The position numbers and the translations under genes were made by a program. A stretch of DNA of 64,000 nucleotides, taken from assembly GCA_963796875.1 (NCBI GenBank), contig CAWCNL010000002.1:1153134-1217133 (forward strand). The letters are read 5' to 3'. This DNA is from an uncultured Actinomycetes bacterium. GTDB taxonomy: Bacteria > Actinomycetota > Thermoleophilia > Gaiellales > JAICJC01. Under the pieces are notes generated by a model. The model saw nothing but the letters and a program-made list of their open reading frames with translations. It was not told where the DNA came from and ran no database searches. Positions 1 to 64,000 of this stretch are shown here, in pieces. How positions within the stretch are numbered: position 1 is the stretch's first letter; each line of letters starts with the position of its first letter.

Positions 1-17
1 TCCTGGAGGCGACGCAC

Positions 18-1847
18 ATGTGTGGAATTGTTGGATATAGCGGACGGCGAGAGGCCTGCGGGCTGCTGGTCGACGGGCTCGCCCGGCTGGAGTACCGCGG
101 CTACGACTCGGCCGGCATCAGCCTGGTCACCGCCGACGGCATCGAATCGGTGCGGTCGGTCGGAAACCTCGATGCCCTGCGCGGCCGGGTGGCCGAGGAG
201 TGGGGGCAGGGCGCCCGCGCTCACACCGGCATCGGGCACACGCGCTGGGCCACCCACGGCGATGTGACCGAGGCCAACGCCCACCCGCACCGCAGCTGCG
301 ACGGGGCGGTGCACATCGTGTTGAACGGCATCGTCGAGAACCACGAGCAGCTGCGCGACGAGCTCACCCGGCGCGGCTGTGAGTTCAGCTCCGAGACCGA
401 CGCCGAGGTGGTGGCGCACCTGATCGGCTGCCGGTTTGCCGGACTCGACACGGCCACCGCGGCGGCCCGCGCGGCGAGCCACATGCGCGGCCACTTTGCG
501 TTCCTGGCGATCCGCCTGGCCGAGCCCGAGGTGCTCGTCGGCGCCCGGCGGGACTGCCCGATGGTGATCGGGGTCGACCGCGGCGAGGTGTTCGTGGGCT
601 CCGACGTGGCCGCCCTTCCGCCCGACATGCACCGCGTGCTGTTCGTCGCCGACGACGAGATCTGCTGCGTGCGGCCGGGACAGTTCGACCTGCGCACCCT
701 CGACGGCACGCCCGTGCACCGCGAACCGCAGCTGATCGAACGCGACCACTCGAGTGCCGAGCGCGGCGAGCACACCTCGTTCATGCGCAAGGAGGTCGCC
801 GATCAGCCCGACGCGCTGCGCCGCACCATCGCCGCGCACGTGGGTCACAGTCCGGTGACGGCCGGCATCGACGACGAGCTGCTGCGCACCGTGTCGCGGA
901 TCACCCTGACCGGCTGCGGCACGTCACACAACGCGGCGCTCTTGGGACGGCTGCTGATCCAGCGCTGGGCCGGGATCCCCGTGACCACGGCGATCGCCTC
1001 GGAGTGGTGCAGCTCGACGCCGCTCCTGGACGACGGTGAGCTGGTGATCGGCGTGACCCAGTCCGGCGAGACGCGCGACACGATCGCCGCTCTGCGGCTG
1101 GCCCGCAGCCTGGGCGCGCCGACCATCGCGCTGACCAACTCGAGTCTGAGCCAGGCGGCCCGCGAGGCCGATGCGGTGATCACAACCCACGCCGGGATCG
1201 AGGTGGGCGTGGCTGCGACCAAGACGTTCACCACGCAGGTGGCGGCGTTCGCGCTTCTGGCGCTGCATCTGGCGCGGTTGCGCAACGCCCGGCCCGCGGC
1301 CGAGCTGGACGAGCTGGAACGCGAACTCTGCCGGCTGCCCGGGCTCGTCACCGAGACGATCGCCGACACGGCGGCCACGATCACGGCTGCGGCGGCCCGG
1401 CACGCCGACCGGCCGCTCTTCATGTACCTGGGCCGCGACCTGGCCTATCCCGTGGCCAGCGAGGGCGCGCTGAAGATGAAGGAGATCTCCTACGTCCCGG
1501 CCGACGCGTATCCGGCCGGCGAGATGAAGCACGGCCCGCTGGCGCTGCTCAGCAGCGGCTCGCCGGTGGTGTGCGTGGCCACCGACTCGGCCGTGCTCGA
1601 GAAGCTCCTGTCCAACCTTTCCGAAGCGCGGGCGCGCGGCGCGACCACTCTGGTCGTCGCATCCGCCGGCCAGCATCGCGTCCGCGATTACGCGGACGCG
1701 GTGTGCTGGCTGCCGCCCGTACATGCCGATCTGCAGCCGGTGCTCGCGGTGGTGCCGCTGCAGCTGCTCGCCCTCGAGGTGGCAGAGGCCCGTGGCCTCA
1801 ACGTTGACCAGCCGCGCAATCTCGCAAAGACAGTGACGGTGGAATAA
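18..1847 (+). CDS. glmS: glutamine--fructose-6-phosphate aminotransferase (isomerizing)
   Basis: Intact 609-aa ORF. N-terminal MCGIVGY (catalytic Cys2 of Ntn amidotransferases), SIS-type sugar isomerase segments, C-terminal KTVTVE typical of GlmS. GGAGG RBS at 5-9. Confidence 0.95.
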   Translation: MCGIVGYSGRREACGLLVDGLARLEYRGYDSAGISLVTADGIESVRSVGNLDALRGRVAEEWGQGARAHTGIGHTRWATHGDVTEANAHPHRSCDGAVHIVLNGIVENHEQLRDELTRRGCEFSSETDAEVVAHLIGCRFAGLDTATAAARAASHMRGHFAFLAIRLAEPEVLVGARRDCPMVIGVDRGEVFVGSDVAALPPDMHRVLFVADDEICCVRPGQFDLRTLDGTPVHREPQLIERDHSSAERGEHTSFMRKEVADQPDALRRTIAAHVGHSPVTAGIDDELLRTVSRITLTGCGTSHNAALLGRLLIQRWAGIPVTTAIASEWCSSTPLLDDGELVIGVTQSGETRDTIAALRLARSLGAPTIALTNSSLSQAAREADAVITTHAGIEVGVAATKTFTTQVAAFALLALHLARLRNARPAAELDELERELCRLPGLVTETIADTAATITAAAARHADRPLFMYLGRDLAYPVASEGALKMKEISYVPADAYPAGEMKHGPLALLSSGSPVVCVATDSAVLEKLLSNLSEARARGATTLVVASAGQHRVRDYADAVCWLPPVHADLQPVLAVVPLQLLALEVAEARGLNVDQPRNLAKTVTVE

Positions 1848-1849
1848 CC

Positions 1850-3415
1850 ATGAAGCGAATAGCAACCGTGATGGCGGCCGCCACCCTCGGGGTGGCGGTC
1901 ACGGGTGCGATCGCCCCTGCGGCGTTCGCAGCGACCTGTACGGGAAAGACACCGACAGCGCTCTCGTTCACCCGTGCAAAGGGTCATGCCTCGGGCGTTC
2001 TGCACTGGAAGGCACCAGCGGTGCACCCGGCCGGAGCGTCGTATCGCACACTGCGAAACGGCGCGGTTATTGGTCAGACCAAGATGTCGCAGATGGCGAT
2101 TCGGGTCACGGCTGGCAACACGTACGTGTTCGGCGTGCGGGTCGTCGCGCCCAGTGGTGCGGTCTCTCCGTGCCATAACTCGATCAAGCGCGCGGTCACC
2201 TACTACAAGCCCACAGCTCCGAAGACCAGCAGCCTGCAATCGCGCACATCCGACGCGATCACCATCGCGTGGGGGGCCGGGGCCGGCGGCGATGCCCGAC
2301 TCACCGCCTACCGTATTCTGCGCAACGGCACGGTGGTTGGTCAGACCACCAAGCGCACCTACAAGCTCTCGAATCTGTTCTCGTCGACCAACTACACGAT
2401 CACCGTGAAGTCGGTCGACTCGCGCGGCGAGGTGAGTGCGGGCACCTCGCCGGCGGTGAAGACCGCGACGCTCGCGCCCACCCCGTCGACGGGCACCGCG
2501 CATGCCTTCATCCTCGCCAGCACCGACAAGAGCTTCGAGGACTTTCGCTCGCACTACAAGCGGTTCGGCGTGGTCTATCCCACGTACTACGACTGCCTCT
2601 CGAACAACACCATCACCGGCCAGAACGACACCCTGATCACCGGGTGGGCGCAGGCGCGCAAGGTGCTCGTGATGCCGCGCATCAACTGTCAGAGCCAGAC
2701 GGTGCTGCACGACATCCTGAACAACTCCACCGACCGCTCCGCCATCCTCACCCAGCTGGTGAACCTGGTGCAGGACAACGGCTACGACGGGCTCAACATC
2801 GACTTCGAGTCGGGCCAGGCGTCCGATCGCGACGCGCTCACCAGCTTCATCCAGACGCTCGCGAGCGACCTGCACGCGAACGGCAAGAAGCTCACCGTGT
2901 GTGTCGCCGCCGCCTACTACAACCAGCTGGTGGGCCGGCAGGGGTTCTACGACTACAAGGCGCTCGGCTCGGCCGCCGACTACGTGTTCGTGATGGGCTG
3001 GGGATACCACTGGGCCACCTCGGCGCCGGGTTCGATCGACGACATCACCTGGGAGAACCGGGTGGTCAGCTATGTCGACACCATGCCGCTCAAGTCCAAA
3101 TACATCCTGGGGCTCGGCATGTACGGCATGGACTGGCCAGACGGCGGCGGGCCGACCAACCGGGCCACGGCGCTCGAGTACGGGTCGATCCGCGCGTTGA
3201 TGCAGCGGGTGGACGCCACCCCGGTGATGGATCCCACCAGCGAGTCGCCGCACTTCTCGTACACCGAGAAGGGCGTCAGCCATGACGTCTGGTACCAGAA
3301 CGCGACGTCTCTCGGAACGCGGATCGCGCTGGCGGGCGCCAACGGCCTGCACGTGGGGTTCTGGCATCTTGGCGAGGAGGATCCCGCGCTGTGGGATCGT
3401 ACTGACATCCAATAA
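1850..3415 (+). CDS. secreted protein with two FN3-like repeats and a glycoside hydrolase family 18 (chitinase-like) domain
   Basis: 521-aa ORF with a signal-peptide-like N-terminus (MKRIATVMAAATLGVAVTGAIAPAAFA). Two ~90-aa repeats (..YRTLRNGAVIGQT.. / ..YRILRNGTVVGQT..). GH18 catalytic motif YDGLNIDFE. Starts 3 nt after the glmS stop. Confidence 0.8.
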   Translation: MKRIATVMAAATLGVAVTGAIAPAAFAATCTGKTPTALSFTRAKGHASGVLHWKAPAVHPAGASYRTLRNGAVIGQTKMSQMAIRVTAGNTYVFGVRVVAPSGAVSPCHNSIKRAVTYYKPTAPKTSSLQSRTSDAITIAWGAGAGGDARLTAYRILRNGTVVGQTTKRTYKLSNLFSSTNYTITVKSVDSRGEVSAGTSPAVKTATLAPTPSTGTAHAFILASTDKSFEDFRSHYKRFGVVYPTYYDCLSNNTITGQNDTLITGWAQARKVLVMPRINCQSQTVLHDILNNSTDRSAILTQLVNLVQDNGYDGLNIDFESGQASDRDALTSFIQTLASDLHANGKKLTVCVAAAYYNQLVGRQGFYDYKALGSAADYVFVMGWGYHWATSAPGSIDDITWENRVVSYVDTMPLKSKYILGLGMYGMDWPDGGGPTNRATALEYGSIRALMQRVDATPVMDPTSESPHFSYTEKGVSHDVWYQNATSLGTRIALAGANGLHVGFWHLGEEDPALWDRTDIQ

Positions 3416-3484
3416 TCGCAAATTGGTCGGACAAGTGACGCCCAACGTGCCAGGAAGTGAACCCGTGGGGCGGAATCCGTCGAG

Positions 3485-3517
3485 ATGAATAAAAGGGGTC
3501 TGACCCCTTTTATTCAT
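3485..3517. repeat. simple palindromic repeat, GGGGTC-N-GACCCC family (33-nt perfect palindrome)
   Basis: ATGAATAAAAGGGGTC T GACCCCTTTTATTCAT. Same family as 12452-12488 and 52185-52215. The A-tract/GC-stem/T-tract layout resembles a bidirectional intrinsic terminator. Confidence 0.85.
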
Positions 3518-3544
3518 GAGCGTTTCTGCGTTGTCCCCTTAACG

Positions 3545-3581
3545 AGCCGAGGCTCCCTGCAGCTAGGGAGCCTCGGCTTTT
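3545..3581 (+). terminator. intrinsic terminator-like hairpin with T-tail
   Basis: AGCCGAGGCTCCCT-gcagct-AGGGAGCCTCGGCT followed by TTTTG. The 14-bp GC-rich stem lies between the convergent GH18 gene and the minus-strand gene ending at 3633. Confidence 0.6.
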
Positions 3582-3632
3582 GGGGGTAACGGCCCCCCCG
3601 GAGAAGGCCGTTGGGTGGAGCCGCGGTTTGGG

Positions 3633-4127
3633 CTACGGCGTGGTTGCGGTGTACGTCAGCGTGTCGCTGAACGGATTACCCGACACCGCGTCGCCCCACT
3701 GCAGCGCAAGTGCGTACTGCAGCGGCACGTTGGTGACGCCTGCGGCGCCCGTGCCGATCGTCTGACCGGCATTGCTCAGAGTCACGTTGGTGGCGCCGTT
3801 GGTGATCGTCATCCGGCTATCCGGAATCGTCAGCGGCGTGGGGGTGGTCGTGTCCTTGAAGTTGCCGGTGCCGTTGACCTTCAGCGTCCAGCCGGCGTTG
3901 GAAGAAACCGTCGCGGTGGTTGCCGAGGGGACAGTGGTCGTCGATAGCGGGCTGACGGAGCCGAACGAGAACGACGCCGCGCTCAGGGACAGCTGGATGG
4001 CGGCCTGGTTGGTAAAGGTCACCGTCTGGTTCTGCGTTACCGTGGTCGCCGCCGTAGCGGGAGCCACAGCCACCGCAAGAGCGGCGGCGCTGACGCACGC
4101 GGCCAGCGCGATGCGTGCTCGGGACAT
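3633..4127 (-). CDS. small secreted WxL-like domain protein
   Basis: Internal ATG at 4127 of ORF 3633..4574, preceded by AAGGAGAA. Signal peptide MSRARIALAACVSAAALAVAVAPATA. T/S/N-rich beta-type sequence with SNAGWTLKV and a C-terminal ..FSDTLTYTATTP. Paralogous to the C-terminal domain of the 4312..5787 protein. Confidence 0.7.
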   Translation of the reverse strand: MSRARIALAACVSAAALAVAVAPATAATTVTQNQTVTFTNQAAIQLSLSAASFSFGSVSPLSTTTVPSATTATVSSNAGWTLKVNGTGNFKDTTTPTPLTIPDSRMTITNGATNVTLSNAGQTIGTGAAGVTNVPLQYALALQWGDAVSGNPFSDTLTYTATTP

Positions 4128-4311
4128 TGAGCTTCTCCTTGAGACTGTTGGGACGGAACGCCGGCCGGTTTCGGACGACGCAGAACCAATCGGCCCCCCA
4201 CCGGGGGACACCCATGCCCCTTTTGGGGGATTCCCCGCCGCCCTCGGCCGGGTGATGCCCCTGTTTCCGTGTTTGGCAGGAACCTGCGTGTGAATTGCGA
4301 ACGGGGAAGCG

Positions 4312-5787
4312 ATGCAAAACCACCTTGCGCGGTTCGCCGTTCTGGCCCTGGGCCTGACGGCGGCCGTCGTGCTGTCCCCGGCCGCGGCATTCGCGGCCAC
4401 CAATCTGATCCAGAATCCTGGCTTCGAAACGCTGGGCGCAACCACCCAAACCATGTTCTCGGACACGCTCGCCGACATGAGCGCGTGGACGGTGACGAGC
4501 GGTGGAGCGACCGCCTCCGGCGGTGTGCTGACCCCTACCGGTGCCAAGAAGACCTCGGACATCGCCGTGATCACCGGATCGGATCACACCACCAACGGCA
4601 CGTTCCAGGTGCAGGGCATCCCCACCAACGTCGTCGCGGGCCTCTCCGGCGGCCTGGTGTTCCGCTATCAGGGCACCGGGTCGTTCTACGCGTGCACGGT
4701 GACCAGCAATGCGCTGCAGCTGGTCGAGCGCGACAGCGGCGTGGACACGGTGCTCAAGACCTCGGCGATGAGCGTGCAGGCGGGCTTGCCCGGCTGGCTG
4801 CGCGTGACCGCGACCGGGTCGTCGCTGACCTGCGCGGCGTACGGCAACACCAACAACGCGCCGGGCACGCTGATCGCGAGCGTCACGACCACCGACACCA
4901 CGTACACCTACGGCGCGGTGGGCGTCTACGACACCAACACCACCAACGCCGCCGGAAAGATGCTGACGTTCGACAACCCGACGATCACGGGCACGGGGCC
5001 CGCGAGTTGGGGAGCGCTGACGACGACGGCAGGGACGCCCGGCGAGACGGTCGATACCGTGCAGCCGAACACCGGCACCACCTCGCTGCGGCTCTACGCC
5101 GGCGCCTCGACCGACGACGGCTACGTCGCCCAGACGGGGATCGCGGTCACGGCCAACACGACGTACACGCTCTCGGCCAGCATCGCGACTGCCGGTCTGT
5201 CTGCAGCGACCGGCGCCCAGGTGATCGCGATCGAATCGCCCAGCAACACCCAGACCGTGCTCTCGAGCAGCTCGGCAACGGCCGGGTACACGCTCTACTC
5301 CACCACCTTCACCACCAGGACCAACACGACGTCGGTGGCAATCCGGGTGCGGCTGCTTGGCGCCGGCACGGCCAACTTCGACGATCTATCGCTGGCAGTC
5401 GCCAACACCGTCACCCTTGCGCTCAACACCGCCACGGTCGGACTGGGCAACATCTCGCCGCTGACCTCGCCGCTCACACTGCTCTCGGCGACCACCGCGA
5501 CGGTGGTCTCGAACGCCGGGTGGACGCTCTCGGCACTCGGCACCGGCCCGTTCACCGACGGCGCCGGCGGGCACTCGATCGCGCTCTCGGCGCTCGCGTG
5601 GCGGCGCAACGGCACCACCACATTCACCCCGTTCACCACAACCGCGACCACCGTCACCACCGGCACCGCAACCACCCCGGCAGGCGTGGCGACTCCCGTC
5701 GACTACCGCCTGACCGTCGGCTACTCCGACCCAGCCTCGTCCACCCCGTACTCAACGACGATCACCTACGTCGCCACGACCCCGTGA
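4312..5787 (+). CDS. secreted multidomain protein: ConA/LamG-like jelly-roll + CBM4_9-like module + C-terminal WxL-like domain
   Basis: 491-aa ORF with signal peptide MQNHLARFAVLALGLTAAVVLSPAAAFA. NLIQNPGFE and a second CBM-like stretch ending NFDDLSL. The C-terminal ~135 aa share ATTATVVSNAGWTL and ..STTITYVATTP with the 3633..4127 product. Confidence 0.7.
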   Translation: MQNHLARFAVLALGLTAAVVLSPAAAFAATNLIQNPGFETLGATTQTMFSDTLADMSAWTVTSGGATASGGVLTPTGAKKTSDIAVITGSDHTTNGTFQVQGIPTNVVAGLSGGLVFRYQGTGSFYACTVTSNALQLVERDSGVDTVLKTSAMSVQAGLPGWLRVTATGSSLTCAAYGNTNNAPGTLIASVTTTDTTYTYGAVGVYDTNTTNAAGKMLTFDNPTITGTGPASWGALTTTAGTPGETVDTVQPNTGTTSLRLYAGASTDDGYVAQTGIAVTANTTYTLSASIATAGLSAATGAQVIAIESPSNTQTVLSSSSATAGYTLYSTTFTTRTNTTSVAIRVRLLGAGTANFDDLSLAVANTVTLALNTATVGLGNISPLTSPLTLLSATTATVVSNAGWTLSALGTGPFTDGAGGHSIALSALAWRRNGTTTFTPFTTTATTVTTGTATTPAGVATPVDYRLTVGYSDPASSTPYSTTITYVATTP

Positions 5788-5798
5788 GGTAACCAGCC

Positions 5799-6815
5799 AT
5801 GTCCCGCCGTCCCATCATCGCCGTACTCGCCCTGCTCCTGCTCGGCGCGCTGGCCGCTGTCCCCATCGCCGCGGCCACCGACCAGCCGACCACACCGCTC
5901 AGCCTGGGTGTCGCGCCCTCCAAGCTCCAGCTGCGGCTGAAGCCCGGGCACACTGTGCGAGCCAATCTCAAGATCTACAACAAGGGCTCCAAACCCGTGA
6001 CCATCGACGTGTTCCCGCAGGACTACACGGTCGACATGGACTCCAACGTGAAGTTCCTGCCGGCCGGCACGCTGCGTGGATCGGCGGCGCCGTGGACGAC
6101 GCTCTCCGAGACGCTGCTGAAGGTTCCCGCCGGGGGGTATCGCAACGTGGTCGCGACCATCCGCGTACCGCGGAGCATCCCGCCCGGAACCCACACCCTG
6201 GCAATCCTCTTTCGGTCGCACACCATCACCTCTTCGGCGGGCCTGCGCTACCAGTCTGCGGTGGCGTCGTTGATGGCAGCGGGCGTGACCGACGCCAACG
6301 GCGGAGGGCTGGTGCTGAAGGCCGGCGTGCTCGCCAAGTCGACGTCGGTGCAGTGGAAGTCGCTGCTCTCGGTGCGCTCGCCCAGCGGGCTGATCCACGC
6401 CCTGTTCAAGCCGACCATCACCACCAACATCGCTGTGGTCAACTCGGGCAACACGTTCTTCAATATCCTGCACGGCGCGGTGACCTACAAGAAGGGCCTC
6501 TCGCTGGGCGGCTCTGGCACCACCATCAAGGCGCCGCACTACACGATCCTGCCGGGCTCGACGCGCCTGATCACGATCGCGTGGACGAGTGCGCCGTTCA
6601 TCGGCTGGTCGACGGTGCAGACCAGCTTCTACTACAACCCGACCACCGCGCTCTCGCTGACCTCGCCCGATCGCGTGCTGATCATCCCGTGGAACCTGCT
6701 GTTCGTGGTCACGGTGATGACCGCGCTCGTGGTGGTCTGGCGGCTGATGCGCGCCCGCCGCCGGCGCCGCGCGCAGGCTCCGGGCCGCAAGGTGGTCTGG
6801 GCCAACAGCAAGTAA
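5799..6815 (+). CDS. DUF916/DUF3324-like cell-surface protein with C-terminal membrane anchor
   Basis: 338-aa ORF with a signal peptide. Two beta-sandwich-like halves (..LRLKPGHTVRANLKIYNKGSKPVTIDVFPQDY.. and ..VPAGGYRNVVATIRVPRSIPPGTHTLAILF..). C-terminal TM helix followed by RLMRARRRRR. This architecture accompanies WxL genes in Firmicutes csc clusters. Confidence 0.65.
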   Translation: MSRRPIIAVLALLLLGALAAVPIAAATDQPTTPLSLGVAPSKLQLRLKPGHTVRANLKIYNKGSKPVTIDVFPQDYTVDMDSNVKFLPAGTLRGSAAPWTTLSETLLKVPAGGYRNVVATIRVPRSIPPGTHTLAILFRSHTITSSAGLRYQSAVASLMAAGVTDANGGGLVLKAGVLAKSTSVQWKSLLSVRSPSGLIHALFKPTITTNIAVVNSGNTFFNILHGAVTYKKGLSLGGSGTTIKAPHYTILPGSTRLITIAWTSAPFIGWSTVQTSFYYNPTTALSLTSPDRVLIIPWNLLFVVTVMTALVVVWRLMRARRRRRAQAPGRKVVWANSK

Positions 6816-6822
6816 GCACCCG

Positions 6823-6855
6823 ACGCATACCTCGTGCCAGGCACGAGGTATGCGT
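6823..6855. repeat. palindromic repeat, GTGCC-N-GGCAC family (33-nt perfect palindrome)
   Basis: ACGCATACCTCGTGCC A GGCACGAGGTATGCGT, starting 8 nt after the stop of the 5799..6815 gene. Confidence 0.85.
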
Positions 6856-7012
6856 TCGCCTGCGGTGCTAGAGTCACCGATGCCGGTTTGCGCTTGTCCG
6901 AGAACGCGCCGGTCCGCCGCGTCGCCAACGTCATCGTGAGTCCGCCTCCGCGCATGCGCATCCGCGCGCGCCCAGGCTGGGCCCTATCCGACCCGCGAAA
7001 GAGTGTCTCAAC

Positions 7013-7827
7013 GTGTCCGCAGAACCCGCAGTCGAAGTACATGAGCTGACAAAGAAGTTCGTCCGCCGTGACGGCTCGCGGCGGCGTGGTCACAAGCAGT
7101 GGGCCACCGCGCTTGACGCCGTGTCGTTCACCATCGAGCGCGGCGAGTGCGTGGCGATCCTCGGCCAGAACGGCTCGGGCAAGTCGACGCTGGTGCGGCT
7201 GCTCTCGACGCTGCTCCTGCACGACGGCGGCACGGCGCGGGTGTTCGGCGTGGACGTGTTCAAGCATCCCCGCCAGGTGCGACGCATGGTCAACCGGGTG
7301 TCGGTCGAGGCGTCGTTCTTCAAGCGGATGTCGCCGCTCGAGAACCTCAGCTACTCGGCGCGGTTCTACGGGCTGGGGATCAAGGAGACGCGCACGCAGA
7401 TTCCGCTGATCCTGGAGCGGGTCGGGTTTCCCCCGACCGCGCGACCGAGCCGATGGAGGATCTGTCGCGCGGAATGCAGCAGAAGATCGCGCTGGCCCGG
7501 GCGCTGATGACCTCGCCGATGCTGCTGCTGCTGGACGAGCCGACCACGGGGCTCGATCCGCGCTCCAAACGCGAAGTGCAGGCGTTCGTGGCGTCGATCC
7601 GCGAGTCGACCGACGTGACCACGCTTCTGTGCACCCACGACATGGTCGAGGCCGGAGCGATGGCCGATCGCGTCGGGATTCTCCACAACGGCCGGCTGCT
7701 GTGCCTGGAGCCGACCGCCGACATCCTGGCCCGGTACGAGGCCGACGATCTGGAGGGCGCGTTCCTGGCCGCCACCGGTCGCGAGTTTGAGGACGAGTTC
7801 GACGATCGGGAGGTGGCGCAGCAATGA
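7013..7827 (+). pseudogene. ABC transporter ATP-binding protein (ABC-2/DrrA-like), one frameshift
   Basis: The N-terminal part is in ORF 7013..7507 (Walker A GQNGSGKST). The C-terminal part is in ORF 7147..7827 (signature LSRGMQQK, Walker B LLLLDEPT). The frame switches at the C-run ~7430-7434. Confidence 0.85.
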
Positions 7828-7834
7828 TGAAGGG

Positions 7835-8647
7835 ATGCGTCGAGAGGCGATCGGCTTTGCCGGCATCGTCGAGCGAAACACCTATCTGATCCGGCGGTTC
7901 GTGTGGTGGGAGCTGGCGTGGTTCCTCTACACGATCGCCAACACGCTCACGATCGTCTTCATCGCCAAGGGCGTGGAGGCCTCCGGCGGCCACATCGACG
8001 TGAACCAGACGATGATCGTGCTGCTGATCGGCGCGGTCGTGTGGTCGTATCTCGGGCTGATCTTCGAGATCGTCACCGAGACGGTCGCCTGGGAGCGGTG
8101 GGAGGGCACCATCGAATACACGTTCATGGCGCCGCTGTCGCGCCCGGCGCATCTGCTGGGCATGGGCGCGTTCGCGGTGCTCTACGGCGTGCTGCGCACC
8201 ATCCTGCTGTTCGGCGTGGTGGCGTGGATGCTGGGCGTGAACTTCAGCTAACGCGAACTTCACCGGCGCGATCGTGGTGCTGGCCGTGTCCTCGGTGTCG
8301 TTTGTGGGCATCGGCATGATGACCGCGGTGCTGCCGCTGATCTCGCCCGAGAAGGGCACGCAGCTGGGGTTCATCGCGCAGGGCATGCTGCTGGTCGTCT
8401 CGGGTGTCTATTACCCGGTGTCGGTGCTGCCGCAGTGGATGCAGTGGCTGGCCAAGATCTCGCCGGCCACCTATACGCTCGAGGGGGCCGGCACGCGATC
8501 GTGGACGGTGCGGCGCTGGGGGCGCTGTGGGGCGACATGTGGCCGTTGATCGTGATCGGCGTGATCTCGATCCCCGGGGGGCTCTTCATCTTCAACCGTG
8601 GCGAGGTGTACGCCAAGCGCCACGGCCGCCTGAAGCGATCGGGGTAG
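7835..8647 (+). pseudogene. ABC-2 type transporter permease, two frameshifts
   Basis: Hydrophobic protein spread over ORF 7787..8251 (from ATG 7835), ORF 8274..8549 and ORF 8435..8647. Frame switches at ~8230-8250 and at the G-run 8483-8487. Confidence 0.75.
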
Positions 8648-8744
8648 TGCATAAAGGGGTCAGCCACCTTTTGTGCATCCGTTGCGTTGGTTGCAACCCT
8701 TGGCCTCCGCCCATGCACAAAAGGTGGCTGACCCCTTTATGCAT
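8648..8744. repeat. composite palindromic element (~97 bp; 31-nt arms, 34-nt spacer), TGCA-terminus subtype
   Basis: Left arm TGCATAAAGGGGTCAGCCACCTTTTGTGCAT (8648-8678) is the reverse complement of 8713-8743. Near-copy at 45949-46041. Begins 1 nt after the permease stop. Confidence 0.9.
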
Positions 8745-8761
8745 CGTGGCCTGCGATAGGG

Positions 8762-9733
8762 TTGCGGCATGACCGCAATCGATTCCGCCGAGACACCGCG
8801 CCGCTCGAGGTGCTCACGATGGGCCGTATCGGCGTGGACATCTATCCGCAGACCGCGGGGCCGCTCGAGGGTGTCGAGGCGTTCTCGCGGTTCCTCGGCG
8901 GCACGGCGACCAACGTCGCAGTGGCCGCCGCCCGGCTGGGCCGCCGCAGCGGTGTGGTGACCAGGGTCGGCGACGACCCGTTCGGCCGCTACGCGCGCAC
9001 CGCGCTCGAGGGGTTCGGGGTCTCGACCCGCCACCTGGGGATCGATCCCGATCTGCCCACGCCAGTGGTGTTCGCCGAGCTCGACCCGCCGGCTGACCCC
9101 ACCATCTGGTTCTACCGGTACCCCAAGGCGCCCGACATGACGCTCGCCACCGCCGAACTCGACCGCCCCGCGATCGAGGCGGCCGACATCTTCTGGGCCA
9201 CCGGCACCGGGCTGGCGGACGAGCCCAGCGCCACGGCCACGCGCACCGCGCTCGGCTGGCGCGACCCGGCCGCGATCACGGTGCTCGATCTGGACTGGCG
9301 GCCGGGGCTCTGGCCCGACCCCTCCGCCGCGCCCGGCCGCTACCGCGAGGCGCTGCGGCACGTCTCGGTGGTGGTGGGAAACCGCGCCGAGACGCAGGCG
9401 GCGGTGGGCACCGACGATCCCGACGCGAGCGCCGATGCACTGCTGGCGCTAGGCGTGCGGCTGGCGGTGGTGAAGCTGGGTGCCGACGGTGTGCTGGTGG
9501 CCACCTCCGAGGGCCGCGAGCGAGTTACCCCGCTGCGCGTCGACGTGGTCAACGGCCTCGGCGCCGGCGACGCGTTCGGCGGTGCGCTCTGCCACCGGCT
9601 GCTGGCAGGAGACGATCCCGCCGCCGCCGTGCGGTTTGCCAACGCCGCCGGCGCCTACGTGGTGGGCCAGCTGGCCTGCGCCGACGCCATGCCCACCGAA
9701 TCTCAGGTCACCGCAATCATGGAGCAACGATGA
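8762..9733 (+). CDS. iolC: 5-dehydro-2-deoxygluconokinase (PfkB family)
   Basis: 323-aa ORF with ..LTMGRIGVDIYPQ.. and the PfkB motif GAGDAFGGAL, followed by iolB and iolD. The start is uncertain (TTG 8762, ATG 8819, or ATG 8769 in another frame; see findings). Confidence 0.8.
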   Translation: MRHDRNRFRRDTAPLEVLTMGRIGVDIYPQTAGPLEGVEAFSRFLGGTATNVAVAAARLGRRSGVVTRVGDDPFGRYARTALEGFGVSTRHLGIDPDLPTPVVFAELDPPADPTIWFYRYPKAPDMTLATAELDRPAIEAADIFWATGTGLADEPSATATRTALGWRDPAAITVLDLDWRPGLWPDPSAAPGRYREALRHVSVVVGNRAETQAAVGTDDPDASADALLALGVRLAVVKLGADGVLVATSEGRERVTPLRVDVVNGLGAGDAFGGALCHRLLAGDDPAAAVRFANAAGAYVVGQLACADAMPTESQVTAIMEQR

Positions 9734-10608
9734 CGACCGACTCAACTGTGCTGCACATCCCCGCCGGCGCCGCCGCCGAGGGCGGTGATCCGCTGGCACT
9801 GACTCCGGAGCGCTGCGGGTGGGAGTTCTGCGGGCTGCGGGTGATCGAGCTGGAGCCCGGGCACAGCCGCGATCTGGCCACCGGCGGCGACGAGCTGGCG
9901 GTGCTGCCGCTGGAGGGCGGGCTGAGGGTCGAGGTGGAGGGCGCCACCCACGATCTGGAGGGCCGCGAATCAGTGTTCGACCGGGTTACCGACGCCGTCT
10001 ATCTGCCCCGCGACACCGAGGCCCGGCTGGTGGCCGACCGCCGCTGCCAGGTGGCGCTGCCGTCGTGTCCGGCGCGCACCCGCCGCGAAGTTGCCTACAT
10101 CGATGCCCGCGCCGTGGCCATCGAGATCCGCGGCGCCGGCCGCTCGACCCGGCAGGTGACCAACTTCCTGACGCCCGAGGTCGCGCTGCCCGATCGGCTG
10201 CTGTGCTGCGAAGTGCTGACGCCCCGCGGCAACTGGTCGAGCTATCCGCCGCACAAGCACGACACGCCCGGCGGCGTCGAGGCGGTGCTCGAGGAGATCT
10301 ACTACTTCCGCGTGGAGGGTCCAGACGGCATGGCCGCGCACCGCACCTACGACCTGGAGGAGGGGTGGGACGTCACCGTCACGATCGGCGACGGTGACGT
10401 GTTCCTGATCCCGCGCGGGTATCACGGCCCGTGCATGGCCTCGCCCAACAGCGCCCTCTGGTACCTGAACGTGCTCGCCGGCCCCGAGCCCGAGCGATCG
10501 ATGGCGATCAGCGACGATCCTGCGCACGCGTGGATCCGGCAGAGCTGGGAGGCAGAACCCCGCGACGAGCGCGTGCCCATGACCTCGGCCTACGGGAAGC
10601 ACGCATGA
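9730..10608 (+). CDS. iolB: 5-deoxy-glucuronate isomerase
   Basis: 292-aa cupin-type ORF overlapping the iolC stop by 4 nt. Sits in the conserved iolC-iolB-iolD context. Confidence 0.8.
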   Translation: MTTDSTVLHIPAGAAAEGGDPLALTPERCGWEFCGLRVIELEPGHSRDLATGGDELAVLPLEGGLRVEVEGATHDLEGRESVFDRVTDAVYLPRDTEARLVADRRCQVALPSCPARTRREVAYIDARAVAIEIRGAGRSTRQVTNFLTPEVALPDRLLCCEVLTPRGNWSSYPPHKHDTPGGVEAVLEEIYYFRVEGPDGMAAHRTYDLEEGWDVTVTIGDGDVFLIPRGYHGPCMASPNSALWYLNVLAGPEPERSMAISDDPAHAWIRQSWEAEPRDERVPMTSAYGKHA

Positions 10609-12461
10609 GCGACACCGTGCGGCTCACCACCGGACAGGCCATCGTCCGCTTTCTGGCGGCGCAGTGGACGGTGCGTGACGGCGTCGAGCGACCGCTCTTT
10701 GCCGGGGTGCTCGGAATCTTCGGGCACGGCAACGTCGCGGGCCTCGGCCAGGCGCTGATGCAGGAGCGCGACACGCTCACCTACGTGCCCGCGCGAAACG
10801 AGCAGGCGATGGTGCACATCGCCTCGGCGTACGCCAAGGCGTCCAACCGCATGCAGGCGTGGGCCTGCACGTCGTCGATCGGCCCGGGCGCCACCAACAT
10901 GGTCACCGGCGCGGCGCTTGCCACCATCAACCGGCTGCCGGTGCTGCTCTTGCCCGGCGACGTCTTTGCCAACCGCCGGCCGGGGGCGGTGCTGCAGCAG
11001 CTCGAGCAGCCCGGCTCGCTCGAGACCAGCGTGAACGATGCCTTTCGTCCGGTGTGCCGCTACTGGGATCGCATCTGGCGCCCCGACCAGCTGCCGTCGG
11101 CGCTGCTTGCGGCCACCCGGGTGCTGACCGACCAGGCCGAGACCGGAGCGGTCTGCCTTGCGCTACCGCAGGATGTGCAGGCCGAGGCGTGGGACTTCCC
11201 CGTCGAGCTGTTTGAGCAGCGCAAGTGGGTGATCGACCGGCAGCCGCCGCCGCTCGAGCGCCTCGACCGGGCCGCCGAGTTGATCCGCGACGCGCGCCGG
11301 CCGGTGATCGTGGCCGGCGGCGGAGTGATCTACAGCGAGGCCACCGATGCCCTGCGCGCGCTGGTCGATGCAACCGGAATCCCGGTGTGCGAGACCCAGG
11401 CCGGCAAGGGCGCGATGCCCTACGACCACCCTGCCGCCCTCGGCGCGGCCGGTGCCACCGGCACGTTTGCCGCAAACGTGGTGCTGCGCGACGCCGACCT
11501 CGTGATCGGCGTCGGCACCCGTTACAGCGACTTCACCACCGCCTCGCAGTCGGCCTTTGCCGCCGACGCGCGGTTCGTCAACCTGAACGCGGCCGCGGTC
11601 GACGCGCACAAGCAGTCCGCGCTGCCCGTGGTGGGCGACGCGCGCGCCGCGCTCGAGCTGCTGGCAGCCGCGCTCACCGGGCATGCGGTGGACGAGGGCT
11701 ACCGCGCGCGAAATGCCGAGCTCGTGCGCGAGTGGGACGCCGAGGTCGAGCGGCTCTACTCCCGCGGCGGCGGCCCCATCTTCGCCCAGTCGACAGTGAT
11801 CGGCGCGGTCAACGATCTGTCCCAGCCCGAAGACGTGGTGGTGTGCGCGGCCGGCAGCCTGCCCGGCGACCTGCACAAGCTGTGGCGCACGCGCGACCCC
11901 AAGGGCTACCACCTGGAGTACGGCTACTCGTGCATGGGCTACGAGCTGCCCGGCGGCATCGGCGTGCGCATGGCATCGCCCGCACGCGAGGTGTTCGTGA
12001 TGGTCGGCGACGGCAGCTGGCTGATGATGCCGGGCGAGCTCGCCACCGCCATCCAGCAGCACATCAAGCTCGTGATCGTCCTGATCGACAGCGGCGGGTA
12101 CGCGTCCATCGGCGCGCTCTCCGACTCGGTCGGCACGCAGCGGTTCGGCACGCAGCTGCTCGATGTCGACGGCCAGCCGCTGGGCATCGACCTGGCCGCG
12201 AATCTCGAGAGCTACGGCATCGACGTGCTGCGGCCGCAGACGATCCCCGAGCTGCGCGAGTCCGTGGCAACCGCGCGGGCGGCCATGCAGACCACCGCGA
12301 TCTACGTGCGCACCGATCCGCTGGTCGGCGTGCCCGGCTACGAGTCGTGGTGGGACGTACCGGTCGCCGAGGTCAGCACCGTCGAGACGGTGCAGCAGGC
12401 CCGCGCCGCCTACGAGGCCGCCTTGGCCAAGGTCCACCGCCACCTCAAGCCCCCTGAATAA
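10605..12461 (+). CDS. iolD: 3D-(3,5/4)-trihydroxycyclohexane-1,2-dione acylhydrolase (ThDP enzyme)
   Basis: From ATG 10605 (ATGA overlap with the iolB stop). MSDTVRLTTGQAIVRFL.., ThDP-binding fold, 618 aa. Confidence 0.85.
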   Translation: MSDTVRLTTGQAIVRFLAAQWTVRDGVERPLFAGVLGIFGHGNVAGLGQALMQERDTLTYVPARNEQAMVHIASAYAKASNRMQAWACTSSIGPGATNMVTGAALATINRLPVLLLPGDVFANRRPGAVLQQLEQPGSLETSVNDAFRPVCRYWDRIWRPDQLPSALLAATRVLTDQAETGAVCLALPQDVQAEAWDFPVELFEQRKWVIDRQPPPLERLDRAAELIRDARRPVIVAGGGVIYSEATDALRALVDATGIPVCETQAGKGAMPYDHPAALGAAGATGTFAANVVLRDADLVIGVGTRYSDFTTASQSAFAADARFVNLNAAAVDAHKQSALPVVGDARAALELLAAALTGHAVDEGYRARNAELVREWDAEVERLYSRGGGPIFAQSTVIGAVNDLSQPEDVVVCAAGSLPGDLHKLWRTRDPKGYHLEYGYSCMGYELPGGIGVRMASPAREVFVMVGDGSWLMMPGELATAIQQHIKLVIVLIDSGGYASIGALSDSVGTQRFGTQLLDVDGQPLGIDLAANLESYGIDVLRPQTIPELRESVATARAAMQTTAIYVRTDPLVGVPGYESWWDVPVAEVSTVETVQQARAAYEAALAKVHRHLKPPE

Positions 12462-12488
12462 AAGGGGTCAGACCCCTTTAATTCAGGG
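12452..12488. repeat. simple palindromic repeat, GGGGTC-A-GACCCC family
   Basis: CCCTGAATAAAAGGGGTC A GACCCCTTTAATTCAGGG (one mismatch). Contains the iolD TAA (12459-12461) and, on the other strand, the stop of the 12483..13475 gene (12483-12485). Confidence 0.9.
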
Positions 12489-13475
12489 CGCGATGCGGAC
12501 GGTCTCGCCGGAGAGGCGCGACTGCCGAAACGCGAGACCCGCGCGCAACGCGTGGGCGGCATCCTCGACGCGGGCGTGCGGCTCGGCGCCGCCGATCGCG
12601 TCCACGAAGCAGCGCAGCTGCCGCTTGAGCGCGTCGTGGGTCACGTCGGTGCAGTCTTCCGGCGGCTCCATGACCGGACGCAGGCCGGCGGGATCGCCCA
12701 GCAGCACCTCGCCGCGATTGGCAGCGCGCACGAAGATCGACCCGCCGTCGCCCAGGATCTCGGTGCGCACGTCGTCCCAGTACCCGGCCACCCGCGTCTG
12801 GTCGATCAGCACCACCCCGCCGTTGGCGGTTGCGGCCACGCCGCCCACCGTGGGCGTGTCGCCGAGCTCGGCGTACGGATTGGGCTTCACACCGTGAGCG
12901 GTGACCGACACCATCGGCGCGCCCAGCACCAGCCGCGCCATGTCGAAGTCGTGCACGCCGCCGTCCACCTCGATGCCGCCCGAAACCTCGGCGTTCAGAA
13001 ACGCGGGGGAGGGAGGCGTCGCATCCCACATACACGAGCGCACCAGCGACGGCCGGCCGATCGCCCCGGCGGCCACCAGCCGCAGCGCCTCGGCATACGG
13101 CCAGGCCACCCGCCGCCAGAACCCGACGGCGAGCACCCGGTTGCGATCGATGGCGTGCTGGGCGAGTGCGGGGATGGCATCGGGATCGAACCCGACCGGC
13201 TTCTCGGTCAGCACGTGCAGACCCTGGTCGAGCAGCTCGGTGGCCATCTGCACGTGCAGCGGCGTCGGGGCGGCGGTAACCACCGCGTCCACACCCACAC
13301 CGGGCAGCTGGTCGATCCGCTCGAGCGCGGCAACTCCCGGCGGCGCCAGCCGCTGCGCCACGCCAGGTGCGGGATCGACGATCGCCACCAGCTCGACCTC
13401 CGAAACCTCGAGCGCGGCGGCGATGTGCGTACGGCCCATGCGGCCCGCCCCAACCACGGCCAGTTTCACGCTCAT
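12483..13475 (-). CDS. Gfo/Idh/MocA family oxidoreductase (inositol 2-dehydrogenase-like)
   Basis: Internal ATG 13475 of ORF 12483..13757. MSVKLAVVGAGRMGRTH Rossmann N-terminus. ATGA overlap with the upstream LacI gene stop. Confidence 0.8.
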   Translation of the reverse strand: MSVKLAVVGAGRMGRTHIAAALEVSEVELVAIVDPAPGVAQRLAPPGVAALERIDQLPGVGVDAVVTAAPTPLHVQMATELLDQGLHVLTEKPVGFDPDAIPALAQHAIDRNRVLAVGFWRRVAWPYAEALRLVAAGAIGRPSLVRSCMWDATPPSPAFLNAEVSGGIEVDGGVHDFDMARLVLGAPMVSVTAHGVKPNPYAELGDTPTVGGVAATANGGVVLIDQTRVAGYWDDVRTEILGDGGSIFVRAANRGEVLLGDPAGLRPVMEPPEDCTDVTHDALKRQLRCFVDAIGGAEPHARVEDAAHALRAGLAFRQSRLSGETVRIAP

Positions 13476-14425
13476 GCCGCCGCCCTGACCGGAGCGGTCG
13501 AGCTGCGCACCACCAACCGCGGCGGGATGCGCGTGACGTCGGCCGGCATGGTGCCGGTGCGCAGCGCGCGCACGAGCATGGTCGCCGCGGCCCGGCCCAC
13601 GGCCGGCACGTCGGTGGCCACGGTGGTCAGCTGGAGCCGCACGTGGGCGCCGAGGGGAATGCCGTCGTAGCCCACCACCGAGACGTCGGTTGGTACCCGG
13701 CGGCCCTCGCGCTCGAGTTCGTCGATCACTGCGATCGCCGTCACGTCGTCGTGGCACACGATGGCGGTGGCCTCCCAGCGGTCGGCGGTCAGCTGCATGC
13801 CGAGTTCCGAGACGGCGCGCTCCAGAAGGTCGCCGCGCAGCTCCGCGCCGGCCTCGTTGACCACGGCGTGGCGGGCAAACGCGATGCGGCGGTGGCCCAG
13901 CTCGTGCAGGTGTCCGGCGATCGCCCGAATGCCGATCTCGTCGCAGGCATCGACCCGCCCGATCCCCGCGCGGCTCGCTCCGGCAGCCGCCGCCATGACC
14001 GCGGGCACGCCCGAACGCGACAGTCGCTCCTCCACCTGCGATCCGCGGGTCAGGCCGGCCACGATCACCCCGTCGGCGCGACGTTCGAGCAGCGCCTCGA
14101 TCTGCGCCTCTTCGACCTCGGCGTCTGCGTCGGTACCCACCATCACGAGGCCGAACTCGAACCGCCGCAGCTCGCGCTCCACGGCCACGGCAAGCTGGGC
14201 GTAGAAGGGGTTGACGGCATCAGGCACGATCATGCCGACCAGTCCCGTGCTGCCGCGGCGCAGCGCGCGCGCCACGCCGTCGGGCCGGTAGCCCAGCTCG
14301 TCGATGGCGGTCTCGACCCGCGCGCGCGTTGACGGCGCCACCACCGCGCTGCCGCGCACCACGTTCGAGACGGTCGACTTGGAGACGCGCGCCCGGCGGG
14401 CGACGTCGATCAGGGTTGCCGGCAT
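13472..14425 (-). CDS. LacI family transcriptional regulator (candidate inositol repressor)
   Basis: 317-aa ORF. N-terminal HTH MPATLIDVARRARVSKSTVSNVVRG plus a periplasmic-binding-protein-like sugar-binding fold. Confidence 0.85.
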   Translation of the reverse strand: MPATLIDVARRARVSKSTVSNVVRGSAVVAPSTRARVETAIDELGYRPDGVARALRRGSTGLVGMIVPDAVNPFYAQLAVAVERELRRFEFGLVMVGTDADAEVEEAQIEALLERRADGVIVAGLTRGSQVEERLSRSGVPAVMAAAAGASRAGIGRVDACDEIGIRAIAGHLHELGHRRIAFARHAVVNEAGAELRGDLLERAVSELGMQLTADRWEATAIVCHDDVTAIAVIDELEREGRRVPTDVSVVGYDGIPLGAHVRLQLTTVATDVPAVGRAAATMLVRALRTGTMPADVTRIPPRLVVRSSTAPVRAAA

Positions 14426-15531
14426 CCCGCAGCCTCTTGGAACGCCTGCACCAGCAGGTCGACGTCGGCGGCGGCGTCACGCGCCGTCACCCGCACCCGG
14501 CCGCCGCCGGTGATGGCAGTGTGGAAGTCGCGCAGCTCGCTGCGAAACGCCTCCTCGTAGCTGACCCGGATCGTGCGCTCATCGAGGCCGATCTTGCCGT
14601 CGGCCGTGCGCACCGTGAAGCTGGTCACGAAGTGCCGCAGGTACGGCGACGGGAACAGCAGCTCGATGATGCGGTCGGTGCAGTAGACGGTCATCCGCTC
14701 GCGGTAGTCGGGCACGCCGGCGTTCTTCAGGTGTGCCATCCGCGCGCGGCCGCCCCCCGGCAGCGCGACCGACATCTCGACCGCGCGGCCCTCGTCCCAG
14801 TAGGCGGCCGACACCAGCTGCAGCGGCAGTTCGGCGCCGTAGTGCGCAGCAATGCCGTGCACCAGGCTCAGGTTGTGCACCAGGCAGCCTAGATAGCCGT
14901 CGTGGGCGGTCATCTCGGCGTCGGTCGGCTCGCGGCCGGCCACCCCCGCCGCCATCGCCCGGGTCTGCGCGCGCAGCGCGACCCCCACCAGAGGATCGAT
15001 GTCGCCGCCGTGCGACCACGGCATGTGGCTCACGAACGGCAGGAAGTCGGGGTCGGTGATCTCGATCGAAACGGTGCGGATGTCGGCCGGGTCGTCCGGC
15101 AGCGTCTCGAGCAGCCGCTCGAAGCTGGGGTCGTAGCGCTTCATCGTGCCCACCTGCACCACGAGGCCGGCGGCCTCGGCGCGGTCGGCCACCGCGGCAC
15201 AGTCCTCGGCGGTCAGCGCCAGCGGCTTCTCGCAGAACACGTGCATGCCGGCGTCGAGCGCCGCCAGCGCGATCTCGGCGTGCACCGCGTCGGGCGCGGC
15301 GATCACCACGGCGTCGAGGCCGAGGCCCACGAGTCCCTCGATACCGTCGTGCAGCTCGGTCGCGCCGTAGCGCGCACCCACACCCTCGCGGGCCTTCGCC
15401 GAGGGGTCGGCCACGGCCACCAGTTCGAACCGCTCGCGCTCCTCCCACAGATAGAACGCGTGCTCGGCCTGGGCGATCAGGCCCACTCCAACCAACCCCA
15501 CTCGCAGTCTGCGCATACCGTCTGACGTCAT
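14410..15531 (-). CDS. Gfo/Idh/MocA family oxidoreductase
   Basis: Conserved part of ORF 14410..16233, from ATG 15531 (alternative start 15516). ..RVGLVGVGLIAQAEH.. and EKPLALT motifs. Confidence 0.8.
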   Translation of the reverse strand: MTSDGMRRLRVGLVGVGLIAQAEHAFYLWEERERFELVAVADPSAKAREGVGARYGATELHDGIEGLVGLGLDAVVIAAPDAVHAEIALAALDAGMHVFCEKPLALTAEDCAAVADRAEAAGLVVQVGTMKRYDPSFERLLETLPDDPADIRTVSIEITDPDFLPFVSHMPWSHGGDIDPLVGVALRAQTRAMAAGVAGREPTDAEMTAHDGYLGCLVHNLSLVHGIAAHYGAELPLQLVSAAYWDEGRAVEMSVALPGGGRARMAHLKNAGVPDYRERMTVYCTDRIIELLFPSPYLRHFVTSFTVRTADGKIGLDERTIRVSYEEAFRSELRDFHTAITGGGRVRVTARDAAADVDLLVQAFQEAAGCRQP

Positions 15532-15544
15532 CGACCCTCGCTCG

Positions 15545-15558
15545 TTGGAACGCTCCAA
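15545..15558. promoter_or_regulatory. candidate LacI-family operator
   Basis: TTGGAACGCTCCAA: a 14-nt palindrome (6 of 7 pairs) with the central CG typical of LacI/GalR operators. Lies in the 48-nt gap between divergent iol genes. Confidence 0.4.
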
Positions 15559-15579
15559 ACTGCGATAGCATACCGCGCC

Positions 15580-16497
15580 ATGCCCATTCGAATTGCATCC
15601 GCACCCTGCTCCTACGGCGTCTTTGAGATCACCGTCGACCAACCCGGCCTGCCCGAGGGCGAAGAGCTCGCCCGCGTGATGGCCGAATCCGGCTACGCCG
15701 GCACCGAGCTGGGGCCTCCCGGCTACTTTGGCACCGGCCCCGCGGTGGGCCGCATGCTCGCCTCGCACGGCCTCGAGCTGATGGGGTCGTTTCTGCCGCT
15801 GAGCTTCTCGCGGGCCGAGCAGTTCGGCACCGACTACGAGGCCATGGACCGCGCGCTCGACACGCTCGAGACCGCCGGTGGCGACGAGTTGCCGGTGGTG
15901 CTGCTGTCCGACGCGTTCGTCGAGCCCGACCGCATCAGGTACGCCGGCGACATCGAGAACCACCCCGAGACCTGGCTCGACGAGGCGCGGTTCGCGCTGC
16001 TGATCGAGAACCTCGAGAAGGCAGCCGGCCGCTGCCGCGAGCGGGGGTTCACCGCGTCGCTGCACTACCACGCCGGCACCTACGTCGAGACTCCGCGCGA
16101 GATCGATGCGGTGGTGGCGGCCATCGACACCTCCACGGTCGGGCTGTGCTTCGACACCGGTCACAGCGCGTTTGGCGGCGGCGATCCGCTGGAGCTGCTC
16201 GAGCGCCACGGCGAAGCGGTCAACCACGTGCACATGAAGGACGTCGACCTCGAGGGCCTGCGCCGGCTTCGCGAGGACGGCGGCGACCTGATCGCCGCAT
16301 GGAAGGCGGGCATCTTCTGCGCGCTCGGTACCGGCGATGCGCGGGTGTCGGAGTGCCTGGATCAGCTGCGTGCGCGCGGCTATGACGGGTGGCTGGTGGT
16401 GGAGCAGGATCGCGTGCTGGGCCCTGACGAGCCGTTCGATGTGGCCGTCAGCGACGGCGTCAAGAACCGCGAGTTTCTGCGAGAGCGCGGCCTGTGA
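15580..16497 (+). CDS. sugar phosphate isomerase/epimerase (xylose-isomerase-like TIM barrel; IolE-like inosose dehydratase candidate)
   Basis: 305-aa ORF in the iol cluster, with ..HYHAGTYVETP.. and ..CFDTGH.. metal-site-like segments. Confidence 0.65.
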   Translation: MPIRIASAPCSYGVFEITVDQPGLPEGEELARVMAESGYAGTELGPPGYFGTGPAVGRMLASHGLELMGSFLPLSFSRAEQFGTDYEAMDRALDTLETAGGDELPVVLLSDAFVEPDRIRYAGDIENHPETWLDEARFALLIENLEKAAGRCRERGFTASLHYHAGTYVETPREIDAVVAAIDTSTVGLCFDTGHSAFGGGDPLELLERHGEAVNHVHMKDVDLEGLRRLREDGGDLIAAWKAGIFCALGTGDARVSECLDQLRARGYDGWLVVEQDRVLGPDEPFDVAVSDGVKNREFLRERGL

Positions 16498-17444
16498 GTG
16501 ACCGCGCGGCCGAGCTCGGCCGGCGCCGCAGACTGCATCGCATCACCCGCGACGGCGTTTTCGCACTGGTTGCGATCGATCACCGAGATTCGCTTCAGGT
16601 GGCGTTCGAGGGCGCGGGGCTCGAGCCGCTCAGCGGTGCCGAGATCGCCGAGTTCAAGGGCCGGGTGATCGATGCGCTGACTCCCGCCGCCACCGGCGTG
16701 CTGATCGACGCCGAGCACGGCGCCCAGGCACTGGCCGGCGGGTCTGCCGCGGCGCTTTCCGTGGTGATGCCGCTCGAGGCGCAGGGCTACGGCGACGCTG
16801 CGCAGGGCCGCACGTCATCGTTTCTACCCAACTGGGGGCCCGACCGCGCAGTCCGCGCGGGGGCCGATGCCTGCAAGCTCCTGCTGCCGTTCCGGGCCGA
16901 TCACGACGCGTCCGCGGAGGCACAGCTGGAAGTGGTGCGCCAGGCCGTGGCGGGTTGCCGCGCGGCCGGCCTTCCGTTGATTCTCGAGCCGATCGTCTAT
17001 CCGCTTCCCGGCGAGGACGCGGCCGTGTATGCGGCAGCGTTCCCCGAGCATGTGGTGCGCGGCGCCGAGCGCCTGCAGGCCCTCGAGCCGGACGTGCTCA
17101 AGGTGCAGTTTCCCGTCACCGAAGGCGACGCTGCCGAGTGGTGCCGGCGCATCGACGCGGCCTGTGGGCCGGTGCCGTGGGTGCTTCTGGGCGGCGGCGC
17201 GGCGGTCGACGTGTTTCGCGAACAGGTCGAGGTGGCCTGCGCGGCAGGGGCATCCGGCTACATCGTCGGGCGCACCGCCTGGAAGGGCGCGGTCACGGCC
17301 GATACCGCCGCCCGCGACCGGTGGCTGGTGGAGGTGGGCCGGCCGCAGCTGGCCGCGATCCGCGACCGCGCGCTGCAGATCGCCCGGCCGTGGACCGACC
17401 GCGTGGCGCCGCTGCCCGAGTACGCGAGCAGCTGGCTGGAGTGA
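16494..17444 (+). CDS. class I aldolase-like (beta/alpha)8 protein (LacD/IolJ-like; candidate 5-dehydro-2-deoxyphosphogluconate aldolase)
   Basis: 316-aa ORF with a GTG start overlapping the upstream stop. Sits in the iol context. The family assignment rests on overall resemblance only. Confidence 0.55.
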   Translation: MSDRAAELGRRRRLHRITRDGVFALVAIDHRDSLQVAFEGAGLEPLSGAEIAEFKGRVIDALTPAATGVLIDAEHGAQALAGGSAAALSVVMPLEAQGYGDAAQGRTSSFLPNWGPDRAVRAGADACKLLLPFRADHDASAEAQLEVVRQAVAGCRAAGLPLILEPIVYPLPGEDAAVYAAAFPEHVVRGAERLQALEPDVLKVQFPVTEGDAAEWCRRIDAACGPVPWVLLGGGAAVDVFREQVEVACAAGASGYIVGRTAWKGAVTADTAARDRWLVEVGRPQLAAIRDRALQIARPWTDRVAPLPEYASSWLE

Positions 17445-17538
17445 ATAAGAGGGGTCAGTCGCCATTTATTCACACCGCTTCGGTCGGGCACTTCACGCCG
17501 ACCACGTGAATAAATGGCGACTGACCCCTCTTATGCAC
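17441..17538. repeat. composite palindromic element (98 bp; 33-nt arms, 32-nt spacer), GTGAATAA subtype
   Basis: Left arm GTGAATAAGAGGGGTCAGTCGCCATTTATTCAC; right arm GTGAATAAATGGCGACTGACCCCTCTTATGCAC (one mismatch). Contains the stops of both convergent genes (TGA 17442-17444; TAA on minus at 17531-17533). Confidence 0.9.
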
Positions 17539-18682
17539 GCGGGTCGAAGACGACCTTCATCGCCTCGTCGCGGGCGCTCAGGTCGATCGCATGGGCGCAG
17601 TCGTCCAGCGCCAGCTGATGCGTGACGAACTCGGTCAGCGGCATGTGCTCGCGCTGCTCTGACATCAGCCGCAGCGCCGCCGGGTAGGCGGGCAGCACCT
17701 CGCCCGCCACGCCGATCACCAGGATGCTCTTCATGCACAGATGCCGGTTCGCGTTGATGCGCGTGTCGCCCATGTCGACGAACGCGCCCGGTTCGATCAG
17801 CGTGCCACCCATCCGCAAGAGCTCGATCGCCTCCAGAACCGCATCGCCGACGCCGGTGCAGTCGATCACCACGTCGGCGCCCTGCCCGCCCGTCAGCTGC
17901 AGCACCGCGGCGCGGCGCTCGGCGGCGTTGGTGAGACTCGCGTCCAGGCAGAGCCCCGCCCCGAACTTCGCCGCGTGCGCCAGCCGGTTGGGCAGGCGAT
18001 CGATCGCGACGATCCGCCCCGCGCCCATGGCCCGCGCCTTGATCAGGTGGCAGAGACCCAGCGGGCCGAGTCCGAGCAGCACCACCGTGCAGCCCGGTTC
18101 GAACCCGCCGCCCGAGGCGGTCATCGCCGCCGCCGAGTCCAGCCCGTGCGTGACCGCCATCGGCTCGGTCAGCACAGCCACCTCGTCGGGCACGTCGTCC
18201 GGCACGCGAAAGAGGTGGGTGCCGGGCAGCAGGTACATCATCTCGGCCCATCCGCCGAACAGCCCCGGCGGCCGGCTCAGCGTGAGGCTGTTGCCGTAGT
18301 CCTCCAGCCGGTCGCACATGAAGTACGGCCGGCCGGCGCGGCACGGCGGACACTCGCCGCACTCGATGTTGGCGGCGATCACCACCCGGTCGCCCGCGTG
18401 TAGCGGCGTGCCGTCGGCGGCGTCGCGCAGCTGGGTGCCGGGGCCGAGCTGCTCCAGTGTGCCGACCACCTCGTGGCCGCAGATCAGCGGATAGTCGATG
18501 CCGTGCTCGTGGTCGGTGCCCGCGTACTGCAGACTCTCGCCGCGAAACGTGTGTTTGTCGGTGCCGCAGATACCCGCCAGATGCACCCTCAGCGTCGCAG
18601 CTCCCGGCCCCGGGGTGGGCAGGTCGAACGTGCGCACCGCGATCCGGCCGGGCTCCTCGATGACGACTGCGCGCACGTCCAC
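17531..18682 (-). CDS. zinc-dependent alcohol/polyol dehydrogenase (MDR family)
   Basis: ORF 17531..18730 with ..GICGTDKHTF.., ..PLICGHEVVG.. and a structural-zinc CGECPPC motif. GTG 18682, just after the upstream stop, is preferred over TTG 18730. Confidence 0.8.
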   Translation of the reverse strand: MDVRAVVIEEPGRIAVRTFDLPTPGPGAATLRVHLAGICGTDKHTFRGESLQYAGTDHEHGIDYPLICGHEVVGTLEQLGPGTQLRDAADGTPLHAGDRVVIAANIECGECPPCRAGRPYFMCDRLEDYGNSLTLSRPPGLFGGWAEMMYLLPGTHLFRVPDDVPDEVAVLTEPMAVTHGLDSAAAMTASGGGFEPGCTVVLLGLGPLGLCHLIKARAMGAGRIVAIDRLPNRLAHAAKFGAGLCLDASLTNAAERRAAVLQLTGGQGADVVIDCTGVGDAVLEAIELLRMGGTLIEPGAFVDMGDTRINANRHLCMKSILVIGVAGEVLPAYPAALRLMSEQREHMPLTEFVTHQLALDDCAHAIDLSARDEAMKVVFDPRA

Positions 18683-18683
18683 G

Positions 18684-19517
18684 TCAGGTACGCAGGCGGC
18701 GCACTCCGCGCATCGCCAGGGGGATCGCAAATCCGATCAGCGCGGTCAGGAGCGTCAGGCCCAGCAGCACCGATGCGAGTGCGTTCACCTCGGGGGTGAT
18801 GCCGAACTTGACCTGCGTGTAGATGTAGATCGGAAGCGTGTTCTGGCCGCCGATCAGAAAGAGCGTGATGATGAACTCGTCGAGCGAGAGCGTGAAGGCG
18901 AACAGCCCTCCGGCCACCACCGCGGGCAGGATCAGCGGCAGCACGATGAACCGCAGCCGGTTGAACATGTTCGCGCCCAGGTCGCCCGCGGCCAGCTCGA
19001 GCCGGCGGTCAAAGCTCTGCAGCCTGGCCGCCACGATCAGCATGACAAACGGGGTCACATAAACTGCCTGGCCGATCACCGCCGTCTCGTTGGAGAGCGT
19101 GTAATGCAGCACGTCGGTGAAGAGCGCGAGCAGCCCGACGCCGATCAGAAGGCCCGGGATCATGATCGGCAGCATGAACCCGGCGCGCACGCCCGACCGG
19201 AACGGCAGCCGGGCGCGGGCCAGCGGGAACGCCGCGGCGGTGCCCACGACCGTCGCAAGGATGGTCACCTGCGTGCTGATCTTGAGGCTGGTGATCGCCG
19301 CCTGCTGGATCTGGTAGTCGGCGAACATCTCGCGGTACCAGCTCAGCGTGAGGCCCTGGATCGGCAGCGTTGGGTAGCGGTTGCTGTTGAAGCTGAACAG
19401 CACCAGCAGCACCACCGGGGCGAACAGGAACAGGTAGACGATCGCGGCCCAGACCAGCAGGCTGGTGCGGGCAAGTGTGCCGTGGCGGGCAACGACCTCT
19501 GCGTCTCTAGCCGGCAT
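18684..19517 (-). CDS. ABC transporter permease (PotC-like)
   Basis: 277-aa polytopic ORF of the binding-protein-dependent transport inner-membrane family. Overlaps the upstream permease gene by 11 nt. Confidence 0.8.
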   Translation of the reverse strand: MPARDAEVVARHGTLARTSLLVWAAIVYLFLFAPVVLLVLFSFNSNRYPTLPIQGLTLSWYREMFADYQIQQAAITSLKISTQVTILATVVGTAAAFPLARARLPFRSGVRAGFMLPIMIPGLLIGVGLLALFTDVLHYTLSNETAVIGQAVYVTPFVMLIVAARLQSFDRRLELAAGDLGANMFNRLRFIVLPLILPAVVAGGLFAFTLSLDEFIITLFLIGGQNTLPIYIYTQVKFGITPEVNALASVLLGLTLLTALIGFAIPLAMRGVRRLRT

Positions 19518-20427
19518 ACACGTCGTCCACGTCGATCTGCTTGCGGAACAGGATCAGCAGGAGCACGATGAACACTGCGACCAGGATCGCCGCAGCCGCC
19601 CCGCGGGTGTACTCGGCGCCCTGGAAGAAGTTCGCGATCAGGTTTCCGATCATCACGCCCTGCACGCCGCCGATCAGCTGCGGCGTGAGGTACTCGCCCA
19701 GCACCGGCACGAAGACGAAGATCACGGCGGTCGCGACGCCGGCGCGCACCTGCGGCAGAAGGATGCGGCGCAGGGCCGTCAGCGGCGGCGCCCCCAGGTC
19801 CATGGCCGCGGTCAGCTGGGCCCAGTCGAACCGCTCGAGCGCCGAGTAGAGCGTCAGCGCGGCGAACGGGAAGTACAGGTACACCAGCACCAGGATCACC
19901 GACTCGCGGTTGTAGAGCAGAAACGACAGCGGGTGGTGAATGATTCCGAGGTCCATCAGCACGCGGTTCAGGACGCCCTTCTCGCCCAGGATCGTGATCC
20001 AGGCGTACACGCGCAGCAGGTAGCTGGCCCAGAACGGCAGGATTACCAATAGAAGCAGCGGCCGGCGGATGCCGGGCGACACGTGCCGAGCCAGGAAGTA
20101 GGCGAACGGGAACGCCGCGGCGATGGTAATCGCGGTGGCGGCCGCCGCCATCCAGAGCGTCGCCCACAGCGTGCGCACGTAGGTCGGCACCGAGAAGAAG
20201 TAGCGGTAGTTGTCGAGCGTCCAGTGGTGGACGACGTTGTAGTCGATCGTCACCCAGAAGCTGTACGCGACGATTAGCAGCATCGGCAGCACGAAGAAGC
20301 AGCCGAACAGGATCAGGGCAGGGCCGAAGCCGGCCAGCTCCATGAACCGGCCCTTGGCTCCCGAGCCGGGCTCGGCCCCCGCCCGCGCGGCGGGCGGGGG
20401 CACCAGTGCACGTGGTTCGTCGACCAC
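19507..20427 (-). CDS. ABC transporter permease (PotB-like)
   Basis: 306-aa polytopic ORF. An alternative start at ~20343 (MELAGFG..) is possible. Confidence 0.8.
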   Translation of the reverse strand: MVDEPRALVPPPAARAGAEPGSGAKGRFMELAGFGPALILFGCFFVLPMLLIVAYSFWVTIDYNVVHHWTLDNYRYFFSVPTYVRTLWATLWMAAAATAITIAAAFPFAYFLARHVSPGIRRPLLLLVILPFWASYLLRVYAWITILGEKGVLNRVLMDLGIIHHPLSFLLYNRESVILVLVYLYFPFAALTLYSALERFDWAQLTAAMDLGAPPLTALRRILLPQVRAGVATAVIFVFVPVLGEYLTPQLIGGVQGVMIGNLIANFFQGAEYTRGAAAAILVAVFIVLLLILFRKQIDVDDVYAG

Positions 20428-20431
20428 CGGG

Positions 20432-21547
20432 TTAGGCGCCGAACACCTCGTTGAAGGTGTCGGTAACCGCCTGGGTGTTGCCCGACGGACCCTTCAGCGT
20501 CATCTGCAGAGCCAGCTCGGGCTTGTTGTAGAGCAGCTTGTCGGCGCGCTCCTTCTCACCCTGGTTGACCAGGATCTTGTAGGCCGCCTCGTTGAACAGC
20601 GGCCGGCCGTTGGTGATGAAGTTCTTGGCGATCCAGGGTCCGCGCTCCATCGCGTTGATAAACGGGATGAACAGATCGGCCTTGTTGGCGGCCTTGACGA
20701 TCTGCTCGCAGTCGATGAATCCGTAGGTGCCTTCCTTGGGGTATGCCGCCAGCACCGTCGGCCCGCCCGCGTCCTTGACGCGGTACTCGGTGCCGAGGTT
20801 CTCGAGTGCGATCCAGGCCGAGCCGTCGGTCAGTGCCGCCACCGATTCGGTGTTCTGTGACACCAGCTTGAGGATGTTTGGCTTGAGCTCGGTCAGGAAC
20901 TGCTTCGACTTGGAGAGCTCGGCCGACGTCTGGTTGTACGGATCCTTTGCGCCCGTCGCGCGGCCGGCCATCGCCACCAGATCGGTGGGCTGGTTCTCGG
21001 CCACGATCTTGCTCTTGTAGGCCGGGTTGAGCAGCGCGTGCCACGAGTCGGGCTTGGTGGTCACATTCGTCGGGTTGTAGTAGATCTGGATTGTCGACCA
21101 GGCGAACGGGTAGCCGATCGCCTTGCCGTCAGCCTGGAAGAACGGGAAGTTGCGCGCCATCGGATACAGCTCCTTGGACGCGCCGATCTCGTTGATGTCG
21201 AAGCCCTCGGTGAGGCCGTCCTGATAGAACTTCGGCGCCCACAGAGCGTCGATCGACGCCTGGCCGAACTGGCCGCCGGTCTGCTTGATCTTGAGGTAGC
21301 CGTCCGCGTCGTCGGAGAACAGTGTGGGGGTGACCTGGATGCCGGTCTGCGCCGCAACGGCCTTGATCTGCTGCGGACTCCAGTGGTCTGACCATGTCAG
21401 CCAGTCCATCGAGCCGGTGGCGTGGCCGCCGCTCGAGCTGGTGCTGGACGACGACGACGACGAACCGCACGCCGCCGCGTACAGGCTGAGCGCACCAAGC
21501 GCGCCCGCGCCGAGAGCGCCTCGCCTGGTGACCCGTCTCTCTGTCAT
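20432..21547 (-). CDS. ABC transporter substrate-binding lipoprotein (PotD/PotF-like, solute-binding family 1)
   Basis: 371-aa ORF. Twin-arginine-like N-terminus MTERRVTRRGALGAG with lipobox-like LYAAAC followed by a Ser-rich linker. Confidence 0.8.
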   Translation of the reverse strand: MTERRVTRRGALGAGALGALSLYAAACGSSSSSSSTSSSGGHATGSMDWLTWSDHWSPQQIKAVAAQTGIQVTPTLFSDDADGYLKIKQTGGQFGQASIDALWAPKFYQDGLTEGFDINEIGASKELYPMARNFPFFQADGKAIGYPFAWSTIQIYYNPTNVTTKPDSWHALLNPAYKSKIVAENQPTDLVAMAGRATGAKDPYNQTSAELSKSKQFLTELKPNILKLVSQNTESVAALTDGSAWIALENLGTEYRVKDAGGPTVLAAYPKEGTYGFIDCEQIVKAANKADLFIPFINAMERGPWIAKNFITNGRPLFNEAAYKILVNQGEKERADKLLYNKPELALQMTLKGPSGNTQAVTDTFNEVFGA

Positions 21548-22665
21548 GTGTCTCCTCCTTGAGTGTTCGGGACGTCGGGATCGAACACGACGATGTCCTT
21601 GCGGTCCCAGGTCAGGGTGACGCGGTCGCCGGCACGCGCCGTAACGGAGTCCGCCGATGCGCCGAAATGCCAGGCAGTGACGGGCTCCTCCATGCCATCC
21701 ACAGACGCAACTACGCGCAGGTAGCTGCCGAGAAAAGCGATCTTGACGATGGTGGCGGGCAGTCCAGGCTCGCCCGCGGGGGAGATCAGGGTGTGCTCGG
21801 GCCGGATCATCACGGTGGTCGGCCCGTCGTGGTGCTCGGTGGTTACCGGGAGGTGGACGCCTCCGGGGCCGGTAACGGCCCCTCGCTCGATGACGACGTC
21901 GACGAAGTTCGACTCGCCGATGAAGTCGGCCACGAAGCGGTTGACCGGCCGCCGGTAGATCTCCTCGGGCGTGCCCACCTGCTCGACACGGCCGTCGTTC
22001 ATGACGGCGATCCGATTGGCCATCGACATGGCCTCCTCCTGGTCGTGGGTGACCAGCACGAAGGTGGTGTCGAGGTTGGCGTGGATCTGCGCCAGCTCGA
22101 TCTGCAGGCGTTTGCGCAGCTTCAGATCGAGCGCGCCGAGCGGTTCGTCGAGCAACAGCACGGCGGGCTTGTTGACCAGCGCCCGGGCCACCGCCACGCG
22201 CTGCTGCTGGCCACCGGAAAGCTGCGTGGGCAGGCGGTCGGCGAACTCGTCGAGGGCCACCATCGAGAGCGCCTCGGCCACCCGGGTCTTGCTCTCACCG
22301 CGCGGCACCTTGGCCATCTTCAGGCCGAACCCGACGTTGTCGGTGACGGTCATGTGCGGGAACAGCGCGTAGCTCTGGAACACGGTGTTGACCGCGCGCT
22401 TGTGCGGCGGCACCTGATCGACCCGCTCGCCGCGGATGTGCACCTCGCCGGACGAGGCGCCTACGAACCCGCCGATCACGTTCAGCGTGGTGGTCTTGCC
22501 GCACCCCGACGGGCCGAGCAGGCAGAAGAACTCGCCCTCCTGGATGTCGAGGTCGACCGGCTCGAGCGCCACCTGGCTGCCGTAGCGCTTGGAGACTCCG
22601 CGCAGCGAGATCGCCGGCCGATCGGTCGCTGCTGCGGTTTCGACCGCGCTCGGCTCGGCGCTCAT
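21544..22665 (-). CDS. ABC transporter ATP-binding protein (PotA-like)
   Basis: From ATG 22665 inside ORF 21544..23025. Walker A GPSGCGKTT, signature LSGGQQQRV, Walker B LLLDEP, and a C-terminal TOBE-like regulatory domain. Confidence 0.9.
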   Translation of the reverse strand: MSAEPSAVETAAATDRPAISLRGVSKRYGSQVALEPVDLDIQEGEFFCLLGPSGCGKTTTLNVIGGFVGASSGEVHIRGERVDQVPPHKRAVNTVFQSYALFPHMTVTDNVGFGLKMAKVPRGESKTRVAEALSMVALDEFADRLPTQLSGGQQQRVAVARALVNKPAVLLLDEPLGALDLKLRKRLQIELAQIHANLDTTFVLVTHDQEEAMSMANRIAVMNDGRVEQVGTPEEIYRRPVNRFVADFIGESNFVDVVIERGAVTGPGGVHLPVTTEHHDGPTTVMIRPEHTLISPAGEPGLPATIVKIAFLGSYLRVVASVDGMEEPVTAWHFGASADSVTARAGDRVTLTWDRKDIVVFDPDVPNTQGGDT

Positions 22666-23711
22666 GACGCCCCTCCGCAGCCGCACGAGCGGCGCACCTT
22701 GAGCGAGACCCCCACTCGGTGCTCTCCGCCGGCGCGCTCCTGCTCGACCGACTCGATCAGCATCGCGGCGGCATCGCGGCCGAGCTCGGCGGCGTCGTAG
22801 GCGACCGAGGTGAGCGGCGGGTCGAGGTAGCGGCCGTAGTAGGGATCGTCGAAGCACACCAGGGCCAGATCCGCCGGCACCCGCAGACCGCGATCGCCGG
22901 CGGCGGCCAGCGCACCCAGGGCGAGCTCGGCAGATGCCGCGACGATCGCGTCGGGTCGCGGGTCGACGGCGAGCGCGGTGTTGACCGCCTCGCGGGCCGA
23001 TTCGACCGCCCACGTGCACTCCCACACCGACTGTTCGACCGCGCGATCGTGGCCGGCCACTGCCTGTTCGAACCCGCTGCGGCGCTCGGCGCCCGACGTT
23101 CCGAGGTCGGGTCCGACCAGCAGTGCCAGCCGCTCGTGCCCATGGTCTTCGATGAGGTGGTCAACCAGAAGTTGCATGCCCCGCCCGTTCTCGATACGGA
23201 CGTTGCCGGCCCCACCCTCCGGAACGATGTCGTCTATGAAGATACAGGGTGGATCAGCCGGCTGCACAGCCGCGCGGAACTCGCCGGGCGAAACGCCGGC
23301 GGTGCAGACCAGCAGCCCGTCCACCTGATGTTCGACCAGCAACCGTAGTGCGGCGACCTCGCGGGCGGTCTCCTGATCGGAGTCCATCAGGATCAGCCGG
23401 TAGCCGGCGTCGTCGAGAATCGCTTCGGCGCCCTTGAGGATGGCCGCGTAGAACGGGTGGGCAACGTCGGGCACCACCAGGCCGATCGTGTGGCTCTTGC
23501 GCATGCGCAGCGACCGCGCCAGCGGCGAGGGGCGGAAGTCGAGTGTGGCAGCCGCGGCCACGACCGCAGCGCGTGTCTTGGTGGACACATCTCCTCGGCC
23601 GTTCAGCGCGCGCGACGCCGTGGACGGCGAGACACGCGCGAGCCTGGCGACGTCCTCGAGTCGCGTACGGGTCGCCTCGGGGTTGGACCGGAATCGATTG
23701 TGGTAACTCAA
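22662..23711 (-). CDS. LacI family transcriptional regulator
   Basis: HTH ..LEDVARLARVSPSTASRALNG.. plus a sugar-binding fold. TTG 23711 chosen within ORF 22662..23858. The stop overlaps the ATPase start (ATGA). Confidence 0.8.
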   Translation of the reverse strand: MSYHNRFRSNPEATRTRLEDVARLARVSPSTASRALNGRGDVSTKTRAAVVAAAATLDFRPSPLARSLRMRKSHTIGLVVPDVAHPFYAAILKGAEAILDDAGYRLILMDSDQETAREVAALRLLVEHQVDGLLVCTAGVSPGEFRAAVQPADPPCIFIDDIVPEGGAGNVRIENGRGMQLLVDHLIEDHGHERLALLVGPDLGTSGAERRSGFEQAVAGHDRAVEQSVWECTWAVESAREAVNTALAVDPRPDAIVAASAELALGALAAAGDRGLRVPADLALVCFDDPYYGRYLDPPLTSVAYDAAELGRDAAAMLIESVEQERAGGEHRVGVSLKVRRSCGCGGAS

Positions 23712-23804
23712 GGCGCCGACTATCGCGCAGCGCGCGGGCTGTGTCAAGCGATCCGTTTCACAAACCAGTAACAGTGCTGTAGCGGGTGGTGTGACACCTG
23801 TGCG

Positions 23805-24446
23805 GTGCGCTTTAGACTGAGCGTGATGGGACAGGAGATCGTGTGCACGGCCCGCCACGCCGGCGCGGCGTCAGAAGGCAGGGCTCAGCTCGAGACCGAC
23901 GAGCTGCGTTTTCGCGGCGAGTTTCGGGTGGTCGTGCCCTTCGCCCAGGTGCGCGGTGCCCGCGCCGACGGCGGCACGCTGGTGCTGGAGTACCCCGGCG
24001 GCCCGCTCGAACTGGAACTGGGCGACCGCGCGGTCAAATGGGCGCACGCCATCCTGCACCCCAAGAGCGTCGTCGAGAAGCTGGGCGTGAAACCGGGCCA
24101 GCGGGTCGGGCTGGAACACCTGCCCGACTCGGCGTTCGCGCGGCAGGTCGAGGAGCGCGGGGCCGAGCTGGTGGAGAGTGGCGGCGACCTGGATCACCTG
24201 TTCGTGGGCGCCGAGAGTGAGGCCGACCTGGCCGGTGTCGCCGCGCTGCGCGCGCGGTTGGCCCCCGACGGCGGTCTCTGGCTGGTGCGACCCAAGGGCA
24301 AGCACGGCCTGGCCGAGTCGGCGGTGTTTGCCGCAGGCCGAGGGGCCGGCCTGACCGACGTCAAGGTGGTGCGGTTCTCCGCCACGCACACGGCCTACCG
24401 CTTCGTCATCCCGGTGGCCGAGCGTAAGGAGGTGGCTCCCGAATGA
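23805..24446 (+). CDS. hypothetical protein (DUF3052-like C-terminal half)
   Basis: 213-aa ORF with good high-GC codon bias. The segment ..SVVEKLGVKPGQRVGL.. resembles DUF3052 proteins. The start may be ATG 23826. Confidence 0.5.
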   Translation: MRFRLSVMGQEIVCTARHAGAASEGRAQLETDELRFRGEFRVVVPFAQVRGARADGGTLVLEYPGGPLELELGDRAVKWAHAILHPKSVVEKLGVKPGQRVGLEHLPDSAFARQVEERGAELVESGGDLDHLFVGAESEADLAGVAALRARLAPDGGLWLVRPKGKHGLAESAVFAAGRGAGLTDVKVVRFSATHTAYRFVIPVAERKEVAPE

Positions 24447-24510
24447 ACACCTCGTTGCGCTTCGCGGTGGCGCCCGGTGCAGGAAAACGCACACCGCGTT
24501 GCCAGGCACG

Positions 24511-24547
24511 TCGATCGTTGCCACCACCACCGCGCCCTGCGCCTCAC
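24511..24547. repeat. 37-nt dispersed repeat, copy 1
   Basis: TCGATCGTTGCCACCACCACCGCGCCCTGCGCCTCAC matches 52141-52177 at 35 of 37 positions. Intergenic. Confidence 0.8.
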
Positions 24548-24575
24548 GACGGCGCTCCTTCGGGAGCCACCTCCC

Positions 24576-25623
24576 GTGAAAATCGCGCTTCTCGCACCCG
24601 CGTGGTTTGCCGTGCCGCCCGTGCGCTACGGCGGCATCGAGTGGGTCGTCGCGATCCTGGCCGACGGCCTGGTGGATCGCGGCCACGACGTGACGCTCTT
24701 TGCCACCGGCGACTCGCGCACCAAGGCCCACCTGGCCACGAGCTATGACGATCCGCCCAGCTACCGGCTGGGCATGTCGATGCCCGACCTGCACCACGCG
24801 CTCACCTGTCTGGAACGGGCCTCCGAGTTCGACCTCGTCAACGACCACTCCGGACCGCTCGCCGCCGCGCTCGGCGCCACGGTGCACGTGCCGTTCTGCC
24901 ACACCGTGCACGGCCCGATGACCGGCGAGCCCGCGCGCCGTCTACAACCAGATCAACGCGATCGCGCCCAACGTCGCGCTGATCTCGCTGTCGCAGGATC
25001 AACGCTCGCCGCAGCCCGATCTGAACTGGCTTGCGACCTGCCATAACGCGATCGACGTGGACGACTATCCGTTCCACTCCGAGCACGACGGGTACCTGCT
25101 GTTCCTGGGCCGCATGTCGCCCGACAAGGGAGCGCACAACGCCGTCGAGATCGCCCGCGCCACGGGGCTTCCGCTGAAGCTCGCAGGCAAGATCCACGAC
25201 CCCGAGGAGAAGGCGCACTTCGACGCGGCGGTGGCCCCGCACCTGGACGGGCAGATCGAGTACCTGGGCGAGGTGTCGCACGACGAGAAGGTCGAGCTGC
25301 TGCAGCGGGCGATGGTCACGCTGTTCCCGATCCAGTGGGCCGAGCCGTTCGGCCTCGTGATGGTCGAGTCAATGGCCTGCGGCACGCCGGTGGCCGCGAT
25401 CGGCCTCGGCGCGGTGCCCGAGGTGGTCGTCGACGGCCGCAGCGGCATCGTCGAATCACACGTGGCGGGGCTGATCGAGCGGCTGGACGAGGCGATCGCG
25501 CTTGACCGGGCCGACGTGGCCCGCGCCGCGCGCGAGCGATTCTCGGCCGAGCGGATGGTCAGCGATTACGAGGCTGCGTACGAGCTCTTGTTGAGCAGGG
25601 GGTCGTCGTCAGCCGCGCGGTGA
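24576..25623 (+). pseudogene. glycosyltransferase family 4, one frameshift
   Basis: ORF 24477..25046 (from GTG 24576: VKIALLAPAWFAVPPVRYGGIEWVV) plus ORF 25057..25623 (..EPFGLVMVESMACGTPV..). Frame switch at ~24931-24941. Confidence 0.8.
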
Positions 25624-26282
25624 TCTGGGATTTCGACGGGACGCTGGCTCGGCGGATCGGTAACTGGCGCGGCGCCATGATCGAGGTGCTCGACGAGCAT
25701 CACGGCGAGCATGCCGTGACCATGGAGGCGCTCTCGCCGCTGATCCACAACCGGTTCCCGTGGGATCGCGCCGACGTCGTGCACCACGAGCTGAGCGACG
25801 ATCCCGACGAGTGGTGGGCGCCGATGCAGACGATGATCGCCGACGCCTATCGCGGCGTCGGCCATGGTCCGCGCGCCGACGAGTTCGCCGGGCTGGTGCG
25901 GCAGCGGTTCGTCGATCATCGGTATTCGTGGGAGGTGTTCGCCGACACCGTCCCGGCGCTCGAGCGGTTGAGCGCGGCAGGCTGGGAGCACGTGGTGCTG
26001 TCCAACCACGTGCCCGAGCTGCCGCTGCTGGCGCGCGGGCTGGGGCTGGAGGGGCGGTTTCGGGCGATCATCACCTCGGCGCTGATCGGGTATGAGAAGC
26101 CGCATCCCGAGGCGTTTCGGCTGGCGCTCGAGGCCGCCGGCCATCCCGATCAGGTGTGGATGGTGGGCGACAACCCGGTGGCCGACGTGCAGGGGGCCGA
26201 GGCGGTCGGCATCCCCGCCCTGCAGGTGCGCACCGGCGGCCTGCCCGACGCCGCCGCTGCCGCCGACCACATCCTCGGCTGA
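25620..26282 (+). CDS. HAD family hydrolase
   Basis: 220-aa ORF. HAD motif I in WDFDGTL, with a late ..MVGDNPVADVQGA.. motif. The GTG start overlaps the GT4 stop. Confidence 0.8.
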   Translation: MIWDFDGTLARRIGNWRGAMIEVLDEHHGEHAVTMEALSPLIHNRFPWDRADVVHHELSDDPDEWWAPMQTMIADAYRGVGHGPRADEFAGLVRQRFVDHRYSWEVFADTVPALERLSAAGWEHVVLSNHVPELPLLARGLGLEGRFRAIITSALIGYEKPHPEAFRLALEAAGHPDQVWMVGDNPVADVQGAEAVGIPALQVRTGGLPDAAAAADHILG

Positions 26283-26283
26283 A

Positions 26284-26374
26284 AGAAAGTGTCAGGCAGT
26301 TGTTATTCACGCCAGCGCTTGATGGCACGGCAATGAACGTGGTGAATAACAACTGCCTGACACTTTCTATTCAC
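26284..26374. repeat. composite palindromic element (divergent GTGAATAA subtype; 27-nt perfect arms, 31-nt spacer)
   Basis: AGAAAGTGTCAGGCAGTTGTTATTCAC (26284-26310) is the exact reverse complement of 26342-26368. Right end ..CTATTCAC. Flanked by the HAD stop (26280-26282) and the purH stop (26376-26378). Confidence 0.9.
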
Positions 26375-26375
26375 T

Positions 26376-27916
26376 TCAGTGCACGAAGTGGCGGCGGCCG
26401 GTGAAGACCATCGCCGCACCCGCGGCGTTCGCGGCGGCGATCACCTCGTCGTCGCGCACCGAGCCGCCCGGCTGAATCACCGCGGTCACTCCCGCCTCGA
26501 AGGCGGCCTGCGGCCCGTCGTCGAACGGGAAGAACGCGTCGGATGCCATGACCGCACCGCGCGATCGCTCGCCGGCCTTGGCGACCGCCAGCCGCACCGC
26601 CTCGACCCGGCTGACCTGTCCGGCGCCGATCCCCACCGTCGCCAGGTCGGACGCCAGCACGATCGCGTTGGAGCGCACGAAGTGCGCCACCCGCCACGCG
26701 AACAGCAGGTCGTCCCACTGCCGCTTGGTCGGCGTCTGCTCGGTGACGACCTCCATCGTCTCGCGGTCGTCCAGCTCGGTGTCGCGATCCTGGATCAAGA
26801 GGCCGCCCAGCACCCGGCGGATGTCGCGCTCGCCCGGCGAGGCCTTGCGGCGCTCCTGATCCTCGAGGATGCGGATGCTCTGCTTGCGGCGCAGCACGTC
26901 GAGCGCGCCGTCCTCGTAGCCGGGTGCGAAGAGCACATCCAGCTTGCGCTCGGTCATCGCCTCGGCCAGCTCGGCACTCACCGGCCGGTTCACACCGATC
27001 ACCGCGCCGAACGCCGCGTCGGGATCGCTGGCCAGCGCCCGCTCGAAGGCCTCCACCAGGTGCGCCCCCACCGCCACGCCCGCGGGGATCGCGTGCTTCA
27101 CGATCGCCACCGCCGGCACCTGGAACGCCGCGGCGATCGTGCGCGCCGCCTGCAGGTCGCCCAGGTTGTTGAACGAGAGCTGCGGACCGCCGTGCTGCTC
27201 GACGCGTGACAGCAGGTGCCGCCGCGCGCCCGAGTCGCGATAGAACGCGGCGCGCTGATGCGGGTTCTCGCCGTAGGACAGGTCGGCCACCTTGACCAGG
27301 TCGAGCGTGAGCCGCTCGGGGAACGGCTCGGTATCCGAGAACCATGCGGCGACCGTGGCGTCGTAGCTCGCGGTGTGCGCGAACGCTTCGGCGGCGAGGT
27401 CGCGCAGCGTTTCTGTCGACAGCTCGCCGTCGCGCTCGCGCATCTCGTCGAGCACGAACCCGTAGCGGTCGGGCTCGGTGACGATCGCCACCGAATTGTG
27501 GTTCTTGGCGGCGGCGCGCACCAGCGACGGCCCGCCGATGTCGATGTTCTCGAGCACCTCGTCCTCGGGCACGCCCGCGCCGTGCCGCCACGCGCCGGAA
27601 CGGATACAGATTCGAGACCACCAGGTCGATCGGCTTGACGCCCATCGACTCGATCGACTGCATGTCGTCCGGGTTGTCGCGGCGCGCCAGGATGCCGGCG
27701 AAGATCGCCGGGTGCAGCGTCTTGACGCGCCCGCCCAGAATCTCGGCCTGGCCGGTGACCTCCTCGACCTGCGTCACGGGCACACCCGCCGACTTCAGAA
27801 AGTCGGCCGTGCCGTGCGCTCGCGATCAGCTCGACGCCCAGCGCGTCGAGACCCTGCGCGAACGTGGCAAGCCCGTTCTTGTCGGACACCGAGATCAGCG
27901 CGCGGCAGATCTTCAA
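26376..27916 (-). pseudogene. purH: bifunctional AICAR formyltransferase / IMP cyclohydrolase, two frameshifts
   Basis: Three frames: ORF 27098..27916 (MKICRALISVSDKNGL, MGS domain), ORF 26371..27783 (..GRVKTLHP..) and ORF 26376..27572 (AICARFT body to ..FTGRRHFVH). Frame switches at ~27805-27818 and ~27573-27600. Confidence 0.9.
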
Positions 27917-28440
27917 GGGCGGATCGCTCCTGACACGATGTCTCGCACCGTCTGGGTCAAGAGCCGGTGCTCCACCTGATGAATGCGCGTCTCGAGTTCC
28001 AAGGCGTTGCCATCATACGGAACCTCCACCGCCTCCTGCACGATGATCGGCCCGGTATCGACGCCGCTGTCCACCCAGTGCACGGTGACGCCGGTGACCC
28101 GCACCCCGCCGGCCAGAGCATCGGCGATCGCGGTACGGCCGGGAAACGCGGGCAGAAGCGACGGATGGATGTTGATGGTACGCGGGAACCGCGCCAGGAA
28201 ATCGGCCGAGAGGATGCGCATGTATCCGGCCAGCACAACCAGCTCGACGCCGTGTGCGGCCAGGAACTCGGCGGTCTCGGTCTGGTCGGTCGACACGGTC
28301 ACCGGCAGCGCGGCCCGCTCGGCGCGGGCGATGCCGGCCGCCGTCGGGCTGCTCGAGACCACGCATGCCGAGCGGAATGTCAGCCGCGTCGATCAGCGCC
28401 TGCAGGTTGGTGCCGTTCCCGGAGATCAGGACTCCGGTCT
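27913..28440 (-). pseudogene. purN: phosphoribosylglycinamide formyltransferase, one frameshift
   Basis: ORF 27913..28362 carries the core (INIHPSLLP, ..HWVDSGVDTGPII..). The expected N-terminus KTGVLISGNGTNLQALIDA reads in another frame at 28366-28440. Frame switch at ~28355-28375. No clean start codon. Confidence 0.8.
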
Positions 28441-29473
28441 TCAGCGCAGCTCAACCCCCGCGCCCGCCACCACCTCGCCGGCCACGAACCCGGCGCATTC
28501 CACCCGCTCGAGTGCGCCCAGCGCCGCCTCGACAGACTCCGGCTCGACGATCACCGCAAAGCCGATGCCAAGGTTGAACACCGACACGCATCTCGTCCTC
28601 CTCGACCCCGAGCGACGCCAGCCAGTCGAACACGGCCGGCCGCGTCCACGTGTTCTGGTCGAGCCGCGCGCCGAGCCCTGCGGGAAACTGCCGGGTGAGG
28701 TTGCCGACGATTCCGCCACCGGTGATGTGGGCCATTCCGCGCACGTCGACCGTGCGGGTGACCTCGGCGGCGGCGCGTGCGTAGATGCGCGTGGGCTCCA
28801 GCAGCGCATCGGCAACGCTGGCGCCCCCCAGCTCGGCCGGAGTCGCGTCCAGGCTCACCGATGCGCGATCGAGCAGCCGGCGGATCAGCGAGTAGCCGTT
28901 GGAGTGGGGGCCGCTCGAGGGCAGCGCGATGATCGTGTCGCCCGCGCTGATGCGCGACCCCGTGATCAGCTCGCGCCGCTCGCTGAGGGCGACGCAGAAC
29001 CCGGCCAGATCCAGGTCGTCGGGCCGCATCATGTCGGGATGCTCGGCGGTCTCGCCGCCCAGAAGCGCACAGCCGGCCTGCCGGCAGCCCTCGGCGATGC
29101 CCTCCACCAGCTCGGCGATCACGTCGGGGTCGATCCGCCCGCAGGTGATCACGTCGAGGAAGAACGCGGGGCGCCCACCGCTGGTGATCACGTCGTTCAC
29201 GCTCATCGCCACCAGGTCGATGCCGAGCCCGTGCAGCCGTCCGGCCGCCTGGCCCAGCAGCACCTTGGTGCCCACACCGTCGCAGCCGGCCGAGATCAGC
29301 GGGTCGCCCACGCTCGGCGTGTACAGCCCGGCGAACCCGCCGTGTCCACCCAGCACCGACCTGCTGTGGGTCGAGGTGACGGCGCGCTTGATGCGCTCGA
29401 CGACCTCCTCGGCGGCGTCCAGGCTGACCCCCGCGTCGGCGTAGGTGAGGGGAGTCGCTGACTGGTCGCTCAT
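28441..29473 (-). pseudogene. purM: phosphoribosylformylglycinamidine cyclo-ligase (AIR synthetase), one frameshift
   Basis: ORF 28451..29728 from ATG 29473 (MSDQSATPLTYADAGV.., ..DGVGTK..). The C-terminus ..FNLGIGFAVIV..VELR is in ORF 28441..28815. Frame switch at ~28583-28592. Confidence 0.9.
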
Positions 29474-30885
29474 CGAATCTCGACCGGCACCGGCTTGGCC
29501 TCGAACCTGAGCTTGGCCAGGCGAGCCTCGGCAGGGATGGCGGTGGGGTAGTCGCCGGTCAGGCATGCCCGGCAGAAGTCCGACTCGGGCCGGCCGGCGG
29601 CCGCCTGCAGGCCGTCGAGCGAGAGGTAGGCGAGCGACGTGGCACCCAGCATCCGGCGTACCTCGTCGATCTCGCGCCCGGCGGCGATCAGCTGATCCTG
29701 GTCTGCCATGTCGATGCCGTAGAAGCACGGCGAGATGATCGGCGGCGACGAGACCCGCAGATGCACCTCGAGCGCACCCGCCTCGAACAGCATCGCCACC
29801 AGCTTGCGCGTGGTCGACCCGCGCACGATCGAGTCGTCGACCACCACCACCCGTTTGCCTTCCAGCACCGAGCGCAGCACGTTGAACTTGAGCCGCACAC
29901 CGCGCTCGCGCAGCTCCTGGTCGGGCTGGATGAACGTGCGCCCGACGTAGCGGTTCTTGACGAGCCCCTCACCGAACGGGATGCCGCTGGCCGCGGCGAA
30001 TCCGACGGCTGCCGGAGTGCCCGAGTCGGGCACGCCGATCACCACGTCGGCCTCGACCGGTGCTTCGGCCGCCAGCCGCTCGCCCATGCGCCGCCGCGCG
30101 TCGTGCAGCAACTCGCCCTGCATGGTCGAATCGGGCCGGGCGAAATAGATGTACTCGAAGATGCAGAGCGAGCCCGACCGAGCCGGCACGGCCTGGCGGA
30201 ACCGCGGCCCGTTCTCGTCGATCACGACCAGCTCGCCGGGGCGCAGCTCGCGCTCGGCGGTGGCCCCGATCAGATCGAACGCGCACGTCTCGGACGCCAA
30301 CACCCAGGCGTCGTCCAGCCGCCCCACCACCAGGGGGCGGATGCCGTCGGGATCACGGAACCCGGCCACGCCCGTCTCGGACAGTACGACTGCGGCAAAG
30401 GCGCCTTCGATCCGGCCCATCGTGTCGGCGATCGCATCGCCCAGGTCGCCGGACTCGTGCCGGGCGATCAGTGCGGCGATCGCCTCGGTGTCCGAACTCG
30501 AGTGCAGGTTCACACCATCGGCGCGCAGCTCGTCGCGCAGCGAGGTGGTGTTGGTGAGGTTGCCGTTGTGCCCCAGCGCGAACGTGTGGCCGCCGCCGTG
30601 GCGCAGCACCGGCTGGGCGTTCTGCCACACCGTCGAGCCCGTGGTCGAGTAGCGCGCGTGGCCGATCGCCATGCGCCCGGGCAGGCCCGAGAGCTTGGGC
30701 TCGTCGAACACCTGGCTGACCAGCCCCATGTCCTTCATCGCGGTCACCCGGCGACCGTCGGACACGGCGATACCGGCCGATTCCTGGCCGCGGTGCTGGA
30801 GCGCGTAGAGGCCGAAGAAGGTGAGCCGCGCGACGTCGCGGTCGGGCTCACCGACGGGGTCGTAGATGCCAAATACACCGCACAT
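29470..30885 (-). CDS. purF: amidophosphoribosyltransferase
   Basis: Intact 471-aa ORF with MCGVFGIY (N-terminal catalytic Cys) and a PRT domain. The stop overlaps the purM start. Confidence 0.95.
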   Translation of the reverse strand: MCGVFGIYDPVGEPDRDVARLTFFGLYALQHRGQESAGIAVSDGRRVTAMKDMGLVSQVFDEPKLSGLPGRMAIGHARYSTTGSTVWQNAQPVLRHGGGHTFALGHNGNLTNTTSLRDELRADGVNLHSSSDTEAIAALIARHESGDLGDAIADTMGRIEGAFAAVVLSETGVAGFRDPDGIRPLVVGRLDDAWVLASETCAFDLIGATAERELRPGELVVIDENGPRFRQAVPARSGSLCIFEYIYFARPDSTMQGELLHDARRRMGERLAAEAPVEADVVIGVPDSGTPAAVGFAAASGIPFGEGLVKNRYVGRTFIQPDQELRERGVRLKFNVLRSVLEGKRVVVVDDSIVRGSTTRKLVAMLFEAGALEVHLRVSSPPIISPCFYGIDMADQDQLIAAGREIDEVRRMLGATSLAYLSLDGLQAAAGRPESDFCRACLTGDYPTAIPAEARLAKLRFEAKPVPVEIR

Positions 30886-30888
30886 GGC

Positions 30889-33060
<2,172 letters not shown>

Positions 33061-33061
<1 letters not shown>

Positions 33062-33756
33062 CAGGCGGCCCCCGCGGCGGCCGGCGTGAGTGCGGCCGAG
33101 CTGCGGCCCATCAACCCGGCCAGCAGGATGCGGCCGTCGGTCGAGCCGAGCAGTTCGTCGACCGCATGTTCCGGATGCGGCATCAGCGCCGCCACGTTGC
33201 CCGCCTCGTTCGTGACTCCCGCGATCGCGTCGACCGAGCCGTTGGGGTTGGGCTCGTAGCGCACCAGGATCTGGCCGTTAGCCTGCATCCGCGCGACGTC
33301 CTCGGGGCCGGCGAAGAAGCAGCCGTCGTGGTGCTTCATGGGGATGGTCAGCGTCTCGCCGGCCACGACGCCCGGCAGCCAGGCCGACTCGTGCTCGACT
33401 CGCAACCGCACGTCGTGGCAGCGAAACCGCAGTGTCGAGTTGGGCCGCAGCGCGCCGGGCAAGAGATGCGCCTCGGTCAGCACCTGGAACCCGTTGCAGA
33501 TTCCCAGCACCCGGCCACCGTCCGCAGCCAGGCGGCGCACGGCCGTCATCACGGGCGAGAGCGCGGCGATCGCGCCGGGGCGCAGGTGGTCGCCGTAGCT
33601 GAAGCCGCCGGGAACCAGCACCGCGTCGACGCCGCGCAGGTTGTCGTCGGCGTGCCACAGCGGCACCGCCGTCGCGCCCATCAGCTCGATCGCGTGGGCG
33701 GCGTCACGGTCGTCACACGCTCCCGGGAACGTGACCACGCCGACCCGCTCGCTCAT
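33061..33756 (-). CDS. purQ: phosphoribosylformylglycinamidine synthase glutaminase subunit PurQ
   Basis: From ATG 33756 in ORF 33061..34098. MSERVGVVTFPGACDDRD.., ..GICNGFQ.. (class I GATase Cys). ATGA overlap with the purS stop. Confidence 0.9.
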
Positions 33757-34004
33757 ACGGGCACTCCGGCGACCGCCTCGATCTGGAACTGCTCGATCAG
33801 CGGGTTGTGCAGAACCCGCTCGGCGATCTCCTCGGCCAGCCGGCGGGCCTCGGCGGCATCGTCGGTCTCCAGTTCGAGGTCGAACACCTTGCCGGCCCGC
33901 ACCTCGTGAGCCGGGTACCCGAGCCCGTCCAGCGACCGGCGCAGCGTCTCGCCCTGCGGATCGAGGATGCCTTCGCGCGGCCGCACGATCACCGTCACGA
34001 TCAC
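33753..34004 (-). CDS. purS: phosphoribosylformylglycinamidine synthase subunit PurS
   Basis: 83-aa ORF MIVTVIVRPREGILDPQGETL.., located between purC and purQ. Confidence 0.9.
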   Translation of the reverse strand: MIVTVIVRPREGILDPQGETLRRSLDGLGYPAHEVRAGKVFDLELETDDAAEARRLAEEIAERVLHNPLIEQFQIEAVAGVPV

Positions 34005-34909
34005 GACTCGACCCCGGCGGCGTCGAGGTAGGCCTGGAACGAGCCGCCGGTGAGCGTCTCGTAGGCCTCGATGTAGCGTCGCTCGGTACCCTCGGCAACC
34101 TCGGCGGGGACCGCCGGGCCGGGAGGGGTCTTGTCCCAGTCGAGCGTCTCGAGCCAGTCGCGCACGAACTGCTTGTCGAACGACTGCGGCGAGGTGCCGA
34201 CCTCGTAGGAGTCGGCCGGCCAGAAGCGCGACGAGTCGGGAGTCAGCGCCTCGTCGCCCAGCACCAGCTGGCCGTCGGCGCCGATGCCGAACTCGAACTT
34301 GGTGTCGGCGATGATGATGCCCCTGGTCAGCGCGTACTCCGCCGCGGTGCGGTAGAGCTCGATCGAGACGCGCTCAACCTCGTCGAACCGCTCCTCGCCG
34401 ACCAGCAGCCGGCCCGTGGCGCGGTCGATGTTCACGTCGTGGCCGTCGGTGGCCTTGGTGGCCGGGGTAAAGATGGGATCGGGCAGCTTCTGGGCCTGCT
34501 GCATGCCGGCCGGCAGCGAGTGGCCGCAGACCGCGCCGGTGGACTGGTAGTCCTTCCATCCCGACCCGACCAGGTAGCCGCGCACCACGCACTCGATCGG
34601 CAGCATGGTCAGCCGCTGCACCAGCATCGAGCGTCCGGCCAGCTCCGGGTCGCCCTGTGCCTGGGCCGGGAAGTCGGCCCGCAGGTGCGAGATCAGATGG
34701 TTGGGCACGAGGTCGCCGGTGCGCTCGAACCAGAACAGCGAGAGCGCGGTCAGCACGCGGCCCTTATTGGGGATCGGCGTGGGCAGGATCACGTCGAAGG
34801 CCGAGATGCGGTCGCTGGCGACCATCAGCATCTGGTCGCCGAAGCCGTACATCTCGCGCACCTTGCCGGAGGCTTCGTGCAGGTCGGCGAGTGTGGATTG
34901 ATCAGACAT
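34001..34909 (-). CDS. purC: phosphoribosylaminoimidazole-succinocarboxamide synthase
   Basis: Intact 302-aa ORF of the long SAICAR synthetase form (..ASDRISAFDVILPT..). Confidence 0.9.
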   Translation of the reverse strand: MSDQSTLADLHEASGKVREMYGFGDQMLMVASDRISAFDVILPTPIPNKGRVLTALSLFWFERTGDLVPNHLISHLRADFPAQAQGDPELAGRSMLVQRLTMLPIECVVRGYLVGSGWKDYQSTGAVCGHSLPAGMQQAQKLPDPIFTPATKATDGHDVNIDRATGRLLVGEERFDEVERVSIELYRTAAEYALTRGIIIADTKFEFGIGADGQLVLGDEALTPDSSRFWPADSYEVGTSPQSFDKQFVRDWLETLDWDKTPPGPAVPAEVAEGTERRYIEAYETLTGGSFQAYLDAAGVES

Positions 34910-36221
34910 GGGTCACCTCGAGCGTCGTCAGTGTGCGGGCAAAGATGTCGTCCACGTTGCGCAGGAACGAGTCCAGATCGAACGCGGCGTCCAGCGCGAC
35001 CGGGTCGAGCGCGGCGGTGGCCGCGGGGTCGGCTTCCAGCAGGTCGCGCAGCTGCGCGCCGTTCTCCCAGGCCGCGAGCGCGTTGCGCTGCGCGATCTCG
35101 TAGGCGGCCTCGCGCGACAGCCCCGATTCGACCAGCTGCAGCAGCACGCGCCCCGAGAACACGAGGCCGTGTGAGGCCTCCAGGTTTTGCAGCATGCGGT
35201 CGGGAAAGACGACCAGACCCTCGACCAGCCAGCGGGCCTTCTCCAGCATGTAGTCGAGCGTGATCGTCGAGTCGGGCAGCACGACCCGTTCGGCCGAGGA
35301 GTGCGAGATGTCGCGTTCGTGCCAGAGCGCCACGTCCTCGAACCCGACGATGGCGTTGGCGCGCAGGATGCGGGCCAGGCCGCAGATGCGCTCGCACACG
35401 ATCGGGTTCTGCTTGTGCGGCATGGCCGACGAGCCCTTCTGGCCGCGGGCGAACGGCTCGCGCGCCTCGCGCACCTCGGTGCGCTGCAGGTGGCGGATCT
35501 CGAGCGCGTGGCGTTCCAGGCTCGCGCCGGCGCCGGCGATGGCCGCGAGCAGGGCAGCGTGGCGGTCGCGCGGGATCACCTGGGTGGCGACGTCCTCGCG
35601 GCGCAGGCCCAGCGCGTCCAGCGCAAGCTCCTCGACCTGCGGCTCGATGTTGGCGTAGGCGCCGACGGCGCCCGAAAGCTTGCCCACCGTGACGTCGGCG
35701 AAGGCCACCTCCAGCCTCTCGCGCTGGCGGCGCAGCTCGGTCACCCAGCCCAGCAGCTTGAGCCCGAACGTGGTCGGCTCGGCGTGCACGCCGTGGGTGC
35801 GGCCGATCATGGGGGTCGAGCGAAACTCCTCGGCGCGGGCGAGGGCTGCCTTCTCGACGTCGGCGATACCGGCCACCAGCAGCTCGCCGGCGTCGCGCAG
35901 CTGCAGGGCCAGTGCCGTGTCGACGACATCGGAGGACGTCAATCCGTAGTGAAACCAGCGGGCGTGCTCGGGGTCGTTGACCTGCTCGGCGATCGACTCG
36001 GTGAACGCGAGCACGTCGTGGTGGGTGCGGTCCTCGATCTCGAGGATGCGAGGTACGTCGACGCGCGCGCGAGAGCGCACCGCCTCGACCGCGGCGGCGG
36101 GCACCACGTCCAGCTCGGCCCAGGCGGCCATGGCTGCGATCTCCACATCCAGCCACCGCTGGAACTTGCGCTCGTCCGACCAGACGGCGCCCATCGCGGG
36201 GCGGGTATAGCGCGAGATCAA
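34902..36221 (-). CDS. purB: adenylosuccinate lyase
   Basis: Intact 439-aa ORF of the fumarase/lyase family with ..GSSAMPHKQNP.. signature. Confidence 0.95.
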   Translation of the reverse strand: MISRYTRPAMGAVWSDERKFQRWLDVEIAAMAAWAELDVVPAAAVEAVRSRARVDVPRILEIEDRTHHDVLAFTESIAEQVNDPEHARWFHYGLTSSDVVDTALALQLRDAGELLVAGIADVEKAALARAEEFRSTPMIGRTHGVHAEPTTFGLKLLGWVTELRRQRERLEVAFADVTVGKLSGAVGAYANIEPQVEELALDALGLRREDVATQVIPRDRHAALLAAIAGAGASLERHALEIRHLQRTEVREAREPFARGQKGSSAMPHKQNPIVCERICGLARILRANAIVGFEDVALWHERDISHSSAERVVLPDSTITLDYMLEKARWLVEGLVVFPDRMLQNLEASHGLVFSGRVLLQLVESGLSREAAYEIAQRNALAAWENGAQLRDLLEADPAATAALDPVALDAAFDLDSFLRNVDDIFARTLTTLEVTHV

Positions 36222-36304
36222 GCCGGCGGCTCTGCCTTTCGACGAGTCACAAGGACACGACGCAGTCTACCAACCACGCCCCCGGAACCCGTCAGGTCGC
36301 GGAA

Positions 36305-36402
36305 GTGAATAAGAGGGGTCAGTCGCCATTTATTCACACCGGTTCGGTCGGGCGCTTCGCGCCGGCCACGTGAATAAATGGCGACTGACCCCTCTTATTC
36401 AC
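36305..36402. repeat. composite palindromic element (98 bp; perfect 33-nt arms), GTGAATAA subtype, inside the pur operon
   Basis: GTGAATAAGAGGGGTCAGTCGCCATTTATTCAC (36305-36337) and its exact reverse complement (36370-36402). Left arm identical to the 17441 copy, right arm differs at 1 nt; the spacer differs at 4 of 32 positions. Confidence 0.9.
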
Positions 36403-36406
36403 GCGA

Positions 36407-36895
36407 CTACTCCGCAGGTGCGGGAGGCGTGGGAATCTGAGCCAGGATCTTGGCCGCGAAGATGGCGGCGTTGCGGCTGCCGTTGATGGCCATGCACGCC
36501 ACCGGCACGCCCGGCGGCATCTGCACGATCGAGAGCAGCGAGTCCATGCCGCCCAGGTCGGAGGTCTTGATCGGCACCCCGATCACCGGCAGATCGGTGT
36601 ACGCGGCCACCACGCCGGGCAGCGCCGCGGCCTTGCCGGCGCCGGCGATCATCACGCGGATGCCGCGCACCGCGGCGTTGCTCGAGTACTCCGCCACCGC
36701 CTGCGGCGTGCGGTGGGCCGAGAGCACGTTCATCTCGAAGCTGATCCCGCGCTCGAGCAGCTCGTCGGCCGCCTTCTGCATGATCTCCTTATCGGACTCC
36801 GAGCCCATCAGGATGCCGACCTGGGGGCCGTCTCCCTCGAGCTGGTCCCAGAGGTGCTTGACCTCTGCCATCGGTGCGGGTTCAGACATGTTCAC
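36407..36895 (-). CDS. purE: 5-(carboxyamino)imidazole ribonucleotide mutase (class I PurE)
   Basis: Intact 162-aa ORF. The SAHRTP motif is characteristic of class I (N5-CAIR mutase) enzymes. Confidence 0.9.
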   Translation of the reverse strand: MNMSEPAPMAEVKHLWDQLEGDGPQVGILMGSESDKEIMQKAADELLERGISFEMNVLSAHRTPQAVAEYSSNAAVRGIRVMIAGAGKAAALPGVVAAYTDLPVIGVPIKTSDLGGMDSLLSIVQMPPGVPVACMAINGSRNAAIFAAKILAQIPTPPAPAE

Positions 36896-38168
36896 GCTCC
36901 ATTGCCACGGCTTGGGCTCCTATATCCGTTCGGTGGTGAGATCCCGCCATCGAGATGCGATCGACGGCGGCGTACGCGCGGTCGCGAGCGGCCGCAAGAG
37001 TGGGGGCGACGGCGGTCACGTTCAGCACGCGGCCGCCGGCGGCGACGAGCTGGCCGTCGAGGACGGCGGTGCCGGCGTGGAACACGTTCACGCCTTCGAG
37101 CTGCTCGGCCTCGGCGATGCCCTCGATCACCGCGCCCGCCTCGGGTGCGTCGGGATATCCGTGCGAGGCGATCACCACGCTGATGCAGGCGTCGGGCGAC
37201 GCGGCCAGCTCGGTGTGCTCGAGGCTTCCCGTGGCGGCCGCGTGGAGGGCGGGCAGCAGGTCGCCGGTCAGCCGCGGGACGATCACCTGGGTCTCGGGAT
37301 CGCCGAAGCGGGTGTTGAACTCGAGCACCCGCGGCCCGTCGGGCGTGAGCATCAGCCCGGCGTAGAGGCAGCCGCGAAACGGCCGGCCGCGGCGGGCCAT
37401 CTCGTAGATCACGGGGCGGTGGACGGTCTCGAGGATCTCGTCCACCAGCGCGTCGCCGGCGTCGGGTACGGGCGAGACGCAGCCCATGCCGCCGGTGTTG
37501 GGCCCCTCGTCTCCGTCGAAGATGCGCTTGGCGTCGCGTGCGGGCGCGAGGGGGAGTACACGCTCGCCGTCGCAGAGCGCGAGCACCGAGACCTCGGGAC
37601 CGGTCATCAGCTCCTCGACGACCACCCGCGCCCCGGCGCTGCCGAAACGTCCGGCGATCAGGCATTCGCGGGCGGCGGCGTTGGCCTCGCCGGCGGTCTC
37701 GCAAATGAAGACGCCCTTGCCGGCGGCCAGCCCGTCGGCCTTGATTGCGACGCGGCCGTCGAACTCGGCGATGGCGACCTCGACGGCGGCCATGGTGTCG
37801 CAGACGGCGTGGCGGGCAGTGGGGATGCCGGCGCCGTCCATGACCTGCTTGGCGAACGCCTTGGAACCCTCGAGTTCGGCCGCGTTGCCAGACGGCCCGA
37901 ACGCTGCGATGCCGGCGGCTTCGAGGCGGTCGGCGAGGCCGGCGACGATCGGGACCTCGGGGCCGATCACGACAAAATCGGCGGCGATGTGCTGGGCGAC
38001 CGCGGTCAGGCCCTCGAGGTCGGTGACGGCGACGTCGTGGGTGGTGGCGAGCTGCGCGATCCCCGGATTTCCGGGCGCAGCGTGCAGCTCACTCAGCTCG
38101 GGTGAGGAGTGCAGTTTCCAGGCAAGCGCATGCTCACGCCCCCCCGATCCGACCACCAAAACGCGCAT
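36882..38168 (-). CDS. purD: phosphoribosylamine--glycine ligase
   Basis: Intact 428-aa ORF MRVLVVGSGGREHALAWKL.. with an ATP-grasp fold. Overlaps the purE start by 14 nt. Confidence 0.95.
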   Translation of the reverse strand: MRVLVVGSGGREHALAWKLHSSPELSELHAAPGNPGIAQLATTHDVAVTDLEGLTAVAQHIAADFVVIGPEVPIVAGLADRLEAAGIAAFGPSGNAAELEGSKAFAKQVMDGAGIPTARHAVCDTMAAVEVAIAEFDGRVAIKADGLAAGKGVFICETAGEANAAARECLIAGRFGSAGARVVVEELMTGPEVSVLALCDGERVLPLAPARDAKRIFDGDEGPNTGGMGCVSPVPDAGDALVDEILETVHRPVIYEMARRGRPFRGCLYAGLMLTPDGPRVLEFNTRFGDPETQVIVPRLTGDLLPALHAAATGSLEHTELAASPDACISVVIASHGYPDAPEAGAVIEGIAEAEQLEGVNVFHAGTAVLDGQLVAAGGRVLNVTAVAPTLAAARDRAYAAVDRISMAGSHHRTDIGAQAVAMEREHV

Positions 38169-38203
38169 CGGGCGAGTCTACACCTGCCGCCCTTCCCAGG
38201 TCA

Positions 38204-38238
38204 GACGCATACAAAGTGCCAGGCACTTTCTATGCGTC
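38204..38238. repeat. palindromic repeat, GTGCC-N-GGCAC family
   Basis: GACGCATACAAAGTGCC A GGCACTTTCTATGCGTC (one mismatch). Lies 36 nt upstream of the purD start and contains the stop (38230-38232) of the small ORF. Confidence 0.85.
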
Positions 38239-38475
38239 AGGGCGTGGTGAGCAGTTGCGCCGGGTGATCTCAGCGCCGAGTGTGAAGCAGCCACCAACGA
38301 ACGCGGCATAGATGACGTCGGACGGTCTCAGAGACCCGTCGCCCCATTGCCGCTCGACTATCCAGGTGGCCGCGCCCAGCAGCAGTTCGATCCAGTTTTG
38401 CTTTACGAATGCCAGCGCGCGAACGAGCACTGCGTTGACGTTGGCGGCGGTCATCGCGCTTGCCACGAGCGTCAC
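38230..38475 (-). CDS. hypothetical small protein (two hydrophobic segments)
   Basis: 81-aa ORF with a GTG start and no convincing RBS. G+C appears lower than in the neighbours. Bracketed by two GTGCC-N-GGCAC palindromes. May not be a real gene. Confidence 0.3.
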   Translation of the reverse strand: MTLVASAMTAANVNAVLVRALAFVKQNWIELLLGAATWIVERQWGDGSLRPSDVIYAAFVGGCFTLGAEITRRNCSPRPDA

Positions 38476-38530
38476 CTCAGACCGAAACGCCGTGAGGGCT
38501 GTTCCCTTTATTCACGTCGTGCCTCAGGGT

Positions 38531-38568
38531 GAACTGCAACAAACGTGCCTGGCACGTTTGTTGCGTTC
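38531..38568. repeat. palindromic repeat, GTGCC-N-GGCAC family
   Basis: The perfect 29-nt core GCAACAAACGTGCC T GGCACGTTTGTTGC (38536-38564) is identical to the core at 61631-61659. Lies just downstream of the cyclohydrolase gene. Confidence 0.9.
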
Positions 38569-38579
38569 GTGTCTGTGTG

Positions 38580-39200
38580 TCACATGGCGGCGTAGGCGCT
38601 GACCGCGCGCTCCCGGGCGCGGGTCGCGCGGGCCAGCAGCGGGCGCAACTCGTCCAGGTGCGCGTCGGCCAGGGCGCTGACCGACAGCATGCTCGCGTTC
38701 AGCTGGGCGAGCGTCGCCGCCGACCGCGCCGCCGCCTCGGCCAGCAGCGCTCCCGTGAGCGCATCGCCCTCGAGGTTGCGGTTGCCCGTCTCGGCCACGT
38801 CGGCCGCGAGCGTCGCGACCTCGGAGGCGATCTCGAGAATCTCCATCGGACCGGCCATCGCGCCGGCCACTGCGGCGTCCAGCTGCTCCTTGCGCCCCTC
38901 GCCCGGCGGCAGCCGCAGCGCCTCGATCACCCTGCCGTACGACTGGCCGTCGGCGTAGGCGAGCACCTGCACCTGTGCGCGCAGAGCCTGGGCGCGCTCA
39001 TGCACGCGTTCGAGTCCGCGGGCCGACGCGAACGACGTCGCCATCTCGACGAGCCCCGCCGCCATCGCACACGTCAGCGCCGCCGACGCACCCCCGCCGG
39101 GAGCGGGGGTGCGGGCGGCAAGCAGGTCGAGGAACTCGTCGACCCTCGAGCTCAGATACGGGTCGGGCTCTCCGTTAGAAGAGGCCGACGGTCTTCCCAT
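38580..39200 (-). CDS. cyclodeaminase/cyclohydrolase family protein (methenyl-THF cyclohydrolase FchA-like)
   Basis: From ATG 39200 in ORF 38580..39350. ..FLDLLAARTPAPGGGASAALTCAMAAGLVEM.. is typical of the formiminotransferase-cyclodeaminase C-terminal / FchA family. The start overlaps the fhs 3' end. Confidence 0.7.
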   Translation of the reverse strand: MGRPSASSNGEPDPYLSSRVDEFLDLLAARTPAPGGGASAALTCAMAAGLVEMATSFASARGLERVHERAQALRAQVQVLAYADGQSYGRVIEALRLPPGEGRKEQLDAAVAGAMAGPMEILEIASEVATLAADVAETGNRNLEGDALTGALLAEAAARSAATLAQLNASMLSVSALADAHLDELRPLLARATRARERAVSAYAAM

Positions 39201-40849
39201 TTTCGTCGATGTCGACGTTGAACCCGGCCGGCGTGGCGCCCAGCCCGGGCATCTGCATGATGTCGCCACACAGCGCCGTGAGGAACCCGGCGCCCGTGTA
39301 CGGACGGATGTCGCGCACCGGGATCCGGTAGCCGGTGGGCGCATTGGCAAGCGCGGGATCGGCCGACAGCGAGAGGTGCGTCTTGGCCATGCAGATCGAG
39401 AGGCCGGTCAGCCCGTCGCGCGTGAACTGCTCGACCTTCTGCCGCGCAGCCGGGGCGAAGTCGACGCCCTCGGCGCGGTAGATGCGCTTGGCGATCTTCT
39501 CGATCTTCACGTCGATCGGATCGGAGTCCTCGTACATGAAGTTGAACGTGTTGGGCTGGTCGGCCGCATCGGCCACCGCCTCGGCCATCTCGGCCGCGCC
39601 GGCACCACCCTCGGTGAAGCCCTCGTTCAGCACCGCGGCGTGGGCGCCGTACTCGAGCCCGAGCTTCTGCACCAGCGCCACCTCCTCGTCGGTGTCGCCG
39701 GGGAACCGGTTGGCCGCGACGACCGCCGGCACACCGAACTCCTTGGCGTTCATCAGGTGCCGCTCCAGGTTCCTGCGAACCCTCCTCGATTGCCTTGAGG
39801 CTCTCGGCCTGCGACGGATTGGGGTCGGTCAGACCGGCATGGTGCTTGAGCGCCTTGGCCGTCGCCACGATCACGATCGCGCTGGGCTTGAACCCGCCGC
39901 CGCGGCACACGATGTCCATGAACTTCTCCATGCCCAGATCCGAGCCGAACCCGGCCTCGGTGATCAGGTACTCGCCCAGCTTCTTGCCGGCCAGGTCGGC
40001 GATCACCGAGCTGTTGCCGTGGGCGATGTTGCCGAACGGGCCGATGTGCATGAAGCACGGCTGGCCCTCGAGCGTCTGGATCAGGTTGGGCTTGAGCGCG
40101 TCCTTGAGCAGCACCGTCATGGCACCGGCGCAGCCCATCTGCTCGGCGGTGACCGGATTGCCGTCCAGGTCGTAGCCCACCGTGATCGCACCGATCCGCT
40201 TGCGCAGATCCTGCAGCGAGGTGGCCATGCCCATGATCGCCATGATCTCGGAGGCTGCGACGATGTCGAACCCGGTCTCGCGCGGAATGCCGTGCGTGGG
40301 GCCGCCGAGGCCGGTGGCGATGTTGCGCAGGTTGCGGTCGTTCATGTCGACCGCGCGCCGCCAGGTCACGCCGTGCGGCGCGATCCGGCACTCGTTGCCG
40401 TAGAAGATGTGCCGGTCGACGAACGCGGCCAGCATGTTGTTGGCAGCAGCCACCGCGTGGAAGTCGCCGGTGAAGTGCAGGTTCAGGTCCTCCATCGGGA
40501 CGACCTGGGTGAACCCGCCGCCGGCGGCTCCACCCTTGATGCCGAAGATGGGACCCAGCGACGGCTCGCGCAGGCACAGCACCGGCTTCTTGCCGATCGC
40601 GCCCATGCCCTGCGTCAGCGACACCGACGTCGTCGTCTTGCCCTCGCCCGCCTTGGTCGGCGTGATGGCCGAGACGCAGATGATCTTGGCGTCGGGCGCG
40701 CCCGACAGCCGGTCGATCACGCTCAGGTCGACCTTGGCCTTGTACTTGCCGTAGAGATCGACCTCGTCCTCCTCGAGGCCCATGTCCCTGGCGACATCCA
40801 TGATCGGCCGCAGGGTGGCTTCCTGCGCAATCTCGAGGCTTGACTTCAA
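39175..40849 (-). pseudogene. fhs: formate--tetrahydrofolate ligase, one frameshift
   Basis: ORF 39152..40849 (MKSSLEIAQ.., ..PTKAGEGKTT..) continues in ORF 39175..39753 (..FGVPAVVAANRF.. to ..ENGKTVGLF). Frame switch at ~39770-39782. Confidence 0.9.
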
Positions 40850-40865
40850 CGCTCAGCTCCTTGAT

Positions 40866-42077
40866 TCAGTGGGATACCGCCGCCGCGCCGCGCTCGGACA
40901 CCAGCTGGTCCTCGTAGAAGCGCGAGAGCCGGAACGGCTCGATCAGGGCGGGTGTCTTGTCGGTGGCGATCAGCTCGGCCATCGTGTGGCCGACGATCGG
41001 TGATGCCTTGAAGCCGTAGGTGCCCCAGCCCGCATCGAGCAGGAACCCGTCGACCTCGGTAACGCCCATCAGCGGCGAGTAGTCCGGCGACACGTCGCAC
41101 AGTCCCGTCCACTGGCGCAGGATCTTGGCCTCGCCCAGCATCGGCAAGAGCTCGACCATGTGCATGGCCAGATCCTCGATGAACCGGAACGTGCCCTTGG
41201 TCGAGTAGCCGGAGTACGGCTCGATCTCGGAGCCCATCACGAACTCGCCGCGGTCAGACTGGCTGATGTAGATGTGCAGCGTGCCCGAGACGATGATCTT
41301 GTGCAGCAGCGGCTTGACCGGCTCGGTCACGCACGCCTGCAGGATGTGAGTGGTCAGCGGCAGCGGGATGTTGACCATCTCGCAGACCCCGGTGCTCCAC
41401 CCGGCGACGCACGAGATCACCTTGCCGGCGTTGATCGTGCCGCGGTTGGTCTCGACGCCCGTGACCTTGCCGCCCGACACGTTGATGCCGGTGACCTCGG
41501 TGTACGGATGGATCTCGACGCCCATCCGATCGGCTTCCTTGCCGTAGCCCCACACCACTGCGTCGTGGCGGATGATGCCGCCCGGCGGGTGGTAGAGCGC
41601 GGCCAGGATCGGGAACGTCGGATGGTCGGTCACGTCCAGCTGCGGGCACAGCTCCTTGATCTCGTCGGGGTAGACCACCCGCGAGTCGACGCCCACCAGC
41701 CGGTTCACCTCGGCGCGCTCCATCATCGTGTTGACCGAGCGGTCGGAGTGCGCCAGCGTCAGGTGGCCCTGCTGCGAGAGCATGGTGTTGAAGTTGAGCT
41801 CCTGCGACAGCGACTCGTACAGGTTCAGGCTGGCCTGGTAGAACAGCGAACCCTCCGGCGTCAGGTAGTTGGAGCGCACGATGGTGGTGTTGCGCCCCGA
41901 GCCGCCCGCGCCCATGTACGACTTGTCCAGCACCGCGACATTGGTCATACCATGGTTCTTGGCAAGGTAGTAGGCGGTGGCGAGACCATGCGCACCCGCG
42001 CCGATGATGATTGCGTCGTACGAGCTCTTCAGGTCGTGGCGCTTGAAGTAGCGGTGCTTTTTCAAGAGGCCGATCAT
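40866..42077 (-). CDS. soxB: sarcosine oxidase subunit beta family (SoxB / N-methylglutamate dehydrogenase MgdA-like)
   Basis: From ATG 42077 (AGGAGG RBS) in ORF 40866..42323. ..YDAIIIGAGAHGLATAYYLAKNHGMTNVAVLDK.. and ..GRNTTIVRSNY... Confidence 0.85.
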   Translation of the reverse strand: MIGLLKKHRYFKRHDLKSSYDAIIIGAGAHGLATAYYLAKNHGMTNVAVLDKSYMGAGGSGRNTTIVRSNYLTPEGSLFYQASLNLYESLSQELNFNTMLSQQGHLTLAHSDRSVNTMMERAEVNRLVGVDSRVVYPDEIKELCPQLDVTDHPTFPILAALYHPPGGIIRHDAVVWGYGKEADRMGVEIHPYTEVTGINVSGGKVTGVETNRGTINAGKVISCVAGWSTGVCEMVNIPLPLTTHILQACVTEPVKPLLHKIIVSGTLHIYISQSDRGEFVMGSEIEPYSGYSTKGTFRFIEDLAMHMVELLPMLGEAKILRQWTGLCDVSPDYSPLMGVTEVDGFLLDAGWGTYGFKASPIVGHTMAELIATDKTPALIEPFRLSRFYEDQLVSERGAAAVSH

Positions 42078-42748
42078 GCCTCCACCTCCTGCTTGGGCAC
42101 ACCCAACGGGCTCACCGGGGTGAGATCGAAATTGACGCCGGCATCCAGGATGGCCTCCCAGAAGTACTCGCCGAACTCCCAGCCGATCAGCATCACGATG
42201 TGATCGCCGGCGTTGAGAGTGATCGACGGGCAGCGCATGACCGAGCCGCCCATGCACCGGTTTGCCGGGAACTTGCTCTCGCGTACATCCGATCCGGATG
42301 AGCGCATCCACACCTCGCGCCACTGCTCACCGCCAACCTCGACGGCGGCCATCGCGCAGCTCACGTCGACCGCGGCGGCGCCGATCCGCTGGCGCAGCTC
42401 GGCCACCCGGCCGAACGGACACAGGACGTAGCCGTGGATGGCGGTCAACCGCAGCGTCCATACCCCGTCGTCGTTGCGGGCATGGCCGGGCTCGAGTCCC
42501 CCGGTGAGCTTGTCGAGCTCCTCGGCGGTACCGCGCACATCGAGCTTGCCCATGTGCGAGAGGTCGGTGATCCAGAGATCGGCGTCGGCGTCCGGATAGG
42601 ACGCCAGCCGCCAGCCCTCGTGGTCGACCAGGGTCGCGCCGGCGGCCAGATGCGAGCGCTCCATGGGGGTGCGCAGCGCGGGAGTGTGCGCTGCGCTGCC
42701 CGCCACCGAGGCGGGCGAGAGGAACGCGTAGGGATCGGTAACCGTCAT
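42074..42748 (-). CDS. soxG: sarcosine oxidase subunit gamma family
   Basis: From ATG 42748 in ORF 42074..42874. ATGA overlaps with both neighbouring genes. Size and position fit SoxG. Confidence 0.7.
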   Translation of the reverse strand: MTVTDPYAFLSPASVAGSAAHTPALRTPMERSHLAAGATLVDHEGWRLASYPDADADLWITDLSHMGKLDVRGTAEELDKLTGGLEPGHARNDDGVWTLRLTAIHGYVLCPFGRVAELRQRIGAAAVDVSCAMAAVEVGGEQWREVWMRSSGSDVRESKFPANRCMGGSVMRCPSITLNAGDHIVMLIGWEFGEYFWEAILDAGVNFDLTPVSPLGVPKQEVEA

Positions 42749-45473
42749 GAGCGCAGCTTCTCTCCATCGGGGTCGTAGAAGGCCTTGTGAGTCACGGTCG
42801 CGGGGATCTTGGCTCCCGACGGATCGCTGATCGTGAGCGAGCGGCCCTCCTCGGCGTGGTCGATCGGCACCCACGCGATCCCGATCGACTTACCCAGCCG
42901 CTTGGAGAACCGCGAGCTGGTGATGCGGCCGATCGGCCGGCCGTTGTCACCGATCACCTGCGTCCCCTCGACGGGCGTACGGTCGTTGTCGGTGGTGAAC
43001 CCGATCAGCGCGAACCGGTCGCCGCGGCGCTTGAAGTACTCCAGCGAGTACTTGCCGATCCACGGCGACTCCTTGTCCAGCTTCACGATCCACGGCATGG
43101 CCGCCTCGAGCGGGTTGGACTCGGCGTTGGTGTCCTGGCCGACGATCACGTGCATCTTCTCGAGCCGCAGCACGCGCTGGGGCTCGAGCCCGAAGGGCTT
43201 CACCGAGAACTCGGCGCCGGCCTCCATCAGCTGCTCCCACAGGTACTCGCCGGCAGCGCTGGGGTAGTGGATCTCGTAGCCCAGCTCGCCCACGAAGCCG
43301 ATCCGCAGGAGCAGGGCGGGCACGCCCGCGATGTTTGCGTGACCGGCGCCCAGGTACGGAAACGCCTCGTTCGAGATGTCGAAGTCGGTCAGCTTGGCGA
43401 GCGCGGTGCGCGCGTTGGGGCCCGGCCAGGTTGACGGCCGCGATCGCGCTGGTCACGTTGATCACCTGCACGTCCATGTTCCACACGGCGTTCCACCAGG
43501 TGAACCACTGCTCCATGCCGCCGGCGCCCGACGACGTGGTGGTCACGTAGTACTCGGTCTCGGAGAGCCGCGCGACGGTGCCGTCGTCGATGATCGAGCC
43601 GTCGTCGCCGCACACCACGCCGTAGCGCACGCGGGCGGTCTTCATGTCGCCGAACCGGTTGGGGTAGAGCCGCTCGAGGAACTCGGCGGCGTCAGGCCCG
43701 CGCACGATCAGCTTGCCCAGCGTCGAGACGTCGATCAGCCCCAGCGACTCGTGCACCGCGGCGGTCTCGTCTTCGGGCGTGCCGTAGTCGTAGGCGCGCT
43801 TCCAGTCGCCGGCCCACAGCATCTTTCCGCCGTGCTCTTCGTGCCAGTGGTGGATCGCGGTGCGCTTGACCGGCTCGTAGCCGCGCCCGGCCAGAATCGA
43901 GAAGCTGGTGGGGTGGTGCGGCGGCCGCGCGGTGGTCACACCGGCCTGCTGGCGCGTCGGGGTCGATGCCCAGCTCGGCGGCCATCAGGAGGCCCGAGTT
44001 GCGGTGGCACATGCGGCCCTGGCAAGGGCCCATGGTGACGGTCGTGTAGCGCTTGCTCAGCTCGAGCGAGGCAAAGCCCTCCTGGATCGACTGGCCCACG
44101 TCCTTGGTGGTGACGTCCTCGCAGAAGCACACGAACTGCTTGCCCTTGGCGCTGCCGCACTTGGCCGGAATCGCCTCGGTGGTGCCGACGGGGTCGACCT
44201 CGACGCGGACGCCCTCGGGGACCCGGTCGGGTACGTAGACGCGGCGTTCGCGGTCGTACTTGATCGAGCCGCCGGCCTGGGTCAGGAACCCGAGCTGGCC
44301 GACCCGCCCGCCGCTCATCAGCACCAGGTCGGCGCTCAGCGAGCGCCGCTCCGAGCCGTTTGCCACCGTGATGCCCGAGACGGCCTTCGAGCCCTTGGCC
44401 GCCACCGGAGCGAACCCGGTGAGGTGCTGGATATTGGCGTTGGCGAGGCGTTCGGAAGGTGCGCCGGTGCGCGTATCGGCCACCGCTTCGACGTGGATGC
44501 CGGCGTTGGCCAGATCGATCGCGGCGTCGATGCCCGCATCGTCCGAGCAGACCACCACGGCCTGCTCGCCGGGGGCGACCCGGAACTGGTTGACCAGCCG
44601 CCGTGCCGCTCCGCCCAGCATCACGCCGGGGAGGTCGTTCTTCTCGAATACCAGCGGCTGCTCGAGCGTGCCGCCGGCCAGCACCACCTCGGCGGCGCGG
44701 AACCGGTGCATGGTGTCGCCCTGGTAGACGGGCACCAGATTGCCCTCGTACACGCCGCCGGCGTAGGCCGGCTGCAGGACGTGCACGCCCACCTCGCGGG
44801 CGCGCTCGGCCAGCTTCGCCGCCGTATCGGCGGCGTCAGGGCCGGCGTAGGAGAGCAGGCCGCCCAGCGCCAGACCCTCCTCGACCAGCGCCACGTCCTT
44901 GCCCTGCTCGGCCGCGGCGATCGCGGCTTCCAGGCCGGAGTGGCCGCCGCCGATGACGAGCACGTCGACGTGGCGATGCACCTTTTCGAACCGGCGGCTG
45001 CGGCGATGGTCGGGATCGAGCTGACCCAGGCCGGCCGCTCCGCGCAGGAACCGCTCGTAGTACTTCCACGCCCACTTGGGGCGGATGAAGGTCTTGTAGT
45101 AGAAGCCCACCTGCATGCCGAAGCCCGGCGTGACCTTGGTCAGCGAGTGCAGCGCGTCGCGCTCGAGCGACGGCCAGGCGTTGATGTGCTGCACCTGCAT
45201 CCCGCCGGTGATCGGCGTCATGCAGGCCTTCACGGTCGGCGTGTCGCCCACCTTGACCAGGCAGTTGGGGCATGCGCCGCCGCAGCACATCAGGCCGCGC
45301 GGGCGGTGGTACTTGAACGAACGCGAGAACACTCGCACGCCCGCTGCATACAGGGCCGAGGCGATGGTGTCGCCGGCGTAGCCGGTGTACGGCTCTCCCT
45401 GCCACGAGAAGGCGATCTCGCGCGAGCGGTCGATCAGTTCGCTGCGCTGCTCGGACAGACGGGGACTAGCCAT
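42745..45473 (-). pseudogene. soxA: sarcosine oxidase subunit alpha family, two frameshifts
   Basis: Pieces: ORF 43692..45473 (N-terminus, Cys cluster, FAD/NAD folds), ORF 42947..43939 and ORF 42745..43323 (GcvT-like folate-binding C-terminus). Frame switches at ~43955-43962 and ~43417-43423, both at G/C runs. Confidence 0.85.
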
Positions 45474-45729
45474 TCAACGCTCCGGGTTTGGCGGTTTCGA
45501 GCACCGTGTTGTCAGTGGTAATACGCCGCGCCTGGAACCACTCGCGGCAGCCCGAGGAGTGGAACCACCACTCGGTCTGCTCGCCGGCCACGTTGCGGCG
45601 GAAGTACAGGTAGCTGAAGAGGGCGTGCTCGTCCTCTGAGGAGTCGGGGCGAGAGGTGATCTCGCCGCCGTAGGAGAACTCGTCCACGGGGCGGCGACCG
45701 CAGTTGGGGCACGTGAGGAGAAAGCTCAT
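45466..45729 (-). CDS. soxD: sarcosine oxidase subunit delta family
   Basis: From ATG 45729. MSFLLTCPNCGRRPVDEFSYGGE.. is the typical SoxD zinc-ribbon N-terminus. 87 aa. Overlaps the soxA start. Confidence 0.85.
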   Translation of the reverse strand: MSFLLTCPNCGRRPVDEFSYGGEITSRPDSSEDEHALFSYLYFRRNVAGEQTEWWFHSSGCREWFQARRITTDNTVLETAKPGALNG

Positions 45730-45948
45730 CGCAGGTCGAGGGTTCCTTCCAGATCCGAGGCATCGGGGAGGGCGTGGCCGTTCGCAGACTCGTATAGAGA
45801 AACCCACACCCGCACGGACCGCTCACCCTTCCCGGAAGATTCCGCCTGATCCTAAGCCAAAAGGCCCGGAAGGGACACCAGTTGGCGGCGCACAATTCCG
45901 CGAGTTCCTATGTGGAGTCGTCCACCCACCGCCCGCGGGAGCACACCC

Positions 45949-46041
45949 AAAGGGGGTCAGCCACCTTTTGTGCATCCGTGGCGTTTGTTGCAACCCTAGG
46001 CGTTTGCCCATGCACAAAAGGTGGCTGACCCCCTTTGTGCG
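45949..46041. repeat. composite palindromic element, TGCA-terminus subtype (copy of 8648-8744)
   Basis: Arms AAAGGGGGTCAGCCACCTTTTGTGCAT (45949-45975) and ATGCACAAAAGGTGGCTGACCCCCTTTGTGCG (46010-46041). The 34-nt spacer matches the 8679-8712 spacer at 28 of 34 positions. Abuts the regulator stop at 46042. Confidence 0.9.
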
Positions 46042-47860
46042 TTAGAGCTGGTGGCCCAGCGCGTGCTCGAGGCGCAGCAGCTTCAGCTCGATCTCGATCA
46101 TCAGCCAGTCCTCGTTCTGCACGTCGAGGCCGGTCAGATCCTCGATCCGGCGCAGCCGCTGGCGCAGCGTATTTGGGTGCACGAACAGCGTCTGGGCGGC
46201 GGCGGCGATGTTGCCGCGGCGCTTGAGGAACTCCTCGAGCGTGGTGAGAAGCTGCGAGCGGTGGCGGCGGTCGTAGTCGACCAGGATCTCGAGCGCGTCG
46301 CCGCGCGGGTCGCGCACACGCCCGTCTCGGCCCACCCGCAGCAGATACTTGTAGGCGCCCAGATCGTCGAATGCGACGACGCTGGGATTGGGGCTCACGA
46401 TCGCGGCCGCCGCGACCGCCTGCTCGGCCTCCTCGAACCCGGTGCGAAAGCTCACCGCACCCGTGCACCGCTGCGATGTGCCGATCGCCAGCGGATGGCG
46501 GGCGTTGAGCGACGCGTGCAGTTCGCGGAGCTTCTCGAGGGCGCGCTCCTCGCCGCCCGTACCCAACCGCACCAGGCCGCGCAGCGCGGTGTCGCGGCGG
46601 TCGAACAGCGATCCGGGGAACATGCGCGTGGCCTGATTCTCGAGGCTGGCCGTGACGTCGTCCCAGGACTGCTGTGCGGTGCCCGGCCGCGGCACCGCCT
46701 GCAGCACCAGGTGCGGCTGTTCGAGATCGGCCCCCAACCCGCGCGCCCGGTTGTTGCAGCTCGTCGGGGGCGGCGGTGGCGTGGGCCAGGTCCTCGAGCA
46801 GGTCCTTGATCGCGTTTCGCTCGGTGAGCCGGTCGATCAGCTCGACCTTCTTGATCGCGACAGCGGTCTGGCCGGCGATCGAGGCGGCGATCTCGCGTTC
46901 CTCGGCGTCCATGCGCCGGCCTGCGGGGATCCGCAGCGCCAGGAACCCGACCAGCTCGTCGGCCGAGACCAGCGACAGCACCGCCGCAGAGCCGTGCGTG
47001 TCGGGGCCCCACAGCCGCATGCTGAGGTTGCCGGCGGCGCCGTTGCGGCGGGCCAGTTCGACGCTCATCTCGTGCGCCGTGAGGGGCGAGGGCGGGGCGG
47101 CGTCGGGTGGCCAGGCGCTGCACAGGAGCTTTGCGCCGCCGGCGGGATCGACCACGTAGAGCTGGCAGGCGTCGACCGTGAGCAGGCGGTGGGCGCGCTT
47201 GGTGACGGCCGGCAGCAGATCGTCCAGCCGCGCTGCGCCGGCCACCGCCCGGGCCAGATCGGCGAGCCCCTCGACCAGCGCCAGGCGGCGCCGCGTGTCC
47301 TGGTAGAGCCGCGCGTTCTCGATCGCTCCGGCCACCAGCGACGCGGACTGCATGAGGAAGTCGGAGTCGGCCTGGGTGAACTCGCGCGGCGCCTCGCCGT
47401 GGAGCGCGATCACCCCGATCACGGTGCCCGACTTGTCGGTCAGGGGCACCGCTACGAGCGACTGGTAGTCCTCCTCCTCGGCCTCGGGCACGATCTTCAC
47501 GCGCGGATCGGCGAGGGCGTTGTCGCCCAGGAATACCGGCTGATTGTTGGCGGCCACCCAGCCCGCCAGACCCTCGCCGTGCTCGAACCGCAGCCGGCCC
47601 ACCAGCGCCCCGTACGGGTCGGACACGGAGCGCAGCGCCAGCGAGCCGTCGGCGGGATCGACGAAGTACACGAAGCACGCGTGGCAGTCGATCGCGTCGG
47701 AGATCAGATCGACGATCGCGCGCAGCACCCGGTCCAGATCGAGGGTCGACGAAACCGTGTTGATGATCTGGTGCAGATACCGGCTGTCGACGCCGACGCG
47801 GGCAGCAGGCCGCCCGGCGGCCGGGGTTGTGTCGGAAACCGACATGTAGGAATCGTACAT
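46042..47860 (-). pseudogene. GAF-GAF-PucR/CdaR family transcriptional regulator, one frameshift
   Basis: ORF 45908..47860 (two GAF-like segments) plus ORF 46042..46737 (PucR C-terminal HTH ..NIAAAAQTLFVHPNTLRQRLRRIE..). Frame switch at ~46747-46752. Confidence 0.8.
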
Positions 47861-47970
47861 GTGAAGGTCTCCATGTCGTGCGATATAGCACCTCCCCGTC
47901 GCTCCGGGTTTGCAGGTTGAGTAGGATGGTTTCGCCTAATTTTTCGACGTTACGAAGAAGGGAGAACCGG

Positions 47971-49346
47971 ATGGCAACGGTTGCCGAGTCCGCGATGGAC
48001 GGACTTGACCCGATGTTCCAGCCTGACTGGTACCTGGATGACGAGCAGAAGGCTCTGCTGGAACGACTCAAGGAGATCTGCGAGGAGACCATCCGGCCGC
48101 TGGCGGCTGAGAACGACCGCACGCTGACGTTCCCGCGCAAGAGCCTCGAGGCTCTGGGCGCCGGACGGATTCCTGGGGCTGATGCTGCCCAAGGAGTGGG
48201 GCGGTCTGGGTCAGAACCACGTCATGTACGCAAACGTGACCGAGACGATCGCGCGCTACGGCGACGCCTCGTGCGCAATGTGTTACACGATGCACATCGG
48301 GGCGGTCGAGTCGCTCAAGCTGCGCGCGACCGACTACCTGATCGAGAACTACCTGAAGAAGGTGCGGGACGGCCTTCTGGGCACGCTGTCGTACTCGGAT
48401 CCCGAGACGGGATCGCACTTCTGGTACCCGATCGCCTCGGGCGCCCGCAAGGCGGACGGCGGCTACGAGGTGCTGAAGAAGGCGTCGTGGACGACGTCGG
48501 CCGGGTTTGCCGACTTCTATGTGCTGCAGACCACATCGCCCGATTACAACGGCGACTACTCGAATCTGTCGGTGTTCGTCGTCGACAAGTCCGAGATCGA
48601 GGCCAAGCCCGAAGAGTGGGACGCCATGGGCCTGCGCGGCAACCAGTCGGGCACGCTCCTGCTGGACTGGAAGTTCGTCCCCGAGGAGCAGCTGGTGGGC
48701 GAGATCGGCGACGGCGCGTTCTCCAACGACGAGTCCGTCGATCCCAACTTCCTGATCGGGTCGTCGGGCACGTGGAACGGCATCGCGCTGGGCGCCATCG
48801 ACATCGCCGTGCGCCACACCACGCGCAAGACCCACAAGGACGTGGGCCTGCGGGTGTGCGACTACCCGACCATTCAGGACGCGGTCGGCGAGGCGATCAT
48901 GGACACCAATGCGTCACGGTTGCTGACGTTCGGTGTGGCCCACGCGCTCGACCTGGTGACCGACGGCTCGCAGAGCCAAGATCACCGACGAGCTGGCCCG
49001 CGGCAACTACCTGCCGTGGCTCTGGCAGATCAAGTTCACGGCCGCCAAGAACGTGGCCCACGTGGTGGACAAGATGCTGCACTGCTGCGGTGGCACGGCC
49101 TACAAGAAGGAGCCGCTGCAGCTCGAGCGCTACCTGCGCGACGGCAAGGCCGGCTGGGTGATGGGGCCGACCAACGAGGTACTGCGCCAGTTCGTGGGTA
49201 AGACGGCGCTTCTGGGCATGGAGTCGCTCGACTACTGGAACGTGGTCATCAACCAGCGCGCGCTCTCCAACGAGCTCAAGAAGATGACGTCGGACGAGAA
49301 GCGCGAGCTTGCCGAGAAGCTGCTCGCCGAAGCAGACGCAGGGTAA
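47971..49346 (+). pseudogene. acyl-CoA dehydrogenase family protein, two frameshifts
   Basis: From ATG 47971 (RBS GAAGGGAGAA) in the ORF 47827..49161 frame, then ORF 48182..49201, then ORF 49053..49346. Frame switches at ~48158-48166 and ~48971-48979. Confidence 0.75.
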
Positions 49347-49360
49347 TTCCGGATTCCGGG

Positions 49361-49387
49361 CGGCCGCCGGCTAGCTGCCGGCGGCCG
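49361..49387. terminator. GC-rich hairpin between convergent genes (no T-tract)
   Basis: The 11-bp stem CGGCCGCCGGC / GCCGGCGGCCG with loop TAGCT overlaps the stop codon of the minus-strand gene. Confidence 0.3.
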
Positions 49388-49874
49388 GCTCGCCCTCGAT
49401 CTGCCACGATCGGGTGAGCTTGGCCACCGCCTTCTTGTGCTTTCGATGCACAAGAGGACGCAGGTACACAAACCACGAGAGCAGCGTCACCGAGAGGCCG
49501 GCAAACGTCGAGATCAGCTGGCCGGTGAGCGCGACCACGAGTACGACGGTGGCCAGCACCACCATCACCCCATAGCCGATCCGGCGGTAGCGACGGTCGA
49601 GGTTGGCGATCTGCTGGTAGTCGCCGCTGGGGATCTGGGTCGTGTCGTAGCGGCGGCCACAGCTGGGGCACGTCCACGTCTCGCCGTAGAGCGCGAGGCC
49701 CGACGTGCCGCAGTCGCACGTGAGGTTGATCCGGGGCGGCCGGGTGTTGAGCACGGACTTGAGATCCACGTGTGTATCTTCGCGCACTCCGGCGTCTGGC
49801 GCCACGTCCATACTCACACCGAGACGCGAGAACCTTGACCTATCGAGGGCGATCCTGTTTGATGCTCGCGCCAC
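49371..49874 (-). CDS. hypothetical membrane protein with N-terminal zinc-ribbon-like CxC..CxxC motif
   Basis: 167-aa ORF with ..LTCDCGTSG..WTCPSCGRRYD.. followed by two hydrophobic helices. The start is uncertain (GTG 49874 or ATG 49811). Confidence 0.5.
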   Translation of the reverse strand: MARASNRIALDRSRFSRLGVSMDVAPDAGVREDTHVDLKSVLNTRPPRINLTCDCGTSGLALYGETWTCPSCGRRYDTTQIPSGDYQQIANLDRRYRRIGYGVMVVLATVVLVVALTGQLISTFAGLSVTLLSWFVYLRPLVHRKHKKAVAKLTRSWQIEGEPAAGS

Positions 49875-49918
49875 TCTGTTTTCCGGCTTATACGGTTTAT
49901 CCCCACTAGGAGGGTTCT

Positions 49919-51439
49919 ATGGCCACTGCCGCGGTTGAGGAACGAGAGCTCCTCAAATCGATCAGCTGGTTCGACGGATTTGTCGTCGCGCTGGCGAATC
50001 CCAGTTTCCTCATCACCAGCCTGGGCGGGTCTGTGCTCAGCCTCGGTGGTTGGGGTGCGGTCATCCTCTGGACCGTTTCGGTCCTCCTCGGGGCTCTGCA
50101 CAACTACATCTACTCCGAAACCGCCGCGATGTTCCCGAACCTCGCCGGCGGCATCGCCATCTACGCACACGAGGCGTGGAAAAAGTACCTCTCGTTCGTC
50201 GGCCCGATCGCGGCGTTCGGCTACTGGATCGGCTGGTCGGTGGTGCTCTCGGCGACAGGCGTGGTCGTGGGCCTGCTGGTGCAGGATCAGTGGTATCCGG
50301 CGTCGGCCGCGGCCGGCTCTGCGTGGAACCATCAGTGGTCAATTCTGGGTCAGTCGGTGTACATGACCTTCCCGATCGCGCTCACCGCGGTGATCATCAT
50401 TGCGATCTGGGCGTTCAACGTCGTCGGCATGCGGCCGGCGGTGTGGGTGGGCTACATCACCGGCGCGCTCTTGATGATCCCGCTGGCGGTCATGATCGTG
50501 CTTCCGTACCTGACCGGCGATTGGCATAGCTCCAACCTGCACAACAACATCAGCGCGACGGCGGGCTCGCTCGGAACCTCGAGCTTTACCCTCGTGATCG
50601 TGTGGCTGTACGCCATGTGCTGGTCGTCGTACGGCATGGAGTGCTGCGCCACGTTTGCTCCGGAGTACCACGACACCGCGCGTGATACGCCCAAGGCCCT
50701 GCGGGTCGCGGCCATCTTCGGCGTCATCACCTACGGCCTTCTGCCGATGGGTGCGATGGGGACGTTCGGCGACCAGAACATGACGGCCACCAATCTCTAC
50801 ACGTTCATGCCCGAGACGCTGCGCATCCTGCTTCCAGGGGCACTCGCCGGGCTTGCGGTGTTCTCGCTCTGCGCGGGCATCGTGCTGGCCATGAACACCG
50901 CCACGGCGGACGGGTCGCGGGCGCTCTACGGCATCTCGCAGGACGGCATGACCATCCGGTGGCTGGGCAAGCTGTCGAAGAAACACGTGCCCGCGAACGC
51001 GATGACGCTGGACGCGCTCCTGAACCTGTTCTTGCTGTGCACGTATGCCTATGACGTGCAGGGGGCGATCAAGATCCTGATCTTCTCGAATCTGGGGTAC
51101 GTGTTGTGCCACGTGTTCGCGATGTCAGGGTTCCTGTTGCTCAGGCGAGACAGGCCCAACTGGCCACGGCCGATCGCGGTCGGGAAGATCTGGGTACCGA
51201 TCGCCGCGGCGCTTGCGGCGTTCGACTTACTCCTGTTGATATGGGGTGGGTGGAACTCGGGCCTGGCCTGGGGTAACACCAACAAGACGGTGGTCGGCGA
51301 GGGCGTCGGCGTGTTGCTCATCGCCGCCGTGCTCTACATCTACCGCGTGAAGGTGCAGGAGAGGCGGCCGCTGGCGATGCGTCTGTGGGCACCAACGATG
51401 CCCGACGACAAGCCTCCGGTGGGCGCTGTAGTCGAGTAG
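49919..51439 (+). CDS. APC family amino acid/polyamine permease
   Basis: Intact 506-aa ORF with ~12 hydrophobic segments. AGGAGGG RBS upstream. Confidence 0.8.
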   Translation: MATAAVEERELLKSISWFDGFVVALANPSFLITSLGGSVLSLGGWGAVILWTVSVLLGALHNYIYSETAAMFPNLAGGIAIYAHEAWKKYLSFVGPIAAFGYWIGWSVVLSATGVVVGLLVQDQWYPASAAAGSAWNHQWSILGQSVYMTFPIALTAVIIIAIWAFNVVGMRPAVWVGYITGALLMIPLAVMIVLPYLTGDWHSSNLHNNISATAGSLGTSSFTLVIVWLYAMCWSSYGMECCATFAPEYHDTARDTPKALRVAAIFGVITYGLLPMGAMGTFGDQNMTATNLYTFMPETLRILLPGALAGLAVFSLCAGIVLAMNTATADGSRALYGISQDGMTIRWLGKLSKKHVPANAMTLDALLNLFLLCTYAYDVQGAIKILIFSNLGYVLCHVFAMSGFLLLRRDRPNWPRPIAVGKIWVPIAAALAAFDLLLLIWGGWNSGLAWGNTNKTVVGEGVGVLLIAAVLYIYRVKVQERRPLAMRLWAPTMPDDKPPVGAVVE

Positions 51440-51448
51440 ATCCGCATG

Positions 51449-51495
51449 CGGCCCGGGCATCCACGCGTCACGGATGCCCGGGCCGTTCGCATTTT
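51449..51495 (+). terminator. intrinsic terminator-like hairpin
   Basis: The 14-bp stem CGGCCCGGGCATCC / GGATGCCCGGGCCG (loop ACGCGTCAC) is followed by TTCGCATTTTG, starting 10 nt after the permease stop. Confidence 0.6.
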
Positions 51496-51570
51496 GCGAC
51501 CCGGCCCCTTGTCGTTGAGCCCGATCATCGGGCAACATACGCGCAACGAGGTTCTGATCCTGGGGGGCCA

Positions 51571-52053
51571 GTGAAGGTTCGCGATTCCATCACGATCGAC
51601 CCGCCGGTCGAGTCACCGGCAGAGGGACGGCGCAGCGGGACGGTGATCCTGGCGACGCTTGCCGTGCCGTTCGATCCCGAGGCGGTGCGGGTCGCGGCCC
51701 AGGCGGCGATCGAGACCGGCTCGCGGCTGATCGTCGTGGACGCGGTCGAGCGGCCGTGGTGGCCGATGGCGCTGACGATGCGCTACGCCGAGCTCGAGGA
51801 GGCTGAAGACCGCGCGCAGATCAAGGAGCTGGTGGGCCATATCGCGGGGCTGGGGATTGCAGTGGAGCATCTGCGGGTGCCGTCTCCGCGGCCGGTCGAC
51901 GCGCTGCTCGAGTTGGCCGGCGAGTACCAGGCAGGACTGCTCGTGCTCGGGCCTGACCGCTCGCGATTTCGGCCGCGGCTGTTCGCCCGCATCGCCAAGC
52001 GTGTGCGCAAGCGCTCGCCCTGCCTACTCTGGGTCACCGGCGAAGGGCCCTGA
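51571..52053 (+). CDS. universal stress protein-like (USP/adenine-nucleotide alpha-hydrolase fold)
   Basis: GTG 51571 within ORF 51385..52053. ..VILATLAVPFD.., ..LLVLGPDRS.. and ..CLLWV.. resemble the USP family layout. Weak assignment. Confidence 0.5.
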   Translation: MKVRDSITIDPPVESPAEGRRSGTVILATLAVPFDPEAVRVAAQAAIETGSRLIVVDAVERPWWPMALTMRYAELEEAEDRAQIKELVGHIAGLGIAVEHLRVPSPRPVDALLELAGEYQAGLLVLGPDRSRFRPRLFARIAKRVRKRSPCLLWVTGEGP

Positions 52054-52140
52054 GGCTGGTCCGCGCCGGCGGTGGCGGCGTCCCACGCCGTGTGCGGTGC
52101 TCGACGTGCAACGAGCGCACGCCTGCGCTCCGCTCACGGC

Positions 52141-52177
52141 TCGATCCTTGCCACCACCACCGCGTCCTGCGCCTCAC
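52141..52177. repeat. 37-nt dispersed repeat, copy 2
   Basis: TCGATCCTTGCCACCACCACCGCGTCCTGCGCCTCAC matches 24511-24547 at 35 of 37 positions. Lies directly upstream of the 52185 palindrome. Confidence 0.8.
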
Positions 52178-52184
52178 CTCAGGA

Positions 52185-52215
52185 TGAATAACAGGGGTCA
52201 GACCCCTGTTATTCA
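52185..52215. repeat. simple palindromic repeat, GGGGTC-A-GACCCC family (31-nt perfect)
   Basis: TGAATAACAGGGGTC A GACCCCTGTTATTCA, between the convergent USP-like and flavin reductase genes. Confidence 0.9.
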
Positions 52216-52229
52216 CAGTTTCCGTCCGG

Positions 52230-52763
52230 CTACCAGCTGCCGGCGATGCCGATCACGCGGCCGCGCGGCACGAGCGCATCCTCGTCGAGTCCGCCAAATG
52301 CCCCACGGTGGAAGATCAGCGGCTCGCCGCCCGAGCCTTCGAAGTCGGTCACCTCTCCGACCACCAGGTCGTGGTCGCCGGCGGTGAACACATGCGCGAC
52401 CTCGCAGCGCAGGATCGCCAGCGAATGCCGTACCACCACGAATCCCGCGGGATCGACCACGGTGTGGCCGTCAGGAAATGGCGCGCCGGGCTTGGCAAAC
52501 GCCAGAGCCACGTCGCGCTGGCGGCGGTGCAGCACGTTCACCGCGAACCGTTCGCTCTGGCGGATCTTCTCGAGCGTGCGGGTGCCATGGGCCAGCGACA
52601 CCAGGATCATCAGCGGATCGAGCGACACCGAAGTGAACGAGTTCAGCGTCATTCCGGCACGCGAATCGCCGTAGCGGGTGGTGACCACAGTGACGCCTGT
52701 CGCAAATGCGCCCACCACGTCGCGGAAGTCGAGCCTGCGCGCCGGGTCGATGTGCATTGCCAT
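52230..52763 (-). CDS. flavin reductase family protein (FMN-binding split barrel)
   Basis: From ATG 52763 in ORF 52230..52793. ..FRDVVGAFATGVTVVTT.., ..GMTLNSFTSVSLDPP-like... Confidence 0.8.
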   Translation of the reverse strand: MAMHIDPARRLDFRDVVGAFATGVTVVTTRYGDSRAGMTLNSFTSVSLDPLMILVSLAHGTRTLEKIRQSERFAVNVLHRRQRDVALAFAKPGAPFPDGHTVVDPAGFVVVRHSLAILRCEVAHVFTAGDHDLVVGEVTDFEGSGGEPLIFHRGAFGGLDEDALVPRGRVIGIAGSW

Positions 52764-52783
52764 GTGACGATCATAATAGGCCC

Positions 52784-53545
52784 ATGCCACCAACCGGAAG
52801 ACCTGCAGAGCGTCATCTGGCCGCTGTCGAGCGCGCGACCCGCGTGCTGGATGCCTTTCTGCAGCAGCCTGCAGAGGCCCGCGCGACGGATATTGCCCAG
52901 ATCACGGGCATCAATCCGTCCTCGGTCTCGCGCATCCTCGCGACGCTGGTGGCGGCAGGCTATGTCGAGCACCTGCCGTCCACCGGCCGCTATCGGCTGG
53001 GGACGCACCTGCTGGCGCTGGCCAACCATGTGCTCGCCGGCATCGACGTGCGCGCGATCGCCCGCGGTCACCTCACAGCGTTGGTCGAGGAGACCGGCGA
53101 GACCGCCACCCTCTCGATCCCCGGCGACACCGATGCGGTCACTGTCGACTTCGTGGCGAGTGCGGCGTCGGTCGTGAGCGTCGCGCGCGTCGGCCGGCCC
53201 AGCGTCGGCCACGCGACGGCAGCGGGCAAGGTGGGCCTGGCGTTCGGACGGTCAGTGCCGGCGGCGGTGCTCGAGCCGCTGACCGATCGCACCATCACCG
53301 ACCCCCAGGCGCTCGGACGGGCGCTCGACCAGGTGCGCGCTGCGGGATGGGCCCGGGCGGAGGGCGAGCGCGAGGCCGATCTGAACGCGATCGCGGCGCC
53401 GGTATTCGGGCCGGGCGCAGAGCTCGTGGCGATCCTGGGGCTGCAGGGGCCGGCGGGCCGGTTCGACCACGCTTCGCAGGACGCTGCCGCAGCGCACCTG
53501 CTGCGCCACGCCGCCGAGATCAGCCGCTCTCTGGGTGGTGAATAG
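52784..53545 (+). CDS. IclR family transcriptional regulator
   Basis: From ATG 52784 in ORF 52706..53545. A winged HTH (..ATDIAQITGINPSSVSRILATLVAAGYV..) plus an IclR effector domain. Confidence 0.85.
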   Translation: MPPTGRPAERHLAAVERATRVLDAFLQQPAEARATDIAQITGINPSSVSRILATLVAAGYVEHLPSTGRYRLGTHLLALANHVLAGIDVRAIARGHLTALVEETGETATLSIPGDTDAVTVDFVASAASVVSVARVGRPSVGHATAAGKVGLAFGRSVPAAVLEPLTDRTITDPQALGRALDQVRAAGWARAEGEREADLNAIAAPVFGPGAELVAILGLQGPAGRFDHASQDAAAAHLLRHAAEISRSLGGE

Positions 53546-53639
53546 AAGGGGTCAGCGCAGTTTCTATTCACCAGACGAGCTGACAGTACACCTGCAGCCG
53601 TTGGCGTGAATAGAAACTGCGCTGACACCTTCTATTCAC
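53538..53639. repeat. composite palindromic element (102 bp; 34-nt arms, 34-nt spacer), GTGAATAG subtype
   Basis: Left arm GTGAATAGAAGGGGTCAGCGCAGTTTCTATTCAC; right arm GTGAATAGAAACTGCGCTGACACCTTCTATTCAC (one mismatch). Contains the IclR TAG (53543-53545) and the ligase TAG on the minus strand (53632-53634). Confidence 0.9.
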
Positions 53640-55185
53640 GTTCGCGCTCGACCAGCACTCGGCGCAGCAGCTTGCCCGAGGCCGACTTCGGGATCTCGTC
53701 GATCACCTCGATCGCGCGGATGCGCTCGTGCGGGGCGACGTTGGCGGCCACGAACGCCATCACCTCGTCCGGGTCGAGCTCGCCGCGGGCCACCACGAAC
53801 GCTTTCGGGATCTCGCCGGCCTCCTCGTCGGGCGCGCCCACCACACACGCGTCGGCCACGTCGTCGCGCGTCAAGAGCAGCGCCTCGAGCATCGCCGGCG
53901 GCACCTGGTAGCCCTTGTACTTGATCAGCTCCTTGACGCGGTCGACGATCCGCCACGTACCGTCGGGGTCGGCCACCGCCACGTCGCCGGTGTGCAGCCA
54001 ACCGTCCGGGTCGAGCGTGTAGGCGGTCGCCGCGTCGTCGTCCATGTAGCCGATCATCACCTGCGGGCCACGTACCAGCAGCTCGCCGGGCTGGCCCGGC
54101 TCGACGTCGGTGCCGGTCTCGATGCCGATCACCCGCGCCTCGGTGTTCGGCACAAGGCTCCCGACCGATCCGGGCACCACCGGCGCGTCGCGCGGCATGC
54201 AGTGGGTCACCGGGCTTGCCTCGGTCATCCCGTAGCCCTGCTGGCAGCGTGCGCCCACGCGCCGCGAGGCCGCCTCCTCCAGCTCGGCGTCGAGCGGCGC
54301 GGCGCCCGAGTTGATCAGGTCGAGCGAGCTGAGGTCGTACTGGTCGACCAGCGGGTGCTTGGCCAGGGCGACCATGATCGGCGGCACCACCGCGGCGACG
54401 GTCAGGCGGTGATCCTGGATCATCGCCAGGAACTGCTCGAGGTCGAACCGCGGCATCGTCACCACCGTCGCCCCGTTTGCCAGGCCGAGGTTCATGACCG
54501 CGGTCTGGCCGTAGATGTGGAAGAACGGCAGCACCCCGGCAAGCACGTCGTCCTCGCGGATCTGGAAGTGCGCCTGGCTCTGGATCAGATTTGCCACCAG
54601 GTTGCGATGCGTCAGCTTGACGCCCTTGGCAAACCCGGTGGTGCCGCTCGAGTACGGCAGCGCCGCAAGGGCGGTGGAGGGTCGAGCTGCGGCGCCCACA
54701 ACCCTGCGGGGTCGCCCAGCAGTTCGGCGAACGGTGTGGTGCCGATCCGCGGCGTCGAACGTGAACACCTCCTCGATACCCGCGGCGGCAGCCGCCGGCA
54801 GCGCGCGGTCGAGCATCGGCCCGACCGTGATCAGAAACCGCGCCCGGGCGGTGCGCAGCTGGTTCTCGAGTTCGCCCTGGGTGTAGAGCGCGTTGACCGT
54901 GGTGTTCACACCGCCGGCCAGCCCGACGCCCAGAAACGCGGGTGCGTACTCGGGCAGGTTGGGGGCGAAGATTCCCACGGTCTCGCCGACCTCCAATCCG
55001 CGGGCCTGCAGGCCCGCGGCGACCGCCTGGGTCATCCCCACGAGCTGGGCGAAGGTGATGGTGCGGCCGGTGGGCAGGTCGATCAGCGCGGGCTTGGCGT
55101 CGCGGCCCTCGGCGCCGCGCAGCACGAACTCGGGCAGCGAGACATCGGGGATCTCGATCGGCGGGGCGCTGCTTCGATAGATCAT
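53632..55185 (-). CDS. AMP-dependent acyl-CoA synthetase/ligase (4-coumarate-CoA-ligase-like)
   Basis: From ATG 55185 (AAGGAG RBS) in ORF 53632..55341. Motifs LPYSSGTTGFAKGV, GYGMTE and ..PKSASGKLLRR. A ~70-nt internal stretch looks out of frame (see findings). Confidence 0.85.
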   Translation of the reverse strand: MIYRSSAPPIEIPDVSLPEFVLRGAEGRDAKPALIDLPTGRTITFAQLVGMTQAVAAGLQARGLEVGETVGIFAPNLPEYAPAFLGVGLAGGVNTTVNALYTQGELENQLRTARARFLITVGPMLDRALPAAAAAGIEEVFTFDAADRHHTVRRTAGRPRRVVGAAARPSTALAALPYSSGTTGFAKGVKLTHRNLVANLIQSQAHFQIREDDVLAGVLPFFHIYGQTAVMNLGLANGATVVTMPRFDLEQFLAMIQDHRLTVAAVVPPIMVALAKHPLVDQYDLSSLDLINSGAAPLDAELEEAASRRVGARCQQGYGMTEASPVTHCMPRDAPVVPGSVGSLVPNTEARVIGIETGTDVEPGQPGELLVRGPQVMIGYMDDDAATAYTLDPDGWLHTGDVAVADPDGTWRIVDRVKELIKYKGYQVPPAMLEALLLTRDDVADACVVGAPDEEAGEIPKAFVVARGELDPDEVMAFVAANVAPHERIRAIEVIDEIPKSASGKLLRRVLVERERE

Positions 55186-55196
55186 CCTCGCTCCTT

Positions 55197-56958
55197 TCAC
55201 ACCTCGGCGACGGCCGCCTTGCCGGCCGTGATCATCTCGGCCAGCGCAGCAGTCTCGGGCAGGATTCGCAGCGCGAAGAACCGCGCAGTGTCGAGCTTCT
55301 GGGCGCAGAACTCGGGGTCGAGCCCCTCGCCGCGCAGGCACTCATCGGCCATCCGCAGCCACAGCCAGCCGAAGGTGGCCAGCGCGAAGAGGCGCAGGTA
55401 GTCGGTGGCGGCCGCGGCGGCCTCCTCGCGGTCGCGCAGGCCGGCCTCGGCCACCCAGAGGGTCGCATCCTGCAGACGCCTGAAGGCGAGCTGCGCCTGG
55501 GCGTGGATCTGCTCCGCCCCCTCGGCGGGCGGTTGGGCGAGCTGCGCGTCGAGCCGGTGGAAGAACCGGCGCAGCAGCCGGCCCTGGTGCATCGCCAGCT
55601 TGCGGCCCACCAGGTCGAGCGCCTGAACGCCGTTGGTGCCCTCGTAGATCTGGCTGATGCGCGCGTCGCGGGCCAGCTGTTCGACGCCCGACTCGGTGAT
55701 GTATCCGTGCCCGCCGTAGACGCCGATCGCGAGCCCTGCCGCCTCGGTGCCGTTGTCGGTGCACGCAGCCTTGATCACGGGCGTGAGCAGCGCCACCAGG
55801 TCATCGGCCTCCTCGCGGCGGCCGGGATCGGGATGGTGGTGCGACGATGTCCATCTGGGCGGCCGCCCACAGCGCCAGCGCGCGGCCCGCCTCGGTCAGC
55901 GCGCGCATGCGCAGCAGCGCCCGGCGCACGTCGGCGTGCCGGATGATCGGATCGGCCTGGCCCCGCGGCGTGCCCGGCGCACGGCCCTGGCGGCGCTCGC
56001 GGGCGTAGGCGAGTGCCGACTGGTAGGCGATCTCGCCGATGCCGACCCCCTGGACGCCGACTCCGAGCCGGGCGCGGTTCATCATGGTGAACATCTGCGC
56101 CATGCCGGTGTGCGGCTCGCCCACCAGCTCAGCGTGGGCGGCGTCGAAGTTGAGCACGCACGTGGCGGAGCCCTTGATGCCCATCTTGTGCTCGATCGAC
56201 CCGCACGACACGCCGTTTCGCGCACCGGTCGCGCCGTCGTCGCCCACCCGCAGGCGCGGCACGATGAACAGCGAGATCCCGGCCGTCCCCACCGGCGCGT
56301 CGGGCAGCCGCGCGAGCACCAGGTGCACGATCTGCTCGGTCAGGTCGTGCTCACCGGCGGTGATGAAGATCTTGGTGCCGGTGACCCGGTAGCCACCGTC
56401 GAGGGGTCGGGCTCGGCGCGGGTGGTGAGCAGGCCCAGGTCGGTACCGGCCTGCGGCTCGGTGAGGCACATCGTGCCGCTCCACTCGCCGCTGGCAAGCC
56501 GCGGGACGTAGCGGCCGATCTGCTCGTCCGACGCGTGGGCGCACAGCGCCGCGGCGGCCCCCGCGGTGAGCAGCGGGTAGGTGGCAAAGGCGAGGTTGCT
56601 CGAGCAGGTGATCTCCTCGTAACACACCGCGAGGGTCTCGGGCAGGCCGCTGCCACCGCGATCTGCGTCGATCGCAAGCCCACACCAGCCACCTTCTACC
56701 AGCGCGCGGTGGGCTTCACGGAAACCCGCTCGGCGTGGTCACCGCACCGTCCTCGAACCGGCACCCCTCTGCATCGCCGACGGGGTTCAACGGCAGCAGC
56801 ACCTCCTGGCCGAACTCCGCCGCCTGGGCGATCACTGCGCGCGCAGTCTCGAGCGACGCCTCCTCGAATCCCGGCAGCGCGGCGATCGTGTGCTCGTAGT
56901 CCAGCATCCGTTCGAGGTTGAACGCGAAATCGGCGAGCGGTGCCTGGTAGCGCTGCAT
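55197..56958 (-). pseudogene. acyl-CoA dehydrogenase (long FadE-type), three frameshifts
   Basis: Pieces: ORF 56716..57120 (from ATG 56958), the frame of ORF 56340..56627, ORF 55801..56685 and ORF 55197..55796. Frame switches at ~56719-56727, ~56398-56408 and ~55838-55848. Confidence 0.85.
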
Positions 56959-59070
56959 CAGTTTCGCAGCGGCTTTCCGGTGGCCAGCATGTGGCTGATG
57001 CGCTCGACCGTCTGCGGCTGCCGGATGAGCCCGTCGATGCCCTGCAGCTCGAGCACCGAGAGGGCACTCTCGGGCAGCGGTTCGGTGGGATCGCCGTCGT
57101 CGCCGCCGGTCAGTACCCACGCGTAGCGGCCCACCAGCTCGAGGTCATAGGCGCTGGCGCCGAGCATCGGTGCGCGCTGCGCGGCGGTCAGCTCGAGCGT
57201 GGCCCGCCCGGAGGGGCCGGCGACGGTGAGCAGCGGCGGCTCGGGAGGCGCGTAGCCGTCGGCCAGCTCGAGCGCGAACCCCAGCGCATCGGCCAGCAGC
57301 CGGTCGCGGTTGGCGGTGACCCGGTCGGCCGGCCGCAGGTAGCCGATCTCCTGGGCGTTCTGGGCGGACGTCGACACCTGTGCAGCGGCGATCACCTCGA
57401 ACGCGGCGGCGGCGGCCGGCATCGGCCCGCCGGGTTGCCGGGCGGCCATGCGTTGCAGAAGCTCCTTGCACCCGCCCCACGCGGGCAGCAGTCCCACGCC
57501 CAGCTCGACCAGGCCCATGTACGTCTCGGTGTGCGCCTGCACCGCGTCGCAGTGCAGCAGTACCTCGCAGCCGCCGCCCAGCGCCCGCCCCGACGGTGCG
57601 CCGATCACCGGAAACGGCGCGTACTTGAGCGCGTTGAACGCGGCCTGCCCGCGGTCGCCGAATTCCTCCAGCCGGTGCCATGCGGCGACGTTTGCCATCA
57701 TCAGGATGTGGCCGAGATTGCCGCCGGTGCAGAAGAACCGGCCGTCGTTATAGATCACTGCGGCGCGATAGCGGCCTGCGGCTCGCGCAACGGTCAGCTC
57801 GAGGATGTCGAGCACCGCATCGTCGATCGCGTTGGCCTTGGTGTGGACCTCGAGCACCGCGACGCCGTCCCCGGCATCCCACAGTGTCGCGGCATCGTTG
57901 TGCTCGAATGGCTCGCGGTCGCGCAGATCGGCCAGCGTGCGCGTGCCGGGCCGGCGTACCGCCGGCGGCGCAGGCGTACCGGTCAGCTCGGCAGCCATGG
58001 CGAACGGGCCGCGCTTCCAGTTGTAACCGCGCGTCATCGCCAGGTCGATCAGCTCGGGCCGGTCGGTGACCTCGGGCACCATCGCCACGGCGTAGGCCAG
58101 CACGCGGTCGCGCACGGTCTCAGCGTAGGCGCGCTCGCGGCGGTCGGCCGGGGCGTCTGCACCGGCCGGTACTCGAAGGACTCGAGGTCGAGCGCGAGCC
58201 GCTGTGATCCTTCCCGCGCGTAGAACCCACGACCGCTGCTGCGGCCGGTCGCGCCCATCTGCATCATCCGCTCGAACACGTGCATCTGCGGGGGCACCTG
58301 GTGCCACGCGTCGGCGGCCGGCAGCAGCCGGTCGAGCGAGCCGGTGACGTGCTCGTGCAGCCCGATGCCGACCAGATCCATCAGCCCGAACACCCCGGTG
58401 CGGGGCGTGCCCATCACCTGCTGCATGGCGGCGTCGGCCTCCTCCACGGTGATTCCGCGGGCCAGCGCCTCGCCGATCGCGGTGGCGATCCAGTACACGC
58501 CGAGGCGGTTGGCGACGAATCCCGGCGTGTCGTTGCAGCGCACCACGGCCTTGCCCATGCGCACGTCGGCGAACTGATCCACCGCTTCGACCGCTTCGGC
58601 CCGGGTGTCGTTGGCGGGCGACGATTTCGAGCAGCTGCATGTAGCGCGGCGGGTTGAAGAAGTGCGTGATCAGGAAATCGGCGCCGAGCGCGGGCGGCGC
58701 GCCGTCCAGCAGCTGCGCCAGCGGGATGGTGGAGGTGTTCGAGCTGACGATCGATCCCGGCTTGCGCGCCGCGTCGAGCCGCGCGTACAGCTCGCGCTTG
58801 GCGTCCAGATCCTCGACGATCGCCTCGACGATCCAGTCGGCGTCGCCCATCGCGGCGAGGTCGTCGAGCGAGCCCGGGCGTGATGCGCCGGCCCGCGCGC
58901 GCATCGACCAGCGGCGGCGGCTTTCGCCGAGGCAGGCCCGCGGCGGCCGTGTGAGCGGCATCGCCCAGGTCGAGCATGGTCACCGCCACGCCGGCGTTTG
59001 CCAGGTGCGCGGCGATTCCCGCCCCCATCGTGCCCGACCCGATCACCGCGGCCGAGCGGATGTCGGTCAC
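56958..59070 (-). pseudogene. 3-hydroxyacyl-CoA dehydrogenase / enoyl-CoA hydratase fusion protein, three frameshifts
   Basis: GTG 59070 (..AVIGSGTMGAGIA.. NAD fold, in the frame of ORF 58414..60306), then the ORF 56958..58961 frame, then ORF 58049..58582, then back to the 56958..58961 frame (crotonase-like C-terminal part). Frame switches at ~58872-58880, ~58610-58622 and ~58148-58160. Confidence 0.8.
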
Positions 59071-60192
59071 AGCCGCTCCAGCACGGTGGCGATTCCCTGG
59101 CCGCCGCCGATGCACTGGGTGGCGAGCGCGTAGCGGCCATCCTCGCGCTGCAGCAGCTGCGCGGCCTTGCCGGTGATGCGCGCGCCGGTGGCGCCCAGCG
59201 GGTGACCGAGCGCGATCGCGCCCCCGTCCAGATTCACGCCGGCGGGATCGAGGCCCAGCTGATCGATGCACGCCAGCGCCTGCGAGGCGAACGCTTCGTT
59301 CAGCTCGACGACGTCGATGTCGGCCACATCGATGCCGGCCCGCTCGAGAGCCTTGCGGGTGGCGGCCACCGGGCCGATGCCCATCACCGCGGGGTCGCAG
59401 CCGGCCACCGCGAACGAGCGGATCGCGGCGAGCGGCTCCAGATCGTGCTCGTGGGCGAACCGCTCGCTGGTGACCAGCACGGCGGCGGCGCCGTCGGTCA
59501 GCGGCGACGACGTGTCCGGCCGTTACCGAGCCCTGCGGCGCGAACGCCGGTTTCAGCTCGGCGAGGCCGGTGAGGGTGGTGTCGGGCCGCGGGCATCCGT
59601 CCGCCGTCACGCCCGCCACCGGGATGATCTCGGTCTCGAGCCGCCCGCCCGCGACGGCCGCGGCGGTCTTCTGCTGGCTCTCGAGCGCGAACTGCTCCTG
59701 CCGCTCGCGGGGCACGTCGAACCGCCCGGCCACGTTCTCGGCGGTCTCGCCCATCGTCATGTACATGTCGGGGTAGGACTCGACCAGCGCCGGGTTGTAG
59801 AGCGGGTTGAAGCCGCCCATCGGAACGCGGCTCATCGACTCGACACCGGCACAGATGTATGCCTCGCCCGCGCCCATCGCAATCGACCCGGCGGCGGTGT
59901 GCACGGCCTGCATCGATGAGCCGCAGAACCGGTTGATCGTGGATCCGGCCACCGAGCGCGGCAGCCCGGCGAGGATCGCGACGATGCGGCCCAGGTTCAT
60001 GCCCTGCTCGCCCTCCGGAAAGGCACAGCCCAGCGTGACGTCCTCGATCAGAGCGGGATCGACCCCCGAGCGTTGCACCAGCTCGGCGACGGTGGCGGCG
60101 GCCAGATCATCGGGCCGTACCCGCGCGAACGCCCCGCGCCTGGCCGGCTGAAATGGTGAACGCACATATCCGGCGACGACGGTTCGCTCCAC
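59067..60192 (-). pseudogene. acetyl-CoA C-acyltransferase (thiolase), one frameshift
   Basis: GTG 60192 in the frame of ORF 58414..60306 (..NRFCGSSMQAV.. active-site Cys region), continuing in ORF 59067..59480 (..NEAFASQ.., ..GHPLGATG.., ..CIGGGQG..). Frame switch at ~59511-59521. Confidence 0.85.
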
Positions 60193-60213
60193 GCCTCGAT
60201 CATAGAGCGCATA

Positions 60214-60232
60214 CCCCGTGCCAGGCACGGGG
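60214..60232. repeat. degenerate member of the GTGCC-N-GGCAC palindrome family
   Basis: CCCCGTGCC A GGCACGGGG with flanks GCGCATA / ATAGTCGC (compare 6823-6855). Lies in the divergent intergenic region between the thiolase and FAD oxidoreductase genes. Confidence 0.7.
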
Positions 60233-60320
60233 ATAGTCGCGTTAGGCATCGCACGGTGGTACTCTGTACGAGAAATGGAAATGGCATTGCCGTAGGGGCA
60301 ATGCAACCGAAAGGATCGGC

Positions 60321-61625
60321 ATGAGCCTCCCTTCCAAGGCCAAGTACCTCGTCATCGGGGCCGGCATCCACGGCCTCTCGAGCGCGTGGCACCTGGCGAA
60401 GGAGCAGCGCGCCCGCGGCGAGGAGCCCGACGTGCTGGTGGTCGACAAGACCGGCGTCGGCGCCGGCGCGTCCGGCATCGCCTGCGGCGTCATCCGCAAC
60501 AACTACTTCCAGCCGGCCATGAGCGAGCTGATGGCCGCAAACGTCGAGGTCTGGGAGCAGGATCCGGCCGCCTTCTCGTTCCACGAGGTGGGCTACATCG
60601 CACTCGGCGCCGAGCGCCAGATCGGCGACCTCACCGAGGTCAGCAAGCGACACGAGGCGATCGGCTATCCGTCGCAGCTGATCGTGGGCGAGGCCGAGGT
60701 GCGTGACCACATGAAGGCGATGTTCCCCGACTGGCGCGCCCAGGGCGTGCACGTGGCGCTGCACGAGCAGAAGGGTGGCTTCGCCAACAACATGGCCTCG
60801 CTGCACGGCCTCGCTGCCAAGGCCAAGGAGGCCGGCGCGAAGATCGTTGACGGCGTGCGCGTGACCGGCTTTGAGACCGATTCGAGCGGCGCGGTCACCA
60901 GGGTCAACACCGACCAGGGCGACATCGAGGTCGAGCAGGTCGTGGTGGGCGTCGGCCCCTGGATCGAGCGGCTCTGGACGATGCTCGGCTTGCCGAACAA
61001 GCTCGACGTCCGCACTCCCGAGGGGCAGGTCAACAAGGACCTCGACATGTGGACGTACTGGTACCTGCAGGAGGGCGAGATCGGGGTGGATCCCAAGCTG
61101 CTCTCGCTGGAGGACGGCTCGATGCCGCCGGTGCTGCACGTCGACTCCGACGCGCCGCTCTACGACGACGAGGGCAAGCTGATCACCGACGAGTTCTGGG
61201 GCAACTACTTCAAGCAGGACCTGCACGGCGTGCAGGGCGGTGCCGCTCCGGTGGTCGTCGGCCACGAGTACGAGGTCGACCCCTATCCCACGGCGTCGGT
61301 CGAAAACGACTTCGCTGACATGTGGTGCGCGTCGCTTTCACACTGCATGAAGCGGTTCGAGGGCAAGCGCCCCACGTACAAGAACATCCGCTCGGGCGGC
61401 GTCGGCTGCTTCACCGTCGACAGCTTCCCGGTGTTCGACTACATGCTGCCCAACGTGTACGTGATCGCCGACTCCAACCACGGCTACAAGATGATCGGTG
61501 TGGGCCGCGAGGTCGCGCGGGTGATGAGCGGGGGCGAGTCGAAGGTGCTCGAGCCGTTCAGCTACGAGCGCTTCTCGACCGGCAAGCTCCATCCGGTCAG
61601 CAACAGCCCGTATCCCTGGAGCTAG
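60321..61625 (+). CDS. FAD-dependent oxidoreductase (DAO family, sarcosine-oxidase-beta-like)
   Basis: Intact 434-aa ORF with an N-terminal dinucleotide fold KYLVIGAGIHGLSSAWHLAKE. Confidence 0.75.
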   Translation: MSLPSKAKYLVIGAGIHGLSSAWHLAKEQRARGEEPDVLVVDKTGVGAGASGIACGVIRNNYFQPAMSELMAANVEVWEQDPAAFSFHEVGYIALGAERQIGDLTEVSKRHEAIGYPSQLIVGEAEVRDHMKAMFPDWRAQGVHVALHEQKGGFANNMASLHGLAAKAKEAGAKIVDGVRVTGFETDSSGAVTRVNTDQGDIEVEQVVVGVGPWIERLWTMLGLPNKLDVRTPEGQVNKDLDMWTYWYLQEGEIGVDPKLLSLEDGSMPPVLHVDSDAPLYDDEGKLITDEFWGNYFKQDLHGVQGGAAPVVVGHEYEVDPYPTASVENDFADMWCASLSHCMKRFEGKRPTYKNIRSGGVGCFTVDSFPVFDYMLPNVYVIADSNHGYKMIGVGREVARVMSGGESKVLEPFSYERFSTGKLHPVSNSPYPWS

Positions 61626-61664
61626 CCACTGCAACAAACGTGCCTGGCACGTTTGTTGCAGTGG
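61626..61664. repeat. palindromic repeat, GTGCC-N-GGCAC family (39-nt perfect palindrome)
   Basis: CCACTGCAACAAACGTGCC T GGCACGTTTGTTGCAGTGG begins 1 nt after the TAG of the 60321..61625 gene. Its 29-nt core is identical to 38536-38564. Confidence 0.9.
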
Positions 61665-61699
61665 GCCGGCCGGCGCGTGGATCATGCGCCGGCCGGCCC
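61663..61699. terminator. GC-rich hairpin adjacent to the 61626 palindrome
   Basis: GGGCCGGCCGGCGC-gtggatcat-GCGCCGGCCGGCCC, followed by TT. Lies between convergent genes. Confidence 0.5.
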
Positions 61700-61716
61700 T
61701 TGCGGGCTTCAGCGCC

Positions 61717-62151
61717 TCAGTGGATCGGAGGCTCCCAGCCCTCGAGCACCGGCGGCTTCCAGTCGGTGCCGACGGTCTTCGAGCCCTCGACCCACGGGCC
61801 GAGTTCGGGCTGGGGGAACTTGCAGTGCTTCTCCTTCATCAGGATCCCGTAGGAGTTGCCCGACGTGAGGTGCTTGATCAGCACCTTGCGGGCGAACTCG
61901 TCTTCGTGTCCCTTGGGGATGTCGAAGTAGATCTTGATGAAGCAGTTGGAGTACCGGTCGAACACGGCCGGCACGCCGTCCTCCTCGAGCAGCTCGATGT
62001 CCTCGAGCCAGTTGATGTCCTCGCCCGGAGTCGCGGCCAGCAGGTCGATGTCCTGCACCAGCGAGATGTCCTCCTGGTACTCGAACCGCTTGCCCGCCAT
62101 GAACTCGGCATCGATCGAGGTGTGCTTCTCGGGTTCTTTGACGTAGCTCAT
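61717..62151 (-). CDS. hypothetical acidic protein, translationally coupled to the glutamate-synthase-like FMN subunit
   Basis: Intact 144-aa ORF with strong GC3 bias. The ATG lies 2 nt after the upstream stop. I recognise no family. Confidence 0.6.
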   Translation of the reverse strand: MSYVKEPEKHTSIDAEFMAGKRFEYQEDISLVQDIDLLAATPGEDINWLEDIELLEEDGVPAVFDRYSNCFIKIYFDIPKGHEDEFARKVLIKHLTSGNSYGILMKEKHCKFPQPELGPWVEGSKTVGTDWKPPVLEGWEPPIH

Positions 62152-62153
62152 GA

Positions 62154-63584
62154 TCAGTCTCCCGTCGCTTCGAGGTGCGCCTCGCGGACGGCCTCTTCCT
62201 CATGCTTGGCCTCGAGCAGGCGCTTGATCTCGCTGAGCGTCTGCTGCTCGGTCACGCCGGGGATGTAGGTCGTGCCGGCCAGCGGCACCCGCGCCATGGC
62301 GGACGCCTCGGTGGTCAGCGCGCACAGATCCTCGGGCTCGAGGCTGTGGACGTTGGTCTTGCCGCACGCGCGGGCCAGCATCTGCACTTCCAGCGTCAGC
62401 GTGTGCAGGAAGTTGTAGACCCGCTCGGACGCCTCTTCGACGACCAGCCGCTTGCGCAGCTCGGGATCCTGCGTGGCCACGCCCACCGGGCAGCGACCGG
62501 TGTGGCAGTGGTAGCACTGGCCTGCCGGCACACCCACGGTGCCCTCGTAGTCGGTGACTCCGGGGATCTCCTTGTTGCAGTTCAGCGCCATCAGCGCCGA
62601 GTGGCCGATTGCAACGGCCTTCGCGCCGAGGGCGATGCACTTGGCGACGTCGCCGCCGTTGCGGATACCGCCGGCGACGACCAGGTCGATCTGATCGGCC
62701 AGGCCGACGTCCTCGAGTGCCCGGCGGGCCTCGGGGATCGCGGCCATCAGCGGGATGCCGGTCTCCTCGGTGGCGATGTGCGGGCCGGCGCCGGTGCCGC
62801 CCTCGGCACCGTCCAGGTAGATCACGTCAGGGCCGCACTTGGCCGCCATCCGCACGTCGTCGTACACGCGCGAGGCACCCAGCTTCAGCTGGATCGGGAT
62901 CTGGTAGTCGGTGGCCTCGCGAACCTCCTGGATCTTCAGCGAGAGGTCGTCGGGGCCGAGCCAGTCGGGATGCCGCGCCGGAGAGCGCTGGTCGATCCCG
63001 GCCGGCAGCGACCGCATCTCGGCCACCTGCTCGGTCACCTTCTGGCCCATCAGGTGGCCGCCCAGGCCCACCTTGCAGCCCTGGCCGATGAAGAACTCGC
63101 AGGCGTCGGCCAGCATCAGATGATGCGGGTTGAAGCCGTAGCGGCTCTGGATGCACTGGTAATACCACTTGGTGCTGTGGTCGCGCTCGGGCGGAATCAT
63201 GCCGCCCTCACCCGAACAGGTCGCCGTGCCGGCCATCGACGCGCCGCGCGCCAGAGCCATCTTGGCCTCCAGCGAAAGCGCTCCGAAGCTCATTCCGGTG
63301 ATGTACACGGGAATGTCGAGTTCGATCGGCTTCTTGGCAAACCGTCCGCCGATCACCGTCTTGGTCTCGCACTTCTCGCGGTAGCCCTCGATCACGAATC
63401 GCGTCAGGGTGCCCGGCATGAACATCAGCTCGTCCCAGTGGGGGATCGGCTTGAACATCGAGAATCCGCGCATCCGGTAGCGGCCCAGATCCGACTTCAC
63501 GTGGATGTCGTTGATCACCTCGGGGGTGAAGATCCGGCTGTGTCCGAGCACGTTCTGCTGCGCGGAGGTCTTATCACTCGCCAT
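62154..63584 (-). CDS. glutamate synthase-like FMN-binding protein (N-methylglutamate synthase subunit C-like)
   Basis: From ATG 63584 (AGGAGG RBS) in ORF 62154..63740. GltS FMN-domain hallmarks (..ITGMSFGALS.., ..LDGAEGGTGAGP.., ..VAGGIRNGGDVAK..). Confidence 0.8.
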   Translation of the reverse strand: MASDKTSAQQNVLGHSRIFTPEVINDIHVKSDLGRYRMRGFSMFKPIPHWDELMFMPGTLTRFVIEGYREKCETKTVIGGRFAKKPIELDIPVYITGMSFGALSLEAKMALARGASMAGTATCSGEGGMIPPERDHSTKWYYQCIQSRYGFNPHHLMLADACEFFIGQGCKVGLGGHLMGQKVTEQVAEMRSLPAGIDQRSPARHPDWLGPDDLSLKIQEVREATDYQIPIQLKLGASRVYDDVRMAAKCGPDVIYLDGAEGGTGAGPHIATEETGIPLMAAIPEARRALEDVGLADQIDLVVAGGIRNGGDVAKCIALGAKAVAIGHSALMALNCNKEIPGVTDYEGTVGVPAGQCYHCHTGRCPVGVATQDPELRKRLVVEEASERVYNFLHTLTLEVQMLARACGKTNVHSLEPEDLCALTTEASAMARVPLAGTTYIPGVTEQQTLSEIKRLLEAKHEEEAVREAHLEATGD

Positions 63585-63592
63585 TGGTCCTC

Positions 63593-64000
63593 CTAGAGAA
63601 CGAGCTTCCGCTCGGAAGGCTCGAGGTTGTCGTAGTTGTAGAGCTTCTTGCCGCACACGAACTTCTGGAACTCCGGCGGAGTGCCCAGCTCGTAGATGCT
63701 GAACTTGCGGTTGATGTACTCGGCGTCGGCGTCGGTCCACTCACCGGGCACACAGTCGATACCCAGAGCCTTGACCTTGCCTCCGACGTAGATGATGCCG
63801 TCGTACATCGAGTCGCCGAGACCGGGGCCCGCGTCGCCGCAGATGATCTGCCGGCCGCGCTGCATCATGAAGCCGGTCATCGAGCCGACCGAACCCATCG
63901 TGAGGATCAGGCCGCCCTTCTGGTCGATCCCCGAGCGTGCGCCGCAGCGGCCCTTGACCACCAGGTCGCCGCCGCGGAGGGCCGCGCCGGTGAGTGAGCC
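63593..64000 (-). CDS. GXGXG-motif protein (glutamate synthase alpha C-terminal-domain-like; N-methylglutamate synthase subunit B-like), 5' end outside the window
   Basis: The frame of ORF 63593..63961 stays open to the window edge. ..GDLVVKGRCGARSGIDQKGGLILTMGSVGSMTGFMMQRGRQIICGDAGPGLGDSMYDGIIYVGG.. is the repeated beta-helix GXGXG pattern. Confidence 0.75.
   Translation of the reverse strand, partial: GSLTGAALRGGDLVVKGRCGARSGIDQKGGLILTMGSVGSMTGFMMQRGRQIICGDAGPGLGDSMYDGIIYVGGKVKALGIDCVPGEWTDADAEYINRKFSIYELGTPPEFQKFVCGKKLYNYDNLEPSERKLVL

What the first reader, a model, noticed from the sequence alone, without database searches (positions are those of the whole stretch)
3485..61699. Nearly every transcription-unit end in the window carries a member of two repeat families
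About 12 of the roughly 15 operon ends I can define are followed within ~130 nt (most within ~10 nt) by a GGGGTCAG-type element or a GTGCC(A/T)GGCAC-type palindrome. The GGGGTCAG-type elements are at 3485, 8648, 12452, 17441, 26284, 45949, 52185 and 53538. The GTGCC-type palindromes are at 6823, 38204, 38531 and 61626. Only three unit ends show unique hairpins with no family member (49361, 51449; 3545 follows the 3485 palindrome), and a fourth unique hairpin (61663) directly abuts the 61626 palindrome. The simple forms (A-tract, GGGG stem, T-tract) look like bidirectional intrinsic terminators. Conserved sequence, not just conserved structure, in terminators recalls the inverted DNA-uptake sequences of Neisseria and Haemophilus, or REP elements bound by dedicated proteins. 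The function here is unknown.
Basis: partly seen in the sequence, partly recalled or inferred. Interest (0 to 1): 0.6.

Follow-up and report, generated by a model that had tools for sequence, protein, structure and literature searches.

The report
REP/REPIN repeats with their own transposases
The hairpin repeats at gene ends are REP/REPIN-type miniature mobile elements of an uncultured soil actinobacterium, each family flanking its own dedicated single-strand DNA transposase gene (RAYT) elsewhere in the genome. This is a known kind of system in a little-studied lineage, and whether the repeats also stop transcription is untested.

Summary
The core motifs are 40- to 1000-fold over-represented genome-wide, and about 97% of elements lie outside genes.

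There are at least six families, not two, totalling about 390 elements (about 610 arms). Three families occur as inverted doublets around a 32-36-nt spacer (the REPIN architecture). Three occur as single perfect palindromes.

The decisive result is that the genome has three RAYT-like Y1/HUH transposase genes. Each is flanked on both sides by a different repeat family. Six of eight RAYT loci in sister species of the genus show the same layout.

- GTGCCWGGCAC is abundant in all seven genus genomes.
- The GGGGTCAG-type doublet arms are abundant only in this genome, and several of their sites are empty in a sister species.

Elements sit hard against stop codons and occupy 34% of convergent intergenic regions genome-wide. 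This window, at 7 of 8, is in the top 4% for density.

The singlet families make up 81% of all hairpin-plus-T-tract sites behind genes.

DNA-uptake sequences are rejected.

Verdict: a new member of a known kind (REP/REPIN-RAYT, HTH-bearing "TIRYT" type).

The parts
3485..3517 (.). F5 singlet palindrome ATGAATAAAAGGGGTCTGACCCCTTTTATTCAT in a convergent gap. It is preceded at 3445-3484 by a half GTGCC core plus an AGGAAGTGAAC linker, the remnant of a composite element.
   Evidence: RNA fold -20 to -22 kcal/mol on both strands. The linker recurs in other composite elements.
6822..6856 (.). F4b singlet GACGCATACCTCGTGCCAGGCACGAGGTATGCGTT, 6 nt after a stop codon.
   Evidence: Fold -28.9 kcal/mol. 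The orthologous gap in G005 holds a GTGAATAAATGGTGCCAGGCACC... element.
8647..8744 (.). F2 doublet (REPIN-like): two inverted GTGCATAAAGGGGTCAGCCACCTTTTGTGCAT arms around a 34-nt spacer.
   Evidence: Fold -69.2 kcal/mol. The site is empty in the sister species G005.
12454..12486 (.). F5 singlet CTGAATAAAAGGGGTCAGACCCCTTTAATTCAG that fills a 21-nt convergent gap. Both stop codons lie inside its arms.
   Evidence: Fold -27.7 and -30.6 kcal/mol on the two strands.
17441..17538 (.). F1 doublet: GTGAATAAGAGGGGTCAGTCGCCATTTATTCAC, spacer, inverted arm. The stop codons of both convergent genes lie inside the outer arms.
   Evidence: Fold -68 to -69 kcal/mol. G005 has a GTGCC-type singlet at the same gap, and the G003 gap holds no family member (one small unrelated hairpin, read by eye).
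26280..26374 (.). F3-type doublet (core GTGTCAGGCAG, outer GTGAATAACAAC) that fills a convergent gap.
36305..36402 (.).
   Evidence: The site is empty in G005.
38204..38238 (.). F4b-like singlet GACGCATACAAAGTGCCAGGCACTTTCTATGCGTC.
   Evidence: G005 has a GTGAATAACGGTGCCAGGCACC... element in the same gap.
38534..38564 (.). F4a singlet CTGCAACAAACGTGCCTGGCACGTTTGTTGC, 15 nt after a minus-strand stop codon.
   Evidence: The position is occupied in G005.
45949..46041 (.). F2 doublet with degenerate outer ends, 9 nt after a minus-strand stop codon.
   Evidence: The site is empty in G005.
52184..52216 (.). F5 singlet ATGAATAACAGGGGTCAGACCCCTGTTATTCAC, abutting a separate ~127-nt repeat at 52051-52178.
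53538..53639 (.). F3/F1-hybrid doublet (GTGAATAGAAGGGGTCAGCGCAGTTTCTATTCAC ...). Both convergent stop codons lie inside it.
   Evidence: Fold -73 kcal/mol. G005 has a GTGCC-type singlet here.
60208..60233 (.). Degenerate F4b element (CGCATACCCCGTGCCAGGCACGGGG) upstream of a plus-strand gene.
61627..61663 (.). F4a singlet CACTGCAACAAACGTGCCTGGCACGTTTGTTGCAGTG, 3 nt after a stop codon and abutting a unique hairpin at 61663-61699.
   Evidence: Folds -35 to -36 kcal/mol. Unique hairpin -41 kcal/mol.

Best explanation
The elements are REP/REPIN-type non-autonomous repeats. Shown: there are at least six related sequence families. Each has an AT-rich outer stem (TGAATAA, TGCATAA or TGCAACAA), which is unusual in a 69% G+C genome, and a G+C-rich core (GGGGTCAG..., GTGCCWGGCAC or GGGGACWGTCCCC). 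Three families are inverted doublets with a 32-36-nt spacer. Three are single perfect palindromes. The genome has three RAYT-like Y1/HUH tyrosine transposase genes of the type that carries a C-terminal helix-turn-helix. Each is bracketed by one repeat group.

Inferred, by analogy with E. coli TnpA-REP and the IS200/IS605 family: the transposase recognises the folded hairpin in single-stranded DNA, cuts beside it, and copies or moves it without a target duplication. Copies survive where they do no harm, which is immediately behind stop codons and above all between convergent genes. The TGA/TAA/TAG built into the outer arms lets an element serve as the stop codon itself.

Inferred and untested: the singlet forms (A-tract, G+C stem, T-tract) may also end or attenuate transcription in both directions. 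The 30-bp-stem doublets may act as 3' RNA stabilisers or processing sites.

The confidence given is for the identity as a RAYT-linked REP/REPIN system. For the terminator role I put the odds at about even.
For: 1. **Transposase genes are present.** Three Y1_Tnp matches occur in the window's own genome. Two also match NCBIfam 'REP-associated tyrosine transposase' over positions 4-146 of 146, at 62.6 and 79.3 bits against a cut-off of 80. A 12-sequence profile hits only one solved structure, E. coli TnpA-REP 4ER8, at E = 4.4e-5, with the HUH and Y---NP motifs aligned.
2. **Each gene is flanked by its own family.** C2:1394203 is flanked by F1, C2:89368 by F4a, and C2:1147644 (5 kb upstream of the window) by F2/F6.
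3. **The layout is conserved in the genus.** Six of 8 RAYT loci in sister species are flanked, 755-770 nt apart, by (G/C)TGAATAA-N2-3-GGTGCCWGGCACC-N2-3-TTATTCA. The central base is A upstream and T downstream. More distant Actinomycetota RAYTs are flanked by GTGCCWGGCAC or GGGGTCAGACCCC elements.
4. **Doublet architecture.** There are 54, 55 and 44 head-to-head doublets. The head-to-head '+-' order dominates; only 3 F1 pairs are in direct orientation and no tail-to-tail ('-+') pair was catalogued. The two arms of one element match each other better than arms of different elements: 1.18 against 2.27 mismatches for F1, with 0 of 2000 permutations as low. Spacer length is conserved. These are the features described for REPINs (PMC3116915).
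5. **Mobility.** GGGGTCAGYCRCC has 273 sites here and 0-4 in each of 40 relatives, including the same genus. Sites 8647, 36305 and 45953 are empty in G005. Site 17441 carries a different family in G005, and in G003 the gap holds no family member (one small unrelated hairpin, read by eye). No target duplications are visible.
6. **Location.** 182 elements are in convergent gaps, 166 in tandem gaps, 29 in divergent gaps and 13 deep in genes. The stop codon is within 3 nt in 110 of 182 convergent cases. Families without built-in stop codons still sit a median of 9 nt from a stop.
7. **Published match.** GGGGTCAG fits the published TIRYT inverted-repeat motif GGGGWSAS (PMC3733652). The C-terminal HTH_23-like domain fits Y1 subclass 2.1, which corresponds to RAYT Group 1 (PMC6006769).
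Against: - In all three RAYT genes of this genome the HTH part is in a different reading frame from the catalytic part. One copy also has an internal stop codon. The enzymes may be dead here, or the assembly may carry indel errors. It is 74.6% 'complete', and several window genes look split when compared with G005.
- F3 has no RAYT of its own in the assembly.
- The classical GTAG or CGTC tag of REPs is absent.
- F1 and F3 spacers are essentially unrelated between copies: only 7 of 44 and 6 of 40 have any related partner. Simple copying of the whole doublet does not predict this.
- No binding, cleavage or transposition has been shown.
- There are no transcript data for the terminator part. Two gaps (3485 with 3545, and 61627 with 61663) also hold a strong unique hairpin, so the repeat need not be the terminator there.
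Confidence: 0.85

Rival explanations
1. The elements are host-selected bidirectional intrinsic terminators. Their sequence is conserved because a host protein or RNA polymerase needs it. They are not mobile DNA.
For: Singlet forms have an A-tract, a G+C stem and a T-tract. Of 144 hairpin-plus-T-tract sites within 150 nt behind a same-strand stop codon, 116 are these elements. The remaining 28 are at the level seen by chance in coding DNA. The elements are strongly tied to gene 3' ends.
Against: - The doublet families are abundant in this species only.
- Orthologous sites are empty or hold another family in sister species.
- Every family group brackets a transposase gene.
- Doublets and F4b lack a T-tract tail.
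- 29 elements lie in divergent gaps.
- The tool's own terminator scan flags none of them in positions 1-20000.
- A terminator role as a secondary, co-opted function is not excluded.
Confidence: 0.06
2. The elements are DNA uptake sequences, like the DUS of Neisseria or the USS of Haemophilus, placed as inverted pairs in terminators to favour uptake of the species' own DNA.
For: The sequence within terminator-like palindromes is conserved. A ComEC homologue is present.
Against: - There are six different families rather than one short motif.
- Density is about 1 per 9 kb, not about 1 per kb.
- About 97% of elements are extragenic, whereas uptake sequences are common inside genes.
- The most abundant cores are absent from the sister species.
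- ComEC occurs in 10 of 14 control genomes, including non-competent ones. The copy here carries an in-frame TGA.
Confidence: 0.02
3. The elements are MITEs derived from a conventional (DDE-type) insertion sequence. They would be mobilised in trans through their terminal inverted repeats.
For: The ~100-nt elements have about 33-nt perfect inverted ends, and there are many copies.
Against: - No target-site duplications appear in the flanks of 80 or more aligned copies.
- The only gene seen carrying these ends at the loci examined is the Y1/HUH RAYT-like gene; no genome-wide search for a DDE-type element was made.
- The arms are themselves hairpins and also occur as singlets.
Confidence: 0.03

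Closest known systems
REPIN-RAYT systems of Pseudomonas fluorescens SBW25 and E. coli REP/BIME with TnpA-REP (Nunvar 2010; Bertels and Rainey 2011, PMC3116915; structure 4ER8)
   Same: - A low-copy Y1/HUH transposase gene is bracketed by the same short palindromes that are scattered hundreds of times outside genes.
- There is one repeat family per transposase gene.
- Doublets are inverted and form long hairpins.
- Compensatory changes occur between arms. Spacers are variable in sequence but fixed in length.
- There are no target duplications.
- The elements prefer gene 3' ends, and stop codons are supplied by the repeat ends.
   Different: - The host is an uncultured Actinomycetota lineage, not Proteobacteria.
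- There is no GTAG or CGTC tag. The outer stems are AT-rich (TGAATAA or TGCATAA).
- The enzyme carries a C-terminal HTH and scores just under the NCBIfam RAYT cut-off.
- Three of the families are perfect single palindromes shaped like bidirectional terminators.
TIRYT/TIRtrons (Di Nocera et al. 2013, PMC3733652), equivalent to Y1 subclass 2.1 and RAYT Group 1 (Quentin et al. 2018, PMC6006769; Bertels et al. 2017, PMC5581495)
   Same: - The RAYT-like enzyme has a C-terminal HTH_23-type domain.
- The flanking inverted repeats carry GGGGWSAS, here GGGGTCAG.
- Repeats occur as singlets, dimers and clusters.
   Different: - Published accounts report only moderate repeat families for TIRYTs, and no REP-like structures next to subclass 2.1 genes. 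Here about 390 elements form clear hairpins and doublets.
- One of the three groups uses a different core, GTGCCWGGCAC.
- The 2018 survey found only IS200-type (subclass 1.1) genes in the Actinobacteridae it sampled.
- Placement of these proteins in subclass 2.1 was not tested by phylogeny.
Inverted DUS/USS pairs that act as terminators in Neisseria and Haemophilus
   Same: Conserved sequence inside palindromes at gene ends.
   Different: Here there are many families. The elements are almost entirely extragenic, the doublet cores are specific to this species, and each group is linked to a transposase gene.

Membership tests
REP/REPIN-RAYT system (REPtron) | Y1/HUH transposase of the RAYT type, with an HUH motif and a catalytic Tyr in Y---NP | tested here: met
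   PF01797 scores 31-33 bits against a cut-off of 23. NF047646 covers positions 4-146 of 146 at 62.6 and 79.3 bits, just under the cut-off of 80. HVH and YxxxNP are invariant in the alignment. The profile hits only 4ER8 TnpA-REP.
REP/REPIN-RAYT system (REPtron) | The transposase gene is flanked on both sides by copies of a repeat that is dispersed through the genome | tested here: met
   Met at 3 of 3 loci in this genome, at 6 of 8 loci in sister species, and at 3 further Actinomycetota loci (L004, L006, L011); L005, the same locus as L100, showed repeats upstream only.
REP/REPIN-RAYT system (REPtron) | Short palindromic repeats, high in copy number and extragenic | tested here: met
   612 arms form 392 elements, of which 13 lie deep in ORFs. 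Over-representation is 40- to 1000-fold over an order-5 Markov model.
REP/REPIN-RAYT system (REPtron) | Inverted doublets that form a hairpin, with compensatory arm changes (REPIN) | tested here: met
   There are 153 head-to-head doublets in F1-F3. Mismatches between the arms of one element are below those between elements, with 0-4 of 2000 permutations as low. Folds are -68 to -73 kcal/mol.
REP/REPIN-RAYT system (REPtron) | GTAG or CGTC tag at one end of the palindrome (the classical REP superfamilies) | tested here: not met
   The ends are TGAATAA, TGCATAA, TGCAACAA or GCATAC, with no conserved GTAG or CGTC. This places the elements outside the two classical REP superfamilies but not outside RAYT-linked repeats.
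REP/REPIN-RAYT system (REPtron) | The enzyme binds and cleaves its single-stranded repeat | not testable with these tools
   Needs biochemistry.
TIRYT / Y1 subclass 2.1 (RAYT Group 1) | C-terminal helix-turn-helix extension (HTH_23, HTH_28 or DnaA_C-like) | tested here: inconclusive
   Intact 229-aa relatives have HTH_23- or HTH_38-type ends. In this genome the HTH is recognisable (HTH_23, 28.5 bits) but lies in another frame in all three copies.
TIRYT / Y1 subclass 2.1 (RAYT Group 1) | Flanking inverted repeats carrying GGGGWSAS | tested here: met
   F1 and F2 arms carry GGGGTCAG. The F4 group (GTGCCWGGCAC) does not.
TIRYT / Y1 subclass 2.1 (RAYT Group 1) | Phylogenetic placement inside subclass 2.1 | not tested
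   No reference sequences of the published subclasses were at hand.
Bidirectional intrinsic terminators | G+C-rich stem-loop with a T-tract after it and an A-tract before it | tested here: inconclusive
   My own scan passes F4a, F5 and F6. The doublets and F4b do not pass. The tool's scan, which extends stems fully, flags none.
Bidirectional intrinsic terminators | Transcript 3' ends map to the element | not testable with these tools
DNA uptake sequences (DUS/USS) | One short motif at about 1 per kb, frequent inside genes, shared across the species group | tested here: not met
   There are six families, at about 1 element per 9 kb, and 97% are extragenic. The doublet cores are absent from sister species.
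MITE of a DDE-type insertion sequence | Target-site duplication and a parent IS with the same ends | tested here: not met
   No duplications appear in aligned flanks. Only Y1/HUH genes carry the ends.

The most novel reading that the evidence does not exclude
The singlet families (F4a, F5, F6) may be portable 3'-end modules that supply both a stop codon and a bidirectional hairpin with a U-tract, spread by HTH-bearing RAYTs. On this reading they provide essentially all canonical intrinsic terminators in a high-G+C actinobacterium that otherwise has none above chance. The system would also be a large, hairpin-forming REPIN population tied to Y1 subclass 2.1 (TIRYT), for which published surveys reported no REP-like partners, in a phylum those surveys did not list.
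Probability: 0.3. Interest if true: 0.6.

Novelty: new member of a known kind. Interest (0 to 1): 0.38.

Why it matters
It replaces 'function unknown' with a specific system that can be tested. REP/REPIN-RAYT partnerships have been worked out almost wholly in Proteobacteria.

This genus offers three things:
- a transposase type (HTH-bearing) whose repeat partners were thought sparse or absent;
- one old family shared by the whole genus beside doublet families that expanded in this species only;
- repeats that account for four-fifths of the terminator-shaped sites behind genes.

That makes it a useful case for two questions. One is whether such repeats are merely tolerated at gene ends or have been taken over as terminators. 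The other is how repeat and enzyme change together.

For annotation, it explains why many stop codons lie inside repeats. It also warns that repeat-rich gaps may mark rearrangement points.

Tried and rejected
2. **Folding-energy comparison.** I compared the best 50-nt folding energy of repeat-free convergent gaps with divergent gaps and with coding DNA. It did not discriminate in this 69% G+C genome (medians -21.2, -21.0 and -23.5 kcal/mol), so it says nothing on how repeat-free units terminate.
3. **Built-in terminator scan.** It flags none of the elements because it extends stems through the A/T tracts. I replaced it with my own minimal-stem scan.
4. **Single-sequence search of solved structures.** It found nothing. 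The profile search was needed.
5. **Rfam.** No family matched at gathering score in the window.
6. **Literature searches** for RAYT or REP in Actinomycetota found no paper in the held library.
7. **First catalogue.** The first 12-mer repeat catalogue was swamped by G+C-rich coding words, and substitution-only matching missed arms with indels. Both were replaced by blastn-short.
8. **ComEC search.** It was positive but does not discriminate.
9. **Built-in stop codons as the cause of stop adjacency.** Rejected as the sole cause, because families without stop codons in their arms also sit a median of 9 nt from a stop.

Full report
**1. The observation**

The window is C2:1153134-1217133 of a 3.43-Mb, 8-contig, 69% G+C assembly. 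GGGGTCAG occurs 15 times against 3.3 expected, and GTGCCWGGCAC 5 times against 0.1.

It also adds two elements: a full doublet at 36305-36402 and a degenerate GTGCC element at 60208. Three GGGGTCAG hits (4528, 9093, 29424) are isolated words inside ORFs with no palindrome.

**2. Families and architecture**

The commonest 12- and 16-mers of the whole genome all belong to these repeats. A blastn-short catalogue gives 612 arms in 392 elements.

| Family | Consensus | Form | Count |
|---|---|---|---|
| F1 | GTGAATAAGAGGGGTCAGTCGCCWTTTATTCAC | doublet | 54 |
| F2 | GTGCATAAAGGGGTCAGCCACCTTTTGTGCAT | doublet | 55 |
| F3 | GTGAATAGAAGGTGTCAGGCAGTTTCTATTCAC | doublet | 44 |
| F4a / F4b | CTGCAACAAACGTGCCWGGCACGTTTGTTGCAG / GACGCATAC..GTGCCWGGCAC..GTATGCGTC | singlet | 122 |
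| F5 | TGAATAAAAGGGGTCWGACCCCTTTTATTCA | singlet | 14 |
| F6 | TGCATAAAAGGGGACWGTCCCCTTTTATGCA | singlet | 29 |

- Doublets are overwhelmingly head-to-head around a 32-36-nt spacer; 3 F1 pairs lie in direct orientation and no tail-to-tail pair was catalogued. They fold at -68 to -73 kcal/mol. Singlets fold at -20 to -36 kcal/mol.
- The two arms of one element match each other better than arms of different elements: 1.18 against 2.27 mismatches for F1, with 0 of 2000 permutations as low.
- Spacer length is conserved, but F1 and F3 spacers are mostly unrelated between copies.
- No target duplications are seen.
- These are the published hallmarks of REPINs: less-conserved spacers, fixed length and compensatory changes (PMC3116915).

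**3. More than chance, and outside genes**

Order-5 Markov expectations are exceeded 40- to 1000-fold. I used my own rough ORF calls. Their stop codons are exact, but starts are conservative, so the called coding fraction is only 76%.

- 182 elements lie in convergent gaps, 166 in tandem gaps, 29 in divergent gaps and 13 deep in ORFs.
- 34% of convergent gaps are occupied, against 7.5% of tandem and 5% of divergent gaps.
- In convergent gaps a stop codon is within 3 nt of the element in 110 of 182 cases. Both stop codons are within 20 nt in 101 of 182.
- In tandem gaps the median distance is 7 nt from the upstream stop and 148 nt from the downstream start.
- Families whose arms contain TGA, TAA or TAG often supply the stop codon. 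F4, which has no built-in stop, still sits a median of 9 nt away.

The window itself is exceptional, however. It has 13 catalogued elements against a mean of 7.4 per 64 kb, which puts it in the top 4% of windows. Seven of 8 convergent gaps and 5 of about 14 wider tandem ends are occupied.

**4. What the elements are**

A Pfam Y1_Tnp search of this genome finds three.

- Two match NCBIfam 'REP-associated tyrosine transposase' over its whole length, at 62.6 and 79.3 bits against a cut-off of 80.
- A profile of these and related proteins hits a single solved structure, E. coli TnpA-REP (4ER8), with the HUH and Y---NP motifs aligned.
- Each gene is flanked on both sides by a different repeat group. 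The gene at C2:1394203 is flanked by F1. The gene at C2:89368 is flanked by F4a. The gene at C2:1147644, 5 kb upstream of the window, has an F2/F6 hybrid doublet upstream and an F2 doublet downstream.

RAYT-like genes occur in 32 of 41 relatives in the same order. In the six other genus genomes, 6 of 8 loci are bracketed by (G/C)TGAATAA-N2-3-GGTGCCWGGCACC-N2-3-TTATTCA, 755-770 nt apart. The central base is A on one side and T on the other, so the two copies are inverted. More distant Actinomycetota RAYTs are bracketed by GTGCCWGGCAC elements or by GGGGTCAGACCCC.

Record titles place the nearest relatives among uncultured Actinomycetes MAGs. One of these shares its contig length with the genus-mate G006.

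**5. Evidence of spread**

- GTGCCWGGCAC has 136-349 sites in all seven genus genomes and is patchy elsewhere in the family.
- GGGGTCAGYCRCC has 273 sites here and 0-4 in each of 40 relatives, including the genus.
- The window is collinear with G005.
- The F2 and F1 doublet sites 8647, 36305 and 45953 are empty in G005, as is the F5 site 12455.
- Sites 6822, 17441, 38204, 38534 and 53538 hold GTGAATAA..GGTGCCWGGCACC singlets in G005.
- At site 17441 the G003 gap holds no family member, only a small unrelated hairpin (by eye).

So one family is old and genus-wide. The doublet families expanded in this species alone. The same gaps are used repeatedly.

**6. Closest published description**

GGGGTCAG fits GGGGWSAS, the motif that Di Nocera et al. 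found in inverted repeats flanking 'TIRYT' genes (PMC3733652).

Intact relatives are 229 aa with a C-terminal HTH_23- or HTH_38-type domain. This is the signature of Y1 subclass 2.1, which corresponds to RAYT Group 1 (PMC6006769).

That survey found no REP-like structures next to subclass 2.1 genes. It found only IS200-type genes in the Actinobacteridae it sampled. I found no paper in the held library describing such a system in Actinomycetota.

Earlier unchecked notes of this scan report similar RAYT-linked GGGGTCWGACCCC repeats in other Thermoleophilia or Gaiellales genomes. I treat these as leads only.

**7. The terminator question**

The singlets have the shape of bidirectional terminators. 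I ran my own scan for a minimal perfect stem of at least 5 bp with at least 4 G-C pairs, followed by at least 5 T in 8 nt.

- It finds 144 sites within 150 nt behind a same-strand stop codon.
- 116 of these (81%) are F4a, F5 or F6 elements.
- The other 28 match the background rate seen in coding DNA, where 295 sites occur.

This genome therefore has essentially no enriched canonical terminators other than these repeats. That can mean one of two things. The repeats may have been taken over as terminators. Alternatively this organism may not use U-tract terminators, and the AT-rich collar serves the transposase.

Several points count against a simple terminator role:
- Doublets and F4b lack a T-tail.
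- The tool's own scan flags none of the elements.

No RNA data could be obtained. I put the odds that the singlets measurably terminate or attenuate transcription at about even.

**8. Caveats**

- In all three RAYT genes here the HTH lies in a different frame from the catalytic domain. The third copy is clearly broken.
- The assembly is rated 74.6% complete. Several window genes look split against G005, so some frame breaks may be assembly errors. Three of three is more than I would expect from error alone.
- F3 has no RAYT of its own in the assembly.
- ORF calls are my own and approximate at gene starts.

**9. Rivals**

- DNA-uptake sequences are excluded by the number of families, the extragenic bias and the restriction of the doublet cores to this species. 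ComEC is present but does not discriminate.
- A DDE-type MITE is excluded by the lack of target duplications and of a parent IS.
- A purely host-built terminator is excluded as the origin, but not as a secondary use.

**10. Verdict**

This is a REP/REPIN-RAYT system of the HTH-bearing (TIRYT-like) type in an uncultured actinobacterial genus. It is a new member of a known kind. One open functional question is worth testing: whether the singlet repeats terminate transcription.

Noticed in passing
window 52051-52178 (partial copy at 24518-24545): A separate ~127-nt repeat (CTGGTCCGCGCCGGCGGTGGCGG ... CCACCACCACCGCGYCCTGCGCCTC) has imperfectly inverted ends. There are about 12-15 full or partial copies genome-wide, some with an internal insertion. 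Here it abuts the F5 element. No Rfam family matches.
   Followed up: partly
window 53632-60320: This 6.7-kb stretch of about eight ORFs is absent from the collinear region of sister species G005, which has a single GTGCC-type repeat at the junction. In this genome the stretch is bounded by the 53538 doublet and the 60208 element. It could be an insertion, or a deletion between repeats.
   Followed up: partly
G000:C2:1147644-1148048 (about 5.1 kb upstream of window position 1): A degraded RAYT-like gene, with one internal TAA and at least two frame changes. It has an F2/F6 hybrid doublet upstream and an F2 doublet downstream.
   Followed up: yes
window 39175-40849, 7013-7827, 28451-29473, 48182-49201: ORFs that match one continuous gene in G005 are split or truncated here, and the assembly is rated 74.6% complete. 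This suggests frequent frameshifts, either real pseudogenes or indel errors in the assembly.
   Followed up: partly
window 3445-3484; also C2:234682-234805, C2:1456618, C2:1530661: Composite elements in which a GTGCC-type palindrome is interrupted at its centre (GTGCCAGG|AAGTGAAC...) by another repeat. One repeat appears to have inserted into the loop of another.
   Followed up: partly
window 12483-13475: The minus-strand gene that ends inside the 12454 palindrome has no counterpart at this position in G005. There the neighbouring genes meet across a 35-nt repeat-free gap.
   Followed up: no
window 3545-3583, 49361-49387, 51448-51486, 61663-61699: Strong unique G+C-rich hairpins (-35 to -41 kcal/mol), two of them directly beside a repeat element. 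The 3545 hairpin is followed directly by a T-run; the 51448 one has a short TTTT 10 nt downstream, inside a second small hairpin.
   Followed up: partly
G000:C5:429446-430120: The ComEC-like competence gene carries one in-frame TGA.
   Followed up: no
F1 and F3 doublets genome-wide: Spacers keep a length of 32-36 nt but are mostly unrelated in sequence between copies, although the arms differ by only about 2 of 33 positions. F2 spacers are related to each other. Simple copying of the whole doublet does not predict this.
   Followed up: partly

Follow-up and report, generated by a model that had tools for sequence, protein, structure and literature searches.

Three neighbouring genes in a 64,000-nucleotide stretch of DNA from an uncultured Gaiellales actinobacterium (the whole stretch is called the window below) form what we consider, with a probability of about three in four, a remote homologue, unannotated until now, of the WxL cluster of Firmicutes, serving glycan-binding surface display and not host adhesion. 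[quoted passage not shown] Read in this way, the cassette is a new, strongly divergent variant of the WxL/WxLIP system known in lactobacilli, enterococci and Listeria.

The initial annotation described three signal-peptide genes, and the ORF list indeed holds frames of exactly 164, 491 and 338 aa, here termed the small, large and third genes (Table 1). GC3 is 0.85–0.92 in all three frames, consistent with real coding, and hydropathy profiles show a hydrophobic N-terminus in each protein and a second hydrophobic segment (~299–320) in the third only. The small gene lies on the minus strand, divergent from the plus-strand large and third genes, an orientation absent from the initial annotation. 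AAGGAG stands 7–8 nt upstream of its ATG; the promoters of the small and large genes are presumed to lie in the intergenic region that separates them, in which no match to the sigma-70 consensus was found. The GH18 and small genes converge, and the two hairpins that separate them (3485–3578) are, from their sequence, likely terminators; a simple terminator scan listed neither.

Table 1 Features of the cassette and its flanks (window coordinates)
Feature	Position (nt)	Residues	Strand	Description or basis
Secreted FN3-GH18 enzyme	1850–3415		plus	521 aa; Glyco_hydro_18 E 6.5e-23, fn3 E 1e-7 (Pfam)
Hairpin 1	3485–3517			perfect, AAAAGGGGTC-a-GACCCCTTTT, bidirectional-looking; inverted repeat I3 or I6, 100% complementary
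Hairpin 2	3545–3578			perfect, 14-bp GC-rich stem then TTTT; inverted repeat I3 or I6, 100% complementary
Small WxL-like protein	3633–4127		minus	164 aa; ORF, paralogy with large protein
Small, signal peptide		~1–26	minus	
Small, mature domain			minus	single, 138 aa, β-rich, acidic, pI 4.6
Small, first motif	~3876–3902		minus	SNAGWTLKV
Small, C-terminal motif	3636–3671		minus	FSDTLTYTATTP
Divergent intergenic region	4128–4311			small (minus)/large (plus); presumed promoters of both
Large WxL-like protein	4312–5787		plus	491 aa; ORF
Large, signal peptide	4312–4395	1–28	plus	
Large, β-rich domain 1	4396–4956	29–215	plus	
Large, CBM_4_9 module (PF02018)	4975–5352	222–347	plus	Pfam
Large, C-terminal WxL-like domain	5380–5784	357–491	plus	ends YSTTITYVATTP; paralogy with small protein
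Third gene, WxLIP-like membrane anchor	5799–6815		plus	338 aa, mature pI 11.3
Third, signal peptide		1–26	plus	
Third, DUF916-like Ig domain	5880–6227	~28–143	plus	
Third, second Ig-like domain	6246–6683	~150–295	plus	
Third, IIPW motif and TM helix	6690–6758	~298–320	plus	
Third, Arg-rich tail	6759–6812	321–338	plus	

The order small(s)-large-third recurs, amid differing flanks, in four related metagenome contigs (L001, L071, L073 and L075; 45–96% identity), the relatives bearing database names of Gaiellales MAGs. Because of this recurrence the arrangement is not due to chance and, provided that one accepts the homologies described below, the gene content and adjacency of a WxL cluster are matched in the window and in all four contigs. 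Comparable cassettes, mostly annotated as hypothetical, are found on plasmids of Streptomyces, Arthrobacter, Curtobacterium, Clavibacter and Deinococcus.

As judged by sequence profile and predicted fold, both of which show a strong link, the third protein is homologous to WxLIP. Its 338 residues fall within the published size range, with a signal peptide and a C-terminal TM helix at the expected ends. The AlphaFold model (pLDDT 77.5) places a second β-sandwich at ~150–295 and a helix at 298–325 that is followed by RARRRRR; together with the hydropathy profile it agrees with the two β-sandwich halves, C-terminal TM helix and Arg-rich tail described initially. PF06030 (DUF916) scores 16.4 bits on the protein (E 0.0099; profile positions 20–118 of 121), below its Pfam gathering cut-off of 27.3 bits, and matches 9 of the 29 close homologues at E ≤0.1 and 39 of the 115 remote relatives at E ≤1e-3, two of these slightly over the cut-off. 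PF11797 (DUF3324) had no Pfam match in the third protein or its homologues. In HHalign, the close family aligned to 55 canonical WxLIPs at 94.2% (P 1e-7), and the third protein with its 115 remote relatives at 99.2% (E 1e-19) over 232 columns and both domains, this extended alignment reaching the DUF3324 region (template columns 29–285). When canonical loci were scanned with the A1 HMM, all of the top 15 ORFs were WxLIPs. The conserved N-terminal motif of WxLIP, NQIDKxxxYFDLK (PMC10599100), is absent from the third protein, which carries an invariant G-x-APSK-x-Q-xx-L-x-P-G on those columns of the HHalign alignment. About 4,900 cluster representatives match the third-protein profile.

The fold comparison leads to the same family. 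The best three PDB matches of the third-protein model in Foldseek were 9i25_C, 9i1y_B and 9i1y_A (E 6e-10 to 1e-9, probability 1.0), which belong to solved EfmWxLIP1 structures (9i25 being 'WxLIP from E. faecium locus A bound to long WxL') and are the same entries that a control canonical WxLIP reaches by sequence. The TM-scores to WxLIP are modest (0.35–0.43) because the inter-domain geometry and the TM helix depress the global fit. Right behind WxLIP ranked the chaperone-usher chaperones CfaA, CsuC, YadV, EcpB, Caf1M and FimC (E 1e-9 to 1e-6), as would suit a pilus- or fibre-like assembly: the third protein would serve as a membrane-tethered PapD-like chaperone for subunits that join by donor-strand exchange, the small protein supplying the major subunit and the CBM-bearing large protein the tip adhesin. 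The AlphaFold model of the small protein (all-β, low confidence, pLDDT 63) has the pilins EcpA and Ena as its best PDB matches, its N-terminal third is poorly predicted alone (pLDDT <50 at residues 48–70), as expected if the fold needs a donated strand, and L073 carries two copies of the small gene. We nevertheless judge such an assembly improbable: the pilin matches (E 0.01) fall short of significance, the likeness to chaperones may stem from nothing more than the common two-Ig-domain fold and ranks below that to WxLIP, and neither the cassette nor its conserved flanks encode an usher, a sortase or any further polymerisation machinery. It overlaps the WxL/WxLIP explanation and does not exclude it. 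Of the fold searches that the initial annotation had called for, that with the third protein matches WxLIP best, and the small protein has no significant match in the PDB.

The paralogy proposed for the small protein and the C-terminus of the large one is confirmed by BLASTP, in which the small protein aligns to large residues 367–491 with 39% identity over 126 aa (E 1e-13). Both contain (V)SNAGWTL and end in ...T(L/I)TY(T/V)ATTP, and each ends with the WxL-like domain, which follows the signal peptide directly in the small protein and additional N-terminal domains in the large one. No Pfam or NCBIfam model for WxL, DUF916 or DUF3324 exceeded its threshold in any of the three proteins; of the profile searches suggested initially, only that for CBM_4_9 passed its cut-off. 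At E ≤10, PF13731 (gathering cut-off 25 bits) matched neither the small protein nor the C-terminal domain of the large one, nor any of 12 homologues; on controls it gave 210–220 bits for canonical small WxL proteins and only 29 bits for a canonical large-WxL C-terminus. Taken by themselves, the curated models would have overturned the WxL idea, but more sensitive and independent tests back it. HHalign matched the small family to canonical small WxL with P 6e-5 to 6e-6 when signal peptides were kept and P 4e-4 when they were trimmed; the second motif alone was not significant (P 0.03), and all negative controls gave P >0.15. The score of 35.8 compares with 11.8 ± 2.3 (maximum 20.3) for a column-shuffle null (z ~10). 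HMMs built from Pfam-verified canonical proteins (65 small WxL, 16 large WxL and 55 WxLIP), run over 1235 ORFs, ranked the cassette ORFs first, with the small/large ORFs as the top 5, and in the reciprocal scan of 1816 ORFs with the window-family HMM, WxL ORFs made up 19 of the top 25, compared with a background of 5%.

The two families also share colinear motifs, namely LxLxxxxxFG, AGWxLxV..(N/q)F and, closing the protein, (F/Y)xxTLT(Y/W)...P. The WxL domain is defined by a pair of Trp-x-Leu motifs, of which the second lies close to the C-terminus; an Asp (W1-8), an Arg (W1-6) and a GTxAG turn are conserved ahead of the first (PMC9772566). In the window family the first motif is present, its Trp (W80) being invariant in 19 sequences in the context WTL or WHL; the second-motif position reads T-Y-T/V-A, that is Y-x-A, and the Tyr to which the initial annotation drew attention is invariant (Tyr159). 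The Asp, Arg and GTxAG turn are missing, the sequence before the first motif being ATV-SSN-AG-W, so that of the turn only AG-W is kept.

Could this likeness have arisen by convergence in Thr/Ser/Ala-rich β-strands, within an unrelated lineage-specific secreted family, the third protein alone being a membrane protein of generic Ig fold? The small and large proteins do consist to 52–55% of T, S, A or G, the HHalign probability with trimmed signal peptides is only 33%, and the curated HMMs are silent. In a set of 5.8 billion proteins the small family has no more than 71 members, all lacking PF13731, and none of its homologues examined (n = 12–71) has a Pfam domain. Yet controls that keep the composition (column-shuffled and reversed) score far below the real alignment, the ORF scans are highly specific in both directions, and the third protein is strongly tied to WxLIP by profile and fold; moreover, the same logic of a small protein plus a large one with the domain at its C-terminus would need to have originated twice beside homologous WxLIP genes. 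We regard convergence as very improbable. The WxL/DUF916 assignment of the initial annotation is supported by the profile-profile alignments, the third-protein fold match and the two-way ORF scans. For the small and large proteins the sequence data modestly favour a WxL-domain link, weaker than that of the third protein to WxLIP and short of any one match that would conventionally count as significant.

The cargo of the large protein points to glycans. Its CBM_4_9 module, recognised as CBM4_9-like from the start, scores 27.5 bits (E 4.4e-6) against a Pfam gathering cut-off of 25.9 bits, and the orthologues in L073 and L071 reach 30 and 22.6 bits. By contrast, a ConA/LamG-like module that had also been claimed found no support from any tool: large residues 29–215 matched none of LamG, Laminin_G_3 and DUF1080 in Pfam at E ≤1, and a PDB sequence search was empty. 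The sole Pfam match in domain 1 is a weak HpiC1-like one (residues 33–79, E 0.0016), and no relation between domains 1 and 2 was detectable in an alignment of the four orthologues. Pfam confirmed the annotated secreted GH18 upstream (catalytic motif DGLNIDFE); the gene adjoins the cassette in L001 and L075 and is missing in L071 and L073. Because only some related loci have it, GH18 is context, outside the core cassette.

In L001 and L075 the cassette comes after a chitin-synthase-like GT2 gene, a polysaccharide deacetylase gene, glmS and FN3-GH18, in this order; the window, which begins at glmS, has glmS-GH18-cassette; GH114 lies upstream in L073, and PilZ-domain genes lie near the cassette of L071. 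Such neighbours would fit a large-protein CBM that binds a chitin- or PNAG-like polymer that the GT2, deacetylase, GlmS and GH18 neighbours produce and trim, so that the cassette would tether a self-made GlcNAc-type exopolysaccharide and anchor the matrix instead of capturing external plant or fungal glycans. This proposal touches the ligand only and not the nature of the cassette. We think it unlikely, since the neighbourhood is unlike in L071 and L073, and members of CBM_4_9 (CAZy families) mostly bind β-glucan and xylan.

Under the WxL/WxLIP reading, all three proteins, each with its signal peptide, would be exported by Sec. The C-terminal helix would hold the third protein in the cytoplasmic membrane, the Arg-rich tail facing inward and the two Ig-like domains, whose fold and WxLIP homology are shown above, lying outside. 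The WxLIP helix has been proposed to insert into host membranes (PMC9772566, PMC10599100); here it would most simply anchor the protein in the cell's own membrane. The DUF916-like domain may bind and complete the WxL-like β-sandwich of the small protein and of the large C-terminus, a step modelled on the E. faecium WxLIP-long WxL complex. The complex would be seated non-covalently in the wall, and the large N-terminal modules, including CBM_4_9, would face outward and bind glycan.

WxL clusters have been portrayed as a device of Lactobacillales and Bacillales for adhesion to animal hosts (PMC9772566, PMC10599100). The occurrence of a complete cassette in a soil-type, deep-branching actinobacterium argues against this view. 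With a carbohydrate-binding cargo, glycan-active enzymes adjoining in some genomes and no host, the conserved WxL/WxLIP core suggests a generic surface-anchoring platform. The cassette also shows that current Pfam/NCBIfam models miss entire branches of both partner families, and counts of 'DUF916 alone' are thus probably artefacts; Table S5 of PMC10599100 has 'DUF916-only' entries for Streptomyces and Micromonospora. The divergent sequences mark the truly constrained residues (first Trp, FG strand, C-terminal aromatic and terminal Pro), and three protein families so far 'hypothetical' in database sources gain names. More tentatively, and at odds short of even, WxL/WxLIP could be an ancient, widespread module and no host-adhesion speciality of Firmicutes: a chaperone-like protein anchored in the membrane would keep β-sandwich cargo that lacks a strand at the cell surface. 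The ~4,900 representatives, and the majority of 'DUF916-only' genes in phyla such as Actinomycetota and Deinococcota, would then have cryptic WxL-like partners that present models overlook, the Gaiellales-type domain would be a new partner family, and the chaperone-usher likeness would reflect a shared donor-strand mechanism.

Three known systems bear comparison with the cassette. Chaperone-usher chaperones (PapD/FimC/CsuC/CfaA) share the two tandem Ig-like domains and a small β-sandwich partner that probably needs a donated strand; unlike them, the third protein is tethered to the membrane through a helix at its C-terminus, and the cassette has no usher and a host of a monoderm-type phylum. 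The plasmid pairs of Actinomycetota and Deinococcota (Streptomyces, Kitasatospora, Arthrobacter, Curtobacterium, Clavibacter and Deinococcus) likewise come from high-GC hosts and place a small secreted protein directly 5' of a DUF916-like protein of 300–350 aa that carries a TM helix and a tail rich in Arg. Their second WxL motif (THSV, TLSL, TFTA) is, like that of the window family, degenerate, some loci (L080, L081 and L082) have a larger paralogue, and glycoside hydrolases sometimes adjoin (GH43 in Clavibacter). The plasmid small proteins, however, link clearly to canonical WxL (HHalign 94.7–96.6%) and keep a VTDxRagtxGW turn that the window family lacks; with signal peptides trimmed, the two groups do not align significantly (P 0.076), and only the Deinococcus protein matches the window-family HMM (E 2e-6). 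PGAP names ('WxL domain-containing', 'DUF916 domain-containing') appear on a few plasmid genes and on no window-family gene.

[quoted passage not shown] In contrast to these, all three cassette proteins score under the WxL/WxLIP Pfam cut-offs, Y-x-A takes the place of W-x-L as second motif, and the mature small domain, at 138 aa compared with ~180–200 aa, is ~50 residues shorter, without the Asp/Arg/GTxAG turn and a Pro-rich N-terminal insert. An invariant APSKLQxxL replaces NQIDKxxxYFDLK in the third family, and the small gene is inverted. Csc clusters often, though not obligatorily, include an LPXTG protein, whereas no frame of the 64-kb window has an LPXTG-type C-terminal sorting signal, in line with the initial annotation. 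The large-protein modules are carbohydrate-binding in place of LRR, adhesin or Big, and the cassette comes from a Thermoleophilia-type actinobacterium, high in GC and probably free-living, and not from a gut commensal. Shared with the Csc clusters are a domain-only small protein, a large protein with the same domain C-terminal behind functional modules, and a ~340-aa partner in which a signal peptide, two Ig-like domains and a TM helix precede a basic tail. The pairing of an acidic small protein with a basic WxLIP, the first W-x-L, the C-terminal ...TLT-aromatic-...P end and, in the predicted model, the fold of the solved EfmWxLIP1 are likewise retained.

The three cassette genes have exactly the lengths of the initial annotation (164, 491 and 338 aa; hereafter the small, large and third proteins), and a GC3 of 0.85-0.92 in their frames supports coding. 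The small gene is divergent from the large and third genes, across a 184-bp spacer, and convergent with the FN3-GH18 gene, the secreted upstream neighbour named originally. All three proteins carry a basic, hydrophobic, AxA-type signal peptide, in line with the signal peptides noted initially. A second hydrophobic segment (~299-320), followed by RARRRRR, is found only in the third protein; hydropathy, this tail and a helix at residues 298-325 of its AlphaFold model agree with the C-terminal TM helix and Arg-rich tail described before, showing a type-I membrane topology. The proposed paralogy was also borne out, as BLASTP aligned the small protein with residues 367-491 (the last ~125) of the large protein at 39% identity (E 1e-13), demonstrating that the two have a C-terminal domain in common. 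The CBM4_9-like module of the large protein was recovered at residues 222-347 (CBM_4_9, 27.5 bits, above the Pfam threshold). In keeping with the reported lack of an LPXTG partner, no LPXTG-type signal occurs across the whole 64-kb window. The small and large proteins are acidic (pI 4.6) and the third very basic (pI 11.3), a pattern also described for clusters of L. plantarum and Listeria (PMC10599100). Rfam gave no family at gathering score in the window (1-64000), and a sigma-70 scan of the cassette region no promoter match.

Features of the window, of two related metagenome contigs (L001, L075) and of plasmid loci from Deinococcus sp. NW-56 (L077) and Streptomyces sp. ADI95-16 (L082)
Locus	Feature	Coordinates	Strand	Description
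Window	glmS	18-1847		window starts here
Window	FN3-GH18 gene	1850-3415		two N-terminal FN3-like stretches
Window	replacement segment	3441-3522		~82 bp in place of the L075 1.58-kb segment
Window	perfect hairpin	3485-3517		inverted repeat between GH18 and small genes; AT-rich 16+16 palindrome
Window	13-nt inverted pair	3524-3536 / 4173-4185		92%; flanks small gene
Window	perfect hairpin	3545-3578		inverted repeat between GH18 and small genes
Window	inverted segment	3632-4235		small gene and upstream region
Window	small protein gene	3633-4127	-	164 aa ORF
Window	large protein gene	4312-5787	+	491 aa ORF
Window	third protein gene	5799-6815	+	338 aa ORF; begins 11 nt past large gene stop
Window	ABC-2 type exporter pair	7013-8549		ATPase and permease
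Window	inositol-catabolism set	8762-12461		PfkB kinase (iolC-like), KduI/IolB-like, TPP enzyme (iolD-like), Gfo/Idh/MocA dehydrogenases
L001	GT2 and deacetylase genes	1-2257		precede glmS-GH18
L001	counterpart of inverted segment	5769-6382
L075	GT2 and deacetylase genes	1-1691		precede glmS-GH18
L075	extra segment	5144-6723		1.58 kb between GH18 and small gene; genes of 137 aa and 324 aa (weak Metallophos match)
L077	DUF916-like gene and flanks	4944-10517
L082	ORF missing from gene table	2798-4828		~676 aa

Pfam and NCBIfam searches of all three proteins returned zero matches to WxL (PF13731) and to DUF3324 (PF11797), and nothing above threshold in sets of 14 and 29 homologues. The third protein reached 16.4 bits against DUF916 (PF06030 'WxLIP_PGBD'; cut-off 27.3, E 0.0099), with nearly the full profile covered. 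On standard curated HMMs alone the WxL/DUF916 assignment would fail, and deeper testing was therefore undertaken, which supported it, less strongly for the WxL-like domain. The families themselves are small: a search of 5.8 billion proteins with the third protein yielded 33 relatives. None of these carries a Pfam domain, and two bear NCBI names as Gaiellales MAG proteins, which together with a GC content of about 70% suggest a Gaiellales-type (Thermoleophilia, Actinomycetota) organism. The small protein had 12 relatives at first and 71, none with PF13731, when an enlarged-alignment profile was run over the same 5.8 billion proteins, a search that yielded no PF13731-annotated bridge and nothing beyond its own family. 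Against PDB sequences, HMM profiles of the small- and third-protein families gave no match at E <= 10 and phmmer with the large protein gave noise only; domains 1 and 2 of the large protein showed no relation to each other.

The third protein is a homologue, by fold and by sequence, of the WxL-interacting proteins (WxLIPs), which combine DUF916, DUF3324 and a TM helix. As a reference we retrieved 68 Lactobacillales/Bacillales loci (the canonical loci) via the published NQIDKxxxYFDLK motif and extracted 55 WxLIPs, 65 small WxL proteins and 16 large-WxL C-termini, samples of which were checked by Pfam (WxL 210-220 bits, PF06030 144 bits, PF11797 156 bits) and against PDB entry EfmWxLIP1. HHalign matched the close third-protein family to canonical WxLIPs at 94.2% (P 1e-7) over the DUF916 part, and the window protein together with remote relatives at 99.2% (E 1e-19) over 232 columns spanning both domains. 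When the close-family HMM was run on all 1,816 canonical-locus ORFs, the top 15 were all WxLIP genes. The AlphaFold model (pLDDT 77.5) comprises two beta-sandwiches, matching the two halves noted initially, plus the helix, and the three PDB chains closest to it are WxLIP structures from E. faecium (9i25_C, titled 'bound to long WxL', and 9i1y; E 6e-10). A profile built from 29 close relatives and scanned against 1.84 billion cluster representatives (50% identity) matched 4,934 at E <= 1e-3 and 630 at E <= 1e-10, most of 300-350 aa with the same signal peptide, two-domain, TM and basic-tail build. PF06030 was matched at E <= 1e-3 by 39 of 115 full-length remote relatives, by far the commonest family, and a few score slightly over its cut-off.

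The profile matches (P0046-P0194) also take in numerous low-GC proteins that share the F-x-[VI]-IPW, TM and basic tail, and some with a fused zinc-ribbon, TPR or LysM-like C-terminus. The next-best structural matches of the model (m270b3bc414eb) are chaperone-usher chaperones (CfaA, CsuC, YadV, EcpB, Caf1M, FimC and DraB; E 1e-9 to 1e-6), a resemblance hinting that a WxLIP may work like a tethered PapD-type chaperone.

Sequence comparison also supports, less strongly than the WxLIP link, a WxL-like domain common to the small and large proteins. The HHalign match of the small-protein family to canonical small WxL proteins scored 35.8 (P 6e-5), against 11.8 +/- 2.3 (maximum 20.3) for column-shuffled and 14.1 for reversed profiles, and was centred on the first WxL motif (SNAGWTLKV..NFK versus GT.aGW.L.Vk..qFk). 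With a 59-sequence alignment it reached 85% (P 6e-6), to which signal peptides contribute part; with signal peptides trimmed it was 33% (P 4e-4). A relaxed alignment was colinear over every conserved block, namely the LxLxxxxxFG strand, motif 1, the L..xMTIT strand and the C-terminal (F/Y)xxTLT-aromatic...P. Canonical large versus small WxL, the positive control, gave 99.4%, and either family versus WxLIP, the negative controls, P > 0.15. The most persuasive tests of this putative domain are unbiased ORF scans in both directions. Canonical small and large WxL HMMs, run on all 1,235 six-frame ORFs from the window and four related contigs, had the small and large proteins of the cassette as their best matches. 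Reciprocally, the window-family HMM without signal peptides ranked WxL-type ORFs as 19 of the 25 best (best E 0.0014) among the 1,816 canonical-locus ORFs, of which they make up 5% (probability ~1e-19, a binomial estimate). Against WxL identity, the second motif reads Y-x-A, with the Tyr for Trp remarked on initially, and alone is not significant in HHalign (P 0.03); the Asp/Arg/GTxAG turn is absent and the domain is shorter. The small protein also has a poor AlphaFold model (pLDDT 63), with no significant Foldseek match in the PDB.

The small(s)-large-third order recurs in four metagenome contigs, with third-protein identities of 45-96%. In L001 (57%), GT2 chitin-synthase-like, polysaccharide deacetylase, glmS and FN3-GH18 genes lie upstream; L075 (96%) has the same neighbourhood, with two additional genes after GH18. 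L071 (45%) is without GH18 and has PilZ genes close by, and L073 (49%) carries two small-gene copies, GH114 upstream and a transposase downstream. Because its order is kept across such differing contexts, the cassette is an autonomous unit; its GH18 association is lineage-specific, not obligatory. Compared with L001, L071 and L073, where the three genes are co-directional, the window has the small gene together with its upstream region in the opposite orientation. A phase-variable invertible switch was considered and rejected: flanking inverted repeats amount to just one pair at about chance level, and the small gene is likewise inverted in L075, which is 94-96% identical. Since only that pair flanks it, the segment resembles an old inversion.

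The window and L075 differ between GH18 and the small gene by an indel; the palindrome there is unusual at 70% GC. Metallophosphatases and DUF916 genes are reported to be frequent neighbours of 'Ang-2' metal-binding domains (PMC12537917). Together, the GT2, deacetylase, glmS and GH18 genes look like a set for GlcNAc-polymer synthesis and trimming, of which the GT2 and deacetylase region is cut off in the window. The GH18 catalytic motif, D-G-L-N-I-D-F-E, has Asn for the middle Asp of DxxDxDxE and retains the last Asp and Glu. Downstream gene calls rest on Pfam labels of syntenic L075 genes.

A tblastn survey of plasmids recovered DUF916-like and small-protein pairs in Streptomyces, Kitasatospora, Arthrobacter, Curtobacterium, Clavibacter and Deinococcus. 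Used as queries, the small protein itself and the third-protein profile match P0125 had no plasmid match. Most pairs are annotated 'hypothetical', with a few PGAP names ('WxL domain-containing' in Curtobacterium; 'DUF916 domain-containing' in Arthrobacter, Clavibacter and Streptomyces). The Clavibacter pair sits between two GH43 genes. The actinobacterial small proteins match canonical WxL at 94.7-96.6% in HHalign and have T-H-S-V or T-L-S-L as the second motif; the second Trp is therefore usually lost outside Firmicutes. The Deinococcus small protein matches the window-family HMM (E 2e-6). A further HHalign link, from the window family to the actinobacterial plasmid proteins (89.6%), fell to P 0.076 after signal-peptide trimming and was discounted.

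In the Streptomyces locus, the ORF directly upstream of the annotated DUF916 gene matches the canonical small-WxL HMM (E 2e-8) and therefore probably encodes a large WxL protein; its flanking genes are those of a glycoside hydrolase, a DUF4073 protein, a calcium-binding protein and an S8 peptidase. The Deinococcus DUF916-like gene has no obvious TM tail and a Pro/Gly-rich end, and is flanked by three genes, for proteins of 292 aa (ending ...ATLTYTLTSN...), 190 aa (ending ...MTFTALALP and matched by the window-family HMM) and 1013 aa (with SdrD-B/CarboxypepD_reg repeats).

By analogy with the E. faecium model (9i25 title), the DUF916-like domain of the third protein would bind and complete the WxL-like sandwich, the complex would be retained at the wall or membrane, and the N-terminal modules of the large protein would bind glycan. 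Anchoring of the third-protein helix in the cell's own membrane is favoured over insertion in a host membrane, because the organism is most likely free-living.

Our data thus support the initial reading of a WxL-like/DUF916-like surface cluster, strongly for the WxLIP and less so for the WxL-like domain, and support a strongly divergent variant that carries carbohydrate-binding cargo and escapes current models. The main texts of two studies place the WxL system essentially in Lactobacillales/Bacillales (PMC9772566, PMC10599100); in Table S5 of the latter, Streptomyces and Micromonospora already appear with 'DUF916-only' proteins and Sphaerobacter with a DUF916+WxL pair. The cassette is not categorically new, because its architecture is known and less divergent Actinomycetota relatives are partly annotated already; the wider implication is that the WxL/WxLIP system would be far more widely distributed than described and not host-specific.

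Follow-up and report, generated by a model that had tools for sequence, protein, structure and literature searches.

The REPIN-RAYT systems of Pseudomonas and E. coli, known from the work of Bertels and Rainey, reportedly consist of two inverted REPs that form a long hairpin with a poorly conserved spacer, and each REPIN population is said to have one cognate, single-copy RAYT gene that is flanked by REPs and to persist vertically over long periods. Among other REPs, the termini of the GTAG type often provide TAG stop codons (Di Nocera, De Gregorio and Rocco 2013, PMC3733652), and GTAG/CGTC REPs located between convergent genes are separated by under 20 bp from either ORF end while those between co-directional genes hug the upstream ORF (PMC3733652). 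In the TIRtrons, the TIRYT genes, which encode Y1/HUH transposases, are flanked by inverted repeats sharing the motif GGGGWSAS (PMC3733652). In E. coli, REPs that lie no more than 15 nt from a stop codon cause ribosome stalling and reduce protein output, according to a statement in PMC12306157 that cites Liang, Rudd and Deutscher (2015).

In the window, which is the whole 64-kb stretch of DNA analyzed here, a near-perfect hairpin (CCTGAATAAAAGGGGTC-A-GACCCCTTTAATTCAGG, positions 12452-12488), a single symmetric REP unit, occupies the entire spacer between two convergent genes, iolD (a TPP enzyme, 10605-12461, + strand) and the gene for a GFO/IDH/MocA oxidoreductase (12483-13475, - strand). The TAA stop of iolD (12459-12461, +) is found at repeat position +5 and the TGA stop of the oxidoreductase gene (12483-12485, -) at repeat position +1, and the terminal GAA (Glu) codon preceding the iolD stop is repeat-encoded. 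A REPIN-like inverted doublet at 17441-17538 (units 17441-17473 and 17506-17538, 32-nt spacer) contains the TGA stop of a DeoC-type aldolase gene at position +1 (17442-17444, +) and the TAA stop of a Zn-dependent alcohol dehydrogenase gene at position +5 (17531-17533, -), the terminal Ala (GCA) of the dehydrogenase being repeat-encoded. Both genes ending in the inverted doublet at 53538-53639, an IclR gene (TAG, 53543-53545, +) and an AMP-binding ligase gene (TAG, 53632-53634, -), stop at position +5, and the terminal Glu of both proteins is repeat-encoded. Further inverted doublets lie at 26278-26374, where the TGA of a HAD gene (26280-26282) is within a degenerate left tip (cTGAAAGAAAGTG instead of the canonical GTGAATAGAAAGTG) and the TGA of purH (26376-26378) is 1 nt beyond the right tip; at 45943-46042, a member of a GCATAA/GCACAA-tipped subfamily, which overlaps the TAA of a PucR-type regulator gene (46042-46044, -) by one base; and at 36305-36402, whose arms are 100% complementary and which ends 4 nt before the TAG of purE (36407-36409, -). 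No stop is overlapped by the GCATAA-tipped doublet at 8647-8744 (about 97 nt to the upstream stop and 17 nt to the next gene start) or by the single symmetric unit at 3485-3517 (flanking stops about 70 and about 116 nt off), and for the single symmetric unit at 52184-52216 the nearest stop is a TAG at 52230-52232 (-), 13 nt off. A palindrome at 38202-38240 with a GTGCC-N-GGCAC core belongs to a second REP family, and a doubtful ORF of 81 aa with a GTG start (38230-38475, -) stops inside it. The flanking genes of the window are real and have complete C-terminal domains according to Pfam. All coordinates given in the initial annotation for the overlapped stops proved correct on re-examination, although the HAD stop, located properly but described as abutting an element, is actually part of one. 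The suggestion that several proteins end in a Glu supplied by the repeat holds for IolD, IclR, and the AMP-ligase but not for the aldolase, in whose Glu codon (GAG) only the last G coincides with repeat position 0, and the ORF at 38230 does stop inside the palindrome noted at 38204, but this palindrome is of the second family and the ORF is doubtful.

A genome-wide search with nhmmer detected 461 units in 264 elements in the 3.43-Mb assembly of this host, whose genome has 68.5% GC. The unit is a 33-nt imperfect palindrome present in high copy number, with one 33-mer occurring in 43 identical copies. Inverted doublets ('><') with spacers of 31-36 nt make up 172 of the 264 elements, and the '<>' arrangement was found in none of the 264. 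The arms of the doublets are near-identical and the spacers variable, and the doublets fold into stems of 33 bp that enclose about 32 nt of loop. Unit termini read xTGAATA(A/G) or xxGCATAA, with stop triplets in both, and on either strand two of the three frames through the AT-rich tips (forms GTGAATAA/G, xTGAATAA or xxGCATAA) contain TGA and TAA/TAG; TGAATAA is found at inner unit ends, too. The core GGGGTCAG is found in the B and C types, two subfamilies that include the units flanking two transposase genes, the D type carries GGGGACAG, which is compatible with the GGGGWSAS motif, and the A type carries GGTGTCAG, so that a TIRYT-type GGGGWSAS sequence is present in the B, C, and D types. In the 64-kb window TGAATAR occurs 20 times as compared to 1.27 expected. 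The co-resident second REP family has a GTGCCWGGCAC core and tips without stop triplets. TGAATAA tips are kept in 7 of 7 genomes of the genus, on different cores. Neither a GTAG nor a CGTC tag was found in the unit tips of the family, and a direct repeat or target-site duplication flanking the elements, as expected for MITEs, was not found. Outside position 0 the base composition of the flanks is featureless, with no conserved motif and no TA target, and a target-site duplication or a TA target was consequently rejected.

Three matches to PF01797 were detected in the genome, two of them above the cut-off alone and the third only when combined with its neighbours in the same frame. For each of the three transposase genes, the flanking repeats within about 120 nt belong to a single subfamily, and each subfamily has a RAYT-like gene of its own. 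The profile of the REP-associated tyrosine transposase (NF047646) was matched over its full length with 62.6-79.3 bits, the cut-off being 80. By inspection, the translation of one gene (L001) contains the motifs SNHVHLV and FRYIAYNP and that of another (L002) SNHVHLL and FRYVAWNP, and the transposases are therefore predicted to carry the HUH motif and the catalytic Tyr. One RAYT-like copy appears frameshifted; an intact RAYT-like protein is encoded at C2:1394203-1394835. A search for related loci with the RAYT as query led to one distant MAG. The RAYT-like proteins are assumed to transpose the units. With 461 units of 33 nt the family has the short, high-copy, mostly extragenic palindromes typical of REPs, and its doublets show the inverted pairs, less conserved spacer, and long hairpin typical of REPINs; this family structure and the RAYT association mark the palindromes as hairpin repeats of the REP/REPIN type, which are probably mobile.

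About 366 element ends face a gene 3' end in this genome, the gene calls being those of a codon-usage caller (apparent coding density 78%) in which frameshift errors could affect some 3' ends. The element tips supply the stop codon of about 145 genes, corresponding to about 40% of the gene-facing ends. TGA is supplied at offset +1 for 57 genes and TAA/TAG at offset +5 for 84-88 genes, whereas any other single offset accounts for at most 21 genes and the +1 peak exceeds each single downstream offset by a factor of 3-5. In 30 convergent pairs both stops are in one element. TGAATA tips provide the stop at +1 in 55 cases and at +5 in 44 and are read through in only 3, and GCATAR tips provide it at +5 in 38 cases and are read through in 5, despite two of their three frames being open. 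In contrast, the second REP family with its stop-free tips overlaps stops on only 13 of 271 gene-facing sides and abuts them directly, with peaks 18-19 nt from its centre. The same pattern is found in G005, a genome of the same genus whose repeats have another core; there, 47 genes stop at +1 and 43 at +5. About 4% of genes here and about 3.5% in the sister species are terminated by a putatively mobile repeat. The TGAATAR excess, the offset spikes, and the contrast with the second family clearly show that the overlap of repeats with stops is not due to chance, and the overlap first noticed in the window is a genome-wide phenomenon.

Between convergent genes are found 126 of 263 elements, as compared to 16% of all intergenic regions. 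Convergent spacers in G005 have a median of 4 nt, with 38% of the pairs overlapping, and where G005 sites are orthologous to elements of this genome the median convergent spacer is 3 nt. Because the native convergent gap is only about 3 nt, any inserted element must overlap gene ends. At co-directional sites the median gap is 1 nt to the upstream stop and 101 nt to the next start, the latter being correlated with the length of the corresponding empty spacer in G005 (rho 0.43, p = 0.01). A shortage of room was rejected as the only cause of the overlap, as co-directional elements followed by a long spacer sit just as close to the stop. For about one quarter of the gene-facing ends the nearest stop is over 30 nt away, and 161 element ends point towards gene starts. 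Native stops beside elements are rich in TAG/TAA.

For a comparison of C-termini, 1708 orthologue pairs with G005 were used (2.72 Mb of G005 covered), a genome that is among the closest available for comparison and only about 75% identical in protein. The same C-terminal end was shared by 62% of the controls (n = 1119), 54% of the +1 (TGA) class (n = 37, p = 0.31), 64% of genes with adjacent stops, and 23% of the +5 (TAA/TAG) class (n = 48, p = 7e-8). The repeat TGA is exactly at the native stop in 58% of repeat-less orthologues, as compared to 63% of controls. Judged from these alignments, TGA-type overlaps leave the protein unremodelled with its stop at the native position, and TAA/TAG-type overlaps remodel the C-terminus. 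The terminal residues of the +5 proteins (n = 88) are repeat-encoded E in 47 and A in 40 cases and Q in 1 case, with penultimate codons of the form NNT. In outline, the insertion of repeats into gene ends with an alteration of the C-termini, as proposed in the initial annotation, is supported by the REP/REPIN character of the elements with their cognate RAYT-like transposases, by the G005 orthologues that have no TGAATAR near the stop, and by the changed C-termini of the TAA/TAG type (23% against 62%); no such alteration is seen for the TGA type. It had also been argued there that identical stops in orthologues lacking the repeat would make the overlap coincidental; the +1 class does match its repeat-less orthologues about as often as controls do, yet its frequency rules out coincidence.

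In the window, the iolD orthologue of G005 is seven residues longer (…HVAPVDPLPEGSA*) and has no repeat at the site, which contains a different 37-nt spacer. A simple insertion without deletion at the iolD hairpin was rejected, as joining the flanks gives no orthologue-like C-terminus. The Zn-dependent alcohol dehydrogenase orthologue in G005 is five residues longer, and the aldolase orthologue has its TGA within a TGAATAA-tipped repeat as well, but one with a different core. TGAATAR is absent near the G005 stop for 145 of the 186 element-bearing gene ends with an orthologue. Elements occupy the same gene ends in both species, with different cores and mostly in different registers (odds ratio 5.6, p = 4e-9), and as a register is shared at only 7 of 41 such sites, frozen inherited junctions were rejected and independent colonisation is more likely. 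In G005, the stops orthologous to element-bearing gene ends are poor in TGA and rich in TAG/TAA, with a TGA use of 0.42 in the orthologues of +1-class genes versus 0.65 in the background. A metagenome scan yielded a single contig, 92% identical, with an element at the same site; both arms are identical (66/66 nt) and the loop drifts, and a 12-nt indel at the element boundary alters the C-terminus of the neighbouring protein. A search for contigs encoding the aldolase found none.

We consider it probable (roughly 0.75) that insertion of REP/REPIN hairpins combined with selection at gene ends accounts for the stop overlap, and we infer that insertion followed by selection gave rise to the pattern; active targeting of stop codons may contribute. 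Elements accumulate at gene 3' ends, and in co-directional spacers only the stop-proximal edge would be free of start signals. As convergent genes abut and the stop edge is free of start signals, surviving insertions would be those on the stop or within a few nucleotides of it. An ORF entering the AT-rich tip would be closed at once. In the TGA frame the repeat stop would take the place of the native one at the same codon, so that the protein would be unchanged, and in the TAA/TAG frame a few residues would be gained or lost and the last ones, x-Glu or x-Ala, would be encoded by the repeat. Third-frame insertions, in which the ORF would read into the hairpin, are almost absent, presumably removed by selection. 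Two observations are set apart from this explanation. The +1 peak is not obviously predicted by uniform insertion plus selection and hints at targeting or at microdeletion between native and repeat stops, and the TGA-poor, TAG/TAA-rich stops of the G005 orthologues are unexplained by the insertion-selection model.

A more tentative explanation places the preference at the time of insertion, with the RAYT-like transposase or an ssDNA step favouring stops or AT-rich, TA-containing sequence. It would agree with the repeat TGA coinciding with the native stop as often as controls share ends, with a +1 peak that exceeds every neighbouring offset, and with co-directional elements having the whole native spacer downstream. 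That stops are directly abutted by the second REP family as well, whose tips are stop-free, that stops beside elements are TAG/TAA-rich like the orthologous stops in G005, and that gene ends occupied in both species hold different cores, mostly in other registers, points in the same direction. However, the flanks contain no conserved motif or target-site duplication outside position 0, the TGAATAA at inner unit ends indicates that this sequence is the repeat's own and not derived from the target, about one quarter of the gene-facing ends are far (>30 nt) from a stop while 161 ends face starts, and selection in a genome whose spacers measure about 3 nt would produce much of this pattern, too. 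The simple form of such targeting, with TGA as a target-derived trinucleotide as in IS608, was rejected because TGAATAA is present at the inner ends of every unit and because the G005 orthologues of the +1 class use TGA less, not more (0.42 versus 0.65).

It is also conceivable, albeit rather doubtful, that the TGAATAA/TTATTCA tip is a selected 'safe-landing' module that closes both frames at zero-spacer convergent junctions, perhaps together with a stop-codon preference (TAG/TAA) of the transposase. Under the conserved tip the cores are interchangeable, being of the GGGGTCAG type here and GTGCCWGGCAC in G005 and in G001. If this were true, REPINs could colonise and repeatedly re-colonise convergent junctions, and the family would be an intragenomic replicator with ends adapted to the genetic code of its host.

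Retention of the elements by function, as bidirectional terminators, protectors of mRNA 3' ends, or translation attenuators, appears unlikely as the explanation of their position; under this reading, copies with their foot on the stop would have been kept for the usefulness of that geometry. The predicted RNA folds of the elements range from -20 to -73 kcal/mol (z -5.6 to -11.7), with -27.7 and -30.6 kcal/mol on the two strands for the hairpin at 12452-12488 (z about -6), -67.8 and -69.4 kcal/mol for the doublet at 17441-17538 (z about -11), -73.2 kcal/mol for that at 53538-53639, and -68 to -73 kcal/mol for doublets; these hairpins are very stable on both strands, which would fit a function. 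The symmetric singlets, too, have a GC inner stem between A-rich and T-rich tracts, the latter being U-rich in RNA. Nevertheless, a scan for consensus intrinsic terminators in positions 1-20000 of the window flagged none of the elements, which is explained by the T-rich run (TTTATTCA) being part of the stem, and the elements are predicted not to be classical stem-plus-U-run terminators. Conservation of the arms in the relative with 92%-identical flanks (66/66 nt, with a drifting loop) would fit a function as well, but gene conversion, or a constraint imposed by transposase binding, would be just as likely to produce it. A function would also be compatible with the conservation of TGAATAA tips on different cores across seven genomes of the genus and with the proximity of E. 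coli REPs to stops, which the statement in PMC12306157 ties to translational control, but many copies are located away from stops. A terminator-like or mRNA-end function of the elements is possible.

Independent convergence of unrelated native terminators on a palindromic sequence ending translation as well as transcription, the other origin put forward in the initial annotation, would account for elements at most transcription-unit ends and for stops on both strands of the tips, but it finds no support and is highly improbable, as hundreds of near-identical copies fall into few subfamilies (43 identical 33-mers, for example), REPIN doublets and cognate RAYT-like genes flanked by their own units are present, and most sites are empty in the sister species. 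Least probable of all is an ORF-calling or assembly artefact in which frameshifted or spurious ORFs run to the first AT-rich sequence, since in spite of the low apparent coding density (78% versus 89% in G005) and the frameshifted appearance of one RAYT gene, 85 overlapping genes have reciprocal-best orthologues of at least 50% identity with alignments reaching the C-terminus, proteins of the +1 class and their orthologues end at exactly the same position, Pfam domains of the window genes are complete, and the cleaner G005 assembly has the same pattern.

About 88 proteins of this genome carry one or two repeat-encoded C-terminal residues, which is relevant for genome annotation and for reconstructing C-terminal evolution, as well as for the persistence of selfish hairpin repeats in genomes almost without intergenic DNA. 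In Actinomycetota, the elements also offer a natural series of stop-in-hairpin geometries that could show the influence of a very stable stem at the stop codon on translation termination, on ribosome rescue, and on transcription termination in both directions.

Like the GTAG/CGTC REPs and REPtrons (PMC3733652), the repeats described here are short high-copy palindromes, often organized as inverted dimers, and like those REPs they are enriched between convergent and co-directional ORFs. They differ in their tips, xTGAATA(A/G) or xxGCATAA, which on either strand bring two stop triplets, each in a different frame, and in their host, an uncultured actinobacterium; moreover, the scale is quantified here (about 40% of ends and 30 doubly stopped pairs) and the C-terminal effect is measured against orthologues. 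As the phenomenon had already been noted for GTAG REPs, the conceptual advance is limited, and the family is a large, not conceptually new, example of known REP behaviour. With the TIRtrons it shares Y1/HUH transposase genes between inverted repeats and a GGGGWSAS-type core, here GGGGTCAG, in addition to dispersed singles and dimers, whereas its roughly 460 units are far above the 'moderately abundant' TIR families (PMC3733652), one subfamily has GGTGTCAG, and a second family with a GTGCCWGGCAC core is co-resident. The doublet hairpin, the flanked RAYT-like gene, and the long vertical persistence, with the same element still in its place in a relative that is 92% identical, are features in common with REPIN-RAYT systems, from which the present one differs in RAYT-like proteins just under the NCBIfam cut-off (62.6-79.3 versus 80 bits), in having no GTAG tag, and in a mobility that is putative. 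Finally, as with the stop-proximal REPs of E. coli, a stable hairpin is located at or just after the stop of the upstream gene, but here the stop is inside the stem itself, and an equivalent regulatory effect is a possibility.

The initial annotation had placed stop codons of flanking genes inside palindromic repeats, and on rechecking in the window every one of these coordinates was right. The hairpin at 12452-12488 contains the stops of iolD (TAA, 12459-12461) and of a convergent GFO/IDH/MocA oxidoreductase gene (TGA, 12483-12485), the element at 17441-17538 contains those of a DeoC-type aldolase gene (TGA, 17442-17444) and a Zn-ADH gene (TAA, 17531-17533), and GAATAG in the arms of the element at 53538-53639 forms the end of both the IclR and the AMP-ligase gene. 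The HAD stop (TGA, 26280-26282) lies in the degenerate left tip, the AT-rich unit end, of the element at 26278-26374 and the purH stop 1 nt beyond its right tip; at 46042 a stop overlaps an element by one base and at 36407 stop and element are 4 nt apart. According to Pfam, the window genes ending at elements are all real and have complete C-terminal domains. An 81-aa ORF said to stop in the palindrome at 38202-38240 does exist, but it is doubtful as an ORF and the palindrome is from a different repeat family. The final Glu (GAG) of the aldolase, previously ascribed to the repeat, is not encoded by it.

Iterated nhmmer searching of the host assembly (G000; 3.43 Mb, 8 contigs, 68.5% GC) recovered 461 REP-like 33-nt units, which make up 264 elements, among them 172 inverted '><' doublets with spacers of 31-36 nt, 80 singlets and not a single '<>' doublet. 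Unit subfamilies are GTGAATAGAAGGTGTCAGGCAGTTTCTATTCAC, GTGAATAAGAGGGGTCAGTCGCC(A/T)TTTATTCAC and (GT)GCATAAAGGGGTCAGCCACCTTTTGTGCA(T), and the symmetric singlet form is TGAATAAAAGGGGTC-N-GACCCCTTTTATTCA. Between copies the arms are near-identical and the spacers poorly conserved. Across dozens of copies of GTGAATA-tipped subfamilies both 33-nt arms are invariant and the 31-36-nt spacers appear almost unrelated (in the window, 17474-17505, 36338-36369 and 53572-53605); in GCATAA-tipped doublets the spacer is still recognizable and found in both orientations. In a few doublets (contig C2 of the host assembly at 24879, 47180 and 55760) the spacer measures 3-4 nt instead of the usual length of about 33 nt, and the units stand head to head, their outer half degenerate. 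Predicted folding energies of -20 to -30 kcal/mol for singlets and -68 to -73 kcal/mol for doublets are far below those of shuffled controls.

Gene 3' ends face 366 of 527 element sides in the host genome, and 126 of 263 elements are located between convergent genes, as compared to 16% of intergenic regions overall; in thirty convergent pairs a single element holds the stops of both genes. When stops were placed by offset relative to the element's outermost base, two spikes appeared, at +1 (the TGA of xTGAATA; 57 genes) and at +5 (TAA or TAG; 84-88 genes), and every other offset held at most 21. At TGAATA tips 55 genes stop at +1, 44 at +5 and only 3 read through, and at GCATAR tips, which provide a stop in just one of three frames, 38 stop at +5 and 5 read through. 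Genes were our own calls in both G000, for which a codon-usage ORF caller was used, and the same-genus genome G005, and the apparent coding density is 78% in G000, whose assembly may hold frameshift errors, versus 89% in G005. The G000 assembly is 74.6% complete in its 8 contigs.

As alternatives, it had been proposed that the repeats remodel C-termini or that terminators converged on a common sequence. The second proposal is not supported. The elements may have a terminator-like function; a simple terminator scan of window positions 1-20000 flagged none of them. For the first, proteins were compared with those from 2.72 Mb of G005, a distant relative (1708 reciprocal-best pairs, median identity 74%), retaining pairs with at least 50% identity and alignments reaching to within 25 residues of both ends. 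The C-terminal end was the same as in the orthologue for 62% of controls from element-free neighborhoods (n=1119), for 64% of proteins whose native stop lies 1-8 nt ahead of an element (n=44) and for 54% of those stopping at +1 (n=37, p=0.31; 58% where the orthologue lacks a repeat), whereas at +5 only 23% had the same end (n=48, p=7e-8). Remodeling is thus upheld for +5 stops and not for +1 stops, where ends match about as often as in controls and the repeat's TGA therefore takes the codon of the native stop, with no change to the protein. Among +5 pairs, G000 has the shorter protein in 38% (controls 19%); in a further 40% (controls 18%) it has the longer one, mostly by 1-2 residues. Glu (47) or Ala (40) is the last residue of 87 of the 88 +5 proteins, and the codon before it is a rare NNT that comes partly from the repeat. 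IolD ends in …HLKPPE in G000 and in …HVAPVDPLPEGSA in G005, and the Zn-ADH in …FDPRA and …FDPSQPVTTP, respectively.

A direct example of junction turnover is provided by a metagenome contig (Ga0265327_10101135, L157) that is 92% identical to G000 C2:861999-863375 and carries the same element, with 66 of 66 arm nucleotides unchanged and 3 changes in the 34-nt spacer. At the boundary of the element, an indel of 12 nt alters the end of the neighboring protein (…IVR in G000, …IITAE in L157): in L157 the gene terminates in a remnant TGAATAG motif immediately outside the intact element, whereas in G000 these 12 nt are missing and the gene stops at the element's own TGA.

Part of the contact between elements and stops follows from lack of space. 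Convergent genes in the genus (G000 and G005) have a median spacer of 3-4 nt and 28-38% of them overlap, commonly by 4 nt. G005 convergent genes without an element have a median spacer of 4 nt, with 38% overlapping, and its empty spacers orthologous to G000 element sites a median of 3 nt, so that no element of about 100 nt could lie there without contacting the ends of both genes; tips closing two of three frames per strand would make such contact tolerable. Shortage of space is not the whole explanation. Of co-directional upstream ends, 37% overlap an element and 24% lie within 8 nt, and the median distance to the next start is 105 nt. Matched co-directional sites without an element in G005 number 34; here the gap on the upstream side in G000 has a median of 1 nt, and the gap on the downstream side is correlated with spacer length in G005 (rho 0.43, p=0.01). 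The element is thus placed at the spacer's stop-codon edge, in agreement with the general REP distribution (Di Nocera et al., 2013; PMC3733652). This placement may come from an insertion preference or from selection against disrupted start signals. Three observations hint at some targeting of stops. One is the height of the +1 peak. Another is that native stops beside elements are rich in TAG and TAA, as are orthologous G005 stops (TGA fraction at those without any repeat 0.37 vs 0.54, convergent, and 0.44 vs 0.68, co-directional). Finally, the same gene ends are repeatedly occupied in both species by different repeat cores (26/115 vs 44/891, odds ratio 5.6, p=4e-9), and in most cases the registers differ.

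The host genome has three Y1_Tnp (PF01797) genes with HxH and Tyr motifs, which match the whole profile of the REP-associated tyrosine transposase family NF047646 (NCBIfam) at 62.6-79.3 bits, just missing the cut-off of 80. Each is flanked by units of a single subfamily: one by GGGGTCAGTCGCC-type units, one (L003, C2:~1147.3-1148.1 kb, about 5 kb left of the window) by the GCATAA-tipped GGGGTCAGCCACC type, and one (C2:~89.4 kb) by two copies of a second REP family. The RAYT-like gene L003 is spread over two frames, being a pseudogene or bearing an assembly indel; the coding density and completeness of G000 suggest assembly frameshift errors. The second family has about 240 copies genome-wide with a GTGCCWGGCAC core (GTGCC-W-GGCAC) and (A)CGCAACAAAC or CGCATACCCC arms, and occurs in the window at 6823-6855, 38202-38240, 38536-38564, 60214-60232 and 61626-61664. 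Its tips lack complete stop triplets, stops overlap it at only 13 of 271 sides, and its arms directly adjoin native stops, with peaks 18-19 nt from the palindrome center. TAA is unusually frequent among these adjoining stops.

The pattern TGAATAR-N15-19-YTATTCA was counted 22-302 times in 7 of 7 genomes of the genus and 13-35 times in four other genomes of the order; it did not occur in any of the remaining 30 relatives, and the reversed pattern, used as control, had no matches. Two same-genus genomes, G005 and G001, combine the same TGAATAA…TTATTCA tips with a different core, GTGCCWGGCAC, suggesting that tips and cores are modular, and +1 and +5 stops are used by 47 and 43 G005 genes, respectively. 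The G005 unit (G005:C1:8560-8590, for example) contains GGTGCC-W-GGCACC, is a perfect 33-nt palindrome and occurs mostly as singlets.

Repeats and transposase genes together form a REP/REPIN-RAYT arrangement. Element flanks show no target-site duplication and the units contain neither a GTAG nor a CGTC tag; the GGGGTCAG core conforms to GGGGWSAS, the motif of TIRYT-type repeats (Di Nocera et al., 2013). Di Nocera, De Gregorio and Rocco (2013) described convergent REPs with less than 20 bp to the end of either ORF and noted that the ends of GTAG REPs frequently supply TAG stops, and REPs at most 15 nt from a stop stall ribosomes (Liang et al., 2015, as cited in PMC12306157). The kind of phenomenon is therefore already known; the scale of stop supply and its effect on proteins are put into numbers here. 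In contrast to the REPs of Di Nocera et al. (2013), the repeats reported here have tips of another sequence, in which each strand contains two stop triplets, and reside in an uncultured actinomycetotal MAG.
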